In this document: positions 1 to 64,000 of the stretch, one piece after another
Numbering within the stretch: position 1 is the stretch's first letter
How the letters are laid out: every line of letters starts with the position of its first letter
Origin: Acidobacteriota bacterium
GTDB lineage: Bacteria > Acidobacteriota > Thermoanaerobaculia > Multivoradales > JAGPDF01
DNA: 64,000 nt
Assembly: GCA_045862895.1 (NCBI GenBank)
Contig: BTUO01000007.1
Location: 169,020 to 233,019 of the forward strand
Direction of reading: 5' to 3'
Notes under the pieces: model-generated
Database searches by the model: none
What the model was told of the DNA's origin: nothing
Seen by the model: only the letters and a program-made list of their open reading frames with translations
Made by a program: the position numbers and the translations under genes

Positions 1-47
1 AGCCAGCTGACCGGCGAGGAGCCCGGATCGCCGGACCGGAGCCGGAG

Positions 48-708
48 CTACATTCGTCTCGGGTCCCCGGAGTAGCCGAGGGCCTTCCAGTCGAGCACCC
101 AGCCGCGACGCCCGTGGCAGTCGTGGCACCGGTAGGCCTGGCTCGCGGGCCGGACGGAGTGGCTGATGCTGAACGTCATGTCACGGGTGACGAGGGTCGC
201 TCGAGGGTAGTCGGTTCGCATCTCGTCCACGGTGACCGTGCCGTCGCCATCGGCGTCGGCCGCCTTGACCTCGGGTACGACGATCACGTCGTCGAGCGGC
301 GAAACCTCGGTCTTGACGAACCAGGTGACGGTGATCGGATTGAACGGGTAGATCTTCGCCCCCGGTGCGTTGCGCCGCTCGGTCACGCCGAGGATCGGCA
401 ACCGGTAGTCCCCCGCCGCGCCGGCGCCCAGGTTGTCGTACCACTTGTAGACCGGCAGGAAGCCGGGATCGCGCTTCACGCTCACCGGCGTGCCCGCCGC
501 GGTGAACACGTTCCACTGCCGGCTGGCGAGAGCCCAACCCGGCCGCGCGCCGGTGCAGCGCGCACCACGTCTCGAGCAGCCTCAGGCCCGTCCCCTGACC
601 GAGCTGTCCGCGGTACGACTGCTCGACGTTGCCGGGAACCAGGTCCTGACCCCAAACGGCGCCGACCAGCGGCAGGCCGGAAAGGAACGAACCGAATCTG
701 GCGGACAT
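48..708 (-). pseudogene. c-type cytochrome resembling the C-terminal part of octaheme tetrathionate reductase-like proteins; split by a frameshift near 545-565
   Basis: Strong RBS (GGGGAGGT) and ATG at 708 give MSARFGSFLSGLPLVGAVWG...ETWCALH. The C-terminal half (KRDPGFLPVYKW...AKIYPF...SHSVRP...CHDCH...LDWKALGYSGDP) is in a different frame (ORF 48..509, open upstream only to the TGA at 582). One intact CxxCH. Confidence 0.55.
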
Positions 709-961
709 GGACACCTCCCCTCGACGGCCGATTCGCGGGAGCGAATCCCATCGATCCGCGGGTCCAAGTAGCAACGGGGGTGCCGCGTCCATTCGCCCCG
801 CGAGCCGCGACGGGCGAATCGACAAGTCGTTGATTCGACGAAAGATCCATCCACCTCGCTGGCTCGTGCCGCGGTCCGGCACGAACCGCCCGGGCGACCT
901 CTCCTGACGACCGTGTCCGTCGCCGCTCAAGCTCCCTGTGCGATTCGCCAGTGCCGTGGGT

Positions 962-999
962 GGAGCGGCCGAAGCCCTCGGGCCCGCGGGAACCGCTCC
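962..999. terminator. GC-rich stem-loop just downstream of the helicase gene (possible terminator or mRNA stabiliser)
   Basis: GGAGCGG (962-968) pairs with CCGCTCC (993-999), with internal hairpins. No U-tract. Confidence 0.3.
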
Positions 1000-1008
1000 G
1001 GCCGAGTC

Positions 1009-3555
1009 TCAGCGGCGGATCCAGAGGGGGGAGAGCAGCGGCTGGTCGACGGCGGTGGCGCCGCGCAGGTCGACGGCGGCGCCGAGACCCCAGTCGTGAT
1101 CCCCCTCCGGATCGAGCAGGGTCTGGACCACCTCCCACTGGCGGTCGCCGGTCGGGGTGATCTTGGTCCACTCGTGGCGGCGCGCTTCCGGCGTATCGAG
1201 CAGGGCCGCGTGCTCGGCGAAGAACGGCGCGAGCTCGGACTCGAGGCGCGCGGCGTCCCACGGCTGCTGCGGGTCGACCGCGATCCGCTCGGCGGCCTCC
1301 TCCCAGTCCTTCTGCGCCAGGGCGTGGACCAGCAGGTGCATCTCCGAGCGCAGCCGCGCGGCCAGCGCGCGCGGACTCTCGACCAGCTCGCGCACCCAGA
1401 TCGCCTCGACGATCCGCTCGCGCTCCTCCTTCTTGCGCACCAGCAGCTCCGGATGGAGCAGGCTCTCCCACTCCTCGAGCAGCGAGGAGTCGGTCAGCTC
1501 GATCAGCGTGCGGAAGAAGGCGACGGCGTCGCGCACCGGGTCGTCCTTGGCGGCGTCCGGGACGTTCTGCTCGAGGGTGCGGTAGAGCTGCGAGAGGTAG
1601 CGCAGCAGCACGCCCTCGCTCCGCTGCAGCTGGTAGAGCCGGACGTAGTCGTCGAACGAGGAGAAGGTCTCCCACATCTCGCGGCCGATCGACTTGGGCG
1701 AGATGTCCTCGCCGCCGACCCACGGATGCAGCCGCGCGAAGGCGTCGAAGTGGCCGGCGAGATAGTCGGCGAGCGGCCGCGGATGGGTCACCGTCTCGAG
1801 CCGCTCCATGCGCTCCTCGTAGGAGAGGCCGTCGGCCTTCATCTCGGCGACCAGGCGCCCCTTCTCGCGGTCGGCCTGCTTACGCAACACGACCACCGGG
1901 TCCTCGAGTACCGATTCGACCACCGTCAGCAGGTCGCCGACGTAGCTCTCCGAGGCGGGCTCGAGCCGCTGCACCATCTCGACCAGGAACAGCGACAGCG
2001 CGTGGTGGAGCGAGAAGTCGAACTGCAGGTCGGGCGCGACCACGATCCATCGGTACTCGGTGCGGGTGTCCTTGCGGGTCTCGAGGATGCCGGCGCGGCC
2101 GAGCGAGCGGATCAGCACGGCGGCGCGCGTCAGGTGGCGCTTCCTCGCCCCCTCCTCGTCGTGGCAGGAGGCGATCAGCTCGCGCAGCGAGGCGAAGTTG
2201 CGGCGCCCGGGGTCGTCGATCTCCTCGTCGCGCTGGAGCAGCTGGAGCACCATGCCGTGGGTGATCCGGAAGCGCGAACGCAGCGTCTCCGGCGGACGCT
2301 CGATCAGCTTGCGGAAGGTCTCCTCGGTCCACACCACCTCGCCCGGCTTCGGCTTGAACGAGGCTCCGCCCTTCTTGCCCTTGCGCTCGGCGACCTTGCG
2401 ATCGACGACGTGCTCGGGCGCCTGCGCCACCACCAGGCCGCGGTCGTCGAACCCCTTGCGGCCGGCGCGGCCGGCGATCTGCTGGAAGTCGCGCACCGCG
2501 AGGATGACGATCTTCTTGCCGTCGAACTTGGCGAGCTTCGAGAACAGCACCGTCCGGATCGGGATGTTGACCCCGACGCCCAAGGTGTCGGTGCCGCAGA
2601 TCACCTTGAGCAACCCCTTCTGCGACAGCTGCTCGACCAGCAGGCGATACTTGGGCAGCAGCCCGGCGTGGTGGAGGCCGACGCCGAACGAGACGTAGCG
2701 CCGGATCTCCTTGCCGTACGGCGTGTCGAAGCGGAAGTCGCCGATCGTCTCGCGGATCGCCTCGCGCTCCTCGCGCGTGGTCATCGGCTGTGAGGTCAGC
2801 GACTGCGCGAGCTCGGCGCAGTCGCGCTGGGTGAAGGAGACGACGTACACCGGCGAGAGCTTGCGGCGCAGCAGCTCGTCGATGGTCTCGTGGAGCGGCG
2901 TCTCGCGCCACTCGAAGTCGAGCGGAACCGGGCGCAGCACCGAGGTCACCCGCGCCACCTCGCGCCCGGTGGCGCGCTCGAGCCGCTCCGAGATCGGCCC
3001 CATGTCGCCCAGCGTCGCCGACATCAGCAGGAAGCGGGTCGCGGGCAGCATCACCAGCGGCACCTGCCAGGCCCAGCCGCGCTCGTCGTCCGAGTAGTAG
3101 TGGAACTCGTCCATCACCACCTCGGGGGCGTCGAGCAGCGGCCCCGAGCGCAGCGCCATGTTGGCCAGCACCTCGGCGGTGCAGCAGAGCACCTTCGCCT
3201 CCGGATTGATCGAGGCGTCGCCGGTCAACATGCCGACCCGTTCGGCGCCCAGCTCGTCGCAGAGCGCGAAGAACTTCTCCGACGCGAGCGCCTTGATCGG
3301 GCTGGTGTAGTACGAGATCCGGCCCTCGGCGAGCGCCTTGAAGTGGAGACCGAGAGCGACCAGCGATTTGCCCGAGCCCGTGGGCGTCGCCAGCACGACG
3401 TGACGCCCCGACCAGATCTCGAGCAGCGCCTCTTCCTGCGCCGGGTAGAGCTGGAACCCCGCCTGCGCGCACCACTCGAGGAATCGGCTGAACAGCTCGT
3501 CGGCCGGAACGGGCGCCTCCGGCAGGAAGTCGGCGAGCGGTCGGTGGGTGCTCAT
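1009..3555 (-). CDS. Ski2/HelY-like DEAD/DEAH-box helicase (DUF3516-type C-terminus)
   Basis: Walker A TPTGSGKS, SPIKALASEK, DEFH, LLMSAT, TDTLGVGVNIP, QIAGRAGRKG. 848 aa. Confidence 0.93.
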   Translation of the reverse strand: MSTHRPLADFLPEAPVPADELFSRFLEWCAQAGFQLYPAQEEALLEIWSGRHVVLATPTGSGKSLVALGLHFKALAEGRISYYTSPIKALASEKFFALCDELGAERVGMLTGDASINPEAKVLCCTAEVLANMALRSGPLLDAPEVVMDEFHYYSDDERGWAWQVPLVMLPATRFLLMSATLGDMGPISERLERATGREVARVTSVLRPVPLDFEWRETPLHETIDELLRRKLSPVYVVSFTQRDCAELAQSLTSQPMTTREEREAIRETIGDFRFDTPYGKEIRRYVSFGVGLHHAGLLPKYRLLVEQLSQKGLLKVICGTDTLGVGVNIPIRTVLFSKLAKFDGKKIVILAVRDFQQIAGRAGRKGFDDRGLVVAQAPEHVVDRKVAERKGKKGGASFKPKPGEVVWTEETFRKLIERPPETLRSRFRITHGMVLQLLQRDEEIDDPGRRNFASLRELIASCHDEEGARKRHLTRAAVLIRSLGRAGILETRKDTRTEYRWIVVAPDLQFDFSLHHALSLFLVEMVQRLEPASESYVGDLLTVVESVLEDPVVVLRKQADREKGRLVAEMKADGLSYEERMERLETVTHPRPLADYLAGHFDAFARLHPWVGGEDISPKSIGREMWETFSSFDDYVRLYQLQRSEGVLLRYLSQLYRTLEQNVPDAAKDDPVRDAVAFFRTLIELTDSSLLEEWESLLHPELLVRKKEERERIVEAIWVRELVESPRALAARLRSEMHLLVHALAQKDWEEAAERIAVDPQQPWDAARLESELAPFFAEHAALLDTPEARRHEWTKITPTGDRQWEVVQTLLDPEGDHDWGLGAAVDLRGATAVDQPLLSPLWIRR

Positions 3556-3591
3556 CCGGCGATTGTGGCACGACGAAGTAGCATCGACGGC
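3556..3591. promoter_or_regulatory. back-to-back -10 elements of two putative leaderless promoters
   Basis: Minus strand: TG-C-CACAAT, 6 nt before the ATG at 3555. Plus strand: TAGCAT (3579-3584), 7 nt before the ATG at 3592. No SD for either gene. Confidence 0.6.
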
Positions 3592-4254
3592 ATGAGAAGA
3601 CTCCTCGCCCTGCTCCCGTCCGTCACTTTCGCCCTCCTGGCCCCGTCCGCGGCACCCGGTGCCAAAGCCGCGCCGATCGACAGCGTCCCGCTGGTCTGGC
3701 GCCCGTCCGCTTCGGCCGCCGTGCCGCCGATCGATGCCGCGCCGTTCGAGAAGGTCCGCATCCGCGTCGCGGCGTTCGCCGACGCGCGCGGCGTCGAGGC
3801 GGGGCAGCTCGGCACGCGCGACGGTTCGGTGCCGGTGACCACCCCCGACGACGTCGCCGAGTTCGCGACCGACCGCTTCCTCGCCGCGCTCGAGGAGGAG
3901 GGGCTCACGGCCGTCGACGACCGCTTTCTCGAGAGGATCGGCGCCGACCTGGTCGAGCGACCCGACGGCGTCGTCACGCGGGTCGCCGGCCGCGTGATCA
4001 CGACGCGGGTCGAGATCGGCAAGGAGCTCGAGACCGAAGTGCAGCTCGAGCTGACGGTGACGGTCGATCCGAAGAAGGACGAGCCCGCGAAGCCGGCGCT
4101 GTTTGTTGGCACCGCCACCGGCCGCTCGGGCCGCAGCGCCCGCTCCTACGAGGTCGGCGACGCCCAGGAGGCGCTCTCCGACGCGCTCGGCGAGGCGATC
4201 GCCCAGCTGCTGCGCACCGAGGCGTTCGTGAAATCGCTGCGAGGCGAGCGCTAG
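3592..4254 (+). CDS. exported hypothetical protein (loosely YajG-like alpha/beta fold)
   Basis: ATG 3592 within ORF 2890..4254. Signal-peptide-like MRRLLALLPSVTFALLAPSAA. Host-like codon usage. 220 aa. Confidence 0.75.
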   Translation: MRRLLALLPSVTFALLAPSAAPGAKAAPIDSVPLVWRPSASAAVPPIDAAPFEKVRIRVAAFADARGVEAGQLGTRDGSVPVTTPDDVAEFATDRFLAALEEEGLTAVDDRFLERIGADLVERPDGVVTRVAGRVITTRVEIGKELETEVQLELTVTVDPKKDEPAKPALFVGTATGRSGRSARSYEVGDAQEALSDALGEAIAQLLRTEAFVKSLRGER

Positions 4255-4277
4255 CCGGGTCGATCAGCGGGCGAGCG

Positions 4278-5393
4278 CTACCGGCCCACCCGCGCCGCGC
4301 CCATCGCCGCCAGGTACTCGCGGTCGAACGCGGCGAGCTGGCTCTCGAGCTCCGAGTAGGGGCCCGGGACGTAGGCTGCCGAGGCGACCCCCTTCTGCGT
4401 GTTGGCGCAGAGCTCCCAGTCCTGGCGATTGGTCAGGTCCCAGAACTCGATCGCCGGCGCCGGATCGAAACCGGGGGCGGCGACCGCGTCCGGATGGAAG
4501 AGCCAGTCGCAGACGATGCGCGTGGTGGTGCGCCCGAGCGGCACGGCGCGGTGAACCAGCACGTAGTCGGGGTGGAGCGACAGGAACATCGACGGAAAGA
4601 CGGTGTAATAGAGGACGTGGCCGCGGTCGGCGTCGGCGAGACCGGGCAGCAGCGGCGCGCAACGGGCGCCGCCCATCGTCATCGAGCCGTCGCGCTCGGT
4701 CATCCACATCGGCCCGCCCAGCACCGCCCCCTCGTCGAGGTCGTTGACCGTGTTGCGGTACGGCGTCAGCTTGTTGAGGTGCGGGTGGACGCCGGGGCAG
4801 TGGTAGCACTCGCTGTAGTTGTGGAAGAACAGCTTCCAGTTGGCCTCGACCGTGTACTCGGTGCGATGGACGCGCGCGAGCTCGGCCATCCGCCAGCGTT
4901 CGAAGCGGCCGGTGAGCGGCGCCATGGCGCGCGCGAACGGCTCGGGGTCGCCGGCCAGCGAGACGAACAGCAGCCCCTCGTGCTCGGCCATCGCGCAGGG
5001 GAGCAGGCCGTGGTCGGCGCGGTCGAAGCCCGCCACGTCCTGCATGCCGGGCGCGGCCCGCAGCGCGCCGTCGAGCCCGTAGGTCCACGCGTGGTACGGG
5101 CACTGGAAGGCGCGCGGCGCCTCGCCCGCCGACTCCCCGCAGATCCGGCTGCCGCGGTGGCGGCAGAGGTTGTGGAAGGCGCGCACCGTGCCGTCGTCGC
5201 CGCGCACCAGGATCACGCTCTCGCCGAGCAGCTCGTGGACGAGGAAGCTCCCGGGCTTCGGCAGCTCCGAGACGTGCCCCGCCGCCAGCCAGCGGCGGCG
5301 GAAGATGCGCTCGCGTTCCTCGGCGAAGATCTCGTCCGAGGTGAAGTACTCGCCGGTGAGGGTGTGCTGTCCGAAGGCGGTGCGCTGCTTCAT
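4278..5393 (-). CDS. Rieske non-heme iron oxygenase alpha subunit (choline monooxygenase/GbcA-like)
   Basis: Rieske ligands CRHRG...CPYH and mononuclear Fe motif NYSECYHCPGVH...QD. Start MKQRTAFGQH at 5393. 371 aa. Confidence 0.92.
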   Translation of the reverse strand: MKQRTAFGQHTLTGEYFTSDEIFAEERERIFRRRWLAAGHVSELPKPGSFLVHELLGESVILVRGDDGTVRAFHNLCRHRGSRICGESAGEAPRAFQCPYHAWTYGLDGALRAAPGMQDVAGFDRADHGLLPCAMAEHEGLLFVSLAGDPEPFARAMAPLTGRFERWRMAELARVHRTEYTVEANWKLFFHNYSECYHCPGVHPHLNKLTPYRNTVNDLDEGAVLGGPMWMTERDGSMTMGGARCAPLLPGLADADRGHVLYYTVFPSMFLSLHPDYVLVHRAVPLGRTTTRIVCDWLFHPDAVAAPGFDPAPAIEFWDLTNRQDWELCANTQKGVASAAYVPGPYSELESQLAAFDREYLAAMGAARVGR

Positions 5394-5422
5394 GGTCGAC
5401 TCCGGAGCGCGCCCGGCGCCCT

Positions 5423-5459
5423 TCGGGGCGCGTCGGCGCTCGCGCCCCGATGCTATGCT
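5423..5459. promoter_or_regulatory. overlapping divergent -10 elements plus a perfect 10-bp inverted repeat (candidate operator or 5' hairpin)
   Basis: TCGGGGCGCG-N8-CGCGCCCCGA at 5423-5450. TAGCAT on minus (5450-5455) and TG-C-TATGCT on plus (5451-5459). Confidence 0.5.
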
Positions 5460-5486
5460 CGCCTCGCTCTTCCGACACCACCCCGC

Positions 5487-6677
5487 ATGCCGATTCCGTC
5501 CCCCTTCCACGAGCGTACCCGCCCGCTGTGCCGGAGCTGGCGCTGGAAGGACTGGGCGGGCTACGCCGCGGTCTGCAGTTACGACACCACCCACGACCGC
5601 GAGTACTTCGCCTTCCGCGAATCGGCCGGCCTGCTCGACGTTTCGCCGCTCTACAAGTACGAGGTGAAGGGCCAGGACGCCGCCGTCGCGCTGTCGCGCA
5701 TGATGGTGCGCGACGTCGGCAGGATCAAGGTCGGCCGCGTCGCCTACTCCTGCTGGTGCGACGACGACGGCAAGGTGGTCGACGACGGTACCGTGGCGCG
5801 GCTCGCCGAGGATCACTTCCGGGTCACCGCCGCCGATCCGACGCTGCACTGGCTGCTGGCGGTCTCGCGCGGCCTCGCGGTCGAAGTCGAGGACTCGAGC
5901 GTCGCGCTCGCCGCGCTCGCGCTGCAGGGGCCGACGTCGCGCGCGATCCTCGCCGCGGCGAGCGACGCCGATCTCTCGGCGCTGCGCTTCTTCGGCGTCA
6001 CGCCCGCCCGCATCGCCGGGATCGACGGCTGGATCACGCGCACCGGTTACACCGGCGACCTCGGCTACGAGGTCTGGGTGGCGCGCGAGCGCGCGCTCGA
6101 GCTCTGGGACGGGTTGATGGCGGCCGGCGCCTCGTTCGGCATCACCCCCGCCGGGCTCGACGCGCTCGACATGGCGAGGGTCGAGGCCGGGTTCATCCTG
6201 CTCGGCGTCGACTACTTCAGCTCGACCAAGGTGGTCCTCGAGTCGCGCAAGTCGACCCCGTTCGAGCTCGGCTTCGACTGGATGGTCGACCTCGACCGCG
6301 GCCCGTTCGTCGGCCGCGCCGCGCTGGCGCGCGAGAAGCGCGACGGCTCGAAGTGGGCGCTGGTCGGTCTCGAAGTCTCCTGGGAGGCGCTCGAGGCGCT
6401 CTACGAGAGCTACGGGCTGCCGCCGTCGCTGCCGGCGCACGCCCGGCGCGACGCGATCCTGGTCTCGGCCGACGGCCGCCAGGTCGGCCAGGCGACCAGC
6501 CACACCTGGTCGCCGCTGCTCAAGCGGTACGTCGCGATCGCCTCGGTGCGCCCGGAGCACGCGGCGGCCGGAACCCGACTCGAGCTCGAGCATACGGTCG
6601 AGTACGAGCGGCGGTCGGTGCCGGCGACGGTGGTGTCGCTGCCGTTCTTCGACCCGGAGAGGAAGAAGAAGCCGTGA
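5487..6677 (+). CDS. aminomethyltransferase family protein (GcvT-like, folate-binding)
   Basis: AGLLDVSPLYKYEVKG, DDGKVVDDGTV, ALQGP, TRTGYTGDLGYE, ARVEAG, PFFDPERK. 396 aa from ATG 5487. Confidence 0.92.
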   Translation: MPIPSPFHERTRPLCRSWRWKDWAGYAAVCSYDTTHDREYFAFRESAGLLDVSPLYKYEVKGQDAAVALSRMMVRDVGRIKVGRVAYSCWCDDDGKVVDDGTVARLAEDHFRVTAADPTLHWLLAVSRGLAVEVEDSSVALAALALQGPTSRAILAAASDADLSALRFFGVTPARIAGIDGWITRTGYTGDLGYEVWVARERALELWDGLMAAGASFGITPAGLDALDMARVEAGFILLGVDYFSSTKVVLESRKSTPFELGFDWMVDLDRGPFVGRAALAREKRDGSKWALVGLEVSWEALEALYESYGLPPSLPAHARRDAILVSADGRQVGQATSHTWSPLLKRYVAIASVRPEHAAAGTRLELEHTVEYERRSVPATVVSLPFFDPERKKKP

Positions 6678-8263
6678 GCACGCGCTGGGACGCGATCGTC
6701 GTCGGCGGCGGCCACAACGGGCTGGTCTGCGCGGCCTATCTCGCCAAGGCCGGCCGCAAGGTCCTGGTGCTCGAGCGCCGCCACCAGGTCGGCGGCGCCA
6801 CCACCACCGAGGAGATCCATCCGGGATTCCGCTACTCGTGCTGCTCGTACGTGGTGTCGCTGCTGCGGCCGTGGATCATCCGCGACCTCGACCTGCCGCG
6901 CCACGGCTACGAGATCCTGCCGCTCGAGTCGACCTTCACGCCGTTCCCCGACGGTCGCTATCTGCTGCGCGACGGCGACCCGGAGCGCACGCGGCGCGCG
7001 ATCGCCGCCTTCTCGCCGCGCGACGCCGAGGTCTACAAGCGCTTCGGTCAGGAGATGGCCGAGCTGGGGCGTCTGGTCAAGCCGCTGATCGACGCGCCGG
7101 CCCCGGACCCGACCTCGTTCGCCCCCGGCGACCTGCTGCAGATCGGCCGCCTCGCCCGTCACCTGCGCGCCCAGGGCGAGAAGCGGCTGATCGGCAATCT
7201 GAAGATGCTGACCGCGAGCGCGGTCGACTTCCTCTCCGAGTGGTTCGAGTGCGAGCAGTTGATCGCGCCGATGTCGGTCTCCGGCATCATCGGCACCTTC
7301 CTGGGCGTGCGCTCGCCGGGCACCGCCTACGTGCTGCTCCACCACTACATGGGGGAGATCGACGGCTCGTACCGCGCCTGGGGGCTGCCCAAGGGGGGCA
7401 CCGGCGCGATCGCGGCCGCGATCGCCTCGGCCGCGCGCGCCGCGGGTGCCGAGATCCGGGTCTCGGCGCCGGTCGCCCGGGTGCGGATGCGTCGCGGTCG
7501 CGCCGACGGGGTCGTGCTCGAGGACGGCACCGAGCTCGACGCCAAGGTGGTGATCTCGGGAGTCGATCCTCACCGCACCTTCCTCGGGCTGGTCGGCGAA
7601 GAGCACCTCGACGGCGAGTTCGCCCGCTCGATCCGGCGCTTCAAGATGCGCGGATCCTCCGGCAAGGTCAACCTCGCGCTCGACGGGCTGCCCGATTTTT
7701 CGTGCCTGCCGGGCGTCGGTCCGCACCTCGCCGGCGACATCACCATCGCGCCGTCGATCGACTACCTCGAGCGCGCCTACGACGACGCCAAGTACGGCGC
7801 CTTCTCGCGGCGCCCGTTCATGGACATCGTGATCCCGTCGCTGACCGATCCGACGGTGGCGCCGCCGGGTCAGCACGTGATGTCGATCTTCGTCCAGTAC
7901 GCGCCCTACCACCTCAAGGAAGGACCGGCCGACTGGGAGAACCAGCGCGAGGCCTTCGGCGACGCGGTGATCGACACGCTCTCGGAGTACGCGCCCAACC
8001 TGAAGAGCCGGATCCTCCATCGCCAGGTGCTGTCGCCCTGGGACCTCGAGAAGGTCTACGGGCTGACCGAAGGCAACATCTTCCACGGCGAGCTCTCGCT
8101 CGAGCAGCTCGCCTTCCTGCGCCCGGCGGCCGGCTGGAGCCGCTATCGCACGCCGGTCGACCGGCTCTGGATGTGCGCCTCGGGGACCCACCCCGGCGGC
8201 GGCATCATGGGCGCCCCGGGCGCCCTCTGCGCGCGGGCGCTGCTCGAGACGAGGACGGTCTAG
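6674..8263 (+). CDS. phytoene desaturase-like FAD-dependent oxidoreductase (PYROXD2-like), copy 1
   Basis: DAIVVGGGHNGLVCAAYLAKAG...LERR, GNIFHGE, GTHPGGGIMGAPG. GTG start overlaps the upstream stop (GTGA). 529 aa. Confidence 0.9.
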   Translation: MSTRWDAIVVGGGHNGLVCAAYLAKAGRKVLVLERRHQVGGATTTEEIHPGFRYSCCSYVVSLLRPWIIRDLDLPRHGYEILPLESTFTPFPDGRYLLRDGDPERTRRAIAAFSPRDAEVYKRFGQEMAELGRLVKPLIDAPAPDPTSFAPGDLLQIGRLARHLRAQGEKRLIGNLKMLTASAVDFLSEWFECEQLIAPMSVSGIIGTFLGVRSPGTAYVLLHHYMGEIDGSYRAWGLPKGGTGAIAAAIASAARAAGAEIRVSAPVARVRMRRGRADGVVLEDGTELDAKVVISGVDPHRTFLGLVGEEHLDGEFARSIRRFKMRGSSGKVNLALDGLPDFSCLPGVGPHLAGDITIAPSIDYLERAYDDAKYGAFSRRPFMDIVIPSLTDPTVAPPGQHVMSIFVQYAPYHLKEGPADWENQREAFGDAVIDTLSEYAPNLKSRILHRQVLSPWDLEKVYGLTEGNIFHGELSLEQLAFLRPAAGWSRYRTPVDRLWMCASGTHPGGGIMGAPGALCARALLETRTV

Positions 8264-8266
8264 ACG

Positions 8267-9859
8267 ATGGCGGCGAAGCGCTTGGACGCGATCGTGATCG
8301 GCGGCGGGCCCAACGGCCTCGCCGCCGCGACGCGCCTGGCGAAGCGCGGTCGCGGGGTGCTCCTGCTCGAGGCGCGGCCGGCGCTCGGCGGGCTCTCCGG
8401 TCGGCTCGAGTTCCACCCCGGCCACGCCGCGCCGGGCGTGCTCCACGACGACGGCCGGCTCTCGGAGCTCGCGGTCGATGCGCTCGGCCTGGCCGGGCAC
8501 GGCCTCGCCTTCCGCGACGCGCCGGCGGTACTGGTCGCCGAGCGCGAGGGGAGCGGGATCCTGCTCGAGCGCGACGACCGCGCCACCGCGGCCCGCCTCG
8601 CCGAGCGTTCGGCGCGCGACGGCGAGGCCTGGATCGCCTACCGCGCGTTCTTCCGGCGCATCGCGCCGTTCGTCGGCGCGCTGATGTCGTCGCCGCCGCC
8701 GCCGCTGTCGCCGACGACGATCGGCGACTGGGCCCGGCTGGCGAAGCGCGGCCTCGGACTCGCGCGACTCGGCCGCCGCGACGGCGTCGAGCTCGCGCGC
8801 GTGGCGCCGATGTGCGTCGCCGACTACCTGAACGAACGCTTCACGATCCCGGCGCTGGTCGAGGCGCTCGCCGGTCCGGCGGTGGCCGGCACCTGGTCGG
8901 GCCCCTGGTCGGCGGGGACGGCGACCCAGTTGATCCTGCACGAGACGGCGCCGGCGCGGCGCATCGTCGGGGGGCCGGCGGCGCTGGTCGCGGCGCTCGA
9001 GCGCGCGGCGCGCGCGGCCGGAGTCGAGATCCGCACCGGCACCGCGGTCGAGCGCATCCGGATCGACGGCGACGGGGTACGCGGCGTCACGCTCGCCGGC
9101 GGCGAGGCGATCGACGCGACGACGGTGGTCGCCACCTGCGACCCGAAGCGCGCGATGCTCGCGCTCGCCCAGCCGGGCACGCTGCCGCTCGCCGCCGAGG
9201 AAGAGTTCCGTCGGATCCGCTCGCGCGGCACCGCCGCCAAGGTCCATCTCGCGCTCGACGGTCCGTTCGAGCTGGCGACCCGACCGGGGGAGCGCCTCGA
9301 AGAGATCCGGATCGGCGGCGGCCACGTCGACGACCTCGAGCGCGCCTTCGACGCCGTCAAGTACCGGCAGGTCTCGACGCGCCCCTGGCTCGACGTCCGC
9401 GTGCCGAGCGTGGACGACCCGTCGCTGGCAGCGGCCGGCGGCGCGACGATCTCGGTACTGGTGAGCTTCGCTCCGCACCAGGTCGAGGGAGGCTGGACCG
9501 ACGAACGTCGCGAGGCGCTCGGCAACGCCGTCGTGGCGCGGCTCGAGGAGCACTCGCCGGGCCTCGGCGCGCGCGTCGTCGGCGGCCAGGTCCTCACCCC
9601 GCAAGACCTCGAGCGCGACTTCCACGTCACCGGCGGCCAGCTCCACCACGTCGAGCCGGCGCTCGACCAGCTCTTCCTGCTGCGCCCGACGCCGGGCGCC
9701 GCCCGCTACGCGACCGCCGTCCCCGGCCTCTACCTCGGCGGCGCCGGCAGCCACGGCGGCGGCGGGGTCGGCTGCGACGCCGGCGTCCTGGCGGCGGAGG
9801 CGGCGCTGAGAACCGGCGCCGGCGGTCGACTCCCGCGGCCGGACTCCTCAGGGCGTTGA
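8267..9859 (+). CDS. phytoene desaturase-like FAD-dependent oxidoreductase, copy 2 (divergent)
   Basis: DAIVIGGGPNGLAAA...LLEAR, GGQLHH, GSHGGGGV. Colinear with copy 1. 530 aa. Confidence 0.88.
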   Translation: MAAKRLDAIVIGGGPNGLAAATRLAKRGRGVLLLEARPALGGLSGRLEFHPGHAAPGVLHDDGRLSELAVDALGLAGHGLAFRDAPAVLVAEREGSGILLERDDRATAARLAERSARDGEAWIAYRAFFRRIAPFVGALMSSPPPPLSPTTIGDWARLAKRGLGLARLGRRDGVELARVAPMCVADYLNERFTIPALVEALAGPAVAGTWSGPWSAGTATQLILHETAPARRIVGGPAALVAALERAARAAGVEIRTGTAVERIRIDGDGVRGVTLAGGEAIDATTVVATCDPKRAMLALAQPGTLPLAAEEEFRRIRSRGTAAKVHLALDGPFELATRPGERLEEIRIGGGHVDDLERAFDAVKYRQVSTRPWLDVRVPSVDDPSLAAAGGATISVLVSFAPHQVEGGWTDERREALGNAVVARLEEHSPGLGARVVGGQVLTPQDLERDFHVTGGQLHHVEPALDQLFLLRPTPGAARYATAVPGLYLGGAGSHGGGGVGCDAGVLAAEAALRTGAGGRLPRPDSSGR

Positions 9860-11637
9860 CTTCCCGGGCGATCGCAGCGGCCGGCCTGATTTTCGCCGTC
9901 GTGCTCGGCGCGGCCTCGTGCTCGCCGCGACCGGTGCGGCTCGAGGAACGGCCGAACATCCTGTTGATCGTCATCGACACGCTGCGCGCCGACCACCTGC
10001 CCTTCCACGGCTACCACCGCGACACCGCACCGCGGTTGAGGAAGCTGCTGGCCGAAGGCGGCGTCGTGTTCGAGAACGCTTACGCACCCGCGGCGTGGAC
10101 AGCTCCATCGGTCGCGGCGATCCAGACCGGCAAGGACCCATCCCGTCTCGTTCCCCGGCACGACCTGCGCGGCTTCTCGATCCCCGGCAACGAGACGACG
10201 ATCGCCGAGCACCTGAGGGAGGCCGGCTACGAAACCGCCGGTTTCGTGGGGAACCTCTTCCTTCACGCCGGCATGGGCTTCGGACAGGGATTCGAGAAGT
10301 ACTGGGTGGTCCCCGGCGGCTACGAGTCGATTCCGAAACCGGCCGAGACGGTCCTCGAACCGGCGATGGCCTGGCTCGAATCCCGTCGCGAGAACCCCGA
10401 GCCTTACTTCCTCTACGTGCACTTCATGGATCCGCACGACCCGTACACGAGCCCGCGGCTCGTCGACGGCAGATCGGAGTACTTTCCGGACTACTCCGGC
10501 CCGATTCGCGGCGAGCACGTCCACCCCCTGAATCAAGGCTCGATGCAACTCTCGGGTGGCCTGGCCGAGGACATTCAGCACCTGCGCGCTCTCTACGACA
10601 GCGAGATCCTGCACGTCGACCAGGCGGCGGCTCGCCTGATCGAAGCCGCCGAAGAGCTCGGCGGGCGCGAGACCGTGGTCGTGCTGCTCTCCGATCACGG
10701 AGAGGAGATTCGCGACCACGGCGGCTGGACGCACGGCCGTACGCTCTACCAGGAGATCGCCCACGTACCGCTGGCGGTTCGTGTCGCCGGCAAGGTCCCG
10801 GGCGGACGGCGCATCGCGGCCAACGTCACCGCGGTCGACGTCGCCCCGACACTGCTGGCAGCGGCGGGCGTGAGCGGGGAGGACCTCGACGGCGTCGACC
10901 TGCTGCCGGCAATCCTCGATCCGCTTGTCGAACCGCCACGCCGTCCGATCTTCATCCGCCACTGGCAGCGCGGTCCCATTCGAGCAGCCCTCGTGGTGGA
11001 CCAGCACAAGACGATGGTGTTCAACCACCGTCAACCCTTCTCCCCGGAACCGGGAGTCGAGGCCAACACGGCGGCCGAGGACCTCCGGCGCCTCCCGCGC
11101 TTCGCGAGCTTCGACCTCGCGGTCGATCCGAGCGAACGCCGGCCGGCGATGCCTTCGGCCGACGACATCGAGACGGTCTATTCCTTCCTCGACCCGACGC
11201 TGGACGGCGTGCGGGTCGTTCTCCGAGGCATCGAGGAGGGCCGGACGGCCTCGGGCACCCTGCGCTTCTCAGCCGCCCCGACGGGAACCCTTCCGCTCTT
11301 CCTCGCGGATGCCGACGAGGTCCGGGTGGTCGGTTCGAGCGTGACCTTCCGCCTGACCGGCGAGGCGCCGCCGAAGGGGTTTCTCGTGCTCGGCGTTCCC
11401 GGCACGCTCGAGGCCGTCGAGCTGGATCCGGGGCTCCCGATCGCCGTCGAAGTCGGCGGCGGCGCGACCTGGAGCGGGCTCCCGGTCGCCGACGGTGCAC
11501 TGCGAAGATCGAGTTGGCCGCGCTGGTCGAATCGCGCGAGCCTTCGGATCTGGAGCCGTGAGAGTCGGGCACTGGCTCCCGAGCGGCCGCTCGACGCCGA
11601 GACCCGGGCCAAGCTCCAGGCGCTCGGGTACTTGTGA
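9856..11637 (+). CDS. sulfatase-like hydrolase/transferase, probable lipoprotein, Thr nucleophile
   Basis: PNILLIVIDTLRADHL, AWTAPSVAAIQTG, YVHFMDPHDPY, LLSDHGEE, HVPL. Lipobox-like LGAASC. TTG start overlapping the upstream TGA is inferred. Confidence 0.85.
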   Translation: MTSRAIAAAGLIFAVVLGAASCSPRPVRLEERPNILLIVIDTLRADHLPFHGYHRDTAPRLRKLLAEGGVVFENAYAPAAWTAPSVAAIQTGKDPSRLVPRHDLRGFSIPGNETTIAEHLREAGYETAGFVGNLFLHAGMGFGQGFEKYWVVPGGYESIPKPAETVLEPAMAWLESRRENPEPYFLYVHFMDPHDPYTSPRLVDGRSEYFPDYSGPIRGEHVHPLNQGSMQLSGGLAEDIQHLRALYDSEILHVDQAAARLIEAAEELGGRETVVVLLSDHGEEIRDHGGWTHGRTLYQEIAHVPLAVRVAGKVPGGRRIAANVTAVDVAPTLLAAAGVSGEDLDGVDLLPAILDPLVEPPRRPIFIRHWQRGPIRAALVVDQHKTMVFNHRQPFSPEPGVEANTAAEDLRRLPRFASFDLAVDPSERRPAMPSADDIETVYSFLDPTLDGVRVVLRGIEEGRTASGTLRFSAAPTGTLPLFLADADEVRVVGSSVTFRLTGEAPPKGFLVLGVPGTLEAVELDPGLPIAVEVGGGATWSGLPVADGALRRSSWPRWSNRASLRIWSRESRALAPERPLDAETRAKLQALGYL

Positions 11638-11669
11638 ATCCGCTGGCCGCGCCGTCGTAGACTTTCACC

Positions 11670-12089
11670 ATGTCCGAGTCCGTTCATCAGCCGACGCCCG
11701 GTGCCGCCGGCGACTCCTTCCAGGTCCTCGGCTACTTCCAGGTCGCGCTCGGATTCATGATCGGGATGGTGTCGCTGCTGCCGGCGCTGATGGTCTGGAT
11801 CGGGCGGTCGGTCGCGGAGCCGGCGTCCGAGGGATACGTCTACACCGAAGGGGCGCGGGCGACCGCGATGGCGGGCACGATCGTCGCCGCCGCCGCGTTG
11901 GTTCTCGGCCTCGCCGCCGCCGCCGCGGTGGTCGTCGGCGGCATCCGCCTGGCGCGCCGTTCGAACTGGCGCTACTGCGTCTTCTCCGCGGCGCTGCTCT
12001 GCCTGTTCGTGCCACTGGGCACCCTGCTCGGCGGCCTCGTCATCGCCCGACTGCTCGACCCGAAGACCCGCCCCCTGTTCTCCTCCTGA
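11670..12089 (+). CDS. small integral membrane hypothetical protein
   Basis: Three to four hydrophobic segments. TAGACT 6 nt before the ATG. 139 aa. Confidence 0.75.
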   Translation: MSESVHQPTPGAAGDSFQVLGYFQVALGFMIGMVSLLPALMVWIGRSVAEPASEGYVYTEGARATAMAGTIVAAAALVLGLAAAAAVVVGGIRLARRSNWRYCVFSAALLCLFVPLGTLLGGLVIARLLDPKTRPLFSS

Positions 12090-12096
12090 CCAGCTC

Positions 12097-13755
12097 CTAG
12101 AGCTGGAGCGTCGGCAGGAAACCCGGCGGCTTGCGCGCGCGGGTGGCGCGTTCGAAGGCGTCGCCGTAGGCGAGCAGCTTCGCGTCGCTCCACGCCGGGC
12201 CGAGGAAGGAGAGGCCCCAGGGCAGGCCGTGGACGTAGCCCGCCGGCACGGTCAGGTGCGGGTAGCCCGAGACCGCGCAGGGGCTCGTCGCCGAGCCGCC
12301 GTAGTGGTCGCCGTTGATCCAGTCGGTCAGGTAGGCCGGGCCCATCGTCGGGCAGACCAGCGCGTCGAGCCGGTGCTGCGCGAGGACGGCGTCGATCCCC
12401 TCGGCGCGGGTCAGCCGGTGGTTCCGGGCGAGCGCTTCGGCGTAGGCCGTTTCGGTCAGCGGCCCTTTGGCCTCGGCGGCCTCGAAGATCTCCTGGCCGA
12501 ACCAGGGCATCTCGCGCGACGCGTTGGCGCGGTTGAACTCGATCAGCGCCGCGAGCGTGCGCGGCTGGCCGCGGTCGGGGACCGACGCGAGGTAGGCGTT
12601 GAGGTCGTGCTTGAACTCGTAGAGCAGGACCTCGTACTCGCTGTCGTCGTACTCCCCCTTGTGCGGGATCTCGGCCGGATCGACCAGCTCGGCGCCCAGC
12701 GACTTCAACGCCGCCAGGATCTCCTCCATCTGCCGGTCGATCTCCGGATGCCAGCCGAAGTAGTTGCGCGCGACGCCCAGTCGCGCGCCGGAGAGCGCGT
12801 CGGGCGCGAACGAGCGCCGCCAGTCCTTTTCGAGGTGATCGACGCTCGGCGCGGTCGCCGGGTCGCGCAGATCGACGCCGACGAGCCCCGAGAGCAGGAT
12901 CGCGACGTCCTCGACCGTGCGCCCCATCGGCCCCGCCGTGTCCTGGCTGTGCGCGATCGGGATGACGCCGGTGCGCGACACCAGGCCGAGCGTCGGCTTC
13001 AGGCCCGCGATGCCGTTCATCGCCGCCGGGCAGGTGATCGAACCGTCGGTCTCGGTGCCGACCGCCGCCGCGCACAGATCGGCCGCCGCCGCCACCCCGG
13101 AGCCCGACGAGGAGCCGCACGGGTTGCGGTCGAGCGCGTAGGGGTTGCGCACCTGGCCGCCGCGACCGCTCCAGCCCGAGCTCGACCGGGTCGAGCGGAA
13201 GTTGGCCCACTCCGAGAGATTCGTCTTCGCCAGCAGCACCGCGCCCGCGGCGCGCAGGCGGTCGACCAGGTGAGCGTCGCTCTCCGGCGTCGAGGGCTCG
13301 AGCGCGAGCGAGCCCGCGGTGGTCTTCATGCGGTCGGCGGTGTCGATGTTGTCCTTGATCACCACCGGAATGCCGTGGAGCGGGCCGCGCACGCGACCGG
13401 CCTTGCGCTCGCGGTCGAGCGCCGCGGCGATCGTCTCGGCCTCGGGGTTCATCTCTCCGATCGCGTTGGTGCGCCCGGCGCCGCGATCGATCGCGTCGAT
13501 GCGACCGGCGTAGAGGCGAACCAGGTCGACCGAGCTCCAGCGCCCGTCCGCGAGCCCGGCGCCGAGCTCGCCGAGCGTGAGCCCGGCCAGCTCGAAGTCG
13601 CCGGCCGCGACCGGAGCGCTCGCCGCGGCGGCCGAGGGGATCGACGCCTCCTCCGCCGCGAGCCCGCGCGTGCCCCCGGCCAGCGCCAGCGCACCGACGC
13701 CCCCCAGGAACCGCCGACGATCCACCCCCGCCTTGCGCGCGTGCTTGTCGTTCAC
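12097..13755 (-). CDS. amidase signature family enzyme with Tat signal
   Basis: GPLHGIPVVIKDNIDT, GSSSGSG, GTETDGSI, GLKPTLGLVSR. DRRRFL twin-Arg leader. GTG start with GAGGAGG SD. Confidence 0.93.
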   Translation of the reverse strand: MNDKHARKAGVDRRRFLGGVGALALAGGTRGLAAEEASIPSAAAASAPVAAGDFELAGLTLGELGAGLADGRWSSVDLVRLYAGRIDAIDRGAGRTNAIGEMNPEAETIAAALDRERKAGRVRGPLHGIPVVIKDNIDTADRMKTTAGSLALEPSTPESDAHLVDRLRAAGAVLLAKTNLSEWANFRSTRSSSGWSGRGGQVRNPYALDRNPCGSSSGSGVAAAADLCAAAVGTETDGSITCPAAMNGIAGLKPTLGLVSRTGVIPIAHSQDTAGPMGRTVEDVAILLSGLVGVDLRDPATAPSVDHLEKDWRRSFAPDALSGARLGVARNYFGWHPEIDRQMEEILAALKSLGAELVDPAEIPHKGEYDDSEYEVLLYEFKHDLNAYLASVPDRGQPRTLAALIEFNRANASREMPWFGQEIFEAAEAKGPLTETAYAEALARNHRLTRAEGIDAVLAQHRLDALVCPTMGPAYLTDWINGDHYGGSATSPCAVSGYPHLTVPAGYVHGLPWGLSFLGPAWSDAKLLAYGDAFERATRARKPPGFLPTLQL

Positions 13756-13836
13756 GGTCCGCCTCCTCGGGTCCGGAATTCGCGTCGATCGTAGCGCGAG
13801 GCGTCGCCGGACGCGTGCTACGGTTCCGCCCTCGCG

Positions 13837-15366
13837 ATGAGCCCTCTGTCCCCGCCACCGGGAGGGTCCGGTCACCGGCTGGCCATCGGTCTGTCCGCGG
13901 TCACCGCCGTCGCGCTGATGCTCGTCGCCACCGACGCGCTCCCGGTCCTGCGGGGCGCGGGCTCGACGGTCTGGACCTGGCACTTCCAACCGCGACTCCC
14001 CGGCCTCTCGTCGCTGCCCGCGCTGGCGCTGGCGGCGCTGCTGGTCGCCGTCGCGACCTCGCGCCTGCCCGAGCGCGCCGCGGCCGCCGGCCGGGCGTCG
14101 CGCGCGGCGTTGCTCGCGGGGATCGTCCTCGCCGGTTGGGGCACGGGCATCGCGCTGCTGGCGCCCGAGCCGGGCGGCGCGCTGCGCACGCTGATCGTCC
14201 GCACGATCGACCCGAAGTTCACCTCGTACCACACCGCCGCGCTCACCGCGATGCCGGAGGGCGCCGTCGCCTTCGTCGATCGCCATCGTGAGCTGCTGCC
14301 GACGCTGCCGCTTCACGCCGCCACCCACCCGCCCGGTCCCGCGCTCTACTATCGAATCTGGCTCGACGCCTTCGCCGCGCGGCCCGCGGCCGCCCGCGCG
14401 GTCGCCCGCTGGGTCGACCTCGACGACGCTCCGGCGCTCGCCGGCCTGCGCCCGGCGCAGTCGCCGGCGTCGATCGCTGCCGCGCTGGTCGGCGCGCTCG
14501 GACTGTTGCTGGCCGGCGCCGCCGCGGCCTGGCCGGTGGCGCGCCTGGTCGAGCGGCTCGCCGGCGACGCGGCGCTCGGCCTGCGCGCCGCCGCGATCTG
14601 GCCGCTGGTGCCGGGGGGCGCTCTGATGGCGCCGGAGTTCGACCAGGCGCTGGCGCTGCCGGTCGCGGCGAGCGCCGCGGCCCTGGCCGCGTCGGCGCTC
14701 GCGCCGGGTCGCCGCGCGGCGCTCGCCGCGGGCGCCCTGGGCGGAGCCTTCGCCGCGACCGCGCTCGCGATCTCCTACGGCGCCGTCGCCTTCCTGGCCG
14801 GCGCGGCGCTGGCCACCGTCGCGCTCGGGGCCACGTCGGCGAACTGGCGCCGGCTGGCCGTCGGGCTCGGTGCGGCGGGGCTCACCGGCGGCGCGCTCTT
14901 CTCCGCGACCGCGCTCCTCGGCCACGAGCCGCTGGGCGCGGCGCTCGACGCGCTCGCCCTGCACGGCAACCGCCACACCTGGCGGCGGCCCTGGGGGACG
15001 TCGGTCGCGCTCGACCTCGCCGACACGCTGCTCTTTCTGGGACCGCCCCTGGTCGCGCTGCTCGCCGCGCGCCTCGCCGCCTGGAACCGCTCGGCCGGCG
15101 CCGCCGGCCTGCGCGGCCTCGACGGCCCGGCGCGCTGGGGCAGCGCCCTCGTCCTCGCCTTCGCGCTGTTTCTGCTCTCGGGAACCGTGCGCGGCGAGGC
15201 GGGGCGGATCTTCGTGCCCTGGATGCCGCTGCTGCTCGGAGCGGCGGTCGCCGCGCCGCCGCGATCAGCCGGCGGGGCGGGGCTCGACCGGGCGGCGCTG
15301 ACGGCGTTGGCGGCGACGCTCGCGGTCTGGACGTGCGCGCTTCGGCACCTGCTTCGCGTCCCCTGA
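13837..15366 (+). CDS. polytopic membrane protein, GT-C-type glycosyltransferase-like
   Basis: Many TM segments and LPLHAATHPPGP motif typical of mannosyltransferase-like GT-C proteins. TG-C-TACGGT -10 upstream. 509 aa. Confidence 0.65.
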   Translation: MSPLSPPPGGSGHRLAIGLSAVTAVALMLVATDALPVLRGAGSTVWTWHFQPRLPGLSSLPALALAALLVAVATSRLPERAAAAGRASRAALLAGIVLAGWGTGIALLAPEPGGALRTLIVRTIDPKFTSYHTAALTAMPEGAVAFVDRHRELLPTLPLHAATHPPGPALYYRIWLDAFAARPAAARAVARWVDLDDAPALAGLRPAQSPASIAAALVGALGLLLAGAAAAWPVARLVERLAGDAALGLRAAAIWPLVPGGALMAPEFDQALALPVAASAAALAASALAPGRRAALAAGALGGAFAATALAISYGAVAFLAGAALATVALGATSANWRRLAVGLGAAGLTGGALFSATALLGHEPLGAALDALALHGNRHTWRRPWGTSVALDLADTLLFLGPPLVALLAARLAAWNRSAGAAGLRGLDGPARWGSALVLAFALFLLSGTVRGEAGRIFVPWMPLLLGAAVAAPPRSAGGAGLDRAALTALAATLAVWTCALRHLLRVP

Positions 15367-16785
15367 GTCGATCTCGACCGGTTCGGGCATCACGATCCGT
15401 CGCGGCTCGCGATTCGCGAACGCCAGCCACTGTGGATCGCGCCAATCCCAGATCCGCTCGGGGGCACGGTCGACCGGGATCGGACGCGCGTTCCAGAGCA
15501 TCCCCTGATGGGAGAGCGCGCCCCCGGCGTGGATCACGACGCCCACCGCCGCGGTCGCGACCAGCGCGCGACGCCAGCGTCGCACCGCCGGCTCCGCGCC
15601 GGCGATCCATGGCAGCACCGCGGCCGCCAGCAGGACGATCCAGAACAGGGCGTCGGTGAAGAGCCGGGGCCCGAACGAGTAGCCCCCCCACCAGTGGCGG
15701 AAGCTGACCACGGTCAGCCAGTGGGCGCCGAGACCGGCCAGCGCCAGGACCGCGAGACCGCCGTCGTGGCTCCGGGCGCGGCGCGCCAGCGCCGCCGCCA
15801 CCAGTACGCCGACGACCGGCAGGTAGACGAGCAGCCCGCGATTGGCCGCCAGCAGCGATCCGTAGATCGACTCGAACGAGAACCCGTCGCCCAGCCGTCC
15901 GGCCGAGTAGTACGGCGGCATCGGCGCGCCGAAGCGCGCCATGCTCCAGGCCACGAAGGGGAGCGCGACCGCGGCGGCTCCGGCACCGAAGCGCAGGGCG
16001 GCGCGCCGATCGCGCGCCAGGATCCAGACCCCGACGGCGGCGACCATCAGCGCCGCGGTCGGGCGACAGATCCAGGCGCCGGCCAGCAGCGCGCCGACGG
16101 CTTCCGCCCGCGCCGGTTCGCCGCGCGCGATCCGGACGATGCCCGGCAGCGCCAGTCCTGCCAGGAACAGGCAGCTTGTTTGCGACCAGAGTGCCTTCGA
16201 AGCGGTCGACCACGCCATCGATCCGAAGGCGAGGCAGAGGCTCGCCGCCAGCGCCGGGCCGCGATCGACGCCGCGCCGCAGCGCCGCGAAGGCAGCGGCG
16301 ACGAAGGCCGCGGTGAACAGCGCCGCCGCGGTGTACTGGAGCTGGCGGTCCCGCTCGATGCGGTAGCCCCCGAGCTCCGGGTCGACCACCGGCCGGCCGG
16401 CGAGATCGGCCGCCGCCGCGAACGGCACGCCGAGCAGGGGCGAACCGACCGGAAACGTGGGCAGCAGCGACCAGGGCCGGCCCCGCCGCCGCGGCTTGCC
16501 GCCCTCGCCGACGATGCGCAAGTGGTACGGATAACGGTGCAGGTAGGGTCCCGGGAAGCGACCGCCCCCGAGCGTGAAGGCACGTTCGGGGACGTGCTCG
16601 CGCACGTCGAGGGTCCCCTTCGACCAGAGCTGGTGCGCGAACAGCATGGTGTAGTTCGAGTCGCTGATGCCGGTCGCGGGCGCGATCAGGTAGACGATCG
16701 CGACCCCCACGAAGACGGCGGCGACCTCGAGGCGGCGTCTCCTGCGGCCGGCGACGGCGTCGGGTGGCGACGGCGCGTCGCTCAC
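15265..16785 (-). CDS. polytopic membrane protein, GT-C/PMT-type glycosyltransferase-like
   Basis: N-terminal TM then SDSNY, WSTASKALWSQT, ICRPT, GGYSFGPRLFTD. GTG start overlaps the pepD stop. Confidence 0.7.
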   Translation of the reverse strand: MSDAPSPPDAVAGRRRRRLEVAAVFVGVAIVYLIAPATGISDSNYTMLFAHQLWSKGTLDVREHVPERAFTLGGGRFPGPYLHRYPYHLRIVGEGGKPRRRGRPWSLLPTFPVGSPLLGVPFAAAADLAGRPVVDPELGGYRIERDRQLQYTAAALFTAAFVAAAFAALRRGVDRGPALAASLCLAFGSMAWSTASKALWSQTSCLFLAGLALPGIVRIARGEPARAEAVGALLAGAWICRPTAALMVAAVGVWILARDRRAALRFGAGAAAVALPFVAWSMARFGAPMPPYYSAGRLGDGFSFESIYGSLLAANRGLLVYLPVVGVLVAAALARRARSHDGGLAVLALAGLGAHWLTVVSFRHWWGGYSFGPRLFTDALFWIVLLAAAVLPWIAGAEPAVRRWRRALVATAAVGVVIHAGGALSHQGMLWNARPIPVDRAPERIWDWRDPQWLAFANREPRRIVMPEPVEIDSGDAKQVPKRARPDRERRRQRRQRRPVEPRPAG

Positions 16786-18248
16786 GCCGGCGCGGCGAGC
16801 TCTTCGAGCGTCGCGGCCAGCAGCTTCCAGAAGCGGCCGACCGAGTCGACGTGGACGCGCTCGTCCGGCGAATGGGGGTGCTCGATCTGCGGCCCGAGCG
16901 AGACCATGTCGCAGCCGGCGAGCTTCGCGCCCAGCACGCCGCACTCGAGCCCGGCGTGGATCGCGAGCACCCGCGGCTCGCTGCCGAGGACGCGCCCGTG
17001 GACCCGCTTCGTCACCGCCAGGACCGGCGAGGCGAGGTCGGGCTTCCAGCCGGGATAGCCCTCGCTCTGGGTCGCCTCGCCGCCGGCGAGCTCGGCGTAG
17101 GCGGCCATGCGCCGCTGCACGGCGCGCAACGCGTTGTCGATCGACGAGCGGTTGCTCATCGAGATGCGCAGCACGCCGGGCTCGGTGCGCACGCGCGCGA
17201 AGTTGGTCGAGGTCTCGACCAGCCCCGCGATCTCGTCGCTCATCCGGAGCACGCCGTGCGGCAGCGCCGCGAGCAGCGCCAGCACGCGCACCGCGGTGAC
17301 GTCGGACCAGACCTCGGGACCGCTCGGCGCGGCGTCCGTGACCGTCGCGGCGAGGCCCGGGTCGACCGCAGCCAGCTCGGACTTCACCTCACCGACGGCG
17401 GCGACGAAGGCCTTCTCGAAGGCGGCGCGGTCCTCGCGCGCCACCCGCACCACGGCTTCGGCCTCGCGCGGGATGGCGTTGGTCAGGTTGCCGCCGGTGA
17501 TCGACTCGATCTCGAACTGAAAGGTCCGCCACAGTGGGTAGAGGGCACGCGCCAGGATCTCGAGCGCGTTGCCGCGCTGCAGGTGGATGTCCACCCCCGA
17601 GTGCCCGCCCTTGAGGCCCGAGACGCGCGCCACCACGGTCGCGCGGCCGTCGACCCCGAACATCGCGTCGAGCGGTATCGCCAGCTCCGAGCCGGCGCCG
17701 CCGGCGCAGCCGACGTAGAGCGCCCCCTCTTCCTCGGTGTCGAGGTTGAGCAGCGTGCGGCCCGAGACCAGCGCCGGGTCGAGCGCGGCGGCGCCGTTCA
17801 AGCCGATCTCCTCCTCGACCGTGAACAGCAGCTCGAGCGGTCCGTGGGCGACGTCGGTCGATTCGGCGAGCGCGAGCATCGCGGCGACGCCGATGCCGTT
17901 GTCGGAGCCGAGCGTGGTACCGGTGGCGTAGAGCCATTCGCCCTCGCGGCGCGGCACGATCGGGTCGCGGTCGAAGTCGTGCTCGACCCCGGCGTTCTTC
18001 TCGCAGACCATGTCGAGGTGGGATTGCAGGACGACGGTCGGCGCCTGCTCGCGGCCGGCCGCGGCGGGGACGGAAACCACGAGATTGCCCGCGTCGTCCT
18101 GACGGACCGCCAGGCCTTTGCCGGCGGCGACCTCGCGGACGTAGGCTCGCATCGCCTCCTCTTTCTTCGAGGGTCGCGGCGTGGCGAGGATGCGGTCGAA
18201 GTGCGCCCAGAGGGCGCGCGGCTCGAGCTCGGAGACGAAGGTGGCCAT
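16782..18248 (-). CDS. pepD: aminoacyl-histidine dipeptidase (M20)
   Basis: LQSHLDMVCEKN, TTLGSDNGIG, FTVEEEIGL, NLDTEEEG, GGHSGVDI, ETSTN, IHAGLECG, HSPDE. 488 aa. Confidence 0.95.
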   Translation of the reverse strand: MATFVSELEPRALWAHFDRILATPRPSKKEEAMRAYVREVAAGKGLAVRQDDAGNLVVSVPAAAGREQAPTVVLQSHLDMVCEKNAGVEHDFDRDPIVPRREGEWLYATGTTLGSDNGIGVAAMLALAESTDVAHGPLELLFTVEEEIGLNGAAALDPALVSGRTLLNLDTEEEGALYVGCAGGAGSELAIPLDAMFGVDGRATVVARVSGLKGGHSGVDIHLQRGNALEILARALYPLWRTFQFEIESITGGNLTNAIPREAEAVVRVAREDRAAFEKAFVAAVGEVKSELAAVDPGLAATVTDAAPSGPEVWSDVTAVRVLALLAALPHGVLRMSDEIAGLVETSTNFARVRTEPGVLRISMSNRSSIDNALRAVQRRMAAYAELAGGEATQSEGYPGWKPDLASPVLAVTKRVHGRVLGSEPRVLAIHAGLECGVLGAKLAGCDMVSLGPQIEHPHSPDERVHVDSVGRFWKLLAATLEELAAPA

Positions 18249-18338
18249 GGCGACATTCTACGCAGCACCCCCGACCGGCCGGAGCCCGGCTCCGACGCCT
18301 GACCCGCGGCGCCGGCGGACGTCGTATCAGGAGACGAG

Positions 18339-19265
18339 ATGAAGGCCCTGACCTGTCCGAAGTGCGGTGCCCCGGTCGAGATCGACGAGACCTCCGGCGC
18401 GGCGTCGTTCCGCTGCGGCTTCTGCGGCTCGACGCTGGCGCCGACGCGGACGCTCTCCGCCGCCGGCGCGCCGGTGGTGATCGACCTGCGCCTCGCCCGC
18501 CGCGCCGGAGCGTCGGCCGCGCGCTGGGTGGCGCTCGTCTTCGCGATCACCATGGCCTTCACCGGCTGGATCGTCTGGACCTCGGTGCGCGCCGCCACCT
18601 CCGGCGTGGGCTCGGCCTTCGGCGAGATCTCGCGGGCGGTCGAGATCGCCGGCGCCCAGGCGAAGACCTGGAAGCTCGCCGACCTCGGTGCGCTCGGCGG
18701 GGGCGGCGGCTGGGTCACGCTCGAGTTGGCGCCGCCGCCGCCAGCGACCGGCGGGTACGCCGCTTTCGACCCGGTCGCGGCCCTGCCCTGGGCCCTGACC
18801 GCGGCCCAGGCGTGGCGCGGCGACGTCGCGCTCGAGCGGATCGACGTCACCCGCCTGCGCGCCGACGGCACGGTCAACGTCGCCGACGACCCCGAGGGCG
18901 AGGTGATGTACCGCTTCCTGAACCCGTCCGGAATCGCCGAGTGGCGGCGCCAGTCGAAACTTTCGACCCGGGCCGAGGCCGACTACGAGTTGTTCGTCAA
19001 GCTCGGCGCCGGGCGGATCACCGCGTTGGTCGTGCGCGGCCGGCCGAGCGACGACGCGGTGCCGGACTATCCGAGCCGGATCCTGCCCACTCGCGACCTG
19101 ATGGACCGCCTCGGCCGCGACGCGCGCTTCGCCGAGCTGCCCTTCCTCTCCGGCTACCTGATCGAGCTCGACGACGAGGGGTGGGTCTGGTACCTGGCGC
19201 CGCTGTCCGGCGGTTCGCTGCCGCGGGCGCGGGCGCGCGACGGCCGGATCTGGCCCTACCGCTGA
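18339..19265 (+). CDS. zinc-ribbon membrane-anchored hypothetical protein
   Basis: CPKC...CGFC at the N-terminus, one TM, then a soluble domain. SD AGGAG. 308 aa. Confidence 0.75.
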   Translation: MKALTCPKCGAPVEIDETSGAASFRCGFCGSTLAPTRTLSAAGAPVVIDLRLARRAGASAARWVALVFAITMAFTGWIVWTSVRAATSGVGSAFGEISRAVEIAGAQAKTWKLADLGALGGGGGWVTLELAPPPPATGGYAAFDPVAALPWALTAAQAWRGDVALERIDVTRLRADGTVNVADDPEGEVMYRFLNPSGIAEWRRQSKLSTRAEADYELFVKLGAGRITALVVRGRPSDDAVPDYPSRILPTRDLMDRLGRDARFAELPFLSGYLIELDDEGWVWYLAPLSGGSLPRARARDGRIWPYR

Positions 19266-19296
19266 GGCCGCGAACGGCGCGCCCGGTGCGTGCCGC

Positions 19297-19983
19297 TCAA
19301 GTGGCCGGCGCCGGGCTCGGCAGGGCGGCGGCCGCGCTGTCGCGGTGGCGATCGACCCACCAGCCCCAGGCGACCAGCAGCCACATCGACTGCGCCACCC
19401 AGGCGACCGCCTCGGAAGAAGGCGGCGGCGGTCCGAACACGCTCGCCAGATAGACCACGATCAGGAACGCGACGAGCGCGCCGAGGCCGACGCTGCCGAT
19501 GCGATCGCGCGCCCGGCTCGAGCGCAGGTAGACCGAGAGACCGACCGCCAGCAGTCCGCCCTCGACCGCCAGCGTCGCCGGCAGGCTGTTCCAGAGCCCG
19601 AGGCCGAGCAGCGGCCCCTCGCCCGGGGCGAGCGGCAGGTCCGGCCGGTGCACGACGAGGTCGACGAACCAGTGCGACAGGATGGTCGCCAGCACCACCA
19701 GGGCGCCCTCGTACCGCCCGGCGCGCACCAGCCGCCAGAGACCGGCAGCGACGAGCCCGAGCACCGACATCGCCAGCAGGCTGTGCGACCAGGGGTAGTG
19801 GACGAAGTCGAGCGGCGTCACCACCGTGGCGCCCGGCTCGACCTCGACTCGCTCGACGCCGGCCAGGACCAGGTTCGGCCAGAGCAGGTCGGCCGCCTGC
19901 GCGGCGGCGAACAAGGTGCCGAGCGAGACCTCGGGTGCCGCCCGCTTGGCCGCGAACGCGACGCCGAAATGGCCGAGGAACAT
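19297..19983 (-). CDS. membrane-bound metal-dependent hydrolase (YdjM-like)
   Basis: MFLGHF, ADLLWP, WSHSL, SHWFVDLVVHRPDLP. 228 aa. Confidence 0.8.
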   Translation of the reverse strand: MFLGHFGVAFAAKRAAPEVSLGTLFAAAQAADLLWPNLVLAGVERVEVEPGATVVTPLDFVHYPWSHSLLAMSVLGLVAAGLWRLVRAGRYEGALVVLATILSHWFVDLVVHRPDLPLAPGEGPLLGLGLWNSLPATLAVEGGLLAVGLSVYLRSSRARDRIGSVGLGALVAFLIVVYLASVFGPPPPSSEAVAWVAQSMWLLVAWGWWVDRHRDSAAAALPSPAPAT

Positions 19984-20033
19984 GGCGGGAGACTACCTCC
20001 CCGCGACGCGGCGGGCGAGCCCGGCCCGCTCGC

Positions 20034-21350
20034 TCAGCGCGGCGCCGGCGGCGGCGAGGTCACCGGCGGCGCCGGCGCGCCCTTCGGCCAGAGCAGCCAG
20101 GCGGCGAGCGGCTGCTTCATCCGGCCCGCGGTCGCCTCGGCCTCGATGCCGGGACCGAGGAAGAGATCGGCCCGCACCGGACCGCGGATCGCCCCCCCGG
20201 TGTCCTGCGCGATGGTCAGCCGCGCCAGCGGAACCTCGCCGGCGCGGTCGAGCTCGGGCGCCGGCGGCAGAGTGCTCTCGAGCCAGACCGGCAGGCCGTA
20301 CGGCAGGAAGCGCGGATCGACCGCGATCGAGTGGCCGGCCGTGAGCTCGACCCCCTCCGCTCCCACCGGGGCGTCGCCCGGCAGCACGCGGAAGAAGACG
20401 TAGGAGCGGTTCTCGTTCATCAGCGCCTCGGCCTCGGCCGGGTGCGAGAGCAACCAGGCGCGGATCGTCTGCAGGGATACCTCCTCGCGGGCGAGCTCGC
20501 CGCGCTCGATCAGGATGCGGCCGATCGGCGTGTAGTCGTGCCCGTTCTGCGCCGCGTATCCGACCCTCACGATCGAGCCGTCGGGCAGCCGCACGCGGCC
20601 CGAGCCCTGGATCTGCAGGAAGAACAGCGCCACCGGGTCGTCGACCCAGAGCATCTCGAGGCCGCGGCCGCCGAGCGCGCCCCGCTCGATCTCGGCGCGG
20701 TCCCAGTAAGGGCGGAAGCGGCCGCCGCGCACCAGGCCGACGATCTTGCGCCCCGCCAGCTCCTTCTTGAAGTCGCCGAGATCGACGACCTGGCGGTCCT
20801 TCGGATCGAGATAGAGCGGGTGGCGGAAGGGTCCGCGCCGGCGGCGGTCACCGGCGAGCTCGGGCTCGTAATAGCCGGTCAGCAGCCCCTCGAGCTTCTC
20901 GCGATTGCCGACCCGCCACGGCTCGAACCACGCTTCGAAGAACGCCCTCGCCGCGTCGTCGTCCGCCGGCGCCACCGTCCTCGCCTGCGCGCAGACCGCG
21001 GCGAGCGACGGCGCGGCCACCGGCCCGAGGTCGCCGCCGCCGTCGCCGGTACCGTCCGCGCAGGAGGCGAGCAGGGCCGCGAGCGCGCGCCCGACGCCGG
21101 AACCCGGCCAGCCGGCGAGCTCGGCGAAAGAAGCGGGCGTCAGGGTGCGCTGGTCTTCGGCGGGCGCCGGTGGCTGCGCCGGCGCCGGCGGCGCGACCTC
21201 GACCGCCGCCGACTCGCGACCGAGCTCGGCGAGCGCCCAGAGGGCGACCGCCAGCGCGGCGAGCGCGACGGCCCCGGCGGCGATCGCCGCCGTGCGCCAG
21301 GGATTGCCGGGACGGGCGAGCGGCGGTCGGTCGGAGGGCGGCGCGATCAA
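20034..21350 (-). CDS. mltA: membrane-bound lytic murein transglycosylase A
   Basis: TGYYEP, FFLQIQGSG, YAAQNG, ENRSYVFF, SIAVD, AQDTGGAIRGPVRADLFLG (3D domain). Confidence 0.93.
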   Translation of the reverse strand: MIAPPSDRPPLARPGNPWRTAAIAAGAVALAALAVALWALAELGRESAAVEVAPPAPAQPPAPAEDQRTLTPASFAELAGWPGSGVGRALAALLASCADGTGDGGGDLGPVAAPSLAAVCAQARTVAPADDDAARAFFEAWFEPWRVGNREKLEGLLTGYYEPELAGDRRRRGPFRHPLYLDPKDRQVVDLGDFKKELAGRKIVGLVRGGRFRPYWDRAEIERGALGGRGLEMLWVDDPVALFFLQIQGSGRVRLPDGSIVRVGYAAQNGHDYTPIGRILIERGELAREEVSLQTIRAWLLSHPAEAEALMNENRSYVFFRVLPGDAPVGAEGVELTAGHSIAVDPRFLPYGLPVWLESTLPPAPELDRAGEVPLARLTIAQDTGGAIRGPVRADLFLGPGIEAEATAGRMKQPLAAWLLWPKGAPAPPVTSPPPAPR

Positions 21351-21357
21351 CTTCCGG

Positions 21358-21894
21358 CTAGAGCTTGAGCACCATCAGGGTCATGTCGTGGGCGTTGCCG
21401 TCCGGATCGGCGCCGTAGCCGGGGATGGCGTACTGCCGGAAGCCGAGCTCGGACAACACCCGGATGGCCTCGGCCTCGAGGTCGGAGATCAGCATGCAGT
21501 TCAGATGCTTCAGGCCGATGCCGCGCGCGGTGTCGATGAAGTGGTTGACCATCAGCGAGCCCAGCCCCACGCCGCGGAAGGACGGGTCGATCATCCACTT
21601 GATGCGGCCGACCAGGCGCAGCGGACCGCGCTCGCGGCGGTGCAGCGTGGCGTCGGCGACGACGCGCCCGCCGTCGAGCGCCAGCAGCGGGAAGACCTTC
21701 TCGTAGTCCAGCTCGCGCCCCCAGCGCTCCACCAGCTTGCGGTCCTCGACCCGGTCCCAGGCGAAGCGGCGGGTTTCCTCCGGAATGCGCAGGAAGAACT
21801 CGTGGAGCGCCGAGACGTCCTTGCGGGTGAACGGGCGCAGCAAGACACGGCGGCCGTCCCGGAGCACGGCCTCCTGGGGAAATCGAAGCGGCAT
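21358..21894 (-). CDS. GNAT family N-acetyltransferase
   Basis: IDPSFRGVGLGS acetyl-CoA motif. Resembles the standalone GNAT domain of acyl-CoA synthetase fusions. 178 aa from ATG 21894. Confidence 0.85.
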   Translation of the reverse strand: MPLRFPQEAVLRDGRRVLLRPFTRKDVSALHEFFLRIPEETRRFAWDRVEDRKLVERWGRELDYEKVFPLLALDGGRVVADATLHRRERGPLRLVGRIKWMIDPSFRGVGLGSLMVNHFIDTARGIGLKHLNCMLISDLEAEAIRVLSELGFRQYAIPGYGADPDGNAHDMTLMVLKL

Positions 21895-21964
21895 CGGAAC
21901 CCTCCGTCGAGGTGAAGAACCTGCGCGTCGGAGCCTACCATCCGGCGCCCGCATCGGACCGCGC

Positions 21965-21994
21965 TTGACGGGCGGTGCGGCCGCCGCCTAATGT
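21965..21994 (+). promoter_or_regulatory. sigma70-type promoter of fkpA
   Basis: TTGACG-N18-TAATGT, then SD AAGGAGG before ATG 22026. Confidence 0.6.
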
Positions 21995-22025
21995 CTCCGC
22001 CTCGCGAACCGAAGGAGGAAACCCC

Positions 22026-22778
22026 ATGCGCTTGTCCGTCGTGCTCGCTTCGATGATTCTCGCCGCCTCGGCGGCGTTCGCCCAGGAACCGCCCGCTCCG
22101 CCGGCGCCGGTCACGCTCAGTGCCGAGGAGGAGCGCGAGGTGCTCTCGACGCTCGGTGCGATGCTCTGGAAGAACCTCCAGACTTTCGATCTGACGGCCG
22201 AGGAGCTCGCGATCGTCCAGCAGGGTCTGTCCGCCGCCGCCGCCGGCACCGCGCCGGAGCCCGACCTCGCCACGATGTCGCCCAGGATCGACGCCTTCCG
22301 CCGCGCCCGCGTCGAGAAGCGGGCGGCCATCGAGAAGGAGCGCGGTCGCGCCTACGTCGACGAGCAGGCGGCGCGCCCCGGCGCGGTGCGCACCGAGTCG
22401 GGCATGGTCTACCTCGAGACCGCCGCCGGCAGCGGCGACGCCCCGACGGCCGAGGACACCGTCAAGGTCCACTATCGCGGCACGCTGGTCGACGGCACCG
22501 AGTTCGACAGCTCCTACAAGCGCGAGCAGCCGGCCGAGTTTCCGCTGGGCCGGGTGATCAAGTGCTGGACCGAGGGGCTGCAGAAGATGAAGCCGGGCGG
22601 CAAGGCGACACTGGTCTGCCCGTCCGACATCGCCTACGGCGACCGCGGCCGCCCGTCGATCCCGGCCGGCGCGACGCTGGTCTTCGAGGTCGAGCTGCTC
22701 GAGGTGAAGAAGAAGCCGGTGGTGACCGGTCCGGTGCCGGTTCCCGCGCCCGCGGCCGAATCCAAGCCGGCCGGCTGA
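22026..22778 (+). CDS. fkpA: FKBP-type peptidyl-prolyl isomerase (FkpA/Mip-like)
   Basis: Signal peptide, FKBP_N helix, VKVHYRGTLVDGTEFDSSY, VIKCWTEGLQKM, AYG, LVFEVELL. Confidence 0.92.
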   Translation: MRLSVVLASMILAASAAFAQEPPAPPAPVTLSAEEEREVLSTLGAMLWKNLQTFDLTAEELAIVQQGLSAAAAGTAPEPDLATMSPRIDAFRRARVEKRAAIEKERGRAYVDEQAARPGAVRTESGMVYLETAAGSGDAPTAEDTVKVHYRGTLVDGTEFDSSYKREQPAEFPLGRVIKCWTEGLQKMKPGGKATLVCPSDIAYGDRGRPSIPAGATLVFEVELLEVKKKPVVTGPVPVPAPAAESKPAG

Positions 22779-22794
22779 CCGGCGCCGAGCTTCG

Positions 22795-24342
22795 ATGAAG
22801 ACGCTCGCCAGCTTCCTCGCCGGCCGGTGGCACCAGGCCGACCGCGACTTCCAGGTGCTCGCCGACCCCTCGACCGAGGAGCCGCTCGCGCGCGCCTCTT
22901 CCGCGGGGGCCGACTTCGCGGCCGCGATCGACTGGGCGCGGCAGGTCGGCGGACCGGCTCTCGCGCGCTTGAGCTTCGGTCAGCGTGGCGAGATCCTCAA
23001 GGCGCTGTCGAAGAAGCTGCGCGAGCACCGCGACGAGCTGCTCGAGCTGTCGAAGGTCAACAACGGCGCCACGGCGTCCGACGGCTCGTTCGACGTCGAC
23101 GGCGCCGGCGGTACGCTCGCCTTCTACGGGGGCCTCGGGGTCACCCTCGGGGACCGCCGCCGGCTGGCCGACGGCGACGGCCTCCAGCTCGGCAAGACCG
23201 AGTCCTTCTGGACCGGTCACGCGCTGGTCCCGCGCCGCGGCGTCGCGCTCCACGTCAACGCCTTCAACTTCCCGGCCTGGGGCTTCGCCGAGAAGTTCGC
23301 GTGCGCATTCCTCGCCGGCACGCCGGTGATCACCAAGCCGGCGACAGCGACCGCGCTGACCGCCCACCGCATGGTCGAGATCGCGCTCGCCAGCGGACTG
23401 CTGCCCGAGGGCTCGCTGCAACTGGTCGTCGGCTCCACCGGCGACCTGCTCGACCGGCTCGGCTCCCAGGACGTCTTCGCCTTCACCGGCAGCGCCGCGA
23501 CGGCGCGCACGCTGCGCGGCCGCGCCAACCTGCTGGCGGCGAGCGTCCGGGTCAACGTCGAAGCCGACAGCCTGAACGCCGCGGTGCTCGCCCCCGGGGT
23601 CGCCCCCGGCTCGGCGCTGTTCGACCTGTTCGTGCGCGACGTCGTGCGCGAGATCACCCAGAAGGCGGGCCAGAAGTGCACCGCCGTGCGCCGGATCCTG
23701 GTGCCGAAGGAGGCGGCAGCCGCGGTCGCCGACGCGCTCGCCGCGCGCCTCGCCCAGGTGGTCACCGGCAACCCGGCCGACACCGAAGTGACGATGGGCC
23801 CGCTCGCCACCGCCGACCAGCTGCGCGACGCCCTCGACGGCGTCGCCGAGCTGCTCGCGACCTGCCAACTCGTAGCAGGTACCGGACGCCGGACCGACGG
23901 TCGCGGCGCGCCGGCCGGCAAGGGGCACTTCCTGGCGCCGACGCTGCTCACCTCCGACGCGCCGCTCGAGCTGACTCCGGTCCACGAGCGCGAGGTCTTC
24001 GCGCCGGTCGCGACCCTGCTCGCGCTCTCCGGCGACGCCGCCGAGGCCGGTCGCGTCGTCGCGCTGGCCGGCGGCACGCTGGTGACCTCGGTCTACGGCG
24101 ACGATCCGGCCTGGCTCGCCGATTTCCTGGCGAGCGCGGGACCGTGGACCGGCCGCGTCTACGTCGGATCGACCGGCTCGGAGGGGTTCGGCTCGGGCGC
24201 CGCGCTGCCCGGCTCGATCCACGGCGGCCCGGGCCGCGCCGGCGGGGGCGAGGAGCTCGGCGGCCTGCGCGGTCTCGCGCCGTACCTGCAGCGGGTCGCG
24301 CTGCAGGGGCATCGCGCGGTGGTCGACAGCCTGCTCGGCTGA
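22795..24342 (+). CDS. aldehyde dehydrogenase, 3,4-dehydroadipyl-CoA semialdehyde dehydrogenase (BoxD) / PaaZ-ALDH-like
   Basis: HVNAFNFPAWG, FTGSA, EADSLN, KAGQKCTAVRR, EVFAPV, HGGPGRAGGGEELGGLR. 515 aa. Confidence 0.88.
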   Translation: MKTLASFLAGRWHQADRDFQVLADPSTEEPLARASSAGADFAAAIDWARQVGGPALARLSFGQRGEILKALSKKLREHRDELLELSKVNNGATASDGSFDVDGAGGTLAFYGGLGVTLGDRRRLADGDGLQLGKTESFWTGHALVPRRGVALHVNAFNFPAWGFAEKFACAFLAGTPVITKPATATALTAHRMVEIALASGLLPEGSLQLVVGSTGDLLDRLGSQDVFAFTGSAATARTLRGRANLLAASVRVNVEADSLNAAVLAPGVAPGSALFDLFVRDVVREITQKAGQKCTAVRRILVPKEAAAAVADALAARLAQVVTGNPADTEVTMGPLATADQLRDALDGVAELLATCQLVAGTGRRTDGRGAPAGKGHFLAPTLLTSDAPLELTPVHEREVFAPVATLLALSGDAAEAGRVVALAGGTLVTSVYGDDPAWLADFLASAGPWTGRVYVGSTGSEGFGSGAALPGSIHGGPGRAGGGEELGGLRGLAPYLQRVALQGHRAVVDSLLG

Positions 24343-24419
24343 ACGGCGGCTTCGCGGAAGCGCAGCGGCCACCGCAGTAGGATGTGCGGCACGCGCCCGT
24401 TCTCGATGGCGATGCCGCG

Positions 24420-27400
24420 ATGACGACGACCCGTTCCGGGTTCCTCTGCTCGAACTGTCGGGTTCCGGTCCCGGTTCCCGAGGCGGCGCTGCGCGACGCG
24501 ACGCTCGCCGTCGTCTGTCCCAACTGCGGCCAGCGCTACCAGCGCCGTCCCTCCGGCGCGACCCGCGCCCCGTCGCCGAGCGCCCCGACCTCCCCGCCGC
24601 GCCCTTCGACCGATTCCGCTCGGACCCCCGAGTCGCGCCCCGGCACGACGCGAGCGTCCGAGCGAGCGCCGACTTCGGCGACGGCGGGGGCGGGCGGGTC
24701 GGACTCCGCGCCGGCGCTCGCCGACGGCGCCCTGGTCGCGGGCCGCTGGCGCATCGTCCGCTTCCTCGCGCGCGGCGGCATGGGCGAGGTCTACGAAGCC
24801 GAGGACGGCGAGCTGCGCGAACGGGTGGCGCTCAAGACCATCCACCCCACGGTCTCGTCGCAGCCCGCCTCGCTCGAGCGCTTCAAGCGCGAGGTCCACC
24901 TCGCCCGCAAGGTCACCCACCCCAACGTCTGCCGGCTGTTCGAGTTCGGCATCCATCCCGCGGCCGACGGCCCGGCCACCGCTTTCCTGACCATGGAGCT
25001 GCTCGAGGGCGAGACGCTGGCCGAGCGCGCCCGGCGCGTCGGCCGGATGCCGGCCGACGTGGTCCTGCCGATCGTGCGGCAGATCGGCGCCGCGCTCGCG
25101 GCGGCCCACGCGGCGGGCGTCGTCCACCGCGACCTCAAGGGGGACAACATCTTCCTGGTGCCGGCGTCGGCCGGCGGCGAGCGCGTCGTCGTGACCGATT
25201 TTGGCATCGCCCGTGGAGGCGCCGACGATCGTTTCGCGCTCACCGCGACATCCATCGGCGGCGGCCTGGGAACACCCGCCTACATGGCACCCGAACAGGT
25301 GACCGGGGAGCCCGCGACCGCCGCCGCCGACCAGTACGCGCTCGGCGTCCTGGTCTTCGAGCTGCTCACCGGCGAGCTGCCTTTCCGCGCCGACACCCCG
25401 CTCGCCACGGCGGCCAAGCGGCTGACCGAAGCGCCGCCGTCGCTCGCCGACCGGCTCCCCGATCTCGATCCGCGCTGGGCCGCGACGGTCGGGCGCGCGC
25501 TCGAGCGCGACCCGCGCGACCGCTTCGCCTCGGTCCAGGATCTGGTCGCCGCGCTCGAGGGGAGTCTGCCGGTCGCCCCGGCGACCGCCGTCGGGTACCG
25601 CGCGCCGGCGTCGGCACCCGCGCGCGAGTCGTCCACCCGCGACCGTCGCCAGCGCTGGCTCGCCGCCCTGCTCGGCGTGGCGCTGGTCGCCGCCAGCGCC
25701 TGGGCGGTGATCCGCCTGCGCTCGCAGCGGGAGCGCACCGCCGCGCTGCGCCCGGTCGCGGCGCGCACCACGGTCGCGGTCGTCGGCCTGCGCAACCTCG
25801 CCGGGCGCGAGGACGCCGCCTGGCTGGGCACGGCGATCGCCGAGATGCTGTCGACCGAGCTCGCCCAGGGGGGAGGGCTGCGCGTGGTCCCGGGCGACGC
25901 CGTCGCGCGCGCGGTCGAGGAGCTCGAGCTCGGCGCGGCCGAGCGCCTCTCCGCGGAGCTCCGCGCCCGGCTGCGTGCCCGGCTCGCGGCCGACTATCTC
26001 GTGCTCGGCGGCTTCACCGCGCTCGCCGAAGGCGACGCGCTCCGCTTCGACCTGCGGCTCGAGCAAGCCGCGACCGGCGAGGCGGTCGAGACGCTCGCCG
26101 AGAGCGGACGATCCTCCGAGCTGTTCGACCTGGTCTCGCGGGCGGGATCGAAGTTGCGGACCCGCCTCGGCGCCGCCGGCGGCGGTGCCGGCCGCTCGCT
26201 GCTGCCGGCATCGCCCGAGGCCGCGCGCCTGTACGCCGAGGGAATCGAGCGCCTGCGCAAGCTCGAACCCGAAGCGGCCCGCGAGCGGCTCGAACGCGCG
26301 GTCGAGCTCGACCCCGGCAACGCTCTCGCCCGCTCCTCGCTCGCCGTCGCCTGGTCGGCGCTCGGCTTCGACGGCCGCGCCGCCGAGGAGGCGCGACGCG
26401 CCTACGAGCTGGCGTCGAGCCTGCCGGAGCCCGAGCGCTGGATCGTCGAGGCGCGCTATTTCGAAAGCGCCGGTCAGTGGCAGCGCGCGGCCGAGGTCTG
26501 GCAGGCGCTGTGGAGCGCGGCGCCGGACAACCTCGACTACGGCCTGCGGCTCGCCGCCTGCCGCACCCAGGCCGGCGAGGTCGAAACCGCGCTCGCCGCG
26601 ATCGGCGCGCTGCGCGCCCTGCCCGAGCCGGACGGCGTCGACCCGCGGCTCGACCTCGCCGAAGCCGCCGCCGCCGCTGCGATGTCCGACTACCGGCGGC
26701 AGGCCGAGGCCGCCCGCCGCGCCGCCGCTCGCGCCGAGGCGGTCGGCGGCAGCCAGCTCGCGGCCCAGGCGCACGCGATGAGCTCCTGGGCGCTGCGCAA
26801 CCTCGGCCGCGGCGACGAGGCGCTCGCCGCCGCCGAGGCGTCGCGCGCGCTGGCGGAGCGCGCCGGCGACCGTGCGGCCGCCGCCGAGGCGATGGCGCTC
26901 GCCGCAGCAGTTTCACTCGACCGCGGCGACCTCGACGCCGCGGCCGACGGCTACGAGCGGGCGCTGGCGACCTCGCGCGAGCTCGGCGACCGGGGCGGCG
27001 CCGCCCGCGCGCTCAACAACCTCGCGGTGGTGCGCAAGGCCCGGGGCGAGCTCGGTGCCGCGCGGCGGCAGTACGAGGAGGCCGAGCAGCTCGCGATCGA
27101 GACCGGCAACCGGCGGGGAGCCGCCTACTCGGCGCAGAACGTCGCCGTGATCCTCGCCGACCTGGGCGAGCTCGACGCCGCGCTCGCGCGGCTCGAGGCG
27201 GCGCGCGCGGTCTTCGCGGAGCTGGCGGATCCGGCGGGGGAGGCCTCGGCGCTGGCGAATCTCGGGGCGGTCCGCCGGCGCCGGGGCGAGCTCGCCGACG
27301 CCCGCCGGCTGCTCGAGGAGTCGCTCGCCCGCCGGCGCGCGCTCGGTCAGCGCGCCGCCGAGGCGGCGACGCTCTCCGCGCTCGGACAGGCCCTCGCCGA

Positions 27401-28109
27401 CGGCGGCGACCTGACCGGCGCCGCCACCCGCTTCGAGGAGGCGCTGGCGATCGCCCGTGAGCTTTCGCAGCGCGGCCCCGAGGCCGCGGCGCTCGCCGGC
27501 CTCGGCGAAGTCGCGGCCGCCCGCGGCGACCTCGCCGCGGCACGCGAGCGGCTGGGCGCCGCCCTCGAGTTGCGTCGCTCGATCGGCGACGCCGCCGGCG
27601 CCGATCGGGCCCGCCTGTCGCTCGCCCGGATGACTCTCGACGCCGATCCGGAAGCATCGACGCGGGAGGCCGAACAGGTCCTGGCCGGCGAGAGTGCCCG
27701 TAGCTGGATCGACGTCGCCGCGAGCGCGCGGATCGTGCTCGCGCGCTCGGCGCTCGCGCGCGACGACCTGAAAGCGGCGAGCGCGGCCCTCGCCCCTCTC
27801 GCGCCTCCGGCCCCGAGCCCCGGGCTCGCGACGAGCCTCGAGCGCCGATTCCTCGAGGCGAGCACCGCACTCGCCGCGGCGAAGGACCCCGTGCAACGCG
27901 CCGCCGCCGCGGCCGACCTCGACCGGATCTCCGGCGAGGCCGCGACCGCGGGGCTGCTCGCGCTCGAGATCGAGGGCCGCCTCGCCGCGGCGGAAGTGCC
28001 GGGAAACCGCGACGCGCACGAGCTCGGCGAAGTCGCCGGCCGAGCGCGCGCCGCCGGCTACCTCCCCCTCGCCCGCCGCGCCGAAGCCGCCAGCGTCCCT
28101 GAGTGCTGA
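24420..28109 (+). CDS. membrane Ser/Thr protein kinase with N-terminal zinc ribbon, TolB-N-like domain and TPR repeats
   Basis: CSNC..CPNC, ARGGMGEV, VALK, HRDLKGDN, DFG, YMAPE, TM, AVVGLRNL...AEML, multiple LNNLA-type TPRs. Confidence 0.9.
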   Translation: MTTTRSGFLCSNCRVPVPVPEAALRDATLAVVCPNCGQRYQRRPSGATRAPSPSAPTSPPRPSTDSARTPESRPGTTRASERAPTSATAGAGGSDSAPALADGALVAGRWRIVRFLARGGMGEVYEAEDGELRERVALKTIHPTVSSQPASLERFKREVHLARKVTHPNVCRLFEFGIHPAADGPATAFLTMELLEGETLAERARRVGRMPADVVLPIVRQIGAALAAAHAAGVVHRDLKGDNIFLVPASAGGERVVVTDFGIARGGADDRFALTATSIGGGLGTPAYMAPEQVTGEPATAAADQYALGVLVFELLTGELPFRADTPLATAAKRLTEAPPSLADRLPDLDPRWAATVGRALERDPRDRFASVQDLVAALEGSLPVAPATAVGYRAPASAPARESSTRDRRQRWLAALLGVALVAASAWAVIRLRSQRERTAALRPVAARTTVAVVGLRNLAGREDAAWLGTAIAEMLSTELAQGGGLRVVPGDAVARAVEELELGAAERLSAELRARLRARLAADYLVLGGFTALAEGDALRFDLRLEQAATGEAVETLAESGRSSELFDLVSRAGSKLRTRLGAAGGGAGRSLLPASPEAARLYAEGIERLRKLEPEAARERLERAVELDPGNALARSSLAVAWSALGFDGRAAEEARRAYELASSLPEPERWIVEARYFESAGQWQRAAEVWQALWSAAPDNLDYGLRLAACRTQAGEVETALAAIGALRALPEPDGVDPRLDLAEAAAAAAMSDYRRQAEAARRAAARAEAVGGSQLAAQAHAMSSWALRNLGRGDEALAAAEASRALAERAGDRAAAAEAMALAAAVSLDRGDLDAAADGYERALATSRELGDRGGAARALNNLAVVRKARGELGAARRQYEEAEQLAIETGNRRGAAYSAQNVAVILADLGELDAALARLEAARAVFAELADPAGEASALANLGAVRRRRGELADARRLLEESLARRRALGQRAAEAATLSALGQALADGGDLTGAATRFEEALAIARELSQRGPEAAALAGLGEVAAARGDLAAARERLGAALELRRSIGDAAGADRARLSLARMTLDADPEASTREAEQVLAGESARSWIDVAASARIVLARSALARDDLKAASAALAPLAPPAPSPGLATSLERRFLEASTALAAAKDPVQRAAAAADLDRISGEAATAGLLALEIEGRLAAAEVPGNRDAHELGEVAGRARAAGYLPLARRAEAASVPEC

Positions 28110-28262
28110 TCGGCGGTCGGCGATCGCTGAGGAGGGATCACGGCCCTCGGATCGGGAGGTGCGTACAATGAGCAGAGTCCGGTCCGGGAGGGGCGCCGCC
28201 GACTCTACCTGCCAGGAGACTCGAGCCGCGTCCGGGGTCCTGGAGCCGGGGAGGCAAGCACC

Positions 28263-30218
28263 ATGGGTATCGCAGGGCCCCGTTTCGTCCTCGCGCTCTG
28301 TCTCATCGCCGCCACTTCCGTCCGGGCCCAGCCCGGCGCCTGCGCGCCCGAGCTGCTGGCCACCGACCGCCGTGGCTCGCCATCGTCGATCTCCCGCCAG
28401 GGCGACGTCCTCTACCTCGGCGCCGGCGCCGCGGTGGTGGTAGTCGACACGACAGATCTTGCGGCGCCGCTCGAGCGGGGCCGGGTCGACCTCGACGAGA
28501 TGGTTCTAGACGTCGCTCACTGGCAGTCCACCGTGGTCGCCCTCGGCCAGCATGGCCTCACGTTCGTCGACGCCAGTGATTCCGAGCACCCCACCGTCAC
28601 CGGTTCCTTCCCATTCCCGGCGGCCTGGATCGTTCGCTCGATCGCGGCGCGCGAGTCGCATGCGTTCGTTCCGGAGGTAAACGGGCTGCGCATCGTGAGC
28701 TTCGTCGATCCGACTGCGCCGGCCGAGGTTGGCTTCTTCCCAGCGGTCTCGACGCGCGACGTCGCCGTGAGCGGTCAGCGGGCCTACCTGCTGAGCGCGG
28801 GGATTCTGCGCGTGGTCAACGTCTCGAATCCCGCGAGTCCCTACCAGGTCGCGTCGTTGCCGGTGGACATTGGCAATGACGACCGGCTGAGCATCGCCGG
28901 CAGCGGCAATCGCCTCGCGGCGTGGGGCAGATGGTCGGATGGCCATTTCACAGGCTCGGCGGCCGAGCTCTTCAGCCTCGCCGATCCAGCGCTGCCGGTG
29001 AAACGAAGCTCCCTCGTCTACGATGACTACGGCTTCGAGTCGCTGGCTTTCGCGTTCGATCGCGTCTACTTCGGAGGGATCATCTACGACGTCGCGTCGC
29101 TCGCGAATCCCGTCGAGGTCGGGACCCTGCTCCCGCTGTTCTGGCCCGTCGACATGGCGATCGCGCCTGATCCCGACCGGCTCTTCGTCGCCGCAGCGGA
29201 TGGGGGGCTCCACGTCGCGGAGATTTCAAGCCCAGGCAACCCGAGTATCGAGGCCAGCATCTACATGCCGAGCGACGCGACAGACGGCTATCTCGCCGGA
29301 ACCATGGCGGTCCTCGTGCGGGAAGACGCGCTCGAGGTCTTCGATCTTTCCGATCCGGCTCACCCCGCTCGGCTGAGCAGCCTCCCAGCCGGCGCGGCCC
29401 AATTCGAGGAGGTCGAGCGGGTCCGCGACCACGCTTACGTCAGATCCGCGCACGACTTGAAGATCGTCGATCTCTCGAATCCCCTCGAGCCGGTCCAGAC
29501 GGGAAGCGTGGGCTACTCCGTCTGGAACGCCCCGGCGTTCGCCGGGGGCGTCGTCGGGTTCGTGGACGATTGTGCGGCGGTCGTTCGCCTGCTCGACGCC
29601 AGCCAACCCGGCGCTCCGCAGTTCTTGAGCGAGATCCCGCTCGATGAGAACTGCTACAAGACCGACTTCGCCATGACTGCGGAGCGCCTCTACGTCTGGG
29701 ACTACGACGGATTCGACGGCGACAGCCGGCTCCGAACCTTCGACCTCTCCGACCCCGCCCAACCGCTCGAGATCGGCGCGGCCGCAGTCGACCCCTGGCA
29801 CTGGTCCCGGAGCGCGGTGCGGGGCCGCTACCTTCTCCTCACCGACGAAGATCGTTTCGGCGTGCTCGATCTGGCTGCGCCCGCGAATCCCATTCCGGCA
29901 GCGAACCTGTCGCTTCCCGGCGGCCACTGGTTCCTGCGCAAGTTGACCGTGTACGGGGGAGTCGCGCTGGTGGCACCGCACTCCTACTCGACGGGCTCGG
30001 ACGACCGGCTCGTGGTCGTCGACGTCTCGAATCCCCCGGCCTCCGCGGTGATCGCCGAGATTGATCCCGCGGGTCGCGGCAACGCGGCTTTCGCGGGTCC
30101 CGGCCTGATCATGGTCGCCGACGGGCCGGCGGGCTATTCGATCTACTCCTCGTGCGTCCCGTTCGCCGACGGCTTCGAGAGCGGCGACGCGTCGGAGTGG
30201 AGTCTCGCCGGCCGGTGA
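28263..30218 (+). CDS. secreted LVIVD-repeat beta-propeller protein with FADGFESG tail (paralog A)
   Basis: Signal peptide. About 13 [VIL]xD[VL]SxPxxP repeats. Ends CVPFADGFESGDASEWSLAGR. 651 aa. Confidence 0.88.
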   Translation: MGIAGPRFVLALCLIAATSVRAQPGACAPELLATDRRGSPSSISRQGDVLYLGAGAAVVVVDTTDLAAPLERGRVDLDEMVLDVAHWQSTVVALGQHGLTFVDASDSEHPTVTGSFPFPAAWIVRSIAARESHAFVPEVNGLRIVSFVDPTAPAEVGFFPAVSTRDVAVSGQRAYLLSAGILRVVNVSNPASPYQVASLPVDIGNDDRLSIAGSGNRLAAWGRWSDGHFTGSAAELFSLADPALPVKRSSLVYDDYGFESLAFAFDRVYFGGIIYDVASLANPVEVGTLLPLFWPVDMAIAPDPDRLFVAAADGGLHVAEISSPGNPSIEASIYMPSDATDGYLAGTMAVLVREDALEVFDLSDPAHPARLSSLPAGAAQFEEVERVRDHAYVRSAHDLKIVDLSNPLEPVQTGSVGYSVWNAPAFAGGVVGFVDDCAAVVRLLDASQPGAPQFLSEIPLDENCYKTDFAMTAERLYVWDYDGFDGDSRLRTFDLSDPAQPLEIGAAAVDPWHWSRSAVRGRYLLLTDEDRFGVLDLAAPANPIPAANLSLPGGHWFLRKLTVYGGVALVAPHSYSTGSDDRLVVVDVSNPPASAVIAEIDPAGRGNAAFAGPGLIMVADGPAGYSIYSSCVPFADGFESGDASEWSLAGR

Positions 30219-30248
30219 CCGGACGGCCGGCGCGGGACCGCTCGCACG

Positions 30249-31883
30249 CTAGGACGAGCGCTCCCGTCGCGGCATGGAAGCGCTCGCGCCGGCCGCGGCG
30301 GGCGTGACGAAGGCGAGCGTCGCGAGCAGCGCGACGACGGGTACCACCAGCGCCCCCTGGCGCGCGTAGCCGAAGAACAGCACGGTCACGGCGAGCTTGC
30401 TCCCGAGATAGAACCACCACGGCGCGAGCGCCGGCCGGCGTCCCGCGCGCCAGGCGCCGGCCACGACGAGCGCGAGGATCACGAACTGCCATAGAATGGC
30501 AACAAGCCCCGGACGGTGCGCGGCGACGTCGACGCGGCGCGGGGCGGCGAGCCCGGCCGGCAGCCCGGTCGGACCGAGGCCGCTCGCGGCCCCTTCCCAG
30601 AAACGGGCGAGCTTGCGCGCCGAGGCGCGAACGAACTGCGCCGGATGGTCGAGGATCCAGCGCCCGCCGACGCGGTAGCCGTCGAGCACCAGCGCCAGGT
30701 GGGGCGGATAGGAGAGCGCGAGCTCGGGCGGCGGCAGCCCGGCCACCAGCTCCGGAGGATAGCGACGCGCGCCGCCCGCCAGCGGCGGCGGCAGCTCGAG
30801 GCGGTGGGTCGAGAAGCGGCCGCCGGTGCCGTCGTCGTGCGCGAGCGCGAAGTTGAGCGGCCCGTAGATCGAGACGAAGAAGCGCTCGGGCAGCGGTCGC
30901 GGCGTCGCGCCGAAAGCCTCCTCGAGCGCGGCGACCTCGGCGGCGCCGACGACGCGGCGGCCGCGGTGCGCCGCGGTCGCCGCCACGAACAGCGCCGCCG
31001 GCCGGCGTGCGAACGCCGGCAGCGCGTCGCGCCAGCGCCGTGCGGATTCGTCCCAGAGCAGATGCGCGGTGCGCGCCTCGACCGCGGCGTAGGCCGCCGC
31101 TTCGGCCGGCGCCAGGACCGGAGGCTCGCGGTTGAGCCGTGCGACGTCGCGCCAGGCGGTGACGTGCCAGGGCAGCAGCGTGGCCGCCGCGGCCGCCGCC
31201 GCGATCGCGACGCGCCCGGCCACCGCCGGCGCCGGGTCGCCCCGACGCAGCCAGCGCCCCACCCACCAGAGCCCGACGAGCCCCGCGAACAGCGCATGCT
31301 CGACCCGGAACAGGCAGGCCACCCCCTGGAGCGCGCCCCACGCCACGAGCCGACCGCGCGCCGGTCGCGCCTCGGAATCGTCCGGCAGGAACAGGAACGA
31401 GGCAGCGACGAGCACCAGGTAGGGCGCTTCGCTGTCGATCGACGTCGCGAGCAGGATCGACGAGGTGGCGAACGCCGCCCCGAGACCGGCCCCGAGCGCC
31501 GCGCGCGCACCGAACGAGCGCCGGATCGCCAGGTAGAAGAGCGCCACGCCGGCCGCGCCCAGCAGGCACCAGACCACGCGCAGCCTTGACGCCTCACCGC
31601 CCAGCCACGCCGCGAGGTAGGCCGTCCCCGGCGGATGGAGCGGCAGGTCGAGCTCGTAGGGGACGCCGGCGCGGATCGCCCGCGCCCAGTCGACCCAGAG
31701 CTGCGAGTCGCCCGGATAGGCCGGGTCGAACGGTGCGGAGCGCTCCCCGGCGATCGCCCAGCGCAGCAGGCGCAGCGCGGCGGCCAGGACGAACAGGACG
31801 CCGGCGACGAGCGCCGCGCGCGGCGCCGCGGACGGCGCCGCTGCCGGTGGGCTCCCGCTCCTCCCGCGCCGTCGTCGAGCCAT
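30249..31883 (-). CDS. GT-C (PMT/ArnT-like) membrane glycosyltransferase
   Basis: YPGDSQLW, HPPGTAY, SEAPY, CLFRVEH, FFGYARQG. Many TMs. ATG 31883. Confidence 0.75.
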   Translation of the reverse strand: MARRRRGRSGSPPAAAPSAAPRAALVAGVLFVLAAALRLLRWAIAGERSAPFDPAYPGDSQLWVDWARAIRAGVPYELDLPLHPPGTAYLAAWLGGEASRLRVVWCLLGAAGVALFYLAIRRSFGARAALGAGLGAAFATSSILLATSIDSEAPYLVLVAASFLFLPDDSEARPARGRLVAWGALQGVACLFRVEHALFAGLVGLWWVGRWLRRGDPAPAVAGRVAIAAAAAAATLLPWHVTAWRDVARLNREPPVLAPAEAAAYAAVEARTAHLLWDESARRWRDALPAFARRPAALFVAATAAHRGRRVVGAAEVAALEEAFGATPRPLPERFFVSIYGPLNFALAHDDGTGGRFSTHRLELPPPLAGGARRYPPELVAGLPPPELALSYPPHLALVLDGYRVGGRWILDHPAQFVRASARKLARFWEGAASGLGPTGLPAGLAAPRRVDVAAHRPGLVAILWQFVILALVVAGAWRAGRRPALAPWWFYLGSKLAVTVLFFGYARQGALVVPVVALLATLAFVTPAAAGASASMPRRERSS

Positions 31884-31951
31884 GGCGGCGGACGCTATCG
31901 CGACGCCGAAGGGGTCGAGACAGCGACACCGCGGGGTGTAACGGACTCCAC

Positions 31952-31981
31952 TTGACAGCGATCGGAGCCTCCTGTTATCCA
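31952..31981 (+). promoter_or_regulatory. putative sigma70 promoter of the metallopeptidase gene
   Basis: Perfect TTGACA at 31952-31957. Weak -10 (TG-T-TATCCA) 17-18 nt downstream. Confidence 0.4.
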
Positions 31982-32092
31982 CCACTCAAAGCCAGAACGG
32001 AACCGCTGACGGACCCCCGGGGACGAAGTGCCGCCACCGGGGCGACGCCTCCACGGGTGTACGGGCAGCGGTCTATGCAGAGGGGGTGTCTG

Positions 32093-35000
32093 ATGCACGG
32101 AACGTCCGTCCGTCGCTCCTGGTTCGTGGCAGTCGTCGCGGCGTTTCTCGTCGCCGCGCCGGCTCTCGCGCTCGATCCGAAGGAGCCCACCAGCTTCCTC
32201 GACCTGCAGCAATTCGTCGCGCCGGAGCTGGTCATCTCCAGCTCGCACCTCGCGCTGGACGAGGCCCTCGCGGAGCTGCCGAACCGTGACGCCTGGGAGG
32301 CGTTCGTCGCCGACCGGCTCGCCGCGGGCGGCGACCTGCTGGTCTTCATCGACCCGAGATCGGGCGGCGCGACCAACCTGCTCGGCGCCTTTCCGCTGAT
32401 TCCGGGCGACGGCGTCGGCAACGACCTGACCCTGGACGGCCTCGCGGCGAAACTGGGCCGCCCGGTCGCCACGGTCGATGCCGCCGCCGTCGGCGACGCG
32501 GTCCGACGTTTCGTCCTCGATCACGCCAAGCTCCTCGGCATCGATCCCGCCGAGCTCGGGCCGGTCACCGCCGTCCGCATGGCGGACGACTACTGGCAGG
32601 CGAGCGCGACCCAGCGGGTCGGCGACGTCGACGTGCGCCACGCCCGCCTCGCCGCCACCATCCGCCACGGCAACCTGGTGACGATCGGCACCGAGACCTG
32701 GGGACGGGTCGGAGCGGTGCCTGCGCCCGCCATCGACGCCGGAAAGGCCCTCGAGACCGGGTTCCAGTTCGCCGGTGGCCGCTCCGCGGCCGACGCGCTG
32801 CTCTCCGAGCCCCGGCTCGAGTGGGTGCCCGTCGCGCCGCAGGAGCACCAGGCGGGCGAGGCGTTCGTCGGGCCGATCGGCAGCGGCTATCGCCACCGCC
32901 TGGCCTGGAGCTTCGTCTTCCAGCGCGAGCCCGAGCTCGCCAACTGGCAGGTGACGATCGACGCCGCCAGCGGCGAAGTGCTGGCGCTCGAGGACGTCAA
33001 CCAGTACGTGCAGCGCTCGGTGACCGGCGGCGTCTACCCGACGACCTCGACCGAGATCTGCCCGACCCCGGGCACCTGCGGCACGATGCAGAGCGGCTGG
33101 CCGATGCCGTACGCCAACACCGGACTCGCCTCGCCGAACAACTTCACCAACGGCGCCGGCGTCTTCGACTGGACCAGCGGCACGGTGACCACCACGCTCT
33201 CCGGCCGCTACTTCCGCATGGCCGACAACTGCGGCTCGATCAGCGCCAGCTCGGGTACCGGCGACGTCGCGATGGGCGGCACCAACGGCCAGCACGACTG
33301 CACCACCCCGGGCAGCGGCGGCGCCGGCAACACGGCGGCCTCGCGCTCGGGCTTCTACGAGCTCAATCGGATCGCCGAGCAGGCGCGCGGCTGGCTGACC
33401 TCGAACAGCTGGCTCAACTCGCAGGTCACCTCGAACATGAATATCAACCAGACCTGCAACGCCTTCTGGAGCCCGGCGGCCGGAACCGTCAACTTCTACC
33501 GGTCGGGCGGCGGCTGCCGGAACACCGGCGAGCTGGCCGGCGTCTTCGACCACGAGTGGGGCCACGGCATGGACGACAACGACTCCGGCGGAGGCCTGTC
33601 GAACTCCTCGGAGGCGTATGCCGACATCGCGGCCATCTACCGGCTCCAGACCTCGTGCATCGGGCACGGCTTCTTCTGGACGGTCAACGACGGCTGCGGC
33701 CAGACGGCCGACGGCACCGGCTTCAACTCGAACGAGGCCCAGACCGGCGCCTCCTACTGCTGCACCGACTGCTCCGGCGTGCGCGACGCCGACTACGCCA
33801 AGCACAGCCCGGCGACGCCGGCCACGGCGCTCGGCTTCGTCTGCGGCCAGTGCCTGTCGAGCAGCGGCCCGTGCGGACGCCAGGTGCACTGCGCCGCGGC
33901 GCCCTCGCGGCAGGCGGCCTGGGACCTGGTCGCCCGCGACCTGACCGCGGCGCCGTTCAACCTCGACAGCCAGAGCGCGTTCCTGGTCGGCACCCGCAAC
34001 TTCTACCTGGGCAGCGGCAACATCGGCACCTGGCACGCCTGCACCTGCGGCTCGTCGTCGTCGGGCTGCGGCTCGACCAACGCCTACATGCAGTGGCTCG
34101 CCGCCGACGACGACAACGGCAACGTCAACGACGGCACGCCGCACATGACCGCGCTGTTCGCGGCCTTCGATCGCCACGGCATCGCCTGCTCGTCGCCCTC
34201 ACCGGTCAACAGCGGCTGCTCGGGCGGTCCGTCGACGGCGCCGACGCTGACGGTGACCCCGGGCAACTTCCAGAACCAGCTCTCCTGGACCGCGGTCTCC
34301 GGCGCCAGCCGCTACTGGGTGATGCGCACCGAAGGGCACGCCGGCTGCAACTTCGGCAAGACCCGCATCGCCGACGTCACCGGCACCAGCTACACCGACA
34401 CCAACGTCGCCAACGGGCGGACCTACTCCTACAACGTGGTGGCGCAGGGATCGAGCTCCTCCTGCTACAGCCGGCTCTCCTCCTGCGTCTCGGCGACGCC
34501 CTCCTCGAGCCCGGACTTCGCGCTCTCCTGCAGCCCGTCGAGCCTGTCGGTCCAGCAGGGACAGAACGGCACTTCGACCTGCACCGTGACCTCCTCCGGC
34601 GGCTTCGCCTCGGCGGTCGACCTGGCCTGCTCGAGCCTGCCTTCGGGTGTCAGTTGCTCCTACTCGCCCGACCCGGTGACCCCGCCGGCCAACGGCTCGG
34701 TCAACAGCACGCTCACCATCTCGGTGGGCGGCAGCACCGCCACCGGCACCCACGCCATCCAGGCCACCGGCACCAGCGGCGCGACCACCCGCACGGCGGC
34801 GCTCAGCCTGACCGTCACCTCGGCACCGACGCCCGACTTCAGCGTCGCGTGCAGCCCGTCGAGTCTGTCGATCCAGCAGGGCTCGAGCGGCGGCAGCACG
34901 TGCACGGTGACTTCGAGCGGCGGCTTCTCGTCGGCCGTCGCCCTCTCCTGCAGCGGCCTGCCGAGCGGCGCCTCGTGCGGCTTCGTCCCGTCGTCGGTCA

Positions 35001-36217
35001 CGCCCCCGGCCAACGGCAGCGCCAACAGCGCGCTGACCGTCACGGTCTCGGGCGCGACCCCGACCGGCACCACGCCGTTCACGGTGGTCGGAACCAGCGG
35101 CGCGACGACGCGCAACGCGTCGATGTCGCTCACCGTCACCGGCACCGGCGGCGGCGACCTGACCGCGGTCTTCGACGCCGCGCGCCAGGCGCCCGCCTGC
35201 ACCACGGTCGGACGCTCCTGCGACACCGGGGCCGCCCTGGTCCTCGGCAGGAACGGCGACGGTCCGGAGCCCAACCAGCCGAACACGATCAACGACTCGT
35301 GCGCGGACGGCACCTCCGGCACCTTCCACGTCGACGAATCGAACGACCGCCTGAAGGTCTCGACCGTCGACGGCAGCAACTTCGCCCCGGGCAAGACGGT
35401 GCGCATCGACGCCACCGTCTGGGCCTGGACCACTCCTTCGGCGGACGCGCTCGACCTGTTCTACGCCGCCGACGGCACCAACCCGAGCTGGACCTTCATC
35501 GGCACGATCGTCCCCACCGTCGCCGGCGCCCAGACGCTGTCGACCACCTACACCCTGCCCTCAGGAGCTCTCCAGGCGGTGCGCGCGCAGTTCCGCTACC
35601 AGAGCACCAACGCGGCCTGCGCCTCCGGCGGCTACAACGATCGCGACGACCTGGTCTTCGCGGTCGACTCGCCGACGCCGACCACGGTCTTCTCGGACAC
35701 CTTCGAGACCGCGCTCGGCTGGACCACCAACCCGAACGCCACCGACACCGCGACCACCGGCCAGTGGGAGCGCGGCGATCCGGAGACCACCACCTCGAGC
35801 GGCACCAAGCAGCTCGGGACCACGGTCTCCGGCGTCAACGACCTGGTCACGGGTCGCCTCGCCGGCTCCTCGGCCGGCGTCCACGACATCGACGGCGGCG
35901 TCACCACCATCCAGTCGCCGGCGATCGTCCTGCCGTCCACGGGAACGCTGTCGCTGTCGTTCAGCTACTACCTGGCCCACGGCAGCAACTCCTCGACCGC
36001 CGACTTCCTGCGCGTCTACGTGGTCGGCTCGACCACCAGCCTGGTCTTCGAGGAGCTCGGCGCCAACAACGACGACGACGCCGTCTGGGCGACCGCGAGC
36101 GCGAACATCAGCTCGTTCGCCGGCCAGACGGTGCGCATCCGCATCGAGGCTGCCGACGCCGCCGGCGCCAGCCTGACCGAGGCGGCCGTCGACGACGTGG
36201 TGATCACCCGGCAGTAG
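32093..36217 (+). CDS. large secreted thermolysin-like (M4/M36-type gluzincin) metallopeptidase with propeptide, Fn3, tandem Ig-like repeats and C-terminal jelly-roll/MAM-like domain
   Basis: Signal peptide, PepSY-like WQVTIDAASGEVL, HEWGH plus EAYAD third ligand, Cys-rich catalytic region, Fn3 (LSWTAVSGA...YNVVA). 1374 aa. Confidence 0.85.
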   Translation: MHGTSVRRSWFVAVVAAFLVAAPALALDPKEPTSFLDLQQFVAPELVISSSHLALDEALAELPNRDAWEAFVADRLAAGGDLLVFIDPRSGGATNLLGAFPLIPGDGVGNDLTLDGLAAKLGRPVATVDAAAVGDAVRRFVLDHAKLLGIDPAELGPVTAVRMADDYWQASATQRVGDVDVRHARLAATIRHGNLVTIGTETWGRVGAVPAPAIDAGKALETGFQFAGGRSAADALLSEPRLEWVPVAPQEHQAGEAFVGPIGSGYRHRLAWSFVFQREPELANWQVTIDAASGEVLALEDVNQYVQRSVTGGVYPTTSTEICPTPGTCGTMQSGWPMPYANTGLASPNNFTNGAGVFDWTSGTVTTTLSGRYFRMADNCGSISASSGTGDVAMGGTNGQHDCTTPGSGGAGNTAASRSGFYELNRIAEQARGWLTSNSWLNSQVTSNMNINQTCNAFWSPAAGTVNFYRSGGGCRNTGELAGVFDHEWGHGMDDNDSGGGLSNSSEAYADIAAIYRLQTSCIGHGFFWTVNDGCGQTADGTGFNSNEAQTGASYCCTDCSGVRDADYAKHSPATPATALGFVCGQCLSSSGPCGRQVHCAAAPSRQAAWDLVARDLTAAPFNLDSQSAFLVGTRNFYLGSGNIGTWHACTCGSSSSGCGSTNAYMQWLAADDDNGNVNDGTPHMTALFAAFDRHGIACSSPSPVNSGCSGGPSTAPTLTVTPGNFQNQLSWTAVSGASRYWVMRTEGHAGCNFGKTRIADVTGTSYTDTNVANGRTYSYNVVAQGSSSSCYSRLSSCVSATPSSSPDFALSCSPSSLSVQQGQNGTSTCTVTSSGGFASAVDLACSSLPSGVSCSYSPDPVTPPANGSVNSTLTISVGGSTATGTHAIQATGTSGATTRTAALSLTVTSAPTPDFSVACSPSSLSIQQGSSGGSTCTVTSSGGFSSAVALSCSGLPSGASCGFVPSSVTPPANGSANSALTVTVSGATPTGTTPFTVVGTSGATTRNASMSLTVTGTGGGDLTAVFDAARQAPACTTVGRSCDTGAALVLGRNGDGPEPNQPNTINDSCADGTSGTFHVDESNDRLKVSTVDGSNFAPGKTVRIDATVWAWTTPSADALDLFYAADGTNPSWTFIGTIVPTVAGAQTLSTTYTLPSGALQAVRAQFRYQSTNAACASGGYNDRDDLVFAVDSPTPTTVFSDTFETALGWTTNPNATDTATTGQWERGDPETTTSSGTKQLGTTVSGVNDLVTGRLAGSSAGVHDIDGGVTTIQSPAIVLPSTGTLSLSFSYYLAHGSNSSTADFLRVYVVGSTTSLVFEELGANNDDDAVWATASANISSFAGQTVRIRIEAADAAGASLTEAAVDDVVITRQ
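34514..35140 (+). repeat. two tandem ~107-aa Ig-like repeats inside the peptidase
   Basis: DFALSCSPSSLSVQQG...LSLTVT at 34514 and DFSVACSPSSLSIQQG...MSLTVT at 34835 (321-nt period). Confidence 0.85.
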
Positions 36218-36237
36218 CCGACCCACGTCCCCGTTCC

Positions 36238-36277
36238 ACGGCCCGGCGGACCCCCGTCCGCCGGGCCGTTTCACGTT
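36238..36277 (+). terminator. intrinsic terminator after the peptidase gene
   Basis: Perfect 14-bp stem ACGGCCCGGCGGAC-CCCC-GTCCGCCGGGCCGT followed by TTCACGTT. Confidence 0.75.
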
Positions 36278-36345
36278 CACGGCGGGCCCGGCCCGGGTCC
36301 CCGGCGGCACGCGGAGTCGCGTGCTACGCTCCCCGCCGTCCGACG

Positions 36346-39267
36346 ATGCAGAAGGCCGGCAAGTACGAGATCGTCCGCAAGATCGGCGCCGGGGGCTTCG
36401 GCGTCGTCTACGAAGGTCGCGACCCGTTCATCAAGCGGCGGGTCGCGATCAAGACGTGCACCACCGAGGACGAGGAGATCCGCCAGCGGTTCTACCGCGA
36501 GGCCGAGATCGCCGGCAATCTTCAGCACAAGAACATCGTCACGATCCACGACTTCGGCATCGAGGAGGGGGTCCCCTACCTCGTCCAGGAGTACCTGACC
36601 GGCGAGGACCTCGAGCACGTCATCGCGCGCGGCGCCCCGATCGCGCTCGAGCGCAAGCTCGACATCCTGATCCAGGTCGCGCACGGCATGGACCACGCCC
36701 ACGCCGCGGGCGTGATCCATCGCGACATCAAGCCGGCCAACGTCCGCCTGCTCGACGACGGCCGGGTCAAGATCCTCGACTTCGGAATCGCCAAGCTCGC
36801 CCACGTCGAGAGTCGGCTGACCAAGGAGGGGATGACGGTCGGCACCGCCGCCTACCTGCCCCCCGAGCAGATCCGTGGCGAGAAGATCGACTTCCGCTCC
36901 GACGTCTTCTCCTTCGGCGTGCTCGCCTACGAGCTGCTGGCGATGGTGCGGCCGTTCGACGGCAAGACCCTGTCGACGCTGCTCTTCCAGATCCTCTCGC
37001 AGGTGCCCAGGCCGCTGGCGGAGGCCTTCCCGGGCGCGCCGCCGCGGCTCGCCGCGCTGGTCGACAGCTGCCTCGACAAGGAGGTCGCGAAGCGCTGCGC
37101 CTCCTTCGCCGAGGTCTCCACCGAGCTCGAGGCGACCCTCGCCGAGCTGCCCGCCGACGACGGCGCCGCGGCGGCCGGGGCCACCCTCATCCTGTCGAAG
37201 CCGGAGGTCGACCCGCGCGCGGCCCTCCAGCCGCTGGTCGAGCAGGTGCGCCGGGCGCTCGCGGCCGGCGACCTGACCACCGCCGAGATCGAGATCGGCC
37301 GGGCGCGCGAGAACTGGGGGAGCCAGGGCCCGGCCGAGGAGATCCTGGCGCCGCTCGGCGCCGAGGTCGCCCGCGAGCGCGAGCGCCGCGACGAGCAGCG
37401 CCGCCGCGAGAGCCGGCTGCGCGAGCTGATCGACACCGCCGCCGCCGAGATGGGCGCGGCGCGCCCCGAACGCGCGGCCGAGCTGGCGCGCCAGGCGCTC
37501 GCCGTCGACGCCGGCTCGGCCGAGGCGCGCAGGCTGCTCGACGAGGCCGAGGCCGCCGTCCGCCTCGCGGCGGAGCGCGAGCGCCTCCGCCGCGAAGCCG
37601 AGGCGCTGGCTCGGGCCGAGGCCGATCGCGCGAAGCGCCACGCCGCGTTCGCCGACGAGATCGACGGGGCGATCGCCCAGGCCGCCTTCGCCCGGGCCGA
37701 GAAGGCGATCGCCCGCGCCGAAGCCGAGCTCGGCGCCGGCGCCTTCGAGGACCGGCGCCGCCGGTTGACCGAGCGGCGCGATGCCGCGCTCGAGGCCGAG
37801 CGACGGGAGGCGGAGCGCCTGCGCCTCGAGCGCGAGGAATCGGAGCGCCGCAAGGCCGCGGAGGACGAGCGCAAGCGCATCGAGCGCGCCGAGGCGGAGC
37901 GCCGGAAGGCCGAAGAAGCCGAGCGCCGGCGTGCCGAAGCGCGCGCCGCGGCCGAGCGGCGCGAGGCCGAGGCCCGCGCCGAGGCCGAGAAGCGCCGGGC
38001 CGAGCAACAGGCCGCCGCCGAGCGCAAGGCGGCCGCGGCGCGAGCCGCCGCCGAGCGCCGCGAGGTCGAGGCGAAAGCGGCCGCCGAGAAGCGCGAGGCC
38101 GAGCGGCAGGCCGCCGCCGAAGCCGCGCGCGAGAAGGCGCTGCGCCAGGCCGCCGCGAAGGTCGAGCAGCGTCTCGCGGCAGGCGACCTGGCACGCGCCC
38201 GGCGCGAGCTCGACAAGGCGCTCGCCGGGCAGGGCGACGCCGCGCCCCTCGCCGCCCTGGCGTCGCGCCTGGCCGCGGCCGAGGCCGAGTCTGCCAGCGA
38301 ACGACAGCGACTCGAGCGCGAGCGAGCCGACCGCGAGCGCGCCGCGGCGCTCGAGGCGACCACCGGCAGCGCCGTGCCCTCCGGCTCCTTCGCCAGCCCG
38401 GGCTCCTCGATGTCGAAGTCGGGGCGGCGGGTCGCGGGGTTGGCCGCGGCGGCCGGCATCGCGGGGGTGGCGCTCGTCTCCTGGCTGGTCTTCGGTCGCG
38501 GCGATCGCTCGCCGACCGAGACCGGGGTCGGTCCTGGCGCCGAAGCCGAAGTCGTGGCCGCGTCGCCCGCCACGGCGCCGGCGGGCTCTTCCCCACTCGC
38601 GACGCAACCCGCGGCGCCGGAGTCGCGGCCGGCCACCGACGCCGCGCCGCCGCCGTCTCCGGCGATCGTCTCGCCCGCGCCCGAAGCGGCGCCGGAGGAG
38701 GCCGATCCGGTCCGTCCCGTCGAGGCGTCGCCGACCCGTCCCGAGCCGTACCTGCCGGCGCCGGCGGTCGACCCGTCGCCGGTCGTCGAGCGCCCCGCGC
38801 CCGTCGCGCCGCCGATCCCGGAGCCGACCGCAACGCGTCCCGAAGCACGCCCCGAACCGGCGCCGCCGATCGAGGAGCGCCCGGAGCCGGCGCCGAGCGC
38901 ACCGGCCGAGGTCCGCCCCGAGCCGGTACCCGCCGCCGACCCGACCGTCGGCGTGCGCGCCGCGCTCGAGCGCTACCGCGCCGCCTACCAGGCGCTCGAC
39001 GCGGCCGCGGTCCAGGCGGCGTGGCCGGGCCTCGACGCCAATGCCCGGCGCCAGATCGCCCGCGCCTTCGAGGGTTACCACTCGATCGCGATGAGCCTCG
39101 AGGACTGCCGCTACGAGGTCGAGGGCGAGCGCGCCACGGCGCGCTGCCGCGTGACCCAGACGATCGACGTCAAGGTCGGCCGCGACCTCGAGTCGACCCA
39201 GGACGTGGTCTTCGGGCTGCGCCGCGCGGGCGCCGGGTGGGTGATCCAGGAGCGCACCGCGCGCTGA
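36346..39267 (+). CDS. membrane Ser/Thr protein kinase with long TolA-like helical region, Pro-rich linker and C-terminal NTF2/SnoaL-like domain
   Basis: IGAGGFGVVY, VAIK, HRDIKPAN, DFG, YLPPEQ. E/R/A/K coiled coil, TM, Pro-rich stalk. TG-C-TACGCT -10 at 36322-36330. Confidence 0.9.
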   Translation: MQKAGKYEIVRKIGAGGFGVVYEGRDPFIKRRVAIKTCTTEDEEIRQRFYREAEIAGNLQHKNIVTIHDFGIEEGVPYLVQEYLTGEDLEHVIARGAPIALERKLDILIQVAHGMDHAHAAGVIHRDIKPANVRLLDDGRVKILDFGIAKLAHVESRLTKEGMTVGTAAYLPPEQIRGEKIDFRSDVFSFGVLAYELLAMVRPFDGKTLSTLLFQILSQVPRPLAEAFPGAPPRLAALVDSCLDKEVAKRCASFAEVSTELEATLAELPADDGAAAAGATLILSKPEVDPRAALQPLVEQVRRALAAGDLTTAEIEIGRARENWGSQGPAEEILAPLGAEVARERERRDEQRRRESRLRELIDTAAAEMGAARPERAAELARQALAVDAGSAEARRLLDEAEAAVRLAAERERLRREAEALARAEADRAKRHAAFADEIDGAIAQAAFARAEKAIARAEAELGAGAFEDRRRRLTERRDAALEAERREAERLRLEREESERRKAAEDERKRIERAEAERRKAEEAERRRAEARAAAERREAEARAEAEKRRAEQQAAAERKAAAARAAAERREVEAKAAAEKREAERQAAAEAAREKALRQAAAKVEQRLAAGDLARARRELDKALAGQGDAAPLAALASRLAAAEAESASERQRLERERADRERAAALEATTGSAVPSGSFASPGSSMSKSGRRVAGLAAAAGIAGVALVSWLVFGRGDRSPTETGVGPGAEAEVVAASPATAPAGSSPLATQPAAPESRPATDAAPPPSPAIVSPAPEAAPEEADPVRPVEASPTRPEPYLPAPAVDPSPVVERPAPVAPPIPEPTATRPEARPEPAPPIEERPEPAPSAPAEVRPEPVPAADPTVGVRAALERYRAAYQALDAAAVQAAWPGLDANARRQIARAFEGYHSIAMSLEDCRYEVEGERATARCRVTQTIDVKVGRDLESTQDVVFGLRRAGAGWVIQERTAR

Positions 39268-39293
39268 GCGCGCGGTGCGGCCCCCCCCTCGCA

Positions 39294-40607
39294 TCAGAAG
39301 CTGTAGTCGATCCCGAACAGCGGGATGATGCCGTCGTCCTGCAGCCCGTCGTCGGACATCGACACGATGGCGTTCAAGCTGATCAGGAAGTTCCCGCCCG
39401 GGTTCCAGCGCACTCCGAACGAGCCGAGCAGCAGGTTCAGGTCGTCCTGCCCGAACTCGAGGTCGGCGACCTGCGCGGTCTCGACCGGCGCGCCGGTCGC
39501 GGTGGTGAACTGGACCGTGCGGTCGACCGACTGGATGGTGCGCGCGTCGCGCAGAACCCGGCCGACGACGTCGGCGGCGAAGGTCAGGCGCGGATGCGCG
39601 GCCCAGTCGAAGCCGGCCGCGTAGTTGATCTCGTCCGGCACGTCGCCGCCCGAAGAGACCGTGTAGCCGAGATTGCCGTGCGGCGAGAAGCTTCCGAACG
39701 TGGTCGAGCCGACCAGCAGCAGCTTGCCCTGGGTGGCGCCGGTGCCCAGCAGGTCCTGCTCGTCGCCGGTGGGCAGCCGCAGGTCGAGTGCCGCCGCCAG
39801 GCCCGAGCCGCCGTCGCCCGCCAGCCGGTACTTGCCGCGCAGCACGACGTCGCCGATCCCCGAGGCGCTCCCTTCCGCGAAGTGGGACTCGGTGGTCGAG
39901 CCGTTGCGGAAGCGGTGGATCGAAGAGGCCTGGCCGGTCGCGAGCCGGTTGATCGAGAGCACCGCCTCGGCCTCGAGCTCGACGTCGAGCACCGGAATCG
40001 CCAGCGACAGGTCGAGCCGGTCGGTGGCGCCGTAGCTGACGAAGAAGACCGCGGTCGAGGTGTCGAGCCGGATCCGCGACGCCGCCTCGATGACGTCGCC
40101 CTCGAAGAAGAGCGAAGTCGTCGACCCGTCGTGGTTGGTGTCCTCGTGGAACAGCGGGAAGGCGATCTCGCCCTCCTCGAGGTCCAGGTCGTCGAGCTTG
40201 TCGTAGCTCGCCTCCTGGTAGCTGAAACCGGTGTTCCACTTGCCGCGGCCGAGCGACTGGGCGCGCTCGGCGTAGATCGGGCCGAACGACTCGGAGGTGC
40301 GGTTGAAGATGCCGAGCGCCGGGTCGTAGGCGTAGGTGAAGCCGCCCGCCGAGGAGCCGAGCGGGAAGGTCGCGAGCTGCGTCGCCAGGCTCTCGTTGAT
40401 CAGCCGGCCCGCGTTGCGCAGCCGGTCCTCCTGGTCGACGAAGTGGGCGGCGTGGCTCGGGAATCCGGGCGGCGGGTCGGCCAGGATGATGCGCTGGTCG
40501 AAAAGACTGGGCAGCAAGCTCGCCAGATCGTCCGCGGCGGCGGGCGCCGCGATCGCGACGAGGGCGAGGACGGCGACGAGACAACGGGCGAACGACGAAA
40601 GGCGCAT
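39294..40607 (-). CDS. outer-membrane beta-barrel protein (MetA-pathway-of-phenol-degradation 'transporter'-like)
   Basis: Signal peptide, GIGDVVLRGKY, LRLPTGDEQDLLGTG, alternating amphipathic strands, C-terminal Phe (GIDYSF). Confidence 0.8.
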   Translation of the reverse strand: MRLSSFARCLVAVLALVAIAAPAAADDLASLLPSLFDQRIILADPPPGFPSHAAHFVDQEDRLRNAGRLINESLATQLATFPLGSSAGGFTYAYDPALGIFNRTSESFGPIYAERAQSLGRGKWNTGFSYQEASYDKLDDLDLEEGEIAFPLFHEDTNHDGSTTSLFFEGDVIEAASRIRLDTSTAVFFVSYGATDRLDLSLAIPVLDVELEAEAVLSINRLATGQASSIHRFRNGSTTESHFAEGSASGIGDVVLRGKYRLAGDGGSGLAAALDLRLPTGDEQDLLGTGATQGKLLLVGSTTFGSFSPHGNLGYTVSSGGDVPDEINYAAGFDWAAHPRLTFAADVVGRVLRDARTIQSVDRTVQFTTATGAPVETAQVADLEFGQDDLNLLLGSFGVRWNPGGNFLISLNAIVSMSDDGLQDDGIIPLFGIDYSF

Positions 40608-40649
40608 GTGCGTCTCCTCCGGACAGCGGGACTCGAGGGCTTCGCGGGC

Positions 40650-40679
40650 ATCCTAGGGAGCCGCGGAAGACGGTGTCAA
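40650..40679 (-). promoter_or_regulatory. sigma70 promoter of the beta-barrel gene
   Basis: TTGACA-N18-TAGGAT on the minus strand. SD GGAGGAG before ATG 40607. Confidence 0.7.
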
Positions 40680-40774
40680 GGCGCGGGCCTTCGGCACCGG
40701 GCTCCGCCCGGCCCCGGTCTCCCCGCCCTCCCGGAGCACCGCGTTTCGCGCGCGGACCGGCCAGGCCGCCGCGG

Positions 40775-41224
40775 TCAGACGCGCAGCCAGTCGGCGCGCC
40801 AGTCGCGCACCGCCCGCTTGATCGAGTCCCCCGTGGCGAGCCGACCGTCCAGGACGGCGCGCACCAGCTCGGGCAGCTCGGCGTCGCTCGCGAAGCGCAG
40901 GGCGACCAGCTGCCGGGTGTCGAGCTCCTCGATGCGCGAGCGCAGCTCTTCGGGCAGGAGCCGAGCGAGGCGCAACCGCTCCTCGAGCCGGATCACCCGG
41001 TTCTGGACGACCAGCGCGTTGATCCGCACGTACCAGGCGAAGATCCCCGCGCAGCCGGCGAGCAGCACGGCGACTGCGCCCAGCAGCGAGGGCCGCAGCA
41101 CGACCTCGACGACCGCGCCGAGGGCGGCGATGGCGAGCAGGACGCAGGCTCCGAGGTACGGCATCGGCAGCCGGCGGACGTGATTCGAGTAGGTTTGCGG
41201 CGGGACGGTCGGCGGCATCGGCAT
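40775..41224 (-). CDS. DUF6526 family membrane protein
   Basis: QTYSNH, QNRVIRLEERLRL, QLVALRFASDAEL, IKRAVRDWRADWLRV. 149 aa. Confidence 0.85.
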   Translation of the reverse strand: MPMPPTVPPQTYSNHVRRLPMPYLGACVLLAIAALGAVVEVVLRPSLLGAVAVLLAGCAGIFAWYVRINALVVQNRVIRLEERLRLARLLPEELRSRIEELDTRQLVALRFASDAELPELVRAVLDGRLATGDSIKRAVRDWRADWLRV

Positions 41225-41295
41225 CTCCTCGCGTCGACGAGCGGATCGACGGCGGGAGACTAGCGCGCCACCGTCTCCGGGCGTCGCGAGCGGAC

Positions 41296-42552
41296 TCAGC
41301 TTCCGAATCGGTCGGGCCGGAAGGGCGCCGGATCGAAGCTCGGCGCCGCGCCCGACATCAGCTCGGCGAGCAGCCGTCCGGTGGCGGGCGCGGTCTTCAA
41401 GCCGGTCATCTGGTGACCGGTCGCGAGCCAGAGATTCTCGGCCGCCGGCGACCGCCCGATCGCCGGCAGGCCGTCGGGCAGCGTCGGGCGCAGTCCGCGC
41501 CAGACCTCGGTCGGCGCGAGCGGCTCGGCGAGGCCGAGCGCGGCGCGCGCGCCGGCGGCGATCGCGGCCACCCGGCTCTCGGTGATCGAGAAGTCGAGGT
41601 CGACCAGCTCGAGGGTGCCGGACAGACGCAGGCGCTCGTCGTGCGGCGTCACCGCGATCTTGCGGTCGGCGAGCTGGTACGCCCGGCGCGGCATGCGCTC
41701 GATCGGCGGCACCAGCAGCGTGTAGCCCTTGGCGCCGAGCATCGGCAGGCGCACGCCGAGCTCGGCCGCGAGCCGGCCCGACCAGGCGCCGGCGGCGATC
41801 ACCACCTCGTCCGCGCGGAAGACACCGCGCGTCGTCTCGAGCTCGGCGACGCGCGAACCCGAGCGCCGGAACTTCCACGCCTCGGCCCCTTCGACGAAGT
41901 GGACCCCGTGCCGGCTCGCCTCCGCAGCGAGCGCCGCGACCGCGAGCGCCGGCTCGCAGTGCCCTTCGTTCGAGTAGAAGTACGCCCCCGCCACCGGCCC
42001 GGCGAGGGCGGGCTCGCGCTCGCGCACCTCGTCGGCCGTCCAGGTCTCGACGACGACGCCGAAGCGGGAGACCAGATCCGCCTTCGAACGGCCGGCGGCG
42101 AAGCTCGCCGGCGACTCGAAGACCTGCAGCAGGCCGGTGTCCCGGAAGCCGAACGAATCCGGTCCGCGGCGCGCGAGCTCGGCCCAGAAATCGACGCTCG
42201 AACGCGAGAGGGAGACCAGCGCCTCGGTGCCGCGCTCGAAGCGGCGGCGCGAGGTGGCCGCCAGGAAGCCGGCCAGCCAGCGCGCGAGGTCGAGACTCCA
42301 GCGCGGCTCGATGTAGAGCGGGCTCGAGGAATCGAACAGCCAGAGCAGCGCCTTGGGGAAGAGCCCGGGCGCCGGCAGCGGCAGCGAGACCGACGGCGTC
42401 AGGAGCCCGGCGTTGCCGGAGGAGCACGCCGCTCCGACCCGGTCGCGCTCGAGCACCGTGACCTCCGCCCCCCGCCGCGCCAGCTCGAGCGCGCAGGCGA
42501 TGCCCACCACGCCGCCACCGACCACCACCACGTCCCGCCCCTCGCTCGCCAC
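41296..42552 (-). CDS. D-amino acid dehydrogenase-like FAD oxidoreductase (DadA/DAO family)
   Basis: VVGGGVVG, CSSGNAG, GAKGY, WRGLRPTLPDGLPAIG, ATGHQMTG. 418 aa. Confidence 0.9.
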   Translation of the reverse strand: MASEGRDVVVVGGGVVGIACALELARRGAEVTVLERDRVGAACSSGNAGLLTPSVSLPLPAPGLFPKALLWLFDSSSPLYIEPRWSLDLARWLAGFLAATSRRRFERGTEALVSLSRSSVDFWAELARRGPDSFGFRDTGLLQVFESPASFAAGRSKADLVSRFGVVVETWTADEVREREPALAGPVAGAYFYSNEGHCEPALAVAALAAEASRHGVHFVEGAEAWKFRRSGSRVAELETTRGVFRADEVVIAAGAWSGRLAAELGVRLPMLGAKGYTLLVPPIERMPRRAYQLADRKIAVTPHDERLRLSGTLELVDLDFSITESRVAAIAAGARAALGLAEPLAPTEVWRGLRPTLPDGLPAIGRSPAAENLWLATGHQMTGLKTAPATGRLLAELMSGAAPSFDPAPFRPDRFGS

Positions 42553-42694
42553 GTCGCACCCCCGCCAGCAAGCCTAGCTTCCGCCTCGGCTTCGACTCCT
42601 GCCCCCGCGGGTAGTCGTGTTCCGCCGGCCCTTGTCAGCTCGGGCGCGGAGGTCCAGAATGACCGGACCGGTCGCCCCTGCCGAGGAGACTCTC

Positions 42695-44665
42695 GTGCCG
42701 AAACTCAGCTTCGCCTGCGCTCTCGCCCTCCTGCTCGGATCCGCCGCGCTCGAAGCGCAGACCTGCGTCCCCCACCTGCTCGGCGCCGACCGCCGCGGAC
42801 CGGCCCAGTCGATCTCGCGGACCGGCTCGACGCTCTACGTCGGCACCGGCGCGGCGCTGCTCGTCGTCGACGTCACCGACCGCGCGAACCCGGTCGAGCG
42901 CGGCTACGTCAATCTGGACGGTATCGTCCGCGACGTCGCCGCCGCCGGCTCGATCGCGGTGGTGCTCGCGGATTCCGGCCTCTTCTTCGTCGACGCTACC
43001 GATCCGGAGGAACCGATGCTCGCGGGCTGGTGGCCGATTCCTGCGCTCTGGTACGTGCGCCACATCGACGCTCGCGGCACGCTCGTCTACCTTCCGGCCG
43101 CCGACGGCCTCCATATCGTCGATTTCACGGATCCGGCGGGCGCCGCTCAGGTCGGCTTCCTCGCTACGCTCGACTCCCGCGACGTCGTGACCCGGAGCCC
43201 GACCCGCGCCTACATCGTCGGCAACGGTTCGCTCCACGCCATCGACATCTCGATTCCCTCGGCACCCACGGTCGTCTCGTCGACCGCCCTCCCCAACGGC
43301 GCCGATGCGGCACTGGCCATCGGTCCCAATGGCGGCCGCCTGGCGGCCTGGCGCAACTACTCTTCTCACCACCCGTGGAGCGACGTCGCGCTCTTCGATC
43401 TCTCCGACGCAGATCAACCGGTCTTTCGATGGGGAACTTCGGGTGAACCGATCTCAGCGCTGACGATCGCAGGCGACCGCGCCTATATCGGGAGCTCGAT
43501 CTACCGCATCTCGAATCCGGCGCAGCCGACTTGGCTCGGTGAGCTTGGAGTCGACGCTCCGAGCAGTCATGCGCCCACCGGCAACCCGGATCTGCTCTAT
43601 GTCGCGGACTCGACCCGGGGAGTCGCGACGATGAACGTCTCCGACGGCGGCTCCGTCGTCGAGGTCGACCTCGTCGCACTGCCGACCGAGACGATCGACG
43701 GCTACGTCGCTGGAGGATCCGCGGTGATCCTGGAACGGAGTGGACTGCGCGTCGCGAACCTGAACGCTCCGGACTTGCTCGAGCCGGTCGGAGACCTCCG
43801 ATTGCCCCAGACCTGGCTCTCGAACATCACGCGGATCTCGACTCACGCCGTCGTCGTCGGGTACTTCGACGACGGACCCAACGTGATGCGTCTCGTCGAC
43901 TTGGCGAATCCGGCCGAGCCGACACTCGGCGTGACGCTGCCCACTCTCGCCGAACGACCTCCGGTCGTCGATCAGAACCTGCTCCTGGCCATGTCCAGAT
44001 GCTCGGGTAGCCGTTCCGTCGCCATCTACGATGTCTCGGAACCTGCGCTGCCGATTCTCGTTACGGAGCTCGAGACCGAATCGGAGTGTCTGTACCCCGA
44101 CCTCGCTGCCGACGGCGACCGACTCTACGTCTGGCGTGAAGTCGATCCCTATCCGATCGGACACTACGTTTTCACAGTGTTCGACATCTCGGTGCCCGAT
44201 GCCCCGGTCGAGCTCGCGAGATCGAGCACCGAGAACCATTGGGGCTCCAGCGTCGCCCGCGGACACAGGCTGGTGCTCACCGAGGACGAGCGGCTCGACG
44301 TGCTCGATCTCGCCGACCCTGCGACGCCCGTCCTCCGCGGTTCGGTGCCTCTGCGAGAATCACGCGGGGTCTCCACCGAGCAGGTCCGCCTGTACGGCAG
44401 CCGCGCCGGGCTTCCGCGACGCGGTCGCGACGCGAACGGCAATCGGGACGATCGTCCGAGCCTCGTCGATATCTCCGATCCTGCGGCACCCTTCGAGTGG
44501 GCGGCGCTCGACACGCCCGGCACCGGCGACAGCATCTTCTTCGGACCCGGAGTCGTCGTCGTGGCCGACGGCGCGGCCGGAATCTCGATCTTCGAGTCCT
44601 GCGTTCCCTTCGCCGACGGCTTCGAGTCGGGCGATACGTCGGAGTGGAGCCTGCTCGAACCGTAG
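42695..44665 (+). CDS. secreted LVIVD-repeat beta-propeller protein with FADGFESG tail (paralog B)
   Basis: GTG start with GAGGAG SD; TTGTCA-N17-CAGAAT upstream. Signal peptide, about 13 LVIVD-like repeats. Ends CVPFADGFESGDTSEWSLLEP. Confidence 0.88.
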   Translation: MPKLSFACALALLLGSAALEAQTCVPHLLGADRRGPAQSISRTGSTLYVGTGAALLVVDVTDRANPVERGYVNLDGIVRDVAAAGSIAVVLADSGLFFVDATDPEEPMLAGWWPIPALWYVRHIDARGTLVYLPAADGLHIVDFTDPAGAAQVGFLATLDSRDVVTRSPTRAYIVGNGSLHAIDISIPSAPTVVSSTALPNGADAALAIGPNGGRLAAWRNYSSHHPWSDVALFDLSDADQPVFRWGTSGEPISALTIAGDRAYIGSSIYRISNPAQPTWLGELGVDAPSSHAPTGNPDLLYVADSTRGVATMNVSDGGSVVEVDLVALPTETIDGYVAGGSAVILERSGLRVANLNAPDLLEPVGDLRLPQTWLSNITRISTHAVVVGYFDDGPNVMRLVDLANPAEPTLGVTLPTLAERPPVVDQNLLLAMSRCSGSRSVAIYDVSEPALPILVTELETESECLYPDLAADGDRLYVWREVDPYPIGHYVFTVFDISVPDAPVELARSSTENHWGSSVARGHRLVLTEDERLDVLDLADPATPVLRGSVPLRESRGVSTEQVRLYGSRAGLPRRGRDANGNRDDRPSLVDISDPAAPFEWAALDTPGTGDSIFFGPGVVVVADGAAGISIFESCVPFADGFESGDTSEWSLLEP

Positions 44666-44675
44666 CCGTTCTTCG

Positions 44676-46307
44676 TCAGAAGTCGAACGCCTCCCACGCG
44701 GCGGTGTCGCCGCTCTCGAAGCCGTCGCCGAAGAGGGCGTCGCGCTCGAAGGCGCCGAGGTCGAGGCCGGTGCCCGCGACGCGCGGGGCGTGGTCGGCGT
44801 CGTAGGCGCCGACCGAGTCGAAGGTCGCGTCGCCGGCGTCGAGCGCCTGCGAGCTCGCCTGCAGATGGAAGTCGCCGGCGCCGGAGGCTTCGAACAGCGG
44901 ATCCGGATCGCCCAGCTCGCCGATCCAGTTGTGCTGGGCGACGCGGTCGAATTCTGGGTCGCCGAGGAGGACCTGGACGTCGTTCGCGGGGCCCGGCCCG
45001 TTGCTCCAGAGGATCGAGTTCTCGAGACGGAGCTCGGCGTCCGTGGACTCCGAGAGCTCGACGCCGACGCCCGCGTGCCCGACCACGGTCAGGTTGCCGG
45101 CGACCAGCGTGCTGCCGGCACCGGATGCCGAGAGGCGGATCCCCTTCGGCGGACCGCCGACCGAGAGCAGGTCGGAGGCGATCAGGGTCGAGCCGTTCGA
45201 GGCCGACAGCAGGCCGACCAACTGCGCGTCGTCGACCCGCGAGAAGCCGTAGGAACGGACGCGGCGGAGGACCAGCGGCGCGGCACCGGTCGATCCGACC
45301 TCGAGCTCGCGGGGCGTGTGGCTCTGCGCCGGGCCGAACAGAGCATCGCCGCCGAGCCGCAGATCCTCGAGCACGACGGATCCGGCCGCGCCGACGCTCG
45401 AGGAGAGGCTGAATCCCGCCGCGCTCACGACGCCGGTCGCTTCGACACCGTTGCCGTCGAGTAGCAGCCGCCGCCCTTCGAATCGCACGGAGTCCGAAAG
45501 CGAGATCCGCATGGCTCCGCCGATCGCGATCGATCCGGGCAACGCCGAGTCCGCCTGGTTGTCGAGAAACGAGACGTTCGACAGGCCGACCACGGTGTTC
45601 TCCTGGGCGATGAGGTCGAGCCCGCCGCCCGCGCACGAGATCCCGACCCCGGGATCGAGCGCGGTCGCGAGATTGTCGAGGAACAGCGTGTCCTCGATCG
45701 AGATCGTCTGACCGGTGCCGCTGTTGAAGATCGAGACCGCGCCGCCGTTGACCGCGCTCGAACCGGTCAGGACCACGTCGCGCAGCGCGAGGCTGGCGCT
45801 CTCGACCCGGATCGCGCCGCCGTGAGCGGGGCTCTCGGCGTGTGCCGAGCCGCCGACGAGGCCGACGTTGCGGACCGCGAGCCGGGCGCCCGCCGTGACC
45901 CGGACGAAACGGTTGGCGCCGAGCAGGTGGATCTCGGCGAAGCCGGCGGCGGGCGCGCCGCGCACGGTGAGATCGATCGCCGCTCCCGTGAGCGTCTCCT
46001 GGCCCTGGTCGAACGCGAAGGGTCCCTCGACCGCGAGCACGATCTCGTCGACCGCGCCGCCGGCGGCGCATTCGTTGACCGCCAGGTCGGTCGCCGCCGC
46101 GCGGATCGCCTCGCGCAGCGAACAGACGCCGTCGACCGCGACCGCGTCCGCGATCGACGTGATCGACCAGCCGGTGGCGTGCGCCGGCGACGCCCCGCCG
46201 AGCAAGGCGACGAGCGCGAGGCCGGCGGACGCCGGCGCGAGAACGCCGGCCGCGGCGAGCGGGTGGATCCGCGAGGACGGCGCGGTACGGACGGACGTGG
46301 ACGACAT
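44676..46307 (-). CDS. secreted CSLREA-domain / beta-helix protein with choice-of-anchor-Q-like segment and FGDGFESG tail
   Basis: DGVCSLREAIRAA, GGAI repeats, GDFHLQASSQALDAG...DLGAFE, tail LFGDGFESGDTAAWEAFDF. Start at 46307 (SD GGAGG) or 46325. Confidence 0.88.
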   Translation of the reverse strand: MSSTSVRTAPSSRIHPLAAAGVLAPASAGLALVALLGGASPAHATGWSITSIADAVAVDGVCSLREAIRAAATDLAVNECAAGGAVDEIVLAVEGPFAFDQGQETLTGAAIDLTVRGAPAAGFAEIHLLGANRFVRVTAGARLAVRNVGLVGGSAHAESPAHGGAIRVESASLALRDVVLTGSSAVNGGAVSIFNSGTGQTISIEDTLFLDNLATALDPGVGISCAGGGLDLIAQENTVVGLSNVSFLDNQADSALPGSIAIGGAMRISLSDSVRFEGRRLLLDGNGVEATGVVSAAGFSLSSSVGAAGSVVLEDLRLGGDALFGPAQSHTPRELEVGSTGAAPLVLRRVRSYGFSRVDDAQLVGLLSASNGSTLIASDLLSVGGPPKGIRLSASGAGSTLVAGNLTVVGHAGVGVELSESTDAELRLENSILWSNGPGPANDVQVLLGDPEFDRVAQHNWIGELGDPDPLFEASGAGDFHLQASSQALDAGDATFDSVGAYDADHAPRVAGTGLDLGAFERDALFGDGFESGDTAAWEAFDF

Positions 46308-46336
46308 CGGACCTCCCGGGAGCATGGTCTCCCTCG

Positions 46337-46366
46337 CTACGCGGGAGGTACGTCGGCGGGGGGACA
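46337..46366 (-). promoter_or_regulatory. candidate ECF-sigma promoter for the CSLREA gene
   Basis: TGTCCC-N17-CGCGTAG on the minus strand. Same architecture as 48108-48137. Confidence 0.5.
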
Positions 46367-46467
46367 GCGCGAGGGGCGGCGGCGGAGGGAGCCCGACCTG
46401 TCCGCGCCGTCGTCCCCGGCGACGACGCGGTCGCGCCCGCCACCGGGGAACGACGTCGGTGACCCGA

Positions 46468-48102
46468 TCAGAAGGCGCCGGCCGACCAGCGCGACGCGAA
46501 GCCGTTCTCGAAACCGTCGCCGAACAGCGAGCCGCGCAGCACGATCTCGGCGCCGGTTCTGGGAGCCTCGCCGGGCACCTGCTCGTCGGGCGCTCCGATC
46601 ACCAGATCGGCGTGACCGTCGCCGTCGAAGTCGCCCGCGGCGAGCGCCCAGCCGAACATCGAGGACTGGTTGAGCGCTCCGGGCAGCCCGCCGACGCCCT
46701 CGAGCACCGTCAGCCGGCGCGAGGTCGTGAGACGCGACGGCGACCCCATCATCGCCGAGACCTGTCCGGCCTCGGCCACCGGCGTGTCCTCGCGTGGCGT
46801 GCCGACCACGAGATCGTCGTAGCCGTCGGCGTCGAAGTCGGCGGCGACCAGGCTGAAGCCGAACAGGTCGTCGGACTCGTCGTGACCGGGGCCGACGAAG
46901 TTGCCCTGCTCCCAGTACTGGGTGCGCGACAGGTCGAAGCGGAAGGGCGAGCCGTAGATCGTGAAGGCGGCGCCGGCGTTGACCAGGACGTTGTTCAGGC
47001 CGAGGTCCTCGAACGGCGCGCCGATCGCCAGATCGTCGTGGCCGTCGCCGTCGAAGTCGCCGGCGGCGAGCTCGAAGCCGAAGGTGTCACCGCTCTCGCT
47101 CAGCCCCCCGATGCTGGTCTCCCACCAGAGGACGTTCTCCGCAAACAGCAGCCCCCACTGGCTGCCGAAGACGACCTGGATCGCCCCTTCGCCGTCCTCG
47201 CCGGGCACGCCGATCGCGAGGTCGTCGTAGCCGTTGGCGTCGAAATCGCCGGTCGCCAGCCCCTCGCCGAAGCGGTCCCCGGGATCGCGCGTGCCGAGCA
47301 GCCCCAGCAGCCCCTGGTACATGTCGTATCCGAGGTAGGGCATCAGGCCACCGACGCCGCCGTGCAGGACGACGACGCTGCCGGCGTCCTCGAAGCCCGA
47401 GCCGGAGACGTAATCGTAGGGGACGCCGACCGCGAGATCGTCGAAGCCGTCGCCGTCGAAGTCGCCGACGGCCAGCGCGCTGCCGAAGCGGTCGAAAGCC
47501 TCCGGAGTGCCGGGAATGTCGAGAGCGGCCTGGCGAAGGAAGTGCTCGCCGACAGTCTGGATCCCCTCCGGCAGCCCGTAGTGGATCGAGACGCCGCCGG
47601 CGTGCTGGGCGCCGGTGTTGTTGCGGGGAACGCCGACGGCGAGGTCGTCGCGACCGTCGCCGTTGAAGTCGCCCGCCGCGAGGCTCAGCCCGAAGACGTC
47701 CTCCGGCTGCGCGGGGTCGGGGCTGCCGACGAACTGCTGGCTGAGCACCGTCGACGCCAACCCGCCAGCCAGCCCCGAGCCGGGTACGCCGAAGCGGACG
47801 ACGACGATGCCGCAGTCGATGCAGCCGCTGCCGACGATGCCGTTGTGGCCGGGGATGCCGGTGGCGAGATCGGCCGCGCCGTCGCCGTTGAAGTCGCCAG
47901 TGGCGAGCGCGAAGCCGAACTGGTCGCCGTGCTCGGGGACGAAGAACAGCAGGTCCTCGTCGCCGAACCACTCGGAGCCGACCGCGGAGAGCCCCACCGC
48001 GAGCGGCTGCCCGGCGGCCGCAGCGGGGGAGGAGAGGGAAGCCAGAGCGGCGATGGCGCCGCCCAGGAGCAGAGGTGCGGAGAGTCGGATGTCGGTTCTC
48101 AT
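46468..48102 (-). CDS. secreted FG-GAP (integrin-alpha-like) 7-repeat propeller protein with FGDGFENG tail
   Basis: Seven FGxxLAxGDFDGDGxDDLAVGxP repeats and a signal peptide. Tail LFGDGFENGFASRWSAGAF. Confidence 0.92.
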   Translation of the reverse strand: MRTDIRLSAPLLLGGAIAALASLSSPAAAAGQPLAVGLSAVGSEWFGDEDLLFFVPEHGDQFGFALATGDFNGDGAADLATGIPGHNGIVGSGCIDCGIVVVRFGVPGSGLAGGLASTVLSQQFVGSPDPAQPEDVFGLSLAAGDFNGDGRDDLAVGVPRNNTGAQHAGGVSIHYGLPEGIQTVGEHFLRQAALDIPGTPEAFDRFGSALAVGDFDGDGFDDLAVGVPYDYVSGSGFEDAGSVVVLHGGVGGLMPYLGYDMYQGLLGLLGTRDPGDRFGEGLATGDFDANGYDDLAIGVPGEDGEGAIQVVFGSQWGLLFAENVLWWETSIGGLSESGDTFGFELAAGDFDGDGHDDLAIGAPFEDLGLNNVLVNAGAAFTIYGSPFRFDLSRTQYWEQGNFVGPGHDESDDLFGFSLVAADFDADGYDDLVVGTPREDTPVAEAGQVSAMMGSPSRLTTSRRLTVLEGVGGLPGALNQSSMFGWALAAGDFDGDGHADLVIGAPDEQVPGEAPRTGAEIVLRGSLFGDGFENGFASRWSAGAF

Positions 48103-48107
48103 GACCA

Positions 48108-48137
48108 CTACGCGCGACGCGCCGACGCCGCGGCTCA
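48108..48137 (-). promoter_or_regulatory. candidate ECF-sigma promoter for the FG-GAP gene (leaderless)
   Basis: TGAGCC-N17-CGCGTAG on the minus strand, ending 5 nt before ATG 48102. Confidence 0.5.
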
Positions 48138-48191
48138 CGGCGTGACCGGCGCCGCGGCGGGCGCGGTCGGCCGGGGGTACACTCGCCGGAC

Positions 48192-48764
48192 ATGTCCCCC
48201 CGGAAAGGGCCGGCCGAGGACGTCACCACCCTGCTGCGCGCCTGGCGCGCCGGCGACGCCGGCGCGCGCGACCTGCTGCTCGAGCGCGTCTACGCCGACC
48301 TCAAGCGGATCGCGGCGGCGCAGATGCGGGGCGAGCGGGTCGGGCACACGCTCGAGCCGACCGCGCTGGTGCACGAGAGCTTCCTGCGCCTGATCGGTCA
48401 GGCCGCGGTCGACTGGCGCGACCGCGCGCACTTCTTCGGACTCGCCGCGGCGATGATGCGCCGCGTCCTGGTCGACCACGCCCGCCGCCGCCTCGCGCGC
48501 AAACGTCGCTCCGACGAACCGCCGCCGATGCTCACCGTCGCCGCTCCGGGGCGGGCGGCGGTCGAGCTGCTCGACCTCGACCGCGCCCTCGAGAAGCTCG
48601 CGAGCGAATCGCCGCGGCCGGCCAAGGTCGTCGAGATGCGCTACTTCGGCGGGCTCGAGATCGAGGAGGTGGCCGCCTGCCTCGAGGTCTCACCGGCCAC
48701 GGTCAAGCGCGACTGGGACTACGCCCGCGCGTGGATCGGCGCCGAGCTGCGTCCCGCGCCGTGA
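48192..48764 (+). CDS. ECF sigma factor, TIGR02999/ECF43 type (kinase-associated)
   Basis: VTTLLRAWRAGD, HTLEPTALVHESFLRL, MRRVLVDHAR, VVEMRYFGGL, TVKRDW. No anti-sigma; overlaps a kinase gene. Confidence 0.93.
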   Translation: MSPRKGPAEDVTTLLRAWRAGDAGARDLLLERVYADLKRIAAAQMRGERVGHTLEPTALVHESFLRLIGQAAVDWRDRAHFFGLAAAMMRRVLVDHARRRLARKRRSDEPPPMLTVAAPGRAAVELLDLDRALEKLASESPRPAKVVEMRYFGGLEIEEVAACLEVSPATVKRDWDYARAWIGAELRPAP

Positions 48765-51463
48765 GTCGCGAGACGCTGCGCGACCTGTTCGAGCGCGCCC
48801 GCGGCCTCGCGGCCGGCGAGCGCGAGCGGCTCCTCGCCGAGGTCGAGCAGGGCGGACATCCGCATGCCGCCGAGCTGCGCCGCCTGCTCGCCGCCGCGGA
48901 GGCCCCCGCTTCCCCGCTCGACGCGGACCCCTTCGGCGTGCTCGAGGACGAGGTCCCGCCGACGCGCATCGGCCCGTTCCGGATCCTCTCCGAGCTCGGA
49001 CGCGGTGGCATGGGCCGCGTCTACCTCGCCGAGCAGACCGGGGACGGCTTCCGGCGCCAGGTCGCGCTCAAGGTCATCGCCAGAGGCGCCCGCGCCGACA
49101 TCGAGCGCCGCGCGCGCGACGAGCAGCGGATCCTCGCCGCGCTCGAGCACCCGGGCATCGCCCGCTTCTACGACGCCGGCCGGACCGCCGACGGCGACTG
49201 GTACCTGGCGCTCGAGTACGTCGAGGGCAGCGACCTGCTCGACCACGTCCGCGCGCAGGCGCTGCCGCTCGCCGACCGGCTCCGCCTGCTGCGCGACGTC
49301 GCCGAGGCGGTCGCCTACGCCCACGCGCGCGGCGTGGTCCATCGCGACCTGAAGCCGGGCAACATCCTGGTTTCGGCCGACGGCCGGCCGCGCCTGCTCG
49401 ACTTCGGCATCGCCAAGCTGGTCGAGCCCGGCCCCGAGCCGGGTCCGAGCGTGACGCGCACCGGGTTCCGCGCGATGACGCCGGCCTACGCGAGCCCCGA
49501 GCAGTTCCGCGGCGAGCCGGTGACGATCGCCTCCGACGTCTTCTCGCTCGGCGTCGTGCTCTACGAGCTGGTGGCGGGTGTGCGACCCTTCGCCCCCCGC
49601 GCCCTCTCGGCGAGCGAGGTCGAGCGCGCGGTCCTCGCCGGCGACCCCGAGCTGCCTTCGACCGTCGCGCGCCGCACCACCACGATCGAGTCGGTCGATC
49701 GCCCGGCGACCGCCGGCCACCGCCGCCGCTGGACGGCCGGGATGCGCCGCGATCTCGACGCCATCTGTCTCAAGGCGCTCGCCAAACGCCCTGCGGATCG
49801 CTACCCGTCGGCGGCCGAGCTCGCCGCCGACCTCTCGGCGCTGCTCGACGGGCGACCGGTGGCGGCGCGTGGCAGCGGCGGGCTCTACCGCCTCTCCCGG
49901 CTCGTCCGGCGCCACCGTGCCGAGCTGACCGCCGCGACGGCGATCGCGGTCGCGATCGGCGCGCTCCTGTTCGCCCTGGCGCCGCGCTCCGGCGGGCGAG
50001 CCGCGAGCGGCACACCGGTCGCGCGCGCGCCGTTCTCCACGCGCGCGGCCGACGCGCTGTCGCTCGACGAGCTGCGGCGGCGATTCGCCGCCGCGCCGGG
50101 CGACGCCGTCGCCGGTGCCCTGCTGGCGACCGCGCTCGCCAGTCGCGGCGAAGGTTCGGAGGCCGCGATCGTGGTCGGGCGGCTGCGCCAGCTCCCCGCG
50201 GCGGCGGACGACCCGATCGTCGACTACGCGGAAGCCGTCGTCGCGACCCACCTCGACGAGCCCCAGCGGGCGCTCGCGCTGTTCGATCGCGCGCTCGGGC
50301 GCGCGGCCGAGGCCGGGCGCCCGGAGCTCATCGCCCGCCTCCGCCTGGGTCGCGCGCGATCGCACTCCGACCTCGGCCAGACCGCCGAGGCGATCCGCGA
50401 CCTCGAGGAGTCGATCGCGGAGGCGCGACGCACGGGCGAGGACTCGACGCTCGCGGTCGCGCTCAACGATCTGGCGGTCGAGCGCTTGATGGCGGGCGAC
50501 TGGTCCGAGGGCGAGCGCCTCCTGGTCGACGCGCTCGAGGCCGCCCGCGCGGTCGACGACCGGCCGCGCATCGGCCTGATCCTGCAGAACCTCGGCGGCC
50601 TGGCTTTCCAGCGCGGCCGGCCCGACCTCGCCGAGGAACGGCTGCGCGAAGCGATCGTGGCCCACGACGCGCTCGGCCGCGAGCGCCACGCCGCGACCAC
50701 CCGCGCCGACCTGTCGCAGGCGGTGCGCGACCAGGGGCGCGCCGGTGAGGCCGAGGGACTGCTCGGGGACGCGGTCTCGGTGTTGCGGCGGATCGGGCAC
50801 GAGACTTCGCTCGCCTACGCGCTCGCGGCGCTCGGCGAGGTCGCCGTCGCCCGCCTCGATCCGGACCAGGCCGAGCGTCTCGCCGCGGAGATCGAAGCGG
50901 GAGCGCGGACCAGCGGCAATCCATCGAGCCTCGGCCTCGCCGAGCGGTTGCGGGCGCTGGCCGCCGCGTCGAAGGGGGACCTCGAATCCGCGCGCGGCCG
51001 ATTCGAGCGCTCGCGCCGCCTGTTCGTCGACAGCGGCAACCTCGACCTCGCCGCCGAAACCGCCGTCGCCCACGCCACCGAAGAGCTCGACGCGGGCCAT
51101 CTCGATCGCGCCGCGGCACTGCTCGAACCCGGCGCTCCGGACTTCGTGGCGGCCCCCGCCGACGGCAACGCCGCGTTCGTCGCCGCGACCCTGCGCGCCC
51201 GGATCGCCGCCGCCTCGGGTCGCGTGGCGGAGGGGAACCGGCAGCTCGAGCCGCTCGGCGACGGCGCGAGCGCGCCGAGCCTCGCGCGACGGATCCACTA
51301 CCGGCGCGCGCGCGCCGCCCTGGCGACGGCGGCGGGGCGCACCGCCGACGCGCGGGCCGATCTCGATGCCGCGCGCTCCGACGCGCTCGCCCTCGACCAC
51401 CGCCGCCTCGCCGCGCGTCTCGAGGCCGACCTCGCGACGGGACGGGTGCGAGGACGGCCCTGA
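48761..51463 (+). CDS. membrane Ser/Thr protein kinase with extracytoplasmic TPR domain, cognate to the ECF sigma
   Basis: GTG overlaps the sigma stop (GTGA). LGRGGMGRVY, VALK, HRDLKPGN, DFG, TPAYASPEQ, TM, TPRs. Confidence 0.92.
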   Translation: MSRETLRDLFERARGLAAGERERLLAEVEQGGHPHAAELRRLLAAAEAPASPLDADPFGVLEDEVPPTRIGPFRILSELGRGGMGRVYLAEQTGDGFRRQVALKVIARGARADIERRARDEQRILAALEHPGIARFYDAGRTADGDWYLALEYVEGSDLLDHVRAQALPLADRLRLLRDVAEAVAYAHARGVVHRDLKPGNILVSADGRPRLLDFGIAKLVEPGPEPGPSVTRTGFRAMTPAYASPEQFRGEPVTIASDVFSLGVVLYELVAGVRPFAPRALSASEVERAVLAGDPELPSTVARRTTTIESVDRPATAGHRRRWTAGMRRDLDAICLKALAKRPADRYPSAAELAADLSALLDGRPVAARGSGGLYRLSRLVRRHRAELTAATAIAVAIGALLFALAPRSGGRAASGTPVARAPFSTRAADALSLDELRRRFAAAPGDAVAGALLATALASRGEGSEAAIVVGRLRQLPAAADDPIVDYAEAVVATHLDEPQRALALFDRALGRAAEAGRPELIARLRLGRARSHSDLGQTAEAIRDLEESIAEARRTGEDSTLAVALNDLAVERLMAGDWSEGERLLVDALEAARAVDDRPRIGLILQNLGGLAFQRGRPDLAEERLREAIVAHDALGRERHAATTRADLSQAVRDQGRAGEAEGLLGDAVSVLRRIGHETSLAYALAALGEVAVARLDPDQAERLAAEIEAGARTSGNPSSLGLAERLRALAAASKGDLESARGRFERSRRLFVDSGNLDLAAETAVAHATEELDAGHLDRAAALLEPGAPDFVAAPADGNAAFVAATLRARIAAASGRVAEGNRQLEPLGDGASAPSLARRIHYRRARAALATAAGRTADARADLDAARSDALALDHRRLAARLEADLATGRVRGRP

Positions 51464-51520
51464 TAGGATCAGAATCGCTGCGGCGGCTCCGGTCGCCCCG
51501 GCTCCCCTGAGACCGAGACC

Positions 51521-53110
51521 ATGAACTCCCTCGCGGCCGAGGCCGCCCGCCGGCGCACGTTCGCCATCATCAGCCACCCGGACGCGGGCAAGACGACGCT
51601 GACCGAAAAGCTCCTGCTGTTCGGCGGCGCCATCCAGCTCGCCGGCGCGGTCAAGGCCCGCGGCGACGCCCGCCGCGCGCGTTCCGACTGGATGAAGGTC
51701 GAGCAGGAGCGCGGCATCTCGGTCACCGCCTCGGTGATGACCTTCGAGTGGGGCGACTGCGTCTTCAACCTGCTCGACACTCCGGGGCACCAGGACTTCT
51801 CCGAGGACACCTACCGGACGCTCACCGCGGTCGATTCCGCGGTGATGGTGATCGACGCCGCCAAGGGCATCGAGACCCAGACCCGCAAGCTGTTCGAGGT
51901 CTGCCGCCTGCGCGACGTGCCGATCGTCACCTTCGTCAACAAGCTCGACCGCGAGGGACGCGATCCGTTCGAGCTGATGGACGAGATCGAGCAGGACCTC
52001 CAGCTCCACGTCACGCCGGCCAACTGGCCGATCGGGATGGGTGCGTCGTTCCGCGGCTGCTACGACCTGCTCGCCGACCGCCTGCTGCTGTTCGATCGCG
52101 GCCAGGGCGCGCGCCGGCCCGATCCGATCGCCTTCCACGGCCTCTCGGACCCCGCGCTCGAGAGCCACCTGCCGCACGGCGCGGTCGAGAAGCTGCGCGA
52201 GGACGCCCACCTCGCCTCCTCGCTGTGCCCGGCCTTCGACCTCGAGGTCTACCGCGAGGGGCACCTGACGCCGGTCTTCTTCGGCTCGGCGCTCCACAAC
52301 TTCGGCGTGCGCGAGCTGATCGAGGCGATCGCCGCGCACGCGCCGTCGCCGCGCCCGCAGAAGACCGCCGAGCGGACGATCGAGCCGACCGAGGAGAAGG
52401 TCGCCGCGTTCGTCTTCAAGATCCAGGCGAACATGGATCCCAAGCACCGCGACCGGATCGCCTTCACCCGCATCTGCTCGGGGCGCTTCGAGCGCGGCCA
52501 ACGCCTGTTCCACCCGCGCTCGGGCAAGTGGATCAACGTCCACACGCCGGTGATGTTCCTCGCCCGCGAGCGCGAGATCGCCGAGGAGGCTTACCCCGGC
52601 GACATCGTCGGCATCCCGAACCACGGCCAGCTCCGGATCGGCGACGCCCTGACCGAGGGCGAGACGCTGCACATCCTCGGCATTCCGTCGTTCGCGCCCG
52701 AGCTGCTGCAGAAGGTGCGCGCCACCGATCCGCTCAAGGCCAAGCACCTCGGCAAGGCGCTCACCCACCTCGCCGAGGAGGGGGCCGCGCAGGTGTTCAA
52801 GACCCGGATCGGCGGCGAGTGGATCGTCGGTGTGGCCGGCGCGCTCCAGTTCGACGTGCTCGCCGACCGCATCCGCACCGAGTACGATCTCTCGGTCGAG
52901 TTCCAGTCGACGACGCTCCACACCGCGCGCTGGCTCGAGGCCGAGGACGCGCGCGAGCTCAAGCGCTTCCTCGAGGCCCACCAGGGCGCGCTCGCCGACG
53001 ACTGGTCCGGATCGCCGGTCTTCCTCGCGGCCAATCCCTACCGGCTGAAGGTCGCCGAGGAGGACTGGCCCAAGGTACGCTTCCTCAAGACCCGCGAGCA
53101 GGCGGCCTGA
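51521..53110 (+). CDS. prfC: peptide chain release factor 3
   Basis: RRTFAIISHPDAGKTTLTEKLLL, DWMKVEQERGISV, DTPGHQDFSEDTYR, NKLD, FKIQANMDPKHRDR. Confidence 0.98.
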   Translation: MNSLAAEAARRRTFAIISHPDAGKTTLTEKLLLFGGAIQLAGAVKARGDARRARSDWMKVEQERGISVTASVMTFEWGDCVFNLLDTPGHQDFSEDTYRTLTAVDSAVMVIDAAKGIETQTRKLFEVCRLRDVPIVTFVNKLDREGRDPFELMDEIEQDLQLHVTPANWPIGMGASFRGCYDLLADRLLLFDRGQGARRPDPIAFHGLSDPALESHLPHGAVEKLREDAHLASSLCPAFDLEVYREGHLTPVFFGSALHNFGVRELIEAIAAHAPSPRPQKTAERTIEPTEEKVAAFVFKIQANMDPKHRDRIAFTRICSGRFERGQRLFHPRSGKWINVHTPVMFLAREREIAEEAYPGDIVGIPNHGQLRIGDALTEGETLHILGIPSFAPELLQKVRATDPLKAKHLGKALTHLAEEGAAQVFKTRIGGEWIVGVAGALQFDVLADRIRTEYDLSVEFQSTTLHTARWLEAEDARELKRFLEAHQGALADDWSGSPVFLAANPYRLKVAEEDWPKVRFLKTREQAA

Positions 53111-53136
53111 ATCCGCCGCGCGGCCGAGGCGCGAGC

Positions 53137-54948
53137 GTGACGAACCCCGAGCCGACCCCTCCGACGTCCCCGCGCCGCCGCTGGCTCGCGACCGCTGCGC
53201 TGTTCGCGCTCTGGCTCGCCGTGGCGCTGGCGGCGACCGCGCTCGCGCGCCGCCAGCTCGATCCGCCCGGCACCGGCATCGACGACGCCAACATCTTCTT
53301 CCGCTACGCGCGCAACCTGGCCCACGGACACGGGCTGGTCTGGAACCCCGGCGGCGAGCGGGTCGAAGGCTTCTCCTCGCCGGCCTGGGTGCTGCTGCTC
53401 GCCGCGGCCGTGCCGCTCGGCGTGCCGATCGAAGCCTGGGCGCGCACGCTTGCCGCGCTCGCCCTGGCCGCCGGGCTCACCGCCTGGTCGCGGCGGCTGC
53501 TCGACGACGCGGGCTCAGGAGGCCGCGCCGCGACCGCGCTCACGCTCGCCGCCGCGGTCGCCTGGATCGCGGCGAATCCGGCGCTGCTGGTCTGGGGGAT
53601 CGCCACCGGCATGGACACCGGCCTGTGGATCGCCGCCGTCCTCGGCGCGGCCGCGGCCGTCGCGCGCTGGGCGAGCGCGGGGCACGGCGCACGCGCCGCC
53701 GCCGTCCTGCTCGCGCTGCTCCCGTTCGTGCGCGTCGAGGGGATCGCGGTCGGCGTCGCGCTGCTGGTCTCCGGGCTCTGGCTCGCGCCCGACGGCGTCG
53801 CACGCTACCTGCGCCGCGCCGCGCCGCTCGCCGGGGCGGCGCTCGGGAGTTTCGTCGTGCTGACGCTGGCGCGGCTCGCCTGGTTCGGCGTTCCGTTGCC
53901 CAACACCTTTTACGCGAAGGTCGAGCTCGATCCGGCCGAGCGGCTCGATCTCACCGCGCGCTACTTCGGCCGCACCGCGCACGACCACCCGCTGCTGCTC
54001 GTGATCCTCGCGGTCGCCGTCGTGGTCGCCGTCGCGGGGGTACGCCGGCTCACCGGCCGGACGCGCCGCGGCGACGCGGCGAGCGGGGCGGCGCTCGTCC
54101 ACCTGTGCGGACCGGCGCTGGTGTTCGCCGCGGCCGGCGCCGATCACTTCCCCGGCAGCCGCTTCCTGCTGCCGTTCTGGCCCGCGGCGCTCGCGATGCT
54201 GCTCGCGCTGCCGCTGCCGGAGGCCGGCAGGCTCGGGCGCAGGGCCGGGGCGGCACTGCGCCCGACCCTGGCGCTCGCCGTCGCCGCTCTCGTCTATGCC
54301 GGCAACGTCGCCTCCTGGTCGCTGCTCGACGCGTTGCCGCTGCTGCGCAACGAGTTCCGACTCGCCGCCGAGGGGCGCAGCGCCGGCCTCTGGCTCAATC
54401 GCCTCTTCCCCGATCCGGACGCCCGGCCCCTGGTCGCCATCGGCCAGGCCGGCGGCCTCCCCTACACCTTCGAGGGGACCTCCTTCGACGTCTGGGGGCT
54501 CAACGACACCGAGGTCGCCCACGACGCGACGCCGCGCGAGGGGCCGCCCGGCCACTCAGCGTTCTCGCGGGGCGTCTTCTTCCGGCGCAACCCGGAACTG
54601 CTCGTCACCGCCTTCTGGTGCCGCGGCGACGCCGCGGCCGACTTCCGCGAGCAGACGATCTTCGCCAGCTACTTCGACGATCTCGGCAAGGATCGGCGCC
54701 TCTGGCGCCGCTACCGCCCGGTGCGGCTCGCCGGCGACCCGATCCCGGAAGGGCACGAGCTGTGCGCCTGGGTCCGCCGCGACTTCCTGCCGCGCTGCGC
54801 GGCGTGCGTCGAACGGGAGCGGCCGTGGGCTCGGCCCGAGTCCGAGCGCCGGCGTCAGATCGAGCCGGAGGCTCCGCGCGCCGAGGGCGCCGCCACGACC
54901 GAGTCGCCCGGCGGCGACGAGGCGAGCGGCCAGCCCTCCCAGGGCTGA
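53137..54948 (+). CDS. GT-C membrane glycosyltransferase (AftA/arabinofuranosyltransferase-like DDAxI family)
   Basis: GIDDANIFFRYARNLAHGHGLVWNPGGERVEGFSSP, GMDT, VRVEG, PNTFYAK, DVWGLND. Confidence 0.8.
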   Translation: MTNPEPTPPTSPRRRWLATAALFALWLAVALAATALARRQLDPPGTGIDDANIFFRYARNLAHGHGLVWNPGGERVEGFSSPAWVLLLAAAVPLGVPIEAWARTLAALALAAGLTAWSRRLLDDAGSGGRAATALTLAAAVAWIAANPALLVWGIATGMDTGLWIAAVLGAAAAVARWASAGHGARAAAVLLALLPFVRVEGIAVGVALLVSGLWLAPDGVARYLRRAAPLAGAALGSFVVLTLARLAWFGVPLPNTFYAKVELDPAERLDLTARYFGRTAHDHPLLLVILAVAVVVAVAGVRRLTGRTRRGDAASGAALVHLCGPALVFAAAGADHFPGSRFLLPFWPAALAMLLALPLPEAGRLGRRAGAALRPTLALAVAALVYAGNVASWSLLDALPLLRNEFRLAAEGRSAGLWLNRLFPDPDARPLVAIGQAGGLPYTFEGTSFDVWGLNDTEVAHDATPREGPPGHSAFSRGVFFRRNPELLVTAFWCRGDAAADFREQTIFASYFDDLGKDRRLWRRYRPVRLAGDPIPEGHELCAWVRRDFLPRCAACVERERPWARPESERRRQIEPEAPRAEGAATTESPGGDEASGQPSQG

Positions 54949-56246
54949 TCGGCGAAGGCGGGGTTGACGGCGCGCGTGCGCGCGATCGCTTCCGCGGCGG
55001 CCGCCTCGTCGCCGGTCTCGGCGAGCGCGCGGGCGAGCTCGCGCCGGGCGATCAGCTTGAGCACGCCGCCGCCCCCCGCCTGCCAGAACTGGCCCACGGC
55101 GTCGACCGCGCGCCAGCGCTCGATCGCCGCCGGCCAGTCGCCGTCGATCGAGAGGCGCTGCCCCTCGAAGAAGGCGATCAGCGTGCCGAGCTCCTCGGCG
55201 GCCTTCGGGAAGTCGGCGCCGACCGACGCCGCCTTCTCGCGCAGAGTGCTCTCGATTTCGAGCGCGAGCTCGCGTCGCCCCGACACCAGCGCCAGGCGGT
55301 GAACCAGGACCTCGGGCTGTCGGTAGACCTCCTCGCACGCCGGATCCGCCGAGCGCCACGGCGCCTCGGCATCTCCGGTGAGGAAGCCGCGGGCGACCGG
55401 CACCATGCAGGCGAGCTTGCGGGCGTGGTCGGCGGCGCAGTCGCGCTGGGCGCGCGCGGCGAGCACGTCGAGGTCGCCGGGTCGGCGGTCGAGCACGGCC
55501 AGGCGCAGCAGGTTGTCGTACGACGCGCAGAAGTCCGGCCGGATCGCCAGCGCCTCCTCGAGCTCGGCGCGGGCCTCGTCGTAGCGCCCGACGAGGACCA
55601 GCAGCTCGCCGAGCGAGTCGTGCGGGTTGGCCTGGTCCGGCGCCACGAACTTGTAGGTTCGGAAGCGCGATTCCGCCTCGGCGAAGCGCCCCTGCGCCAT
55701 CGCGATGTAGCCGAGGTTGTTGTGCGCCAGGACCCAGTTCGGGTCGACCTCGAGCAGGCGCCGGTAGCGCCGCTCGGCGACCTCCCAGTCCTGCCGCACC
55801 CAGGCGTCGGTGGCCGCGGTGATCAGCGCCCACGGGTCGTCCGGGTGGCGGTCGAGGTAGGCCTCGATCCGCGCGGTGCGCCCGATCAGATCGTCGTCGA
55901 GCCGCGCGAAGAGAATGTCGAGCAGGAAGCGCTCGCGCTCGGTCAGCCGCTCGCGATCGGCGACCCGCAGCTCCCCGATCAGACGCTCGCGGACCTGCTT
56001 GTCGGCGTCGGAGTCGACCAGGGCGAGCTTGGCGGCGACGAACTCGGGATCGAGCTCGAGCGCCCGCTCGTACGCGGCGCGGGCGTCGACGAAGTAGAAG
56101 CGCATGTGCGCCTGGCGCCCGCGCTCGTACTCGGCCAGAGCGGCCGGGGAGTCGGTCGTCCAGGTTCGCCGGGTCGCCGCGCGCAGCCAGAACGCGGCGC
56201 CGGCGGCGAGCGCCAGGACCACGGCGATCAGTACGATTCGGCGCAT
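54855..56246 (-). CDS. membrane-anchored or exported TPR protein
   Basis: N-terminal hydrophobic anchor MRRIVLIAVVLALAAG, YERALELDPEF, LEVDPNWVLAHNNLGY, PDQANPHDSLGE. SD AGGAGGAGG. Confidence 0.82.
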   Translation of the reverse strand: MRRIVLIAVVLALAAGAAFWLRAATRRTWTTDSPAALAEYERGRQAHMRFYFVDARAAYERALELDPEFVAAKLALVDSDADKQVRERLIGELRVADRERLTERERFLLDILFARLDDDLIGRTARIEAYLDRHPDDPWALITAATDAWVRQDWEVAERRYRRLLEVDPNWVLAHNNLGYIAMAQGRFAEAESRFRTYKFVAPDQANPHDSLGELLVLVGRYDEARAELEEALAIRPDFCASYDNLLRLAVLDRRPGDLDVLAARAQRDCAADHARKLACMVPVARGFLTGDAEAPWRSADPACEEVYRQPEVLVHRLALVSGRRELALEIESTLREKAASVGADFPKAAEELGTLIAFFEGQRLSIDGDWPAAIERWRAVDAVGQFWQAGGGGVLKLIARRELARALAETGDEAAAAEAIARTRAVNPAFADQPWEGWPLASSPPGDSVVAAPSARGASGSI

Positions 56247-58768
56247 GCAACCTCCTCCTGGTCGCGAGCGATCGCGACCAGCGTGATGTCGTCGTAGGGC
56301 TCGGCCCCCTCGGTGAAGCGGCGCACCGCGTCGAGCACGTGCTCGATCAGGGCTCCCGGCTCGGCCGGCGCGGCCGCCAGCACGCGCGAGAGACGCGCGT
56401 CGCCGAACTGCTCGCCGGCCGGCGAGGTCGCCTCGATCACGCCGTCGGAGTAGCCGAGCACGACTTCTCCCGGCGCGATCGCCGCCTGCCGGACTTCGTA
56501 GCCGCCGTTGAGCAGCGCACCGAGCGGCAGCCGGTGGCCGGCCAACGGCAGCTCGCGCACCGCGCCGTTCGACGAGCGCACCAGCAGCTCGGGCTGGCCG
56601 GCGACGACGTAGTCGATCCCCGCGCCGTCGGCCGAGGCGGCGATCCAGGCGAGCGCCACGAAGCTCTTCTTGCCGCCCAGCCGGTAGAGCCGCTGGTTGG
56701 CGAGCGACAGCAGCGCCGACGGTTCGCGATGGGTGAAGGCGAGGCTCTGCAGCGCCTCGTGCGCGGCCATCATCATCAGCGCGCCCGAGACCGACTTGCC
56801 GGCGACGTCGCCGAAGACCAGCGCTCCGGCGCCGGGGCGCGGGCCGGGCAGCTCGGCGAAGAAGTCGCCGCCGACGTGGCGTGCCGGGCGGCAACGGGCG
56901 GCGACCCGCCAGCCCGGTCCGAGCGAGAGCGTCGCCGGCAGCAGCTCGTTCTGGATGGTCGAGGCGATCTCGAGCTCGCGCTCGAGCTCGGCCTGGCGCG
57001 TGCGCTCCTCGACCAGCAGCGCGGTCTCGAGCGCGAGCGCCGCCTGGCCGAGCAGCAGATCGAGCAGACCGAGCTCCTCGACGTCGAGCGTGAGCTGGCC
57101 GTTGGGCCCGGAGAAGACCGCCAGGCCGAGCCGGCGGCGCGCCGAGGCGAGGTCGCCGACGCGCTCGACACCGGCCGCCACGAGCCGGGAGACGAGCCGT
57201 TCGACGGCGGGCGTTTCGGCCCCGGCCACCGCGAAGCCCGCCAGGTTGGCGAGCCGGCCCTCGGCGGCGAGCCGCCGGTGGAGCTCGGGCGCGTCGGGGA
57301 GCTCTTCGGGGAGCGAGTCCGGCCCGGCGGCGCGCACCAGCCGCTCGCCGCGCAGCAGGTAGAGACCCGCGAAGCGCAGCCCCAGCAACGCCGGCAGGCG
57401 CTCGACCAGGTCGCGCACCACCGAGGCCAGGTCGACCCTCGTGCCCATCGCCGCGGCGAGCTCGCGCATCGCCTCCTGCAGGCGCCGGCGCTCGCCGAAC
57501 AGGGCGCCGTCGACCAGCCGCTGGCTGCGCCGCCGCAGCGGCTCGAACAGCAGGGCGATCGCCAGCGCGAAGACCACCGGAAACCAGGGCGAGGCCGCGA
57601 GCGCCGAGCCGCGGGTCAGCCCGTTGAACAGCACGATGCCGCCGGCGTAGAGCGCTGTGACACCCGCGGTCAGCACCGAGTAGGCGAGGCTGCGGCGCAG
57701 CATGACGCGGATGTCGAGCAGCCCGAAGCGGACGATCGCGACGGCGAAGGTCAGCGGTACCAGTCCGAGCAGCGCGAGCGCCGCCGGCGCCGAGCGGTCG
57801 GAGACCAGGGCCTCGGGAGCCGCCACCGCGGCGATCAGGAACGGCAGCAGCCCCGCCACCGAGCCGATCAGTACGAGCGCCACGCCCCGGCGCTGGCGCG
57901 GGTCGCGCACGCGGCCGAAGCCGGCGGCGAGCACGCCGACGCCGACCGCCATGTAGAGCGCCATCAGCCACCAGCTGGCGGGCGGCGCGCCGCCCAGGCG
58001 GCGCACCTCCTCGCCGCGCCAGAGCGCGTGGACGAGCCCGCCGGCGAAGACCAGCGGCGGCAGCGCGTAGACCGCGGCGAGCAGCGCGTGCCAGCGGCGC
58101 CGGCGGCGATCGAAATCGGCTTCGCCGGGACGCGGCCGCAGCCGCACCGGCTCGGGGAAGACCAGGAAGAAATGGAGGAAGCAGGCCGGCAGGAAGAGCA
58201 GAGCGAAGGTGCCGGTGCCGAGCAGGAAGCGGTCGATCAGCGAGTACGACGGCGGCCGCAGCCGGCAGACCAGGAAGAGCAGGAAGAGCACGCCGACCAG
58301 GTAGAAGATCTGCGCCGGCCGCGCCCGCGGCTGGCGCACCAGGACGAAGGCGCCGACCGCGAAGAACAGGAAGCCGAGCAGCGCCGCGTAGAAGTAGGTC
58401 GGGCTGCCCAGGAAGCGGCGCCCGAGCTCGAGCCGGATCTCCTCGACGCCGGCGTCGCGGCGCACCAGGTAGGGGACGACCTCGCCGATCCGGCGGCGGC
58501 CGAGCAGCTCGGCGGCGTGGGTCGGGGAGCGGACCAGGTCGCGGTCGATGCCGGTGATCCGGTCGCCCGGGCGGATCCCGGCGCGGTCGGCCCCCGACCC
58601 CGCCACGACCTCGCGCACCGTCAGCGACTCCGGCGCGTCGGCCTCCAGGACCACCCCGTCCCACGGTTTGGGCAGGGCGAGGTCGACGATCGCCGAAACG
58701 GCGATCAGGAGCGCGACACCGCCGACGGCGGCGAGCGCGGCGAGGAGGGGGCTGATTCGTCGGGGCAC
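56228..58768 (-). CDS. PDZ-polytopic membrane-GAF-PP2C (SpoIIE) phosphatase
   Basis: PDZ GADRAGIRPGDRI, 7-8 TMs, GAF-like region, ELEIASTIQ, VGGDFF, GDVAGKS, YSDGVIEA, DDITLV. Confidence 0.9.
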   Translation of the reverse strand: MPRRISPLLAALAAVGGVALLIAVSAIVDLALPKPWDGVVLEADAPESLTVREVVAGSGADRAGIRPGDRITGIDRDLVRSPTHAAELLGRRRIGEVVPYLVRRDAGVEEIRLELGRRFLGSPTYFYAALLGFLFFAVGAFVLVRQPRARPAQIFYLVGVLFLLFLVCRLRPPSYSLIDRFLLGTGTFALLFLPACFLHFFLVFPEPVRLRPRPGEADFDRRRRRWHALLAAVYALPPLVFAGGLVHALWRGEEVRRLGGAPPASWWLMALYMAVGVGVLAAGFGRVRDPRQRRGVALVLIGSVAGLLPFLIAAVAAPEALVSDRSAPAALALLGLVPLTFAVAIVRFGLLDIRVMLRRSLAYSVLTAGVTALYAGGIVLFNGLTRGSALAASPWFPVVFALAIALLFEPLRRRSQRLVDGALFGERRRLQEAMRELAAAMGTRVDLASVVRDLVERLPALLGLRFAGLYLLRGERLVRAAGPDSLPEELPDAPELHRRLAAEGRLANLAGFAVAGAETPAVERLVSRLVAAGVERVGDLASARRRLGLAVFSGPNGQLTLDVEELGLLDLLLGQAALALETALLVEERTRQAELERELEIASTIQNELLPATLSLGPGWRVAARCRPARHVGGDFFAELPGPRPGAGALVFGDVAGKSVSGALMMMAAHEALQSLAFTHREPSALLSLANQRLYRLGGKKSFVALAWIAASADGAGIDYVVAGQPELLVRSSNGAVRELPLAGHRLPLGALLNGGYEVRQAAIAPGEVVLGYSDGVIEATSPAGEQFGDARLSRVLAAAPAEPGALIEHVLDAVRRFTEGAEPYDDITLVAIARDQEEVACAESY

Positions 58769-58929
58769 GGGCGCTGGCCGTCCAATGAATGGTACGTGCG
58801 GGCCGGCTCGGGGTTCGCCGCGACACCGGCCGGGGCCATTCTGCAGGAAAGCGGGGGCGGGCGCCTCGCGGCGGAGCGCGCCGTCCGTCCGCCCTCCGGC
58901 CGCGTAGGAGCCGGGGGAGGTCGCCGCCG

Positions 58930-60183
58930 TTGAGGATCGCCGTCGTCGGGGGAGGGATCGCCGGGCTCGTCGCCGCCCGGGAGCTGGCGCGCGCCGGGCA
59001 CGGCGTGACCCTGTTCGAGCGGGAGCGCCGGCCGGGCGGCCACGCCGCGACCGTCGAGGTGGAGGACGCGGGGGTCCGCTTCCCCGTCGACCTCGGCTTC
59101 CTGGTCTACAACGAGCGCAACTACCCGCTGTTCGCCCGGCTGCTCGCCGAGCTCGGCGTCGCCACCGCACCGTCCTCGATGGGCTTCGCGGTCGAAGACC
59201 CGGCGACCGGTTTCCTGCTCTCCGGCGACCGCGCCGGAGCCCTCTTCGCGCGGCGCCGCAACCTGGTCGACCCGCGATTCTGGCGGGTGGCCGCCGGCCA
59301 GCTCGCCTTCGCCCGCGCCGGCCGCCGCGAGCTCGCCGCCGGGCGGCTGCGCCCGCTCGCCGAGCTCGTGCGCGAGGCGCGACTGCCGCGCGACTTCGTC
59401 GAGCTCTACCTGCTGCCGATGGCCGGCGCGATCTGGTCGATGGCGCCCGCCGACGTGCTCGACTTCCCCGCCGCCGCGCTGGTGCGCTTCTTCGACAACC
59501 ACGGGCTGCTGACCCTCCTCGACCGCCCGGCCTGGCGCACCGTCGCCGGCGGCTCGCGCCGCTACGTCGAGGCGCTGGTCGCGACCTCCGGCTTCGCGCT
59601 CGCCGCCGGCGCGCGGGTGACCGCCGTGCGGCGCCCCGCCGGCGGCGGCGTCGAGCTCGCCGTCGACGGCGAGCGCCTCGGCTTCCATCGCCTGGTCCTG
59701 GCGACGCACGCCGACCAGGCCCTCGCGCTGCTCGCCGACCCGACCCCGGTCGAGCGCGAGGTGCTCGGCGCCTTCCGCTACCGCGACAACGAGGTCGTGC
59801 TCCACGACGACGCGTCGTTGCTGCCGCCGCCACGGGCGCGAGCCAGCTGGAACGTCCGCCTCGGCGGCGACGACGCCGGAATCGGCGTCACCTACCTGCT
59901 CAACAAGTTGCAGCCCCTGCCGGTGACGCGCCCCTGGTGCGTGACCCTCAACCGAACCGCCGAGATCGACCCGGCGCGGATCCGCCACCGCACCGTCTTC
60001 GCCCACCCGCAGCTCGACCGCGCCGCGATCGAGGCGCAAGGACGCTGGCGGGAGATCTCGGGACCGCGCGACACCTTCTACGCCGGCGCCGCCTGGCGCT
60101 ACGGCTTCCACGAGGACGGCGCCTGGAGCGGCGTTCGTGCCGCGGCGGCGGCCGACGCGTCCGTTCGCGCCGCCGCCGCGTAG
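58930..60183 (+). CDS. FAD-dependent oxidoreductase (COG2907; UfaD-like fatty-acid desaturase candidate)
   Basis: RIAVVGGGIAGL, GGHAAT, VDLGFLVYNERNYP, FFDNHGLL, SWN, GFHEDG. TTG start with GGGGAGG SD. Confidence 0.88.
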   Translation: MRIAVVGGGIAGLVAARELARAGHGVTLFERERRPGGHAATVEVEDAGVRFPVDLGFLVYNERNYPLFARLLAELGVATAPSSMGFAVEDPATGFLLSGDRAGALFARRRNLVDPRFWRVAAGQLAFARAGRRELAAGRLRPLAELVREARLPRDFVELYLLPMAGAIWSMAPADVLDFPAAALVRFFDNHGLLTLLDRPAWRTVAGGSRRYVEALVATSGFALAAGARVTAVRRPAGGGVELAVDGERLGFHRLVLATHADQALALLADPTPVEREVLGAFRYRDNEVVLHDDASLLPPPRARASWNVRLGGDDAGIGVTYLLNKLQPLPVTRPWCVTLNRTAEIDPARIRHRTVFAHPQLDRAAIEAQGRWREISGPRDTFYAGAAWRYGFHEDGAWSGVRAAAAADASVRAAAA

Positions 60184-60191
60184 CGGCAGTC

Positions 60192-60956
60192 ATGGAGAGC
60201 GCGCTCTACCACGGCACCGTCCGCCATCGCCGCTTCGCGCCGCGATCGCACCGGCTCGCCTATCCGCTCTTCATGGTCTACGTCGATCTCGACGAGCTCG
60301 CGTCCGTGTTCGCCGGCAGCCTGCTGGCCTCGACCCGCGGGCCGGCGCCGCTCTGGTTGCGCCGCCGCGACCACTTCGGCGACCCCGACCGGCCGTGGAG
60401 CGAGGTCGTGCGCGAGGCCGCCGCCGAGCGGCTCGGGCGCCGCTTCGACGGAGCGGTCCGGCTGCTGACGAATCCGCGCACGCTCGGCCTGCGCATGAAC
60501 CCGGTCTCGTTCTTCTACCTCTTCGACCGCTCCGGCGCGCTCGACGCGGTTCTGGCCGAGGTCACCAACACCCCCTGGGACGAGCGCCACCTCTACGCCG
60601 TCGACGCGCGCGACCGCTCCGGCGCGACCGCCGGAGCGGCGATCGACGCCCGCTTCGCCAAGCGCTTCCACGTCTCGCCCTTCCTGCCGATGGACCTCGA
60701 TTACCGGTGGCGGCTCACCGCGCCGGGCGAGCGCCTGGTGGTGCACATGGAGAACCGGCGCGCGGAGCGCAAGCTCTTCGACGCCACGCTGCGACTCGAG
60801 CGCCGAGCGCTCGACCCCGCCAACCTGCGCCGGACCTTCTTCGAGCACCCGGCGATGACCTTCAAGGTGCTGCTATGGATCTATCTCCACGCCCTCTTGC
60901 TGAAGCTCAAGGGGGCCCCGTTCCACCCCCACCCGAAGACCGCGGCCGCGGACTGA
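60192..60956 (+). CDS. DUF1365 protein (UfaO-like)
   Basis: LYHGTVRHRRF, MNPVSFFY, AEVTNTPWDERH, KRFHVSPF, IYLHALLLKLKG. Confidence 0.9.
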   Translation: MESALYHGTVRHRRFAPRSHRLAYPLFMVYVDLDELASVFAGSLLASTRGPAPLWLRRRDHFGDPDRPWSEVVREAAAERLGRRFDGAVRLLTNPRTLGLRMNPVSFFYLFDRSGALDAVLAEVTNTPWDERHLYAVDARDRSGATAGAAIDARFAKRFHVSPFLPMDLDYRWRLTAPGERLVVHMENRRAERKLFDATLRLERRALDPANLRRTFFEHPAMTFKVLLWIYLHALLLKLKGAPFHPHPKTAAAD

Positions 60957-62224
60957 GCCGCGCCCGGTCGGGCGGGACGCGGCGTCCCGGCGCGTTCGAC
61001 CGGTTCGCCCGCCGCGGCGTCGAGGCGCGGCTCGAGCGGATCGGCGACGGCACGCTGCTCCTGCGCCAAGGGCGGACGCTGCGCCGCTTCGGCCGCGAGA
61101 GCACGGACGGGCTCGCCGCCGATCTCGAGGTGCACGAGCCTCGATTCTGGCGGCGGCTGGCCGGCGGCGGTTCGCTCGGCGCCGCCGAGGCCTACCTCGA
61201 CGGCGACTGGGAGAGCCGCGACCTGGTCGCGCTGGTGCGCCTGATGGCGCGCAACCGCGAGGCGCTGGCCGGGATCGACTCCGGGCTCGCCCGCCTCGGA
61301 GCCCTGCCCGCGCGCGCCTGGCACGAGCTGCGCGCCAACAGCCGCCGCGGCAGCCGGCGCAACATCGAGGCGCACTACGACCTCGGCAACGACTTCTTCG
61401 CGCTCTTCCTCGACGGCTCGATGACCTACTCGGCGGCGCTGTTCGAGCGGCCTGGGATGAACCTGGCCGAAGCGCAGCTCGCCAAGATCGACCGGCTCTG
61501 CCGCAAGCTCCAGCTCGGACCCGACGACCACCTGCTCGAGATCGGCACCGGCTGGGGGGCGCTCGCGATCCACGCCGCGACCCGCTACGGCTGCCGGGTG
61601 ACGACCACCACGATCTCGCCCGCGCAGCGCGAGGCGGCGCTGGGCCGCATCGCCGATGCCGGTCTCTCCGGGCGCGTGCGGGTGCTCGCCGCCGACTACC
61701 GCGACCTGCGCGGAACCTGGTCGAAGATCGTCTCGGTCGAGATGATCGAAGCGGTCGGGCACGAGCGGATGGATGGCTACTTCGCCGCCCTCGACCGCCT
61801 GCTCGCCCCCGACGGCCTGGTCGCGCTCCAGGCGATCACCATCGCCGACCGCAACTACGAGGCGGCGCGGCGCGGCGTCGACTTCATCCAGCGCTTCGTC
61901 TTCCCGGGCGGCGCGATCCCGTCGCTGACCTCGCTGTTCACCGCGGCGTCGCGCGCGAGCCGGCTGACCCCCCTCCACGTCGAGGACCTCGGCCTCCACT
62001 ACGCCACGACGCTACGGCTCTGGCGCCACCGCTTCGAGGCCAACCTCGAGCGGGTGCGCGCGCTCGGCTTCGACGAGCGCTTCGTGCGGCTCTGGCGCTA
62101 CTACCTCTGCTACTGCGAAGGGGGGTTCCTCGAGCGCGCCATCGGCGACGCCCAGATCCTGCTCGCCGGCCCCGCCTTCCGCGGCGAGACGGCGCTCGGC
62201 CGGCTCGAGAGCGAGCGCACGTGA
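60953..62224 (+). CDS. cfa: cyclopropane-fatty-acyl-phospholipid synthase family SAM methyltransferase (UfaM/Cfa-like)
   Basis: GAAEAYLDGDW, NIEAHYDLGNDFF, MTYSA, LEIGTGWG, IVSVEMIEAVG, FVFPGG, YYLCYCE. Start uncertain (CTG 60953). Confidence 0.9.
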   Translation: MSRARSGGTRRPGAFDRFARRGVEARLERIGDGTLLLRQGRTLRRFGRESTDGLAADLEVHEPRFWRRLAGGGSLGAAEAYLDGDWESRDLVALVRLMARNREALAGIDSGLARLGALPARAWHELRANSRRGSRRNIEAHYDLGNDFFALFLDGSMTYSAALFERPGMNLAEAQLAKIDRLCRKLQLGPDDHLLEIGTGWGALAIHAATRYGCRVTTTTISPAQREAALGRIADAGLSGRVRVLAADYRDLRGTWSKIVSVEMIEAVGHERMDGYFAALDRLLAPDGLVALQAITIADRNYEAARRGVDFIQRFVFPGGAIPSLTSLFTAASRASRLTPLHVEDLGLHYATTLRLWRHRFEANLERVRALGFDERFVRLWRYYLCYCEGGFLERAIGDAQILLAGPAFRGETALGRLESERT

Positions 62225-62568
62225 AGCGGCTCGCCCTGCGCGGCTGGTTTCTCCTCGTCCTCGCCGTCCTGACCGCGGCGACCGTCGCCGCCAGCCTCGA
62301 CCGCAGCGTGCTGGTCGCCGCCGCCGAGCTCGCCTCCGATCCATGGGGGCTGGCGACGCTCGCCGACGCCTACTTCGCCTTCGTCGCCGTCTGGCTCTGG
62401 ATCGTCTGGCGCGAGCGCGGCTGGGGCCGGCGCCTCGGCTGGCTCGTCGCGATCCTGCTCACCGGCAACTTCGCGATCGCCGTCTACTTCCTGCTCGCCC
62501 TCGCCCGCGCTCGGCGCGACGACCCCCTCGATTCCCTCTTCGGTACGCGCCCGGAGGTCTCCCGATGA
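62221..62568 (+). CDS. DUF1475 family membrane protein
   Basis: PWGLATLADAYFAF...WRE...W...GNFAIAVY. Overlaps both neighbours (GTGA/ATGA). Confidence 0.82.
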   Translation: MKRLALRGWFLLVLAVLTAATVAASLDRSVLVAAAELASDPWGLATLADAYFAFVAVWLWIVWRERGWGRRLGWLVAILLTGNFAIAVYFLLALARARRDDPLDSLFGTRPEVSR

Positions 62569-63611
62569 GCCTCGCCATCGCCACCGCGCTGGTCGACCGT
62601 GGCGTCGTCCCCGACCCGCTGATCCGCTTCGGCATCCGCCGGCTGCTCGCCGGGCGGCTGCGCGACGAGCGCCGTCGCGCGCCGCTCTCGGCCGAGGCGC
62701 GCCTCGCCGAGTGGAAGCTGCGGCAGGCCGCCGCGCCGCTCGCGCCGCTCCCGGACGCCGCCAATCGCCAGCACTACGAGCTGCCGACCGAATTCTTCCG
62801 CCTGGTGCTGGGGCCGCGCCTGAAGTACAGCTCGTGCTGGTGGCCGCACGGCGTCGAGGACCTCGCCCGCGCCGAAGAGGAGATGCTGGCGCTCACCGCC
62901 GAGCGCGCCGGCGTCGCCGACGGCCAGGAGACCCTCGATCTCGGCTCCGGCTGGGGCTCGCTCTCGCTCTGGCTCGCCGAGCGGCTGCCGAACGCGCGCA
63001 TCACGGCGGTGTCGAACTCGGCGCCGCAGGGCTCGTTCCTGCGCGCCGAAGCCGATCGCCGCGGGCTCACCAACGTCCGCCACGTCAAGGCCGACATCAA
63101 CGCCCTCGAGCTCGAGCGCCGCTACGACCGCATCGTCTCGGTCGAGATGTTCGAGCACCTGCGCAACTACGCCGAGCTGTTCGCTCGCCTCGAGCGCTGG
63201 CTCGCTCCCGGCGGCGCGCTGTTCGTCCACGTCTTCTGCCACCGCGAGCTCGCCTACCCGTTCGAGGACCACGGCGCCTCGGACTGGATGGCCCGCCACT
63301 TCTTCAGCGGCGGCGTGATGCCGTCGGCCGACCTGCTCCCCGCCTTCCGCGGCTGCCTCGAGCTCGACCAGCGCTGGCTGATCCCCGGCTTTCACTACGA
63401 ACGCACCGCCGAGGCCTGGCTCGCCAACCTCGACCGGCGACGCGACGAGGCGCTCGACGTCCTCGAACGCGTCCACGGACCCGGCGCGGCTCGCACCTGG
63501 CTCGAGCGTTGGCGGGTCTTCTTCCTGGCCTGTTCCGAGCTGTTCGGCTACCGCGCCGGCAGCGAGTGGCTGGTGGCGCACTACCGCTTCGTCGCCGCCG
63601 CCGGCGAGTGA
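62565..63611 (+). CDS. second Cfa-family SAM methyltransferase (coclaurine N-methyltransferase-like clade)
   Basis: PDPLIRFGIR, NRQHYELP, KYSSCWW, LDLGSGWGS, SVEMFEH, WMARHFFSGG, ELFGY. Confidence 0.88.
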   Translation: MSLAIATALVDRGVVPDPLIRFGIRRLLAGRLRDERRRAPLSAEARLAEWKLRQAAAPLAPLPDAANRQHYELPTEFFRLVLGPRLKYSSCWWPHGVEDLARAEEEMLALTAERAGVADGQETLDLGSGWGSLSLWLAERLPNARITAVSNSAPQGSFLRAEADRRGLTNVRHVKADINALELERRYDRIVSVEMFEHLRNYAELFARLERWLAPGGALFVHVFCHRELAYPFEDHGASDWMARHFFSGGVMPSADLLPAFRGCLELDQRWLIPGFHYERTAEAWLANLDRRRDEALDVLERVHGPGAARTWLERWRVFFLACSELFGYRAGSEWLVAHYRFVAAAGE

Positions 63612-63708
63612 CCCGCACCAGAGTCGCTCGCCGGACTGCGGCGCGCCGACGGGTTTCGCCGAGGGCCGAGACCCACACCCGGGCCGCGCTCGGCGGCGGG
63701 GCGAGGCC

Positions 63709-64000
63709 TCAGGAGCCGGGTGGCGAGGAGAGCGCGGCGACCCCCCCGGCGAGCAGGGCGGCGAGCGCGAAGTAACCGACCGTGATCGCCACGCGCTCAC
63801 CGGCGGAGATCTCGAAGTATCCGGGTGGCTCCGAGCCTTTCGCCCGGAAGACCTGGACGGCGCGGATCGAGCCGAGCACGACGATTGCCCACAGCAGCGG
63901 GTTGGCGGTTCGGATCGCCATCCAGAGCGCGACGGCCAGGCCACCGATCCAGAACCAGCGCGAGATTGCCCCGGCGATGCGGCCGCCGTCGAGCGGCGAG
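63709..64000 (-). CDS. site-2 protease (M50) family protein, C-terminal part (5' end beyond the window)
   Basis: The frame read from 63999 gives SPLDGGRIAGAISRWFW..., matching the PLDGG motif of M50 peptidases, followed by TMs. Confidence 0.75.
   Translation of the reverse strand, partial: SPLDGGRIAGAISRWFWIGGLAVALWMAIRTANPLLWAIVVLGSIRAVQVFRAKGSEPPGYFEISAGERVAITVGYFALAALLAGGVAALSSPPGS

What the first reader, a model, noticed from the sequence alone, without database searches (positions are those of the whole stretch)
4278..9859. Rieske oxygenase + GcvT-like + twin PYROXD2-like FAD enzymes: uncharacterised demethylation-type pathway
Seen: a coupled operon (aminomethyltransferase, FAD copy 1, FAD copy 2) divergent from a GbcA/choline-monooxygenase-like Rieske alpha subunit. 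No reductase, transporter or regulator is adjacent. Established: DMGDH/SARDH fuse a flavin oxidase to a GcvT-like THF domain to capture methyl carbon, and Rieske enzymes of this clade N-demethylate quaternary amines. Inference: a split or heteromeric analog using phytoene-desaturase-fold subunits, acting on an unknown N-methylated amine. Copy 2 may be a structural or electron-transfer partner.
Basis: partly seen in the sequence, partly recalled or inferred. Interest (0 to 1): 0.55.

Follow-up and report, generated by a model that had tools for sequence, protein, structure and literature searches.

The report
Folate-linked PYROXD2-type demethylase gene cluster
An uncultured acidobacterium carries a widely conserved but uncharacterised gene set (a betaine-type Rieske oxygenase, a folate-binding one-carbon catcher and two flavoproteins related to the orphan human enzyme PYROXD2) that most likely strips methyl groups from a methylated amine, which gives PYROXD2 a testable function.

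Summary
At 4278-9859 a Group V (quaternary-amine type) Rieske oxygenase gene is divergent from a tightly packed operon: GcvT-like folate protein, flavoprotein FAD1, then flavoprotein FAD2.

The conserved core is GcvT-like + FAD1-type ("alpha") flavoprotein, usually with a second, faster-evolving "beta" copy. In the alpha clade, 68 of 80 sequences have a GcvT-like gene within 3.5 kb, across at least eight phyla. In the sister clade of stand-alone homologues the figure is 2 of 23. The Rieske gene is accessory (20 of 77 loci).

Natural GcvT-alpha and alpha-beta fusions exist. Eukaryotic PYROXD2-like proteins are often fused to a glutathione-dependent formaldehyde-activating (GFA) domain.

FAD1 is 40-44% identical to eukaryotic proteins named PYROXD2, but my tree places PYROXD2 in the sister clade, not inside FAD1's clade. 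FAD2 keeps the FAD-binding motifs but has lost about half of the alpha-invariant residues.

Best reading: a split, folate-coupled oxidative N-demethylase. The substrate is unknown. A lysine-pathway guess was not supported.

This scan has met the same module before on other DNA, in at least ten follow-ups with the same general reading. I found no paper that characterises it.

The parts
4278..5393 (-). Rieske non-haem-iron oxygenase alpha subunit, Group V (quaternary-amine) type; the only Ring_hydroxyl_A gene in this genome
   Evidence: Pfam Rieske + Ring_hydroxyl_A. The best NCBIfam match is GbcA at 243 bits, below its 670 cut-off. The best solved relatives are 3n0q, Stc2 (3vca/4qup) and CntA. 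Motifs: C77/H79, C98/H101, Y193, E195, C196-x-x-C199, H198, H203, D325. It is the single copy in the genome.
5394..5486 (.). 93-bp divergent intergenic region between the Rieske and GcvT-like genes (presumed promoters)
   Evidence: Sequence read. The consensus scan found no sigma-70-like site, so any promoter here is inferred only from the gene arrangement.
5487..6677 (+). Stand-alone GcvT-like tetrahydrofolate-binding protein (one-carbon catcher)
   Evidence: Pfam GCV_T + GCV_T_C. The best matches are the C-terminal half of TMAO demethylase (NCBIfam 277 bits; PDB 9q5a 180 bits), then T-proteins and SoxA. T-protein core motifs are at residues 97, 185 and 224. The canonical gcvT lies elsewhere, on contig 10.
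6674..8263 (+). FAD1, the 'alpha' PYROXD2-type flavoprotein (CrtI/amine-oxidase fold); presumed catalytic subunit
   Evidence: Pfam Amino_oxidase/NAD_binding_8. 60-88% identical orthologues occur across phyla. AF2 pLDDT is 93; the nearest folds are CrtD/CrtI, then flavin amine oxidases. The alpha clade has support 99. It is 40-44% identical to eukaryotic PYROXD2-named proteins.
8267..9859 (+). FAD2, the 'beta' paralogue: FAD-binding motifs kept, much of the alpha-invariant residue set lost
   Evidence: 34% identical to FAD1. It falls in a separate, fast-evolving group outside the alpha clade. It keeps GxGxxG, E34, G40-G41 and the C-terminal H-x-G-G, but lacks Y59, W236, F406, N468 and others.
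9856..11637 (+). Sulfatase-family (alkaline-phosphatase superfamily) lipoprotein gene; probably co-transcribed but specific to this lineage, not part of the conserved module
   Evidence: Pfam Sulfatase. The TTG start overlaps the FAD2 stop; the N-terminus has a signal peptide with a lipobox-like Cys; no C/S-x-P-x-R motif lies near the N-terminus. It is absent from all 100 other loci.

Best explanation
The cluster encodes a two-stage oxidative N-demethylation route for a quaternary or tertiary methylated amine. Stage 1 is inferred from family membership: the Group V Rieske oxygenase hydroxylates an N-methyl group of a trimethylammonium compound, as GbcA and Stc2 do, and releases one methyl carbon. 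It draws electrons from a reductase encoded elsewhere or from a generic one. Stage 2 is inferred from synteny, fusions and fold: the FAD1 (alpha) flavoprotein oxidises the remaining N-methyl C-N bond(s) to an iminium. The GcvT-like protein, held against alpha, captures the one-carbon unit on tetrahydrofolate as 5,10-methylene-THF, as the GcvT-like domains of dimethylglycine oxidase, sarcosine oxidase and TMAO demethylase do. FAD2 (beta) is a degenerate paralogue. It probably still binds FAD and serves as a structural or electron-transfer partner in an alpha-beta-GcvT complex. Shown here: gene identities, operon packing, co-conservation, fusions, and the alpha/beta residue asymmetry. Not shown: the substrate, folate use, complex formation and the electron acceptor. 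Neighbours in other lineages are a BetI-type repressor, BCCT, PotD-like or APC transporters, omega-aminotransferases and amino-aldehyde-type dehydrogenases. These suggest a methylated omega-amino acid, diamine or lysine-type compound whose demethylated product is a primary amine.
For: Operon packing: 4-nt overlap and 3-nt gap. Co-conservation: GcvT + two FAD genes in 18 of 20 acidobacterial loci, and FAD + GcvT within 3 kb in 71 of 101 loci. In the alpha clade 68 of 80 sequences have GcvT within 3.5 kb, against 2 of 23 in the sister stand-alone clade. Gene order differs between phyla while the linkage persists. Fusions: P0128 is GcvT(1-403)-alpha(427-947) and P0121 is alpha-beta. The AF2 model of P0128 has pTM 0.81 despite a disordered linker. 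The GcvT-like protein scores closer to the formaldehyde/iminium-capturing members (Tdm 277, GcvT 222, SoxA 187 bits) than to the methyl-transfer members (DmdA 145, LigM/DesA 66-68), and it keeps the T-protein core motifs. In Tdm this domain receives channelled formaldehyde (abstract of PMC13619132). The Rieske protein has the bridging Glu, the Cys-x-x-Cys pair and the 2-His-1-Asp site of Group V. At least two distinct Group V subfamilies recur next to the module. GFA domains (Pfam: glutathione-dependent formaldehyde-activating enzyme) are fused to PYROXD2-like flavoproteins in six of the seven GFA-flagged records I re-scanned, two of them from eukaryotic transcriptomes. Human PYROXD2 variants associate with N6,N6-dimethyllysine, N-methylpipecolate, trimethylamine and dimethylamine (PMC7878905, PMC5780481, PMC13352909). 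This genome has no other GCV_T-containing demethylase.
Against: No member of the alpha, beta or linked GcvT-like clades has been assayed, and I found no paper on them. No Rieske reductase of the GbcB/CntB type was found in this 98%-complete genome. The Rieske gene is absent from about three quarters of the module loci. Eukaryotic PYROXD2 falls in the stand-alone sister clade, so the human genetics applies only by family resemblance. The fusions are singleton metagenomic records and could be gene-calling artefacts. pTM is only an indirect sign of an interface. The catalytic role of GFA itself has been questioned (my recollection, not checked here).
Confidence: 0.6

Rival explanations
1. Same enzymes, different chemistry at stage 1. 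The Rieske enzyme cleaves the C-N bond of a trimethylammonium compound as CntA does and releases trimethylamine. The alpha/beta/GcvT module is then a folate-coupled trimethylamine/dimethylamine dehydrogenase.
For: The Rieske protein has Tyr193 at the position of CntA Tyr203, the pi-cation residue of subgroup Va, which Stc2 and GbcA lack. Human PYROXD2 was first linked to urinary trimethylamine and dimethylamine. Aldehyde dehydrogenases recur near the module and could take the aldehyde left by such a cleavage.
Against: Overall the Rieske protein scores higher against the demethylases Stc2, 3n0q and GbcA (200-243 bits) than against CntA (142 bits). Omega-aminotransferase genes sit inside the proteobacterial operons, which implies a primary-amine product rather than ammonia. 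Most module loci have no Rieske gene.
Confidence: 0.12
2. The GcvT-like protein is a direct methyltransferase to tetrahydrofolate (DmdA/LigM type) acting on an S-, O- or N-methyl donor. The two flavoproteins then oxidise either 5-methyl-THF or the demethylated product.
For: The GcvT family includes such enzymes, and they do appear among the matches (DmdA 145 bits, LigM/DesA 66-68 bits).
Against: It scores clearly closer to Tdm, T-protein and SoxA. GFA fusions of the flavoprotein family point to a formaldehyde-level product. The tight, ancient pairing and fusion of the flavoprotein with GcvT mirrors the oxidase-plus-GcvT logic of DMGO and DMGDH.
Confidence: 0.08
3. Alpha/beta is an amine oxidase or dehydrogenase that cleaves a non-methyl C-N bond (polyamine-oxidase-like). 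The GcvT-like protein then handles a glycine-like or aminomethyl fragment.
For: After the CrtI-type enzymes, the nearest folds are flavin amine oxidases such as putrescine oxidase, MAO and NicA2. PotD-like binding proteins, omega-aminotransferases and PuuC/aminobutyraldehyde-type dehydrogenases recur nearby.
Against: No H-protein or P-protein partner is linked. Group V Rieske enzymes and BetI/BCCT neighbours point to methylammonium compounds. The GFA fusions imply free formaldehyde.
Confidence: 0.08
4. The flavoproteins are carotenoid or other isoprenoid desaturases/ketolases (CrtI/CrtO-like), and the linkage to GcvT is incidental.
For: The best NCBIfam names are CrtO (318 bits) and crtI_fam (141 bits). 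The closest solved folds are CrtD-like 4rep and CrtI 4dgk.
Against: All scores are far below the curated cut-offs (1000 and 238), and identity to the solved structures is below 20%. No carotenoid genes are adjacent. The GcvT linkage holds across at least eight phyla with shuffled gene order.
Confidence: 0.02

Closest known systems
Folate-coupled flavoprotein N-demethylases: dimethylglycine oxidase (PDB 1pj5), dimethylglycine and sarcosine dehydrogenases, 4-methylaminobutyrate oxidase
   Same: A flavin amine oxidase/dehydrogenase joined to a GcvT-like tetrahydrofolate domain that captures the methyl carbon. The GcvT-like protein here matches their folate domains.
   Different: Those enzymes use a DAO-family flavin domain fused N-terminally to the GcvT domain in one chain. 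Here the flavoprotein has the CrtI/PYROXD2 fold, is a separate gene (fused in the opposite order in rare cases, P0128) and usually comes as an alpha/beta pair.
Heterotetrameric sarcosine oxidase (SoxABDG) and N-methylglutamate dehydrogenase
   Same: A multi-subunit demethylase in which a catalytic flavoprotein works with a second nucleotide-binding subunit that carries the GcvT-like folate site (SoxA 187 bits).
   Different: The subunit families differ and there are no SoxD/SoxG equivalents. Here the GcvT-like part stands alone instead of being fused to the second subunit.
Trimethylamine N-oxide demethylase Tdm (PDB 9q5a; PMC13619132)
   Same: Its C-terminal GcvT-like domain is the closest named and solved relative of the GcvT-like protein. 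In Tdm that domain receives channelled formaldehyde.
   Different: In Tdm the catalytic partner is an N-terminal metal domain, not a flavoprotein. The score of 277 bits is far below the 1100 cut-off.
Group V Rieske oxygenases: GbcA/BmoA, stachydrine demethylase Stc2, carnitine monooxygenase CntA, choline monooxygenase
   Same: The Rieske and mononuclear-iron ligands, the bridging Glu and the Cys-x-x-Cys pair. The substrates of the named enzymes are quaternary amines.
   Different: Below the GbcA equivalog cut-off (243 vs 670). Shorter (371 aa). It mixes overall similarity to subgroup Vb with the Va-type aromatic residue. No partner reductase was found.
Eukaryotic PYROXD2 (orphan mitochondrial flavoprotein)
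   Same: 40-44% identity over the full length to plant, Capsaspora and protist proteins named PYROXD2. These proteins keep 80 of the 114 alpha-invariant residues.
   Different: PYROXD2 groups with the stand-alone bacterial clade that lacks both a GcvT neighbour and a twin. Some eukaryotic members carry a GFA domain instead.
CrtI/CrtD/CrtO carotenoid desaturases and ketolases
   Same: The same fold, and the closest solved structures.
   Different: Below all family cut-offs, under 20% identity to the solved structures, and no carotenoid gene context.

Membership tests
Group V Rieske oxygenases (quaternary-amine oxidation) | Rieske [2Fe-2S] ligands C-x-H ... C-x-x-H | tested here: met
   C77, H79, C98 and H101 align with Stc2 and CntA.
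Group V Rieske oxygenases (quaternary-amine oxidation) | 2-His-1-carboxylate iron site and a bridging carboxylate | tested here: met
   H198, H203, D325 and E195 lie in the same motifs as CntA E205/H208/H213 and Stc2.
Group V Rieske oxygenases (quaternary-amine oxidation) | Cys-x-x-Cys pair beside the iron site (present in some Group V members, PMC10952381) | tested here: met
   C196-Y-H-C199.
Group V Rieske oxygenases (quaternary-amine oxidation) | Dedicated NADH-dependent flavin/[2Fe-2S] reductase partner (GbcB/CntB type) | tested here: not met
   None is adjacent. None was found in the genome with a Leisingera reductase query. The only two NAD_binding_1 hits are an Nqr-linked protein and a PyrK-like protein. 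The genome is 98.4% complete, so absence is not proven.
Glycine betaine monooxygenase GbcA (NCBIfam NF058607 equivalog) | Whole-protein score above the curated cut-off | tested here: not met
   243 bits against a cut-off of 670, and only the N-terminal 215 residues align well.
Glycine-cleavage T-protein GcvT | Equivalog score; role with H- and P-proteins | tested here: not met
   TIGR00528 gives 176 bits against 235.85, and PRK00389 gives 222 against 300. A separate canonical gcvT scoring 336 bits lies on contig 10. The Pfam GCV_T and GCV_T_C domains and the core motifs are present.
DMGDH/SARDH/DMGO-type folate-coupled demethylases | DAO-family flavin domain fused to a C-terminal GcvT-like domain | tested here: not met
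   The flavoprotein is of the PF01593/CrtI-fold type and is encoded separately. This argues that the system works like these enzymes, not that it is a member.
DMGDH/SARDH/DMGO-type folate-coupled demethylases | THF-dependent capture of the methyl carbon as 5,10-methylene-THF | not testable with these tools
   This needs an enzyme assay.
CrtI phytoene desaturase family (TIGR02734) / CrtO ketolase (NF045689) | Score above the curated cut-off, and carotenoid gene context | tested here: not met
   FAD1 scores 141 against 238 and 318 against 1000; FAD2 scores 105 and 163. No crt genes occur in the flanks.
PYROXD2 family | Full-length similarity to eukaryotic PYROXD2 | tested here: met
   FAD1 is 40-44% identical over about 520 columns to proteins that their sources name PYROXD2. 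The ESM Atlas neighbours carry that name. No mammalian sequence was available, because of the length filter.
PYROXD2 family | Orthology (same clade as eukaryotic PYROXD2) | tested here: not met
   The eukaryotic clade (support 99) nests with stand-alone bacterial homologues, and the alpha clade is a separate group (support 99). The tree is a quick LG+G4 search with a midpoint root only.

The most novel reading that the evidence does not exclude
PYROXD2-type flavoproteins form a previously unrecognised class of formaldehyde-level N-methyl amine dehydrogenases. They have been coupled to a one-carbon catcher at least twice: to a GcvT-like folate protein in bacteria and archaea, and to a GFA glutathione domain in protists. 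If so, human PYROXD2 would directly demethylate free N-methyl-lysine-type metabolites (N6,N6-dimethyllysine, N-methylpipecolate) or small methylamines. A further speculative twist for this locus, which has a Rieske oxygenase but no detectable reductase: the alpha/beta flavoprotein pair may pass the electrons it gains from the later demethylations to the Rieske enzyme for the first one.
Probability: 0.4. Interest if true: 0.8.

Novelty: new variant of a known kind. Interest (0 to 1): 0.62.

Why it matters
Folate-coupled oxidative demethylation is known only from DAO-family flavoenzymes, sarcosine oxidase and Tdm. Here the same logic appears to be built on a different flavoprotein family, one with no characterised member. 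The module is common in soil and marine bacteria: FAD1-like genes occur in 135 of 401 Acidobacteriota genomes sampled, and the module occurs in at least eight phyla. It may therefore be a sizeable unrecognised route for turnover of methylated amines and for feeding methyl carbon into the folate pool. The family also includes human PYROXD2, a mitochondrial protein with a reported infantile disease link and very strong metabolite associations but no known reaction. The bacterial gene linkage and the GFA fusions make one specific reaction type directly testable.

Tried and rejected
I did the synteny survey with the genome search, the fetch from genomes and the search for related loci instead.

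2. Lysine/5-aminovalerate (Dav) pathway idea. The accessory genes (CN-hydrolase, class-III aminotransferase, ALDH, acyl-CoA synthetase, ACAD, APC permease) resembled that route. NCBIfam did not name them DavT, DavD or GcdH. They came out as GntE/HemL-like or generic omega-aminotransferases, PuuC/BADH-like dehydrogenases below cut-off, and a generic ACAD. Only the substrate class is retained.

3. Sulfatase as part of the pathway (for example a choline-sulfate route). It is a predicted lipoprotein, scores 108 against the 433 cut-off for choline sulfatase, and is absent from all other loci.

4. Reductase hunt in the window's own genome: negative.

5. ETF as a linked electron acceptor: ETF genes exist but lie on another contig.

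6. The promoter and terminator scan found nothing above chance.

7. Five of the seven literature searches looked for the bacterial module or for a proposed PYROXD2 reaction and found nothing.

8. True co-folding of separate chains is not possible with these tools. I folded a natural fusion as a proxy.
Full report
**Anatomy**

The window is about 70% GC, so long ORFs appear in every frame. I assigned genes by third-position GC phase.
- A 371-aa Rieske oxygenase gene at 4278-5393 (-) is divergent, across 93 bp, from three + strand genes.
- The GcvT-like gene is at 5487-6677.
- FAD1 is at 6674-8263. Its GTG start overlaps the GcvT stop by 4 nt and follows a purine-rich stretch.
- FAD2 is at 8267-9859, 3 nt after the FAD1 stop.
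- Pfam and NCBIfam confirm the four identities, and FAD1 and FAD2 are 34% identical end to end.

It missed a sulfatase-family gene whose TTG start overlaps the FAD2 stop. That gene encodes a predicted lipoprotein. It also missed a convergent amidase gene. Neither these nor the other flanking genes recur at related loci.

**Conservation**

FAD1 is unusually well conserved: 75-88% identity among the best metagenomic relatives. It matches 135 of 401 sampled Acidobacteriota genomes at E <= 1e-50. That tally includes two unpublished genomes, G024 and G152; no other claim here rests on them.

- In 20 acidobacterial loci fetched with 9-kb flanks, GcvT-like + FAD1 + a second FAD gene occur together in 18. 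A Rieske gene is present in 7 and the sulfatase in none.
- A scan of one genome per species returned 80 loci from Acidobacteriota, Planctomycetota, Gemmatimonadota, Chloroflexota, Actinomycetota, Pseudomonadota (including cultured Kiloniella laminariae DSM 19542, Leisingera sp. JC11 and Massilia sp. HP4), Fidelibacterota, Dormibacterota and an archaeon.
- Nearly every homologue at 47% identity or above has a GcvT-like neighbour, and more distant ones mostly do not.
- Three layouts occur: GcvT (either orientation)-FAD-FAD; FAD-FAD-GcvT in Proteobacteria; and GcvT-FAD with a single flavoprotein in Chloroflexia and Acidimicrobiia.

Linkage that survives rearrangement across phyla is strong evidence for a functional unit.

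**Family structure**

A FastTree of all 166 flavoprotein copies, and a quick IQ-TREE (LG+G4) of an 81-row subsample, agree. The subsample comprised 24 alpha, 15 beta, 23 stand-alone and 19 eukaryotic-type rows; the other rows were left out for speed. Both trees have a midpoint root only.
- An "alpha" clade (support 99) holds FAD1 and its orthologues. Of its 80 sequences, 68 have GcvT within 3.5 kb and 64 have a twin.
- The sister clade of stand-alone homologues has 2 of 23 with GcvT nearby and none with a twin.
- All second copies, FAD2 included, lie outside the alpha clade, on long branches. In the IQ-TREE they form one group (support 89), which is consistent with a single old duplication.

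Of the 107-114 columns that are at least 95% conserved in alpha, the beta copies keep 52-63. The retained ones include the dinucleotide-binding GxGxxG, E34, G40-G41 and the C-terminal H-x-G-G. The beta copies have lost a coherent set (Y59, L63, I206, H224, W236, F406, N468, F470) that the stand-alone clade retains. Lineages with a single flavoprotein show that beta can be dispensed with.

**Physical coupling**

A search for longer proteins found one clean GcvT(1-403)-alpha(427-947) fusion (P0128), one clean alpha-beta fusion (P0121) and several less clean ones. These are singleton metagenomic records, so gene-calling artefacts cannot be excluded.

I folded P0128 with an unpaired alignment of 66 GcvT-like and 69 alpha sequences. 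The result was mean pLDDT 88.7 and pTM 0.81, although the 26-residue linker is disordered. If the two halves floated freely, I would expect pTM to stay near the size share of the larger half, about 0.55. The value therefore suggests a defined interface. I could not inspect the predicted aligned errors.

**The parts**

- FAD1 folds with pLDDT 93. Its nearest solved folds are the CrtD-like 4rep and CrtI 4dgk, followed by flavin amine oxidases (NicA2, MAO, putrescine oxidase), all below 20% identity. It fails the crtI_fam and CrtO cut-offs.
- The GcvT-like protein is closest to the C-terminal domain of TMAO demethylase, then to T-proteins and SoxA, and is further from the methyl-transfer members DmdA and LigM. 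It keeps the T-protein core motifs. The genome has its canonical gcvT elsewhere and no other GCV_T-containing demethylase.
- The Rieske protein is the only Ring_hydroxyl_A gene in the genome. It has the Rieske ligands, the bridging Glu, the 2-His-1-Asp site and the Cys-x-x-Cys pair described for Group V quaternary-amine oxygenases. Overall it scores closer to the demethylases Stc2 and GbcA than to CntA. Even so, it carries a Tyr at the position of CntA Tyr203, the pi-cation residue of subgroup Va.
- At least two distinct subfamilies with these Group V-type motifs sit next to the module in different lineages. This argues that quaternary amines are a recurrent entry point.
- No GbcB/CntB-type reductase was found.

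**Link to PYROXD2**

Human PYROXD2 has no assigned reaction. Its variants associate with trimethylamine, dimethylamine, N-methylpipecolate, N6,N6-dimethyllysine and N2-acetyl-N6,N6-dimethyllysine.

FAD1 is 40-44% identical to plant, Capsaspora and protist proteins that their sources name PYROXD2, and these share 80 of the 114 alpha-invariant residues. In my tree the eukaryotic clade nests among the stand-alone bacterial homologues. It is therefore sister to the GcvT-linked alpha clade, not part of it.

I also found that many protist and metagenomic PYROXD2-like proteins carry an N-terminal GFA domain (Pfam: glutathione-dependent formaldehyde-activating enzyme). A fresh Pfam scan confirmed it in six of the seven GFA-flagged records I re-scanned, two of them transcriptome-derived. 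A second, chemically different one-carbon catcher attached to the same flavoprotein family is independent support for a formaldehyde-level product, that is, for oxidative demethylation.

**Substrate**

- In Proteobacteria the operon sits with a BetI-type repressor, a BCCT or PotD-like transporter, an omega-aminotransferase, an amino-aldehyde-type dehydrogenase, and sometimes an acyl-CoA synthetase, an ACAD, an FNR-type reductase or an OYE-type flavoprotein.
- In Acidobacteriota the recurrent neighbours are an APC permease, a CN-hydrolase and an amidase.

This fits an N-methylated omega-amino acid, diamine or lysine-type compound whose demethylated product is transaminated. A specific lysine/5-aminovalerate assignment was not supported by NCBIfam naming.

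**Verdict**

I file it as a new variant of a known kind. It works like the folate-coupled flavoprotein demethylases but fails their defining architecture. It is also not a member of the CrtI, GbcA or GcvT equivalog families.

The same module has been reported repeatedly by this scan on other DNA, with the same general reading. I tested those claims here rather than relying on them.

The held literature does not describe the module or a reaction for PYROXD2.

Noticed in passing
window:9856-11637: A sulfatase-family gene whose TTG start overlaps the FAD2 stop (TTGA). The N-terminus looks like a lipoprotein signal peptide. The usual C/S-x-P-x-R formylglycine motif is missing near the N-terminus, and the metal-site region reads D-T-L-R-A-D-H, so it may not be a true sulfatase. 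It is absent from all related loci.
   Followed up: partly
L048:599-10597 (G004): Six tandem FAD1-like flavoprotein genes in one 10-kb stretch, with no GcvT-like gene within the 20 kb fetched. Four of them belong to the alpha clade.
   Followed up: no
P0145, P0150, P0152, P0130, P0164, P0166: Eukaryotic and metagenomic PYROXD2-like flavoproteins with an N-terminal GFA (glutathione-dependent formaldehyde-activating enzyme) domain. About 20 of the 120 hits listed carry the precomputed PF04828 label.
   Followed up: partly
P0141: A 1096-aa protein that joins an NDP-forming acyl-CoA synthetase to the N-terminal part of a PYROXD2-like flavoprotein. The same synthetase type follows the module in Kiloniella (L089:12503-14602).
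   Followed up: no
window:3552-4254: The 188-aa minus-strand ORF at 3552-4118 is a shadow ORF. The GC3 phase supports a + strand gene at about 3592-4254 (220 aa) that has no Pfam match and no counterpart at related loci.
   Followed up: partly
window:13837-15366: A 509-aa + strand gene in an 80% GC stretch, with no Pfam match and not conserved at related loci.
   Followed up: no
L035, L042, L044, L053, L057, L061, L063: A second Rieske subfamily next to the module, with the iron-site motif N-Y-L-D-G-G-Y-H-V-P. From memory this resembles plant choline monooxygenase. A third variant, N-Y-L-E-S-Y-H-V-P, occurs in Gammaproteobacteria (L083, L084, L104).
   Followed up: partly

Follow-up and report, generated by a model that had tools for sequence, protein, structure and literature searches.

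Four predicted secreted proteins encoded in a 64-kb stretch of DNA, which was analysed over its whole length and is called the window below, end in the same type of short acidic tail (FADGFESGD...W..., 18-20 residues). The reading towards which we lean, with slightly more than even confidence, is that this tail may be a portable C-terminal address tag, read by an envelope partner that would bring the cargo to, or keep it at, the outer membrane or cell surface, with fold complementation as the favoured mode of recognition. In all four proteins the distance from the first Phe to the stop is exactly 18 residues and Trp stands at position 13 (Table 1); translation reproduced the tail sequences, the length and the fixed Trp offset listed in the first-pass annotation of this DNA. 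The bodies are of the three folds named there, namely LVIVD in two paralogues (PF08309), FG-GAP (PF01839) and CSLREA/choice-of-anchor Q (NF041518, a beta-helix in the AlphaFold model), and the four N-termini, judged by eye, read as the Sec signal peptides it had described. LVIVD-A, of which an identical protein is present in public assemblies, also weakly matches choice-of-anchor B, and the CSLREA protein matches NF041518 with 26.9 bits (cutoff 25), TIGR04214 and, weakly, rhombotarget A. The true start of LVIVD-B is probably internal, ahead of KLSFACALALLLGSAALEA, and that of the FG-GAP protein probably lies at 48102 (MRTDIRLSAPLLLGGAIAALASL...).

Table 1. Tail-bearing genes of the window and their terminal tail units
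Feature	Coordinates	First Phe to stop	Strand	Basis and remarks
LVIVD-A gene, tail-bearing cargo	28263..30218		+	651 aa; signal peptide MGIAGPRFVLALCLIAATSVRA; PF08309 LVIVD E=2e-24
LVIVD-A tail unit, P-FADGFESGDASEWSLAGR-stop	30159..30218	30162-30218	+	translation
LVIVD-B gene, LVIVD-A paralogue, tail-bearing cargo	42617..44665		+	translation; PF08309 E=2e-16
LVIVD-B tail unit, P-FADGFESGDTSEWSLLEP-stop	44606..44665	44609-44665	+	minus strand reads as nonsense
CSLREA/choice-of-anchor Q protein, tail-bearing cargo	44676..46325		-	543 aa from the start at 46307 in the public gene call
CSLREA tail unit, L-FGDGFESGDTAAWEAFDF-stop	44676..44735	44676-44732	-	translation
FG-GAP protein, 7 repeats, tail-bearing cargo	46468..48138		-	PF01839 E=1e-68, 7 stretches
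FG-GAP tail unit, L-FGDGFENGFASRWSAGAF-stop	46468..46527	46468-46524	-	most divergent copy

The coincidence of the four tails is far beyond chance. A six-frame scan of the 64 kb found DGFE exactly four times, each time 16 residues ahead of a stop, against 0.19 occurrences expected from composition in the window and 0.0013 at the observed stop offset, and the maximum in 100 first-order Markov simulations was one. No further tail was found in the 7.6 kb of the source contig beyond one end of the window. The tail is kept in all orthologues of LVIVD-A at 34-70% identity and in 20 orthologues of the CSLREA protein, down to 36% identity.

The consensus of the tail is Phi-F-[AG]-D-G-F-E-[ST]-G-D-x-[ST]-x-W-[ST]-x-x-V-P. 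Conservation extends to the position ahead of the first Phe, where 96 of 98 tails of other genomes have Ile, Leu or Val and both LVIVD tails of the window have Pro, and the functional unit therefore comprises 19-20 residues. Trp13 (60/60) and the terminal Pro (52/60) are conserved though they were not imposed by the DNA search pattern. In about 10% of the terminal tails the Trp is the final residue, and the last five residues are therefore not essential. Body and tail are joined by a Pro/Gly-rich linker of 2-5 residues, and Cys is modestly enriched in the 10 residues upstream of the tail (21/98 versus 11% expected). Some proteins carry two or three tail units in tandem, which suggests binding avidity and speaks for a binding module rather than a cleaved signal. 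Ser7 is encoded 64 times by TCN and 21 times by AGY, Gly by each of its four codons, and conservation ends at the stop; selection acts on the protein and not on the DNA.

Beyond the window, an exhaustive profile HMM search retrieved 1,509 protein clusters at E<=1e-3; this search and DNA pattern scans replaced a word-indexed profile search of proteins, which is unsuited to short motifs and had given 3 candidates. Among the 150 clusters listed, 78 of the 86 single-copy matches end at the last residue. In species-representative genomes (118 loci), about 100 of the 124 matches listed are terminal, and the first Phe lies exactly 18 residues from the stop in 59 of the 124 and 13-21 residues in 101. 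Nearly all terminal copies among the matches listed belong to Thermoanaerobaculia, Holophagae and other Acidobacteriota, and terminal use among these matches is confined to Acidobacteriota and a few Myxococcota, the taxon proportions being approximate since the DNA pattern is biased to the consensus and they are counted on the matches listed only. Judging from these sequences, the tail is widespread in Thermoanaerobaculia-type Acidobacteria and restricted in lineage. Of the taxa named at first reading, Thermoanaerobaculia recurred and Xanthomonadales were not confirmed, one Kangiella MAG being present among the matches listed.

More than 20 classes, unrelated to each other, can be told apart in the 130 residues upstream of the tail, among them S8 peptidases, beta-helices, FG-GAP, BNR, MAM-like and cadherin-like domains, and no pre-tail domain common to them was found in this region. 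Signal-peptide-like N-termini, recognised with a rough heuristic and by inspection, are enriched among the tail proteins (49/76 versus 113/401, p=4e-9). Phage lysis-cassette proteins carry the tail as well, some as tandem units. The tail is dispensable for the body, since the orthologue P0189 ends at the body-tail junction and a 1374-aa protein of the window, whose homologues carry the tail, does without it. In an AF2 model of the CSLREA protein, the beta-helix body has a pLDDT >90 and the tail is undocked with a pLDDT <50, values that come from a 20-sequence alignment and are no proof of a free tail; we propose that the tail may stay free of the body.

The tail is not an orphan peptide, as the same motif also opens internal Cip1/PL20-type jelly-roll domains, providing their strand 1 and Ca2+-binding N-terminal loop. 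The profile of the internal domain aligns to Cip1 (3ZYP) from residue 3 (E=1.6e-4), and its AF2 model (pLDDT 91.6) reaches a Foldseek TM of 0.75 to 3ZYP. Ca2+ in Cip1 is ligated by the Glu7 side chain and the Asp5 carbonyl, both from this loop, and by Asp206, which lies in the C-terminal strand (PMC3764139). The Cip1 stretch I2-S-D-D-F-E-S-G-W-D-Q-T-K-W15 shows the same motif as the tail; its conserved Glu and the carbonyl before it are Ca2+ ligands, and the Trp closes the loop. However, some 190-220 more residues complete the sandwich in Cip1 and in the PL20 glucuronan lyase (2ZZJ), whereas the tail proteins stop after the loop: the D-x-F-E...W signature of this jelly roll is present in the tail, and the complete sandwich is absent, each of the four genes reaching its stop 18 residues from the first Phe. 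This bears in part on the concern, raised with the original proposal, that the motif might be an already assigned folded domain, though the tail makes up only 13-18 residues of that fold of some 190. One protein, P0033, has a complete jelly-roll domain followed by an additional terminal tail unit. A PDB search with the 20-residue tail profile alone gave no match, and HMMs of the jelly-roll bodies did not match the window.

The tail occupies the slot held by recognised sorting signals on homologous bodies in other phyla. The C-termini of LVIVD homologues consist of this tail in 19 cases, of a T9SS-CTD-like end in 17 (8 with PF18962) and of another short motif in 16. Tail proteins elsewhere match choice_anch_D (53.5 bits, cutoff 45) and choice_anch_J (31.3, cutoff 30); it is the bodies, not the tail, that show the choice-of-anchor pattern of one body with alternative C-terminal sorting signals according to lineage. 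No Pfam (2025) or NCBIfam 20.0 model lies over the last 20 residues of the four window proteins or of 76 tail proteins, and because a model of the tail would match most of the 76 members and head the family lists, we conclude that no curated model covers it. The tandem-tail proteins had no Pfam match, a literature search on the motif strings and on choice-of-anchor sorting returned nothing relevant, and the tail is apparently undescribed to date. TIGR04183 (Por_Secre_tail) matched 3 of the 76 tail proteins, and the one inspected was an artefact of an internal CarboxypepD_reg-like repeat. Matches to 'M36 peptidase dependent on myxosortase, rhombosortase or T9SS' were, in the inspected members, partial, far below cutoff and due to a shared choice-of-anchor J/MAM-like domain, and are not taken here as evidence of membership in that family.

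Possible partners were sought in the gene neighbourhoods. In 118 other loci, the surroundings of the tail genes contain no homologue of the barrel at 39294-40607, which had been put forward as a candidate, nor of DUF6526, the PMT_2 glycosyltransferase or the DAO oxidoreductase. Neither BLAST clustering nor a Pfam survey of 98 flanking ORFs revealed a recurrent gene family beside the tail genes; the Ser/Thr kinase-TPR and ECF sigma genes that do recur there are regulators abundant in the phylum, not transport machinery. T9SS components (PorU, PorV, SprA, PorK-N) were not seen in the 64-kb window or in ~0.9 Mb of loci. The tail protein L090 shows a weak PorU-like similarity (45 bits). A jelly-roll receptor devoid of the hairpin was searched for with HMMs of two jelly-roll bodies from which the first 15-17 residues had been removed; these matched only domains having their own first strand, and no jelly roll lacking it was found in ~1 Mb, a sample not chosen for that purpose.

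The sorting or docking tag originally proposed is partly supported: the tail is portable, C-terminal, carried by signal-peptide proteins, free of a TM helix, lineage-restricted and located in the slot of sorting signals. The machinery expected with such a tag was not seen, no partner having come to light in the window or the 118 loci, and we infer secretion and surface display, the control of localisation by the tail, the existence of a partner and its mode of binding. Sec would export the cargo, of many folds, to the periplasm, where a candidate envelope partner would recognise the free tail and either carry the cargo on to the outer membrane or the cell surface or retain it there. Recognition might proceed by fold complementation, in which beta-strand addition would be combined with shared Ca2+ coordination and the partner would supply the rest of the site, a mode proposed because the tail sequence equals strand 1 and the Ca2+ loop of the Cip1/PL20 jelly roll. 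A fully split jelly roll is unlikely in our estimation. In that reading the cargo would contribute no more than strand 1 with its Ca2+ loop, while the N-terminally incomplete Cip1/PL20-type sandwich would belong to a receptor in the outer membrane or at the surface, or else to a multi-site scaffold, with Ca2+-dependent assembly of the two; phages would exploit it through membrane-anchored tandem-tail lysis-cassette proteins bridging the inner and outer membranes. If true, it would represent a cellulosome-like or pilus-like docking of dozens of enzymes or adhesins per genome in Thermoanaerobaculia-type Acidobacteria.

It is also conceivable, though somewhat unlikely, that the tail is a cleavable export signal comparable to the T9SS CTD, read by an outer-membrane translocon and removed by a signal peptidase or sortase-like enzyme, the new C-terminus perhaps becoming covalently bound to a surface glycolipid. 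Its position at the extreme C-terminus of Sec-exported proteins, the absence of a TM helix as in T9SS, the cargo families shared with T9SS (outside this phylum, LVIVD homologues carry PF18962 at the C-terminus) and the weak similarity of L090 to PorU (45 bits) are consistent with such a signal. However, 18-20 residues stand against a folded beta-sandwich of 70-100, none of the four window proteins matched TIGR04183 or PF18962 at E<=1, neither the window nor the loci showed T9SS-like genes, and the tail occurs in tandem copies, for which we know of no parallel among cleaved sorting signals. Quite improbable is a small Ca2+-binding C-terminal cap that would act in cis to stabilise or solubilise beta-rich secreted domains and would have no targeting role. 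The acidic residues do match the Ca2+ ligands of the Cip1 loop, the bodies are all beta-rich and the upstream Cys enrichment would suit a cap, but the more than 20 unrelated folds have no common docking surface, AF2 leaves the tail unpacked on the beta-helix, some orthologues and homologues exist without the tail, and the lineage restriction, the tandem copies and the small phage proteins misfit a generic cap.

That the tails are functionless vestiges of truncated C-terminal Cip1/PL20-type jelly-roll (CBM-like) domains is strongly disfavoured and very improbable. Such domains do begin with the identical motif, and proteins such as P0033 combine a complete domain with an extra terminal unit, but remnants would be expected to decay and to vary in length, whereas the tail has a precise length (mode 18) on hundreds of independent bodies, strongly conserves Trp and the terminal Pro with synonymous codon turnover and is kept in orthologues down to 34-36% body identity. 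A chance occurrence or a DNA-level repeat (REP- or attC-like) overlapping gene ends, which 73% GC, strong codon bias and the likeness of the four tail DNAs might suggest, is refuted by codon usage (both Ser codon families), by divergence past the stop and by the DGFE statistics (4 observed versus 0.0013 expected), every match being read in frame where a long ORF ends, and its probability is practically nil.

The prediction of bacterial surface proteins depends mainly on C-terminal sorting signals, and the recognition of PEP-CTERM, GlyGly-CTERM and the T9SS CTD led in each case to the discovery of new machinery. Soils and sediments are rich in Acidobacteriota, most of which are uncultured. The tail marks more than 1,500 protein clusters now annotated as 'hypothetical', including peptidases, glycan-active enzymes and adhesin-like repeats, and a 20-residue profile would define the secretome or surface proteome of these organisms and provide a query for phylogenetic profiling of the partner. 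Fold complementation, if true, would be a new protein-docking principle and possibly a compact, Ca2+-switchable display tag.

Among known systems, the T9SS CTD resembles the tail in being C-terminal, free of a TM helix and carried by Sec-exported enzymes and adhesins of many folds, including the same LVIVD body elsewhere, but it is an Ig-like beta-sandwich of 70-100 residues served by PorV/PorU/SprA, whereas the tail of 18-20 residues cannot fold alone, may be in tandem and belongs to Acidobacteriota. The tags of PEP-CTERM/exosortase, GlyGly-CTERM/rhombosortase, MYXO-CTERM/myxosortase and LPXTG/sortase are likewise short and C-terminal and occur on choice-of-anchor D, J and Q bodies, to which the weak rhombotarget A similarity may be added. 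These are tripartite (motif, TM helix, basic cluster), whereas the tail is acidic and lacks a hydrophobic helix, and the same handling by a membrane-embedded sortase-type enzyme is therefore ruled out, as had been anticipated for exosortase and rhombosortase. The NCBIfam models of such tails (PEP-CTERM, GlyGly-CTERM, MYXO-CTERM, LPXTG, PGF-CTERM) had no match on window or tail proteins, and no PEP-CTERM-like tail was found among 683 ORFs. Dockerins offer a functional analogy only, as short acidic Ca2+-binding C-terminal modules with ~22-residue units that dock many secreted enzymes non-covalently on a scaffold; they are alpha-helical and EF-hand-like, comprise ~70 residues with the pattern DxNxDGxID, which the tail lacks, and bind cohesins, and PF00404 (two 22-residue EF-hand-like segments) was not matched in the Pfam search. 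Choline-binding or cell-wall-binding repeats (PF01473) are aromatic C-terminal units of ~20 residues that anchor non-covalently, but they need arrays of many units, are Gram-positive and share no sequence with the tail. The donor strand of chaperone-usher pili offers the likeness of a strand supplied in trans that completes a beta fold, but it completes Ig folds and has no sequence in common with the tail.

Translation of the window gave the four C-terminal tails exactly as the first-pass annotation had written them; counted from the first Phe, each runs for 18 residues before its stop and has Trp at position 13. The N-termini of these proteins read, by eye, as Sec signal peptides, and Pfam and NCBIfam matches bore out the bodies assigned to them (LVIVD twice, FG-GAP and CSLREA/choice-of-anchor Q); no model of either collection covered the tail in the four proteins. 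DGFE was detected four times in a six-frame scan of the 64 kb (73% GC), with a stop 16 residues further on in every case, whereas composition predicts 0.19 occurrences in the window and 0.0013 at that stop offset, and 100 first-order Markov simulations gave a maximum of one. Three of the tail genes (LVIVD-B, CSLREA and FG-GAP) adjoin one another in 42617-48138. Those of LVIVD-B and CSLREA are convergent and their stops (44665 and 44676) are only 10 bp apart, so that a hidden downstream domain is impossible for either protein. No additional tail was found in the remaining window or in the 7.6 kb beyond its start.

Coordinates of the tail-bearing proteins, of other window features and of proteins from other loci (L numbers)
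Feature	Position	Strand	Remarks
LVIVD-A	28263-30218	+	tail-bearing; LVIVD body (Pfam/NCBIfam)
LVIVD-B	42617-44665	+	tail-bearing; LVIVD body (Pfam/NCBIfam)
CSLREA/choice-of-anchor Q protein	44676-46325	-	tail-bearing; weak rhombotarget A similarity
FG-GAP protein	46468-48138	-	tail-bearing; seven repeats (Pfam/NCBIfam)
1,374-residue signal-peptide protein	32093-36217	+	without tail, ends ...AAVDDVVITRQ; no Pfam or NCBIfam match
Kinase-TPR gene	24384-28109	+	
Kinase-TPR gene	36346-39267	+	
ECF sigma factor	48192-48764	+	TIGR02999
Kinase	48731-51463	+	overlaps the ECF sigma gene
Outer-membrane barrel	39294-40607	-	Phenol_MetA_deg type; ends ...GIDYSF
DUF6526 protein	40775-41233	-	
Phage/prophage tail protein	L120:2114-2587	+	
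Phage/prophage tail protein	L127:3287-3721	-	
Phage/prophage tail protein	L130:8078-8674	-	
1,121-residue tail protein	L090:283-3645	-	choice-of-anchor J domain directly before tail

The tail is kept in twenty CSLREA orthologues, with body identities down to 36%, and in the LVIVD-A orthologues of 34-70% identity with the exception of P0189, which has a clean stop at the junction between body and tail. A 20-position profile built from the window and orthologue tails was searched against 1.84 billion cluster representatives and matched 1,509 clusters at E<=1e-3. The motif proved terminal as had been proposed, the profile ending on the last residue in 78 of the 86 single-copy matches among the best 150 of the 1,509. 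A degenerate DNA pattern for F[AG]DGFE[ST]GD, which is biased towards the consensus, yielded at least 118 loci from one genome per GTDB species; the stop lies exactly 18 residues past the first Phe in 59 and 13-21 residues past it in 101 of the 124 matches listed. Positions that the pattern did not impose are also conserved, namely Ile, Leu or Val at position -1 (96/98 tails), Trp13 (60/60), Ser14 (50/60), Val17 (36/60) and a terminal Pro (52/60), and thus define a consensus 20-residue unit, Phi-F-[AG]-D-G-F-E-[ST]-G-D-x-[ST]-x-W-[ST]-x-x-V-P, which is preceded by a short Pro/Gly-rich linker. In the tails of these loci Ser7 is encoded by TCN (64) or AGY (21), all four Gly codons are used, and the 30 bases 3' of the stop carry no information content. 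Selection is on the protein and not on a DNA repeat.

According to the taxon labels deposited for the MAGs, and with proportions that are approximate since they come from the matches listed for a consensus-biased pattern, the motif is terminal in 46/55 matches from Thermoanaerobaculia (including Multivoradales and Sulfomarinibacteraceae), 12/13 from Holophagae-labelled MAGs, 30/31 from other Acidobacteriota and 4/4 from Myxococcota/Deltaproteobacteria-labelled MAGs. Among the same matches it is internal only in Actinomycetota, Chloroflexota, a CPR genome, Planctomycetota and Vicinamibacteria. The closest named relative of LVIVD-A (53% identity) is found in a Thermoanaerobaculia MAG, and the window itself probably derives from that group. 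The occurrence in Xanthomonadales mentioned in the first-pass annotation could not be confirmed, one Kangiella MAG being present among the matches listed.

Other genomes supplied 76 complete tail proteins, which are 121 to 1,403 residues long and enriched in signal-peptide-like N-termini (49/76 against 113/401 neighbouring genes, p=4e-9, by a crude heuristic that under-counts), and a few are lipoprotein-like. Among their bodies are S8 peptidases (9), right-handed beta-helices (9) and FG-GAP proteins (6), as well as BNR/sialidase-like, CarboxypepD_reg, InhA-like MAM, cadherin-like and M14 domains. No pre-tail domain is shared, since the 130 residues upstream of the tail represent over 20 unrelated classes. 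Matches to M36 peptidase models (myxosortase-, rhombosortase- or T9SS-dependent) were partial and far below cutoff in the members inspected, and are disregarded here. A Cys lies within 10 residues upstream of 21/98 tails in loci L002-L119 (11% expected, p=0.003), and in both window LVIVD proteins (...SSCVPFADG...); it may form a disulfide pinning the end of the body.

Choice-of-anchor families are defined by different sorting signals in different lineages. Among the tail proteins, NCBIfam recognised the choice-of-anchor D (53.5 bits, cutoff 45) and J (31.3 bits, cutoff 30) domains, and also O and Q. The LVIVD family offers a direct case of one body with different C-terminal signals: 19 of 120 homologues end in this tail, 17 in a T9SS-CTD-like sequence (8 annotated as PF18962) and 16 in another short motif, ...[YF]LP[LIV]x[LMV]R. 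The tail has also been gained and lost on a single body, that of the 1,374-residue window protein: it is absent there but present at the ends of the homologues from L102 (about 41% identity) and L115.

The [YF]LP motif has no TM helix and is followed by 0-6 residues in its 16 carriers (P0196, P0200, P0201, P0209, P0214, P0217, P0235, P0237, P0239, P0248, P0252, P0257, P0270, P0271, P0283 and P0292), the single named one being from Chloroflexi; it may be a second undescribed C-terminal tag. A similar end, ...RLPVIRR, is unmatched by the motif and belongs to P0262 from Thermoflexales. One Holophagae-labelled MAG (L073, reverse complement, ~2480) has a hydrophobic helix and a basic cluster after the unit (...WSTVIPALFGDGPLVNGMLLVLMVAGAAVMRLKER up to the stop), an arrangement that resembles a cross between the tail and an anchor of the sortase type. 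A weak and partial match to PorU, the T9SS sortase (NF033707; 45 bits, cutoff 420), was obtained for the L090 protein.

Some small proteins of 140-240 residues (P0026, P0036, P0038, P0043-P0047, P0051, P0056, P0059 and P0064) have the unit two or three times in a row, at a spacing of 20-21 residues. With such spacing the 20-mer behaves like an independent module, one complete unit of which would account for the fixed Phe-to-stop length of 18 residues. The gene for P0026 comes immediately after that of a holin (PF11351; phrog_3427, E=2.9e-32), whose end it overlaps. In IMG/VR, a scan turned up seven terminal tails; they belong to small signal-peptide proteins, and the GC content of their contigs is 62-71%. 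One of the genes overlaps an endolysin gene (phrog_435, E=1.4e-44) at the latter's end, with a lipoprotein-like ORF next, and another is 1.2 kb away from the gene of an amidase endolysin. With tails beside holin and endolysin genes in phage contigs, phages of these hosts appear to use the tag too. Tail-bearing phage or prophage proteins, which also occur in L126, L128, L131 and L132, combine an N-terminal hydrophobic anchor or signal with a small Cys-containing domain and 1-3 units, and may be spanin-like or moron proteins using the host's tag.

The window neighbours of the tail genes comprise a PMT_2 glycosyltransferase, two Ser/Thr kinases, the barrel, the DUF6526 protein, a DAO oxidoreductase, and the ECF sigma factor with its overlapping kinase gene. 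Kinase-TPR genes (16-17/118 loci) and ECF sigma genes (4/118) were the only ones to recur near tail genes elsewhere, which could reflect co-regulation or merely their abundance in the phylum. The barrel, earlier suggested as the tail partner, did not recur near tail genes in the at least 118 loci, and DUF6526, PMT_2 and DAO were never near them there. In a Pfam survey of the 98 immediately flanking ORFs (144 families), no flanking family recurred in more than 4 loci, and no envelope partner or machinery was found near the tail genes of the window or of the at least 118 loci. The tail genes are dispersed, as are T9SS and exosortase cargo genes, and a partner, if any, would therefore be encoded elsewhere.

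The best-scoring proteins of the exhaustive search contain 2-6 copies of the motif each. In a first class (P0024, P0025, P0027, P0029 and P0034, among others) each copy opens a repeated domain of ~190 residues, and in a second (P0030, P0033 and P0053) a different jelly roll has the same beginning. Sub-threshold Pfam matches were to Polysacc_lyase (PF14099) from profile position 1, to CBM_4_9 from position 3 and, across the body of one copy, to Laminin_G_3. The class-one domain profile matched Hypocrea jecorina Cip1 (3ZYP) at E=1.6e-4, aligned from residue 3, SDDFESGWDQTKW. An AlphaFold model of an internal domain, from a shallow alignment, had a pLDDT of 91.6 (motif 94-95), and its best Foldseek matches were 3ZYP (TM 0.75) and the PL20 glucuronan lyase 2ZZJ. 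In Cip1, strand 1 is formed by Ile2-Asp4 and the 'N-terminal loop' by Phe6-Trp15; this loop, the C-terminal strand 15 and the 'bent fingers' loop enclose a structural Ca2+, whose ligands are the Glu7 side chain, the Asp5 main-chain oxygen, Ser37, Asn40 and Asp206 (PMC3764139). D3-G4-F5-E6...W13 of the tail maps to D4-D5-F6-E7...W15 of Cip1. Because its residues map onto strand 1 and this loop, the tail would amount to a strand and half a Ca2+ site, which ordinarily depends on the remainder of a sandwich. No 'incomplete' receptor was detected with HMMs of two jelly-roll bodies minus their first strand, in a sample of about 1 Mb not chosen for this test.

The tail is thus a conserved, portable C-terminal unit of 20 residues, found on proteins that a single lineage exports and placed where a sorting domain stands in homologues. 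We lean towards a role as an address tag, with a partner in the envelope that would recognise it and on which it would dock non-covalently, through addition of a beta-strand and joint coordination of Ca2+; this mode of docking is favoured by the structural origin of the motif, the tandem units, which suggest avidity, and the phage proteins that combine an anchor with the tail. The main alternative, a cleaved export signal like that of T9SS, appears unlikely, as we know of no precedent for tandem units among cleaved signals. A purely structural cap acting in cis is a poorer candidate still: more than 20 folds carry the tail, orthologues without it exist, its distribution is restricted by lineage, and the AlphaFold (AF2) model of the CSLREA protein, although weak (20-sequence alignment), has a beta-helix with pLDDT >90 and leaves residues 524-543 undocked at <50. 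A vestigial truncation is effectively excluded, and so, even more firmly, is a DNA repeat or chance, in view of the two Ser codon families, the four Gly codons and the lack of conservation past the stop.

Pfam (2025) and NCBIfam 20.0 gave no model match across the tail in the window or other tail proteins, and no mention of it was found in the literature searched. Split-fold complementation, as a categorically new mechanism behind the tail, seems quite doubtful. Compared with the Cip1/PL20 jelly-roll domain, only the first 13-18 residues are present in the tail. Sortase-type signals have a TM helix and a basic cluster, whereas the tail has neither; it is also without the 70-100-residue sandwich of the T9SS CTD and the EF-hand repeats of dockerins. 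The tail appears to act like a C-terminal sorting or docking signal that lies outside every defined class.

Follow-up and report, generated by a model that had tools for sequence, protein, structure and literature searches.

Here, we describe a conserved trio of genes in an uncultured sludge bacterium of the class Thermoanaerobaculia, which encode an ECF43-like sigma factor, a membrane Ser/Thr kinase and an exported FG-GAP propeller protein, and in which the FG-GAP gene is preceded by a conserved and specific bipartite motif. Based on sequence comparison, we consider it probable that the sigma factor is switched by phosphorylation and drives the divergent FG-GAP gene, and that this trio is a single instance of a signalling unit of three genes that has multiplied in Thermoanaerobaculia. 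An FG-GAP propeller protein would then be a new conserved output of a known switch type, distinct from the outputs known so far. The features in the window, i.e. the whole stretch of 64,000 nucleotides that was analysed, are:

48192–48764, plus strand: ECF sigma factor, 190 aa, TIGR02999/PF07638, ECF43-like (profile matches)
48178–48183, plus strand: TACACT, sigma-70-type -10 box (TAnnnT), 8 nt 5' of the sigma ATG (sequence and upstream comparison)
48761–51463, plus strand: Hanks-type Ser/Thr kinase, 900 aa from GTG 48761 (profiles, catalytic motifs, TM helix)
48105–48137, minus strand: bipartite promoter-like motif of the FG-GAP gene (motif scan, cross-locus comparison, PWM)
46468–48102, minus strand: exported FG-GAP protein, 544 aa (repeats, fold model, signal peptide)
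46408–46456, minus strand: GC-rich hairpin, ~20 bp stem, no U tract, directly 3' of the FG-GAP stop (fold)
44676–46325, minus strand: exported CSLREA / choice-of-anchor Q protein, 549 aa, with tail (profiles, tail)
42617–44665, plus strand: exported LVIVD-repeat protein with tail (profile, tail)

All elements named in an earlier, sequence-only reading of this DNA sit where it had placed them. Indeed, the head-to-head gap between the sigma and FG-GAP genes is exactly the 89 bp it gave, taking ATG 48102 as the FG-GAP start; GTG 48138, the start chosen by the ORF lister, would shrink the gap to 53 bp and lies inside the promoter-like box. The translational coupling of sigma and kinase likewise holds, the sigma stop overlapping the kinase start as GTGA.

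The sigma factor and its kinase

The sigma factor matches TIGR02999 with 211.2 bits (cut-off 126.15) and PF07638 with 188.7 bits (cut-off 21.1), families which we take to be group ECF43, an assignment made through these profiles and not through an ECF-group HMM. It is ~48–52% identical to Xanthomonadales relatives (L068, L070, L080). The acidic patch in region 2.2 of ECF sigmas normally grips RNA polymerase; here, its DAED motif is replaced by E55-P56-T57-A58, and free sigma is therefore probably weak or inactive. The segment HTLEPTALVHE, picked out earlier for its Thr57 (codon at nt 48360–48362, region 2.2), is present, and among the aligned sigma relatives this column holds T in 80 of 81 and S in the remaining one. 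The relatives' motif reads Q/E-[PTA]-T-A, with the exact QTTA in some. By motif, and not by direct alignment, Thr57 maps onto T63 of EcfP and T51 of EcfK, the phosphorylated second threonine of STTA/QTTA (PMC8999054, PMC13147305). Since EcfK T51A by itself remains functional (PMC13147305), Thr57 may not be the sole or decisive site. The linker of the sigma is rich in Ser, Thr and acidic residues (RKRRSDEPPPMLT).

The kinase frame is open from 48731 and overlaps the sigma gene whichever start (48731 or 48761) is used. The protein scored 150 bits for Pkinase and 54.6 bits for TPR_12, and an N-terminal extension of ~75 aa precedes a kinase domain with intact signature (GRGGMG 80, VALK 101, HRD 194, DFG 214, SPE 245). 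One TM helix (aa 387–410, nt 49919–49990) is followed by a TPR region of ~490 aa (nt 49991–51460), the TPR_12 matches lying C-terminal to the helix. Of the transmembrane kinase with an extracytoplasmic TPR domain that had been proposed, the helix and the repeats were found directly, while the single-TM topology suggests that the TPR region is periplasmic or extracytoplasmic. Profile searches of the locus detected no anti-sigma domain among the sigma's neighbours (FG-GAP, kinase, prfC), in agreement with the earlier claim that an anti-sigma gene is missing. The further features described for ECF43 pairs such as EcfK/PknS and EcfP/PknT (PMC8999054, PMC13147305), namely the sigma-kinase order, the replaced acidic motif of region 2.2, the invariant Thr and a kinase with TM helix and TPRs, were all recovered.

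A TAnnnT box stands 7–9 nt 5' of the sigma start in most upstream regions shown, across sigma clades; a generic promoter scan returned no full sigma-70 promoter. The TACACT box suggests that the sigma-kinase operon is transcribed from a housekeeping-type, leaderless promoter. The sigma gene has this TAnnnT only and not the bipartite motif, which fits a sigma factor that is pre-made and then activated post-translationally.

The FG-GAP gene and its promoter-like motif

Is the FG-GAP gene a constant companion of the pair? Among 45 Thermoanaerobaculia-type loci (sigma at 58% identity or more, with FG-GAP gene(s) beside the pair counted), 32 hold the trio. At least 6 of the 13 negative loci are truncated contigs, and 7 of the 45 evaluable loci lack an FG-GAP gene within reach. 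The trio is kept in four gene orders and in several copies per genome, and in most relatives the kinase gene comes after that of the sigma. The order FG-GAP, sigma, kinase, prfC is retained in the orthologous loci L001 and L280. No FG-GAP gene occurs in 79 control loci (0.98 Mb) around a different TPR kinase.

The encoded protein carries a predicted Sec-type signal peptide and seven PF01839 repeats (226.7 bits), and among solved structures, integrin alpha propellers are its best matches (E ~1e-14). In the AF2 model (mean pLDDT 88, pTM 0.88), pLDDT exceeds 90 over residues ~45–525, which form repeated 4-strand units, and falls below 50 at residues 532–544. The predicted fold is an integrin-alpha-like propeller of seven blades, equipped with Ca-binding loops, and the C-terminal tail, LFGDGFENGFASRWSAGAF (nt 46471–46527), is predicted to be a flexible tag.

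The motif 5' of this gene consists of TGAGCC (48137–48132), a 17-nt spacer and CGCGTAGT (48114–48107), followed by GGTC and ATG 48102, a spacing that points to leaderless geometry. TGAGCC-N17-CGCGTAGT has a single match in the window, compared with 0.05 expected. Most FG-GAP genes of the trio have it, identically spaced copies standing 5' of FG-GAP genes in >25 loci. Using a PWM built from other loci only, with the window excluded, we found the FG-GAP site to be the top site of the window (21.9, control maximum 17.1). Matches above 20 all lie at FG-GAP starts, tandem-array copies included, and the shuffled maximum is 16.8. Motif and sigma covary, the clade whose region 2.2 reads LEATG being matched by the variant TG[GT]CCC-N17-CGCGCAGT.

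The FG-GAP gene thus carries a conserved ECF-style bipartite motif, probably used as a promoter by the adjoining sigma. Many ECF promoters have AAC in their -35 box; TGAGCC lacks it, which counts against the promoter reading. All RNA-labelled runs consist of contigs, which carry neither ends nor direction. Within one genome, the boxes are almost identical among paralogous units, so the sigma that acts on any one FG-GAP gene could be encoded at another place; one locus (L281) has an FG-GAP gene with the motif and no sigma or kinase adjoining.

We also weighed whether the motif is something other than the promoter of this sigma, i.e. an operator for another regulator or the code for a 12-residue N-terminal extension (MSR....RVV.), with the linkage having another cause. 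The triplet ATG, GTG or TTG that runs into AGCC is in frame with the ATG 36 nt downstream, the start chosen by the ORF lister and by some gene callers is at this triplet, and the translated copies look alike. However, the first base of the box varies (A/G/T/C), L280 reads CTGAGCC, and L017 is out of frame. As codons, the motif would contain GTA, TTA, GTT and GCA at a GC3 of 0.71 (0.91 for the gene), atypical for this genome, and the rare GTA would be invariant. In another clade the motif lies 40–60 nt 5' of SD and ATG, and the box stands well 5' of both in clade D and in L034 and L039. The rare invariant GTA, the low GC3, the variable first base and the 40–60 nt placement argue for action at the DNA level and not for coding, and the layout, two boxes with a fixed 17-nt spacer at this distance from the ATG, agrees with an ECF promoter. 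We thus regard an extension or operator as very improbable and keep to the promoter reading.

The C-terminal tail and its bearers

The tail FxDGFExGxxxxW ends both the FG-GAP and the CSLREA protein; the form LF[GA]DGFE[SN]G....W plus 5 residues and a stop is common to these two genes and both LVIVD genes, the second of which lies at 28131–30218. In a public-genome scan, 89 of 133 motif matches end at most 9 residues from a stop codon, which argues for more than chance. The tail is widespread in Acidobacteriota on many unrelated exported proteins and sparse along the DNA, with one tail-bearing gene in 0.98 Mb of control loci. As a short C-terminal module common to unrelated exported proteins, it resembles PEP-CTERM, GlyGly-CTERM and the T9SS CTD. 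Tags of the PEP-CTERM type comprise a motif, a hydrophobic helix and basic residues, and the T9SS CTD is ~80 aa long; the tail here has ~20 aa, with neither a hydrophobic helix nor a cluster of basic residues. Searches of Pfam and NCBIfam gave no match to it, even at E up to 10. Lacking a hydrophobic segment and a model match, it was rejected as a known sorting signal (PEP-CTERM, GlyGly-CTERM, LPXTG, T9SS CTD). No processing enzyme for the tail was found.

The CSLREA protein contains the literal CSLREA motif and scores just under the cut-off of 25 for TIGR04214 (22.6) and just over it for choice-of-anchor Q NF041518 (26.9); going by NCBIfam naming, we take these domains to occur usually with C-terminal sorting tags. 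The likely start of the first LVIVD gene is ATG 42659, after GGAGG. The sequence-only reading correctly had the tail-bearing CSLREA gene following the FG-GAP gene, and saw in both the output of the switch. In its widest form, this proposal makes the tail the mark of a regulon, with the sigma switching on tail-bearing surface proteins (FG-GAP and CSLREA, perhaps LVIVD). Three consecutive tail genes do adjoin the sigma-kinase pair, although such genes are otherwise so sparse, and CSLREA shares the strand of FG-GAP and follows it at 142 nt; a terminator scan detected no canonical terminator between them. The spacer as a whole folds no better than shuffles (z -0.66), but the long hairpin directly 3' of FG-GAP may be a terminator, and read-through into CSLREA may or may not take place. 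A weak variant box, CTGTCCC-N17-CGCGTAGC, lies 10 nt 5' of the CSLREA ATG; however, the CSLREA upstream site at 46336 scores only 5.5 against 21.9 for FG-GAP (~p 0.02, rank 12 of 127,936), 268 control positions are as good, and no convincing motif was found at CSLREA or LVIVD. Moreover, across the 80 sigma loci neither gene has a homologue, both fall within ~22 kb absent from L001 and L280, the two closest orthologues of this locus, and the second tail-bearing LVIVD gene lies behind a kinase without a sigma, a pairing that is not conserved. We therefore hold a tail-defined regulon to be unlikely. Of the association that had been proposed, the FG-GAP part recurs in other genomes and the CSLREA part does not, and expression of "tagged surface proteins" was too broad a description of a conserved output that consists of one family. 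By these comparisons, CSLREA and LVIVD are tag-sharing neighbours and not conserved outputs; the surface location and adhesin role of the FG-GAP and CSLREA proteins, both from the earlier proposal, are putative.

Could the FG-GAP protein be part of the sensor, either in addition to its role as output or in place of it? In this reading, the protein or its free tail, once exported, would bind the periplasmic TPR domain of the kinase and set kinase activity, much as in FecA-FecR-FecI cell-surface signalling or when DegS detects the C-termini of outer-membrane proteins. Extended or C-terminal peptides are common ligands of TPR domains. The trio stays together through four rearrangements and many duplications, as is typical of physical partners; the model predicts a flexible, exposed tail, and tail sequences differ between sigma/kinase clades. 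However, common descent by itself suffices to explain clade-specific tails, many proteins with this tail have no kinase nearby, and the FG-GAP gene of L281 has none either. We regard a sensor role as conceivable but rather doubtful. A more speculative extension, to which we give a slim chance, treats the trio as a new kind of closed sensing loop, with FxDGFExGxxxxWSxxxP as an undescribed Acidobacteriota export or sorting tag that the TPR domain reads when free. Each sigma-kinase-propeller unit would then monitor one surface propeller, reading the tag of its own FG-GAP partner when this is, for example, undelivered, released or cleaved, and adjust its synthesis via sigma phosphorylation. DegS senses the C-termini of outer-membrane proteins, and such a loop would be a phosphorylation-based counterpart of DegS/sigma-E.

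The proposed switch and known systems

The reading we favour, a phospho-switched sigma with the FG-GAP gene as its output, can be put as follows. Sigma and kinase would be co-made in overlapping frames from the housekeeping-type leaderless promoter. We infer that the membrane kinase uses its large TPR domain to sense an extracytoplasmic cue and then phosphorylates the sigma, likely at Thr57 and possibly at linker sites. The added negative charge would restore binding of the sigma to the polymerase, and the active holoenzyme would start transcription at the bipartite motif, ~7 nt 5' of the divergent ATG. The product would be an exported Ca-binding seven-bladed propeller with its C-terminal tag.

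One close likeness is to EcfK/PknS of Xanthomonas citri (ECF43), in which the sigma is likewise followed by a transmembrane Hanks kinase with periplasmic TPRs and no anti-sigma is present, a conserved Thr replaces part of the region 2.2 acidic motif, the linker is rich in Ser, Thr and acidic residues, and the N-terminal extension of PknS has 83 aa (~75 aa here) (PMC13147305). The systems differ in that EcfK controls T6SS genes, whereas the output here would be an FG-GAP propeller gene, that the TPR domain of PknS has three repeats and the one here ~490 aa, and that the units are multiplied per genome here. The proposed logic also resembles EcfP/PknT of Vibrio parahaemolyticus (ECF43), where the DAED motif has given way to STTA (to EPTA in the present sigma), the sigma is for that reason intrinsically inactive, and phosphorylation falls on the second Thr of STTA (PMC8999054). 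The EcfP motif lacks an acidic first residue, whereas the sigma here keeps E55 at this position, and EcfP responds to polymyxin with a regulon that confers resistance, while the output here would be the FG-GAP protein.

FecI/FecR/FecA offers an analogy only. There, too, the genes for a sigma, for a membrane transducer and for an exported protein lie together, the last of them under an ECF promoter, and the units have likewise given rise to many paralogues. Profile searches of the locus found no FecR-type anti-sigma and no TonB-dependent transducer, so the likeness is one of layout: FecIRA transduction works through proteolysis or release, whereas the trio described here would use phosphorylation.

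The sigma/kinase pair

All elements described in the sequence-only reading are present in the window, which has a G+C content of 73%. The closest relatives of this DNA are metagenome-assembled Thermoanaerobaculia (Acidobacteriota), and sludge and bioreactor metagenomes contain the same DNA. The 89-bp spacer that the reading had placed between the FG-GAP and sigma genes is exact, provided that the FG-GAP start is the ATG at 48102.

Genes of the locus and the more distant LVIVD paralogue
28131-30218, second LVIVD paralogue (LVIVD2), the fourth tail-bearing gene
42617/42659-44665, + strand, LVIVD-repeat protein, tail-bearing, signal peptide
44676-46325, - strand, CSLREA / choice-of-anchor Q protein, tail-bearing, signal peptide
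46468-48102, - strand, FG-GAP protein, tail-bearing, signal peptide
48192-48764, + strand, ECF sigma factor (PF07638, 189 bits; TIGR02999, 211 bits against a cut-off of 126)
48761-51463, + strand, Ser/Thr kinase with Hanks motifs, one hydrophobic helix and TPR
51521-53110, + strand, prfC

The sigma stop overlaps a GTG of the kinase gene as GTGA. The kinase carries the full set of Hanks catalytic motifs and a single hydrophobic helix (aa 387-410) that is followed by ~490 aa of TPR. In an alignment of the window sigma with 80 public-genome relatives, the column of the candidate phospho-site Thr57 is T in all but one of the 81 sequences, the exception being an S, and the surrounding motif is Q/E-[P/T/A]-T-A, with the exact QTTA in some relatives. 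ECF43 sigmas are described as carrying STTA (EcfP) or QTTA (consensus) in place of the acidic DAED of region 2.2, and the second Thr of this motif as the phosphorylation site of the co-encoded kinase; EcfK tolerates the single T51A change and uses linker sites as well (PMC8999054, PMC13147305). PknS, the partner kinase of EcfK, resembles the window kinase in its order of N-terminal extension, kinase domain, TM helix and periplasmic TPRs. Because both the Thr57 motif and the PknS-like kinase layout match, the pair is by sequence criteria a new member of the phospho-activated ECF43 class, with phosphorylation predicted. PDB sequence searches with the sigma factor and with the CSLREA protein returned no match.

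A conserved trio and its promoter-like element

Is the FG-GAP gene a regular neighbour of such pairs? One to three FG-GAP genes adjoin the sigma/kinase pair in 32 of the 45 loci with a sigma at least 58% identical to that of the window, all of Thermoanaerobaculia type, and at least 6 of the 13 FG-GAP-negative loci are short, truncated contigs. Where the sigma relative comes from another class and is less than 55% identical, no FG-GAP gene was found; nor was one in the control set, 79 loci (0.98 Mb) surrounding homologues of the second TPR kinase of the window. The trio is kept together through four gene arrangements, with one sigma subclade per arrangement: the FG-GAP gene divergent from sigma-kinase as in the window, an FG-GAP array between sigma and kinase, the FG-GAP gene convergent after the kinase, or the FG-GAP gene after the kinase on the same strand. 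Single genomes hold four or five trio units; the three-gene unit has multiplied in Thermoanaerobaculia. The order FG-GAP, sigma, kinase, prfC is retained in L001 and L280, the two orthologous loci nearest to that of the window, where the FG-GAP proteins are 77% and 79% identical to that of the window.

AlphaFold2 with 42 homologues gave a confident seven-bladed FG-GAP propeller (mean pLDDT 88, pTM 0.88), and among solved structures the integrin alpha propellers are its nearest relatives.

Before the FG-GAP genes we found a bipartite element, (A/G)TGAGCC-N17-CGCGTAGT(G/C), which in most loci ends 3-4 nt from the ATG. Throughout the 1.3 Mb of sigma loci, every score above 20 falls at an FG-GAP start, tandem-array copies included, and the shuffled maximum is 16.8. 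The window contains one match (48137-48107, - strand; 0.05 expected). Scored with a matrix built from other loci only, this site is the top of 127,936 positions at 21.9, a value reached by none of 1.95 million control positions (maximum 17.1). In the LEATG clade, named for the sequence of its sigmas in region 2.2, both boxes are changed together to TG[GT]CCC-N17-CGCGCAGT; at the level of sequence, sigma clade and motif variant covary. The two boxes, the fixed spacer and a CGTA ~7 nt before the ATG match the layout of an ECF promoter that would give a leaderless mRNA. Most FG-GAP genes look leaderless.

Since the first box opens with an in-frame ATG or GTG, we ran a coding test on the element. 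An ATGAGCC box serving as the true start codon was rejected on codon usage and on the variants in other loci. Four findings speak against a coding role: the would-be codons comprise an invariant rare GTA plus TTA, GTT and GCA with a GC3 of 0.71 versus 0.91 for the gene; the first base of the box varies among orthologues (A, G, T or C; CTGAGCC in L280); the element is out of frame in locus L017; and in the LEATG clade and in loci L034 and L039 a Shine-Dalgarno sequence and ATG follow it at a distance of 25-60 nt.

FG-GAP paralogues stand in tandem arrays of two or three in L022 (10625-15800), L027 (11600-15800) and L017 (300-5400), each copy having its own promoter-like motif in the first two and one motif copy being detected in the third. 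These arrays show recent local duplication of promoter-plus-gene units.

In locus L281, an FG-GAP orthologue (71%) follows an ABC-transporter operon, has neither a sigma nor a kinase gene nearby and retains GTGAGCC-N17-CGCGTAGTG-agc-ATG at 7990-8040, which argues that the element is readable, or persists, in trans. Cross-talk between paralogous units is possible. A further motif copy with a score of 18.4 lies between the FG-GAP gene and a SAM-methyltransferase-like gene that follows it (L013, 2700-2745); it could mark one more target or have arisen by chance.

The sigma genes lack an FG-GAP-type element. Most of those examined across sigma clades (L001-L045) have no Shine-Dalgarno sequence but carry, 7-9 nt ahead of the start codon, a TAnnnT box, which in the window is TACACT at 48178-48183; this implies that the sigma-kinase operons would give leaderless mRNAs. 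With TAnnnT as the only element, the layout agrees with a sigma factor that is expressed constitutively from a leaderless mRNA and activated after translation. The RNA-labelled runs with the locus consist of contigs only, whose depth is flat and which lack ends and direction, so that they carry no information on start sites or induction; two of them (X12 and X13, 'METAGENOMIC RNA-Seq') contain ~80% of the sampled words of 46400-49400 at even depth over genes and spacers, and probably represent DNA or else say little about expression.

Taken together, we consider it rather likely that the locus encodes a phospho-activated ECF43-like sigma factor and that the divergent FG-GAP gene is its conserved and probably direct target. 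Feedback of the FG-GAP protein on the TPR domain of the kinase may occur as well, which the tight three-way linkage would fit.

The CSLREA and LVIVD genes and the C-terminal tail

The sequence-only reading had taken the tail-bearing proteins as a class, CSLREA included, to be the output of the switch, a proposal that neither conservation nor the motif supports. None of the 80 sigma loci contains a homologue of CSLREA or LVIVD, and the site before CSLREA is a weak look-alike (score 5.5, rank 12 in the window, roughly p 0.02 per 150-nt region). Transcription of FG-GAP may read through into CSLREA: the long hairpin in the 142-nt spacer between them has no U tract, and the overall fold of the spacer is no better than that of shuffles. 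In scans of 44500-51700, a generic sigma-70 search found no promoter and a terminator search found two terminator-like sites only, both within genes.

The window carries ~22 kb more than the orthologous loci, because in L001 and L280 only a short spacer or a SIMPL gene separates FG-GAP from Aldedh-FKBP-(GNAT)-MltA, whereas the corresponding Aldedh/FKBP/MltA genes of the window lie at 20034-24342. The segment missing from both loci (24343-46467, between Aldedh and FG-GAP) contains the CSLREA gene, both LVIVD-tail genes and two further Ser/Thr kinases, one with TPR at 24381-28109 and the other from about 36352 onward. It also has a PMT_2-like glycosyltransferase and genes resembling those of an outer-membrane channel and of a D-amino-acid dehydrogenase. 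Rich in kinases and in exported, tagged proteins, the segment has the look of a variable island. A second kinase/tail pairing, of the kinase at 24381-28109 with LVIVD2, was rejected as not conserved, because the 79 loci around homologues of this kinase gave no LVIVD gene and one tail-bearing ORF.

The tail itself, LF[GA]DGFE[SN]G....W plus five residues, forms the C-terminus of the CSLREA (44679-44735) and FG-GAP (46471-46527) proteins and of the two LVIVD proteins (44609-44662 and 30162-30215); the CSLREA and FG-GAP proteins and the nearer LVIVD protein are exported proteins with signal peptides. In the FG-GAP model, pLDDT drops below 50 in the signal peptide and over the final 13 residues, so that the tail is modelled as a flexible appendage outside the fold. 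When 185,579 species genomes were scanned with the pattern, 89 of the 133 matches listed had the motif at most 9 residues from the stop codon, typically as [ILV]F.DGFE[ST]GD.S.WS..VP-stop; the ORFs that carry it are large and varied, and most belong to Thermoanaerobaculia, Holophagae and other Acidobacteriota (L081-L200). With about one tail ORF per 0.98 Mb of control DNA, the tail is not too common for adjacency to mean anything. No Pfam or NCBIfam model matches it and a literature search by motif strings gave only irrelevant matches, so we rejected a known sorting signal; the tail has no hydrophobic helix such as exosortase- or rhombosortase-type signals possess. In Chloroflexia and archaeal proteins (L090, L095, L117, L129, L156), FxDGFExGxxxxW is internal, as the first strand of a ConA-like PF14099 (Polysacc_lyase) domain, often in tandem, and the tail may have evolved from this strand. 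The tail is possibly an undescribed sorting or recognition signal; widespread and unmodelled on varied exported proteins of Acidobacteriota, it merits separate study.

Comparison with known phospho-activated sigma factors

In the literature searched we found no description of a conserved third partner or of trio expansion in one class, nor of the predicted promoter with its clade-specific variant, the leaderless layout or the unmodelled C-terminal tag. The expansion of the trio points to parallel envelope/surface sensing circuits in bacteria of activated-sludge metagenomes. The switch type is already known, with T6SS as the output of EcfK and polymyxin resistance as that of EcfP; to our knowledge, few phosphorylation-activated ECF sigmas have a known output. 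For a whole uncultured clade, this locus and its relatives yield the sequence-level prediction that the controlled gene is an exported FG-GAP propeller, read from a leaderless TGAGCC-N17-CGCGTAGT promoter whose variants change together with the sigma clade; the system is thereby open to direct tests in vitro or in a heterologous host.
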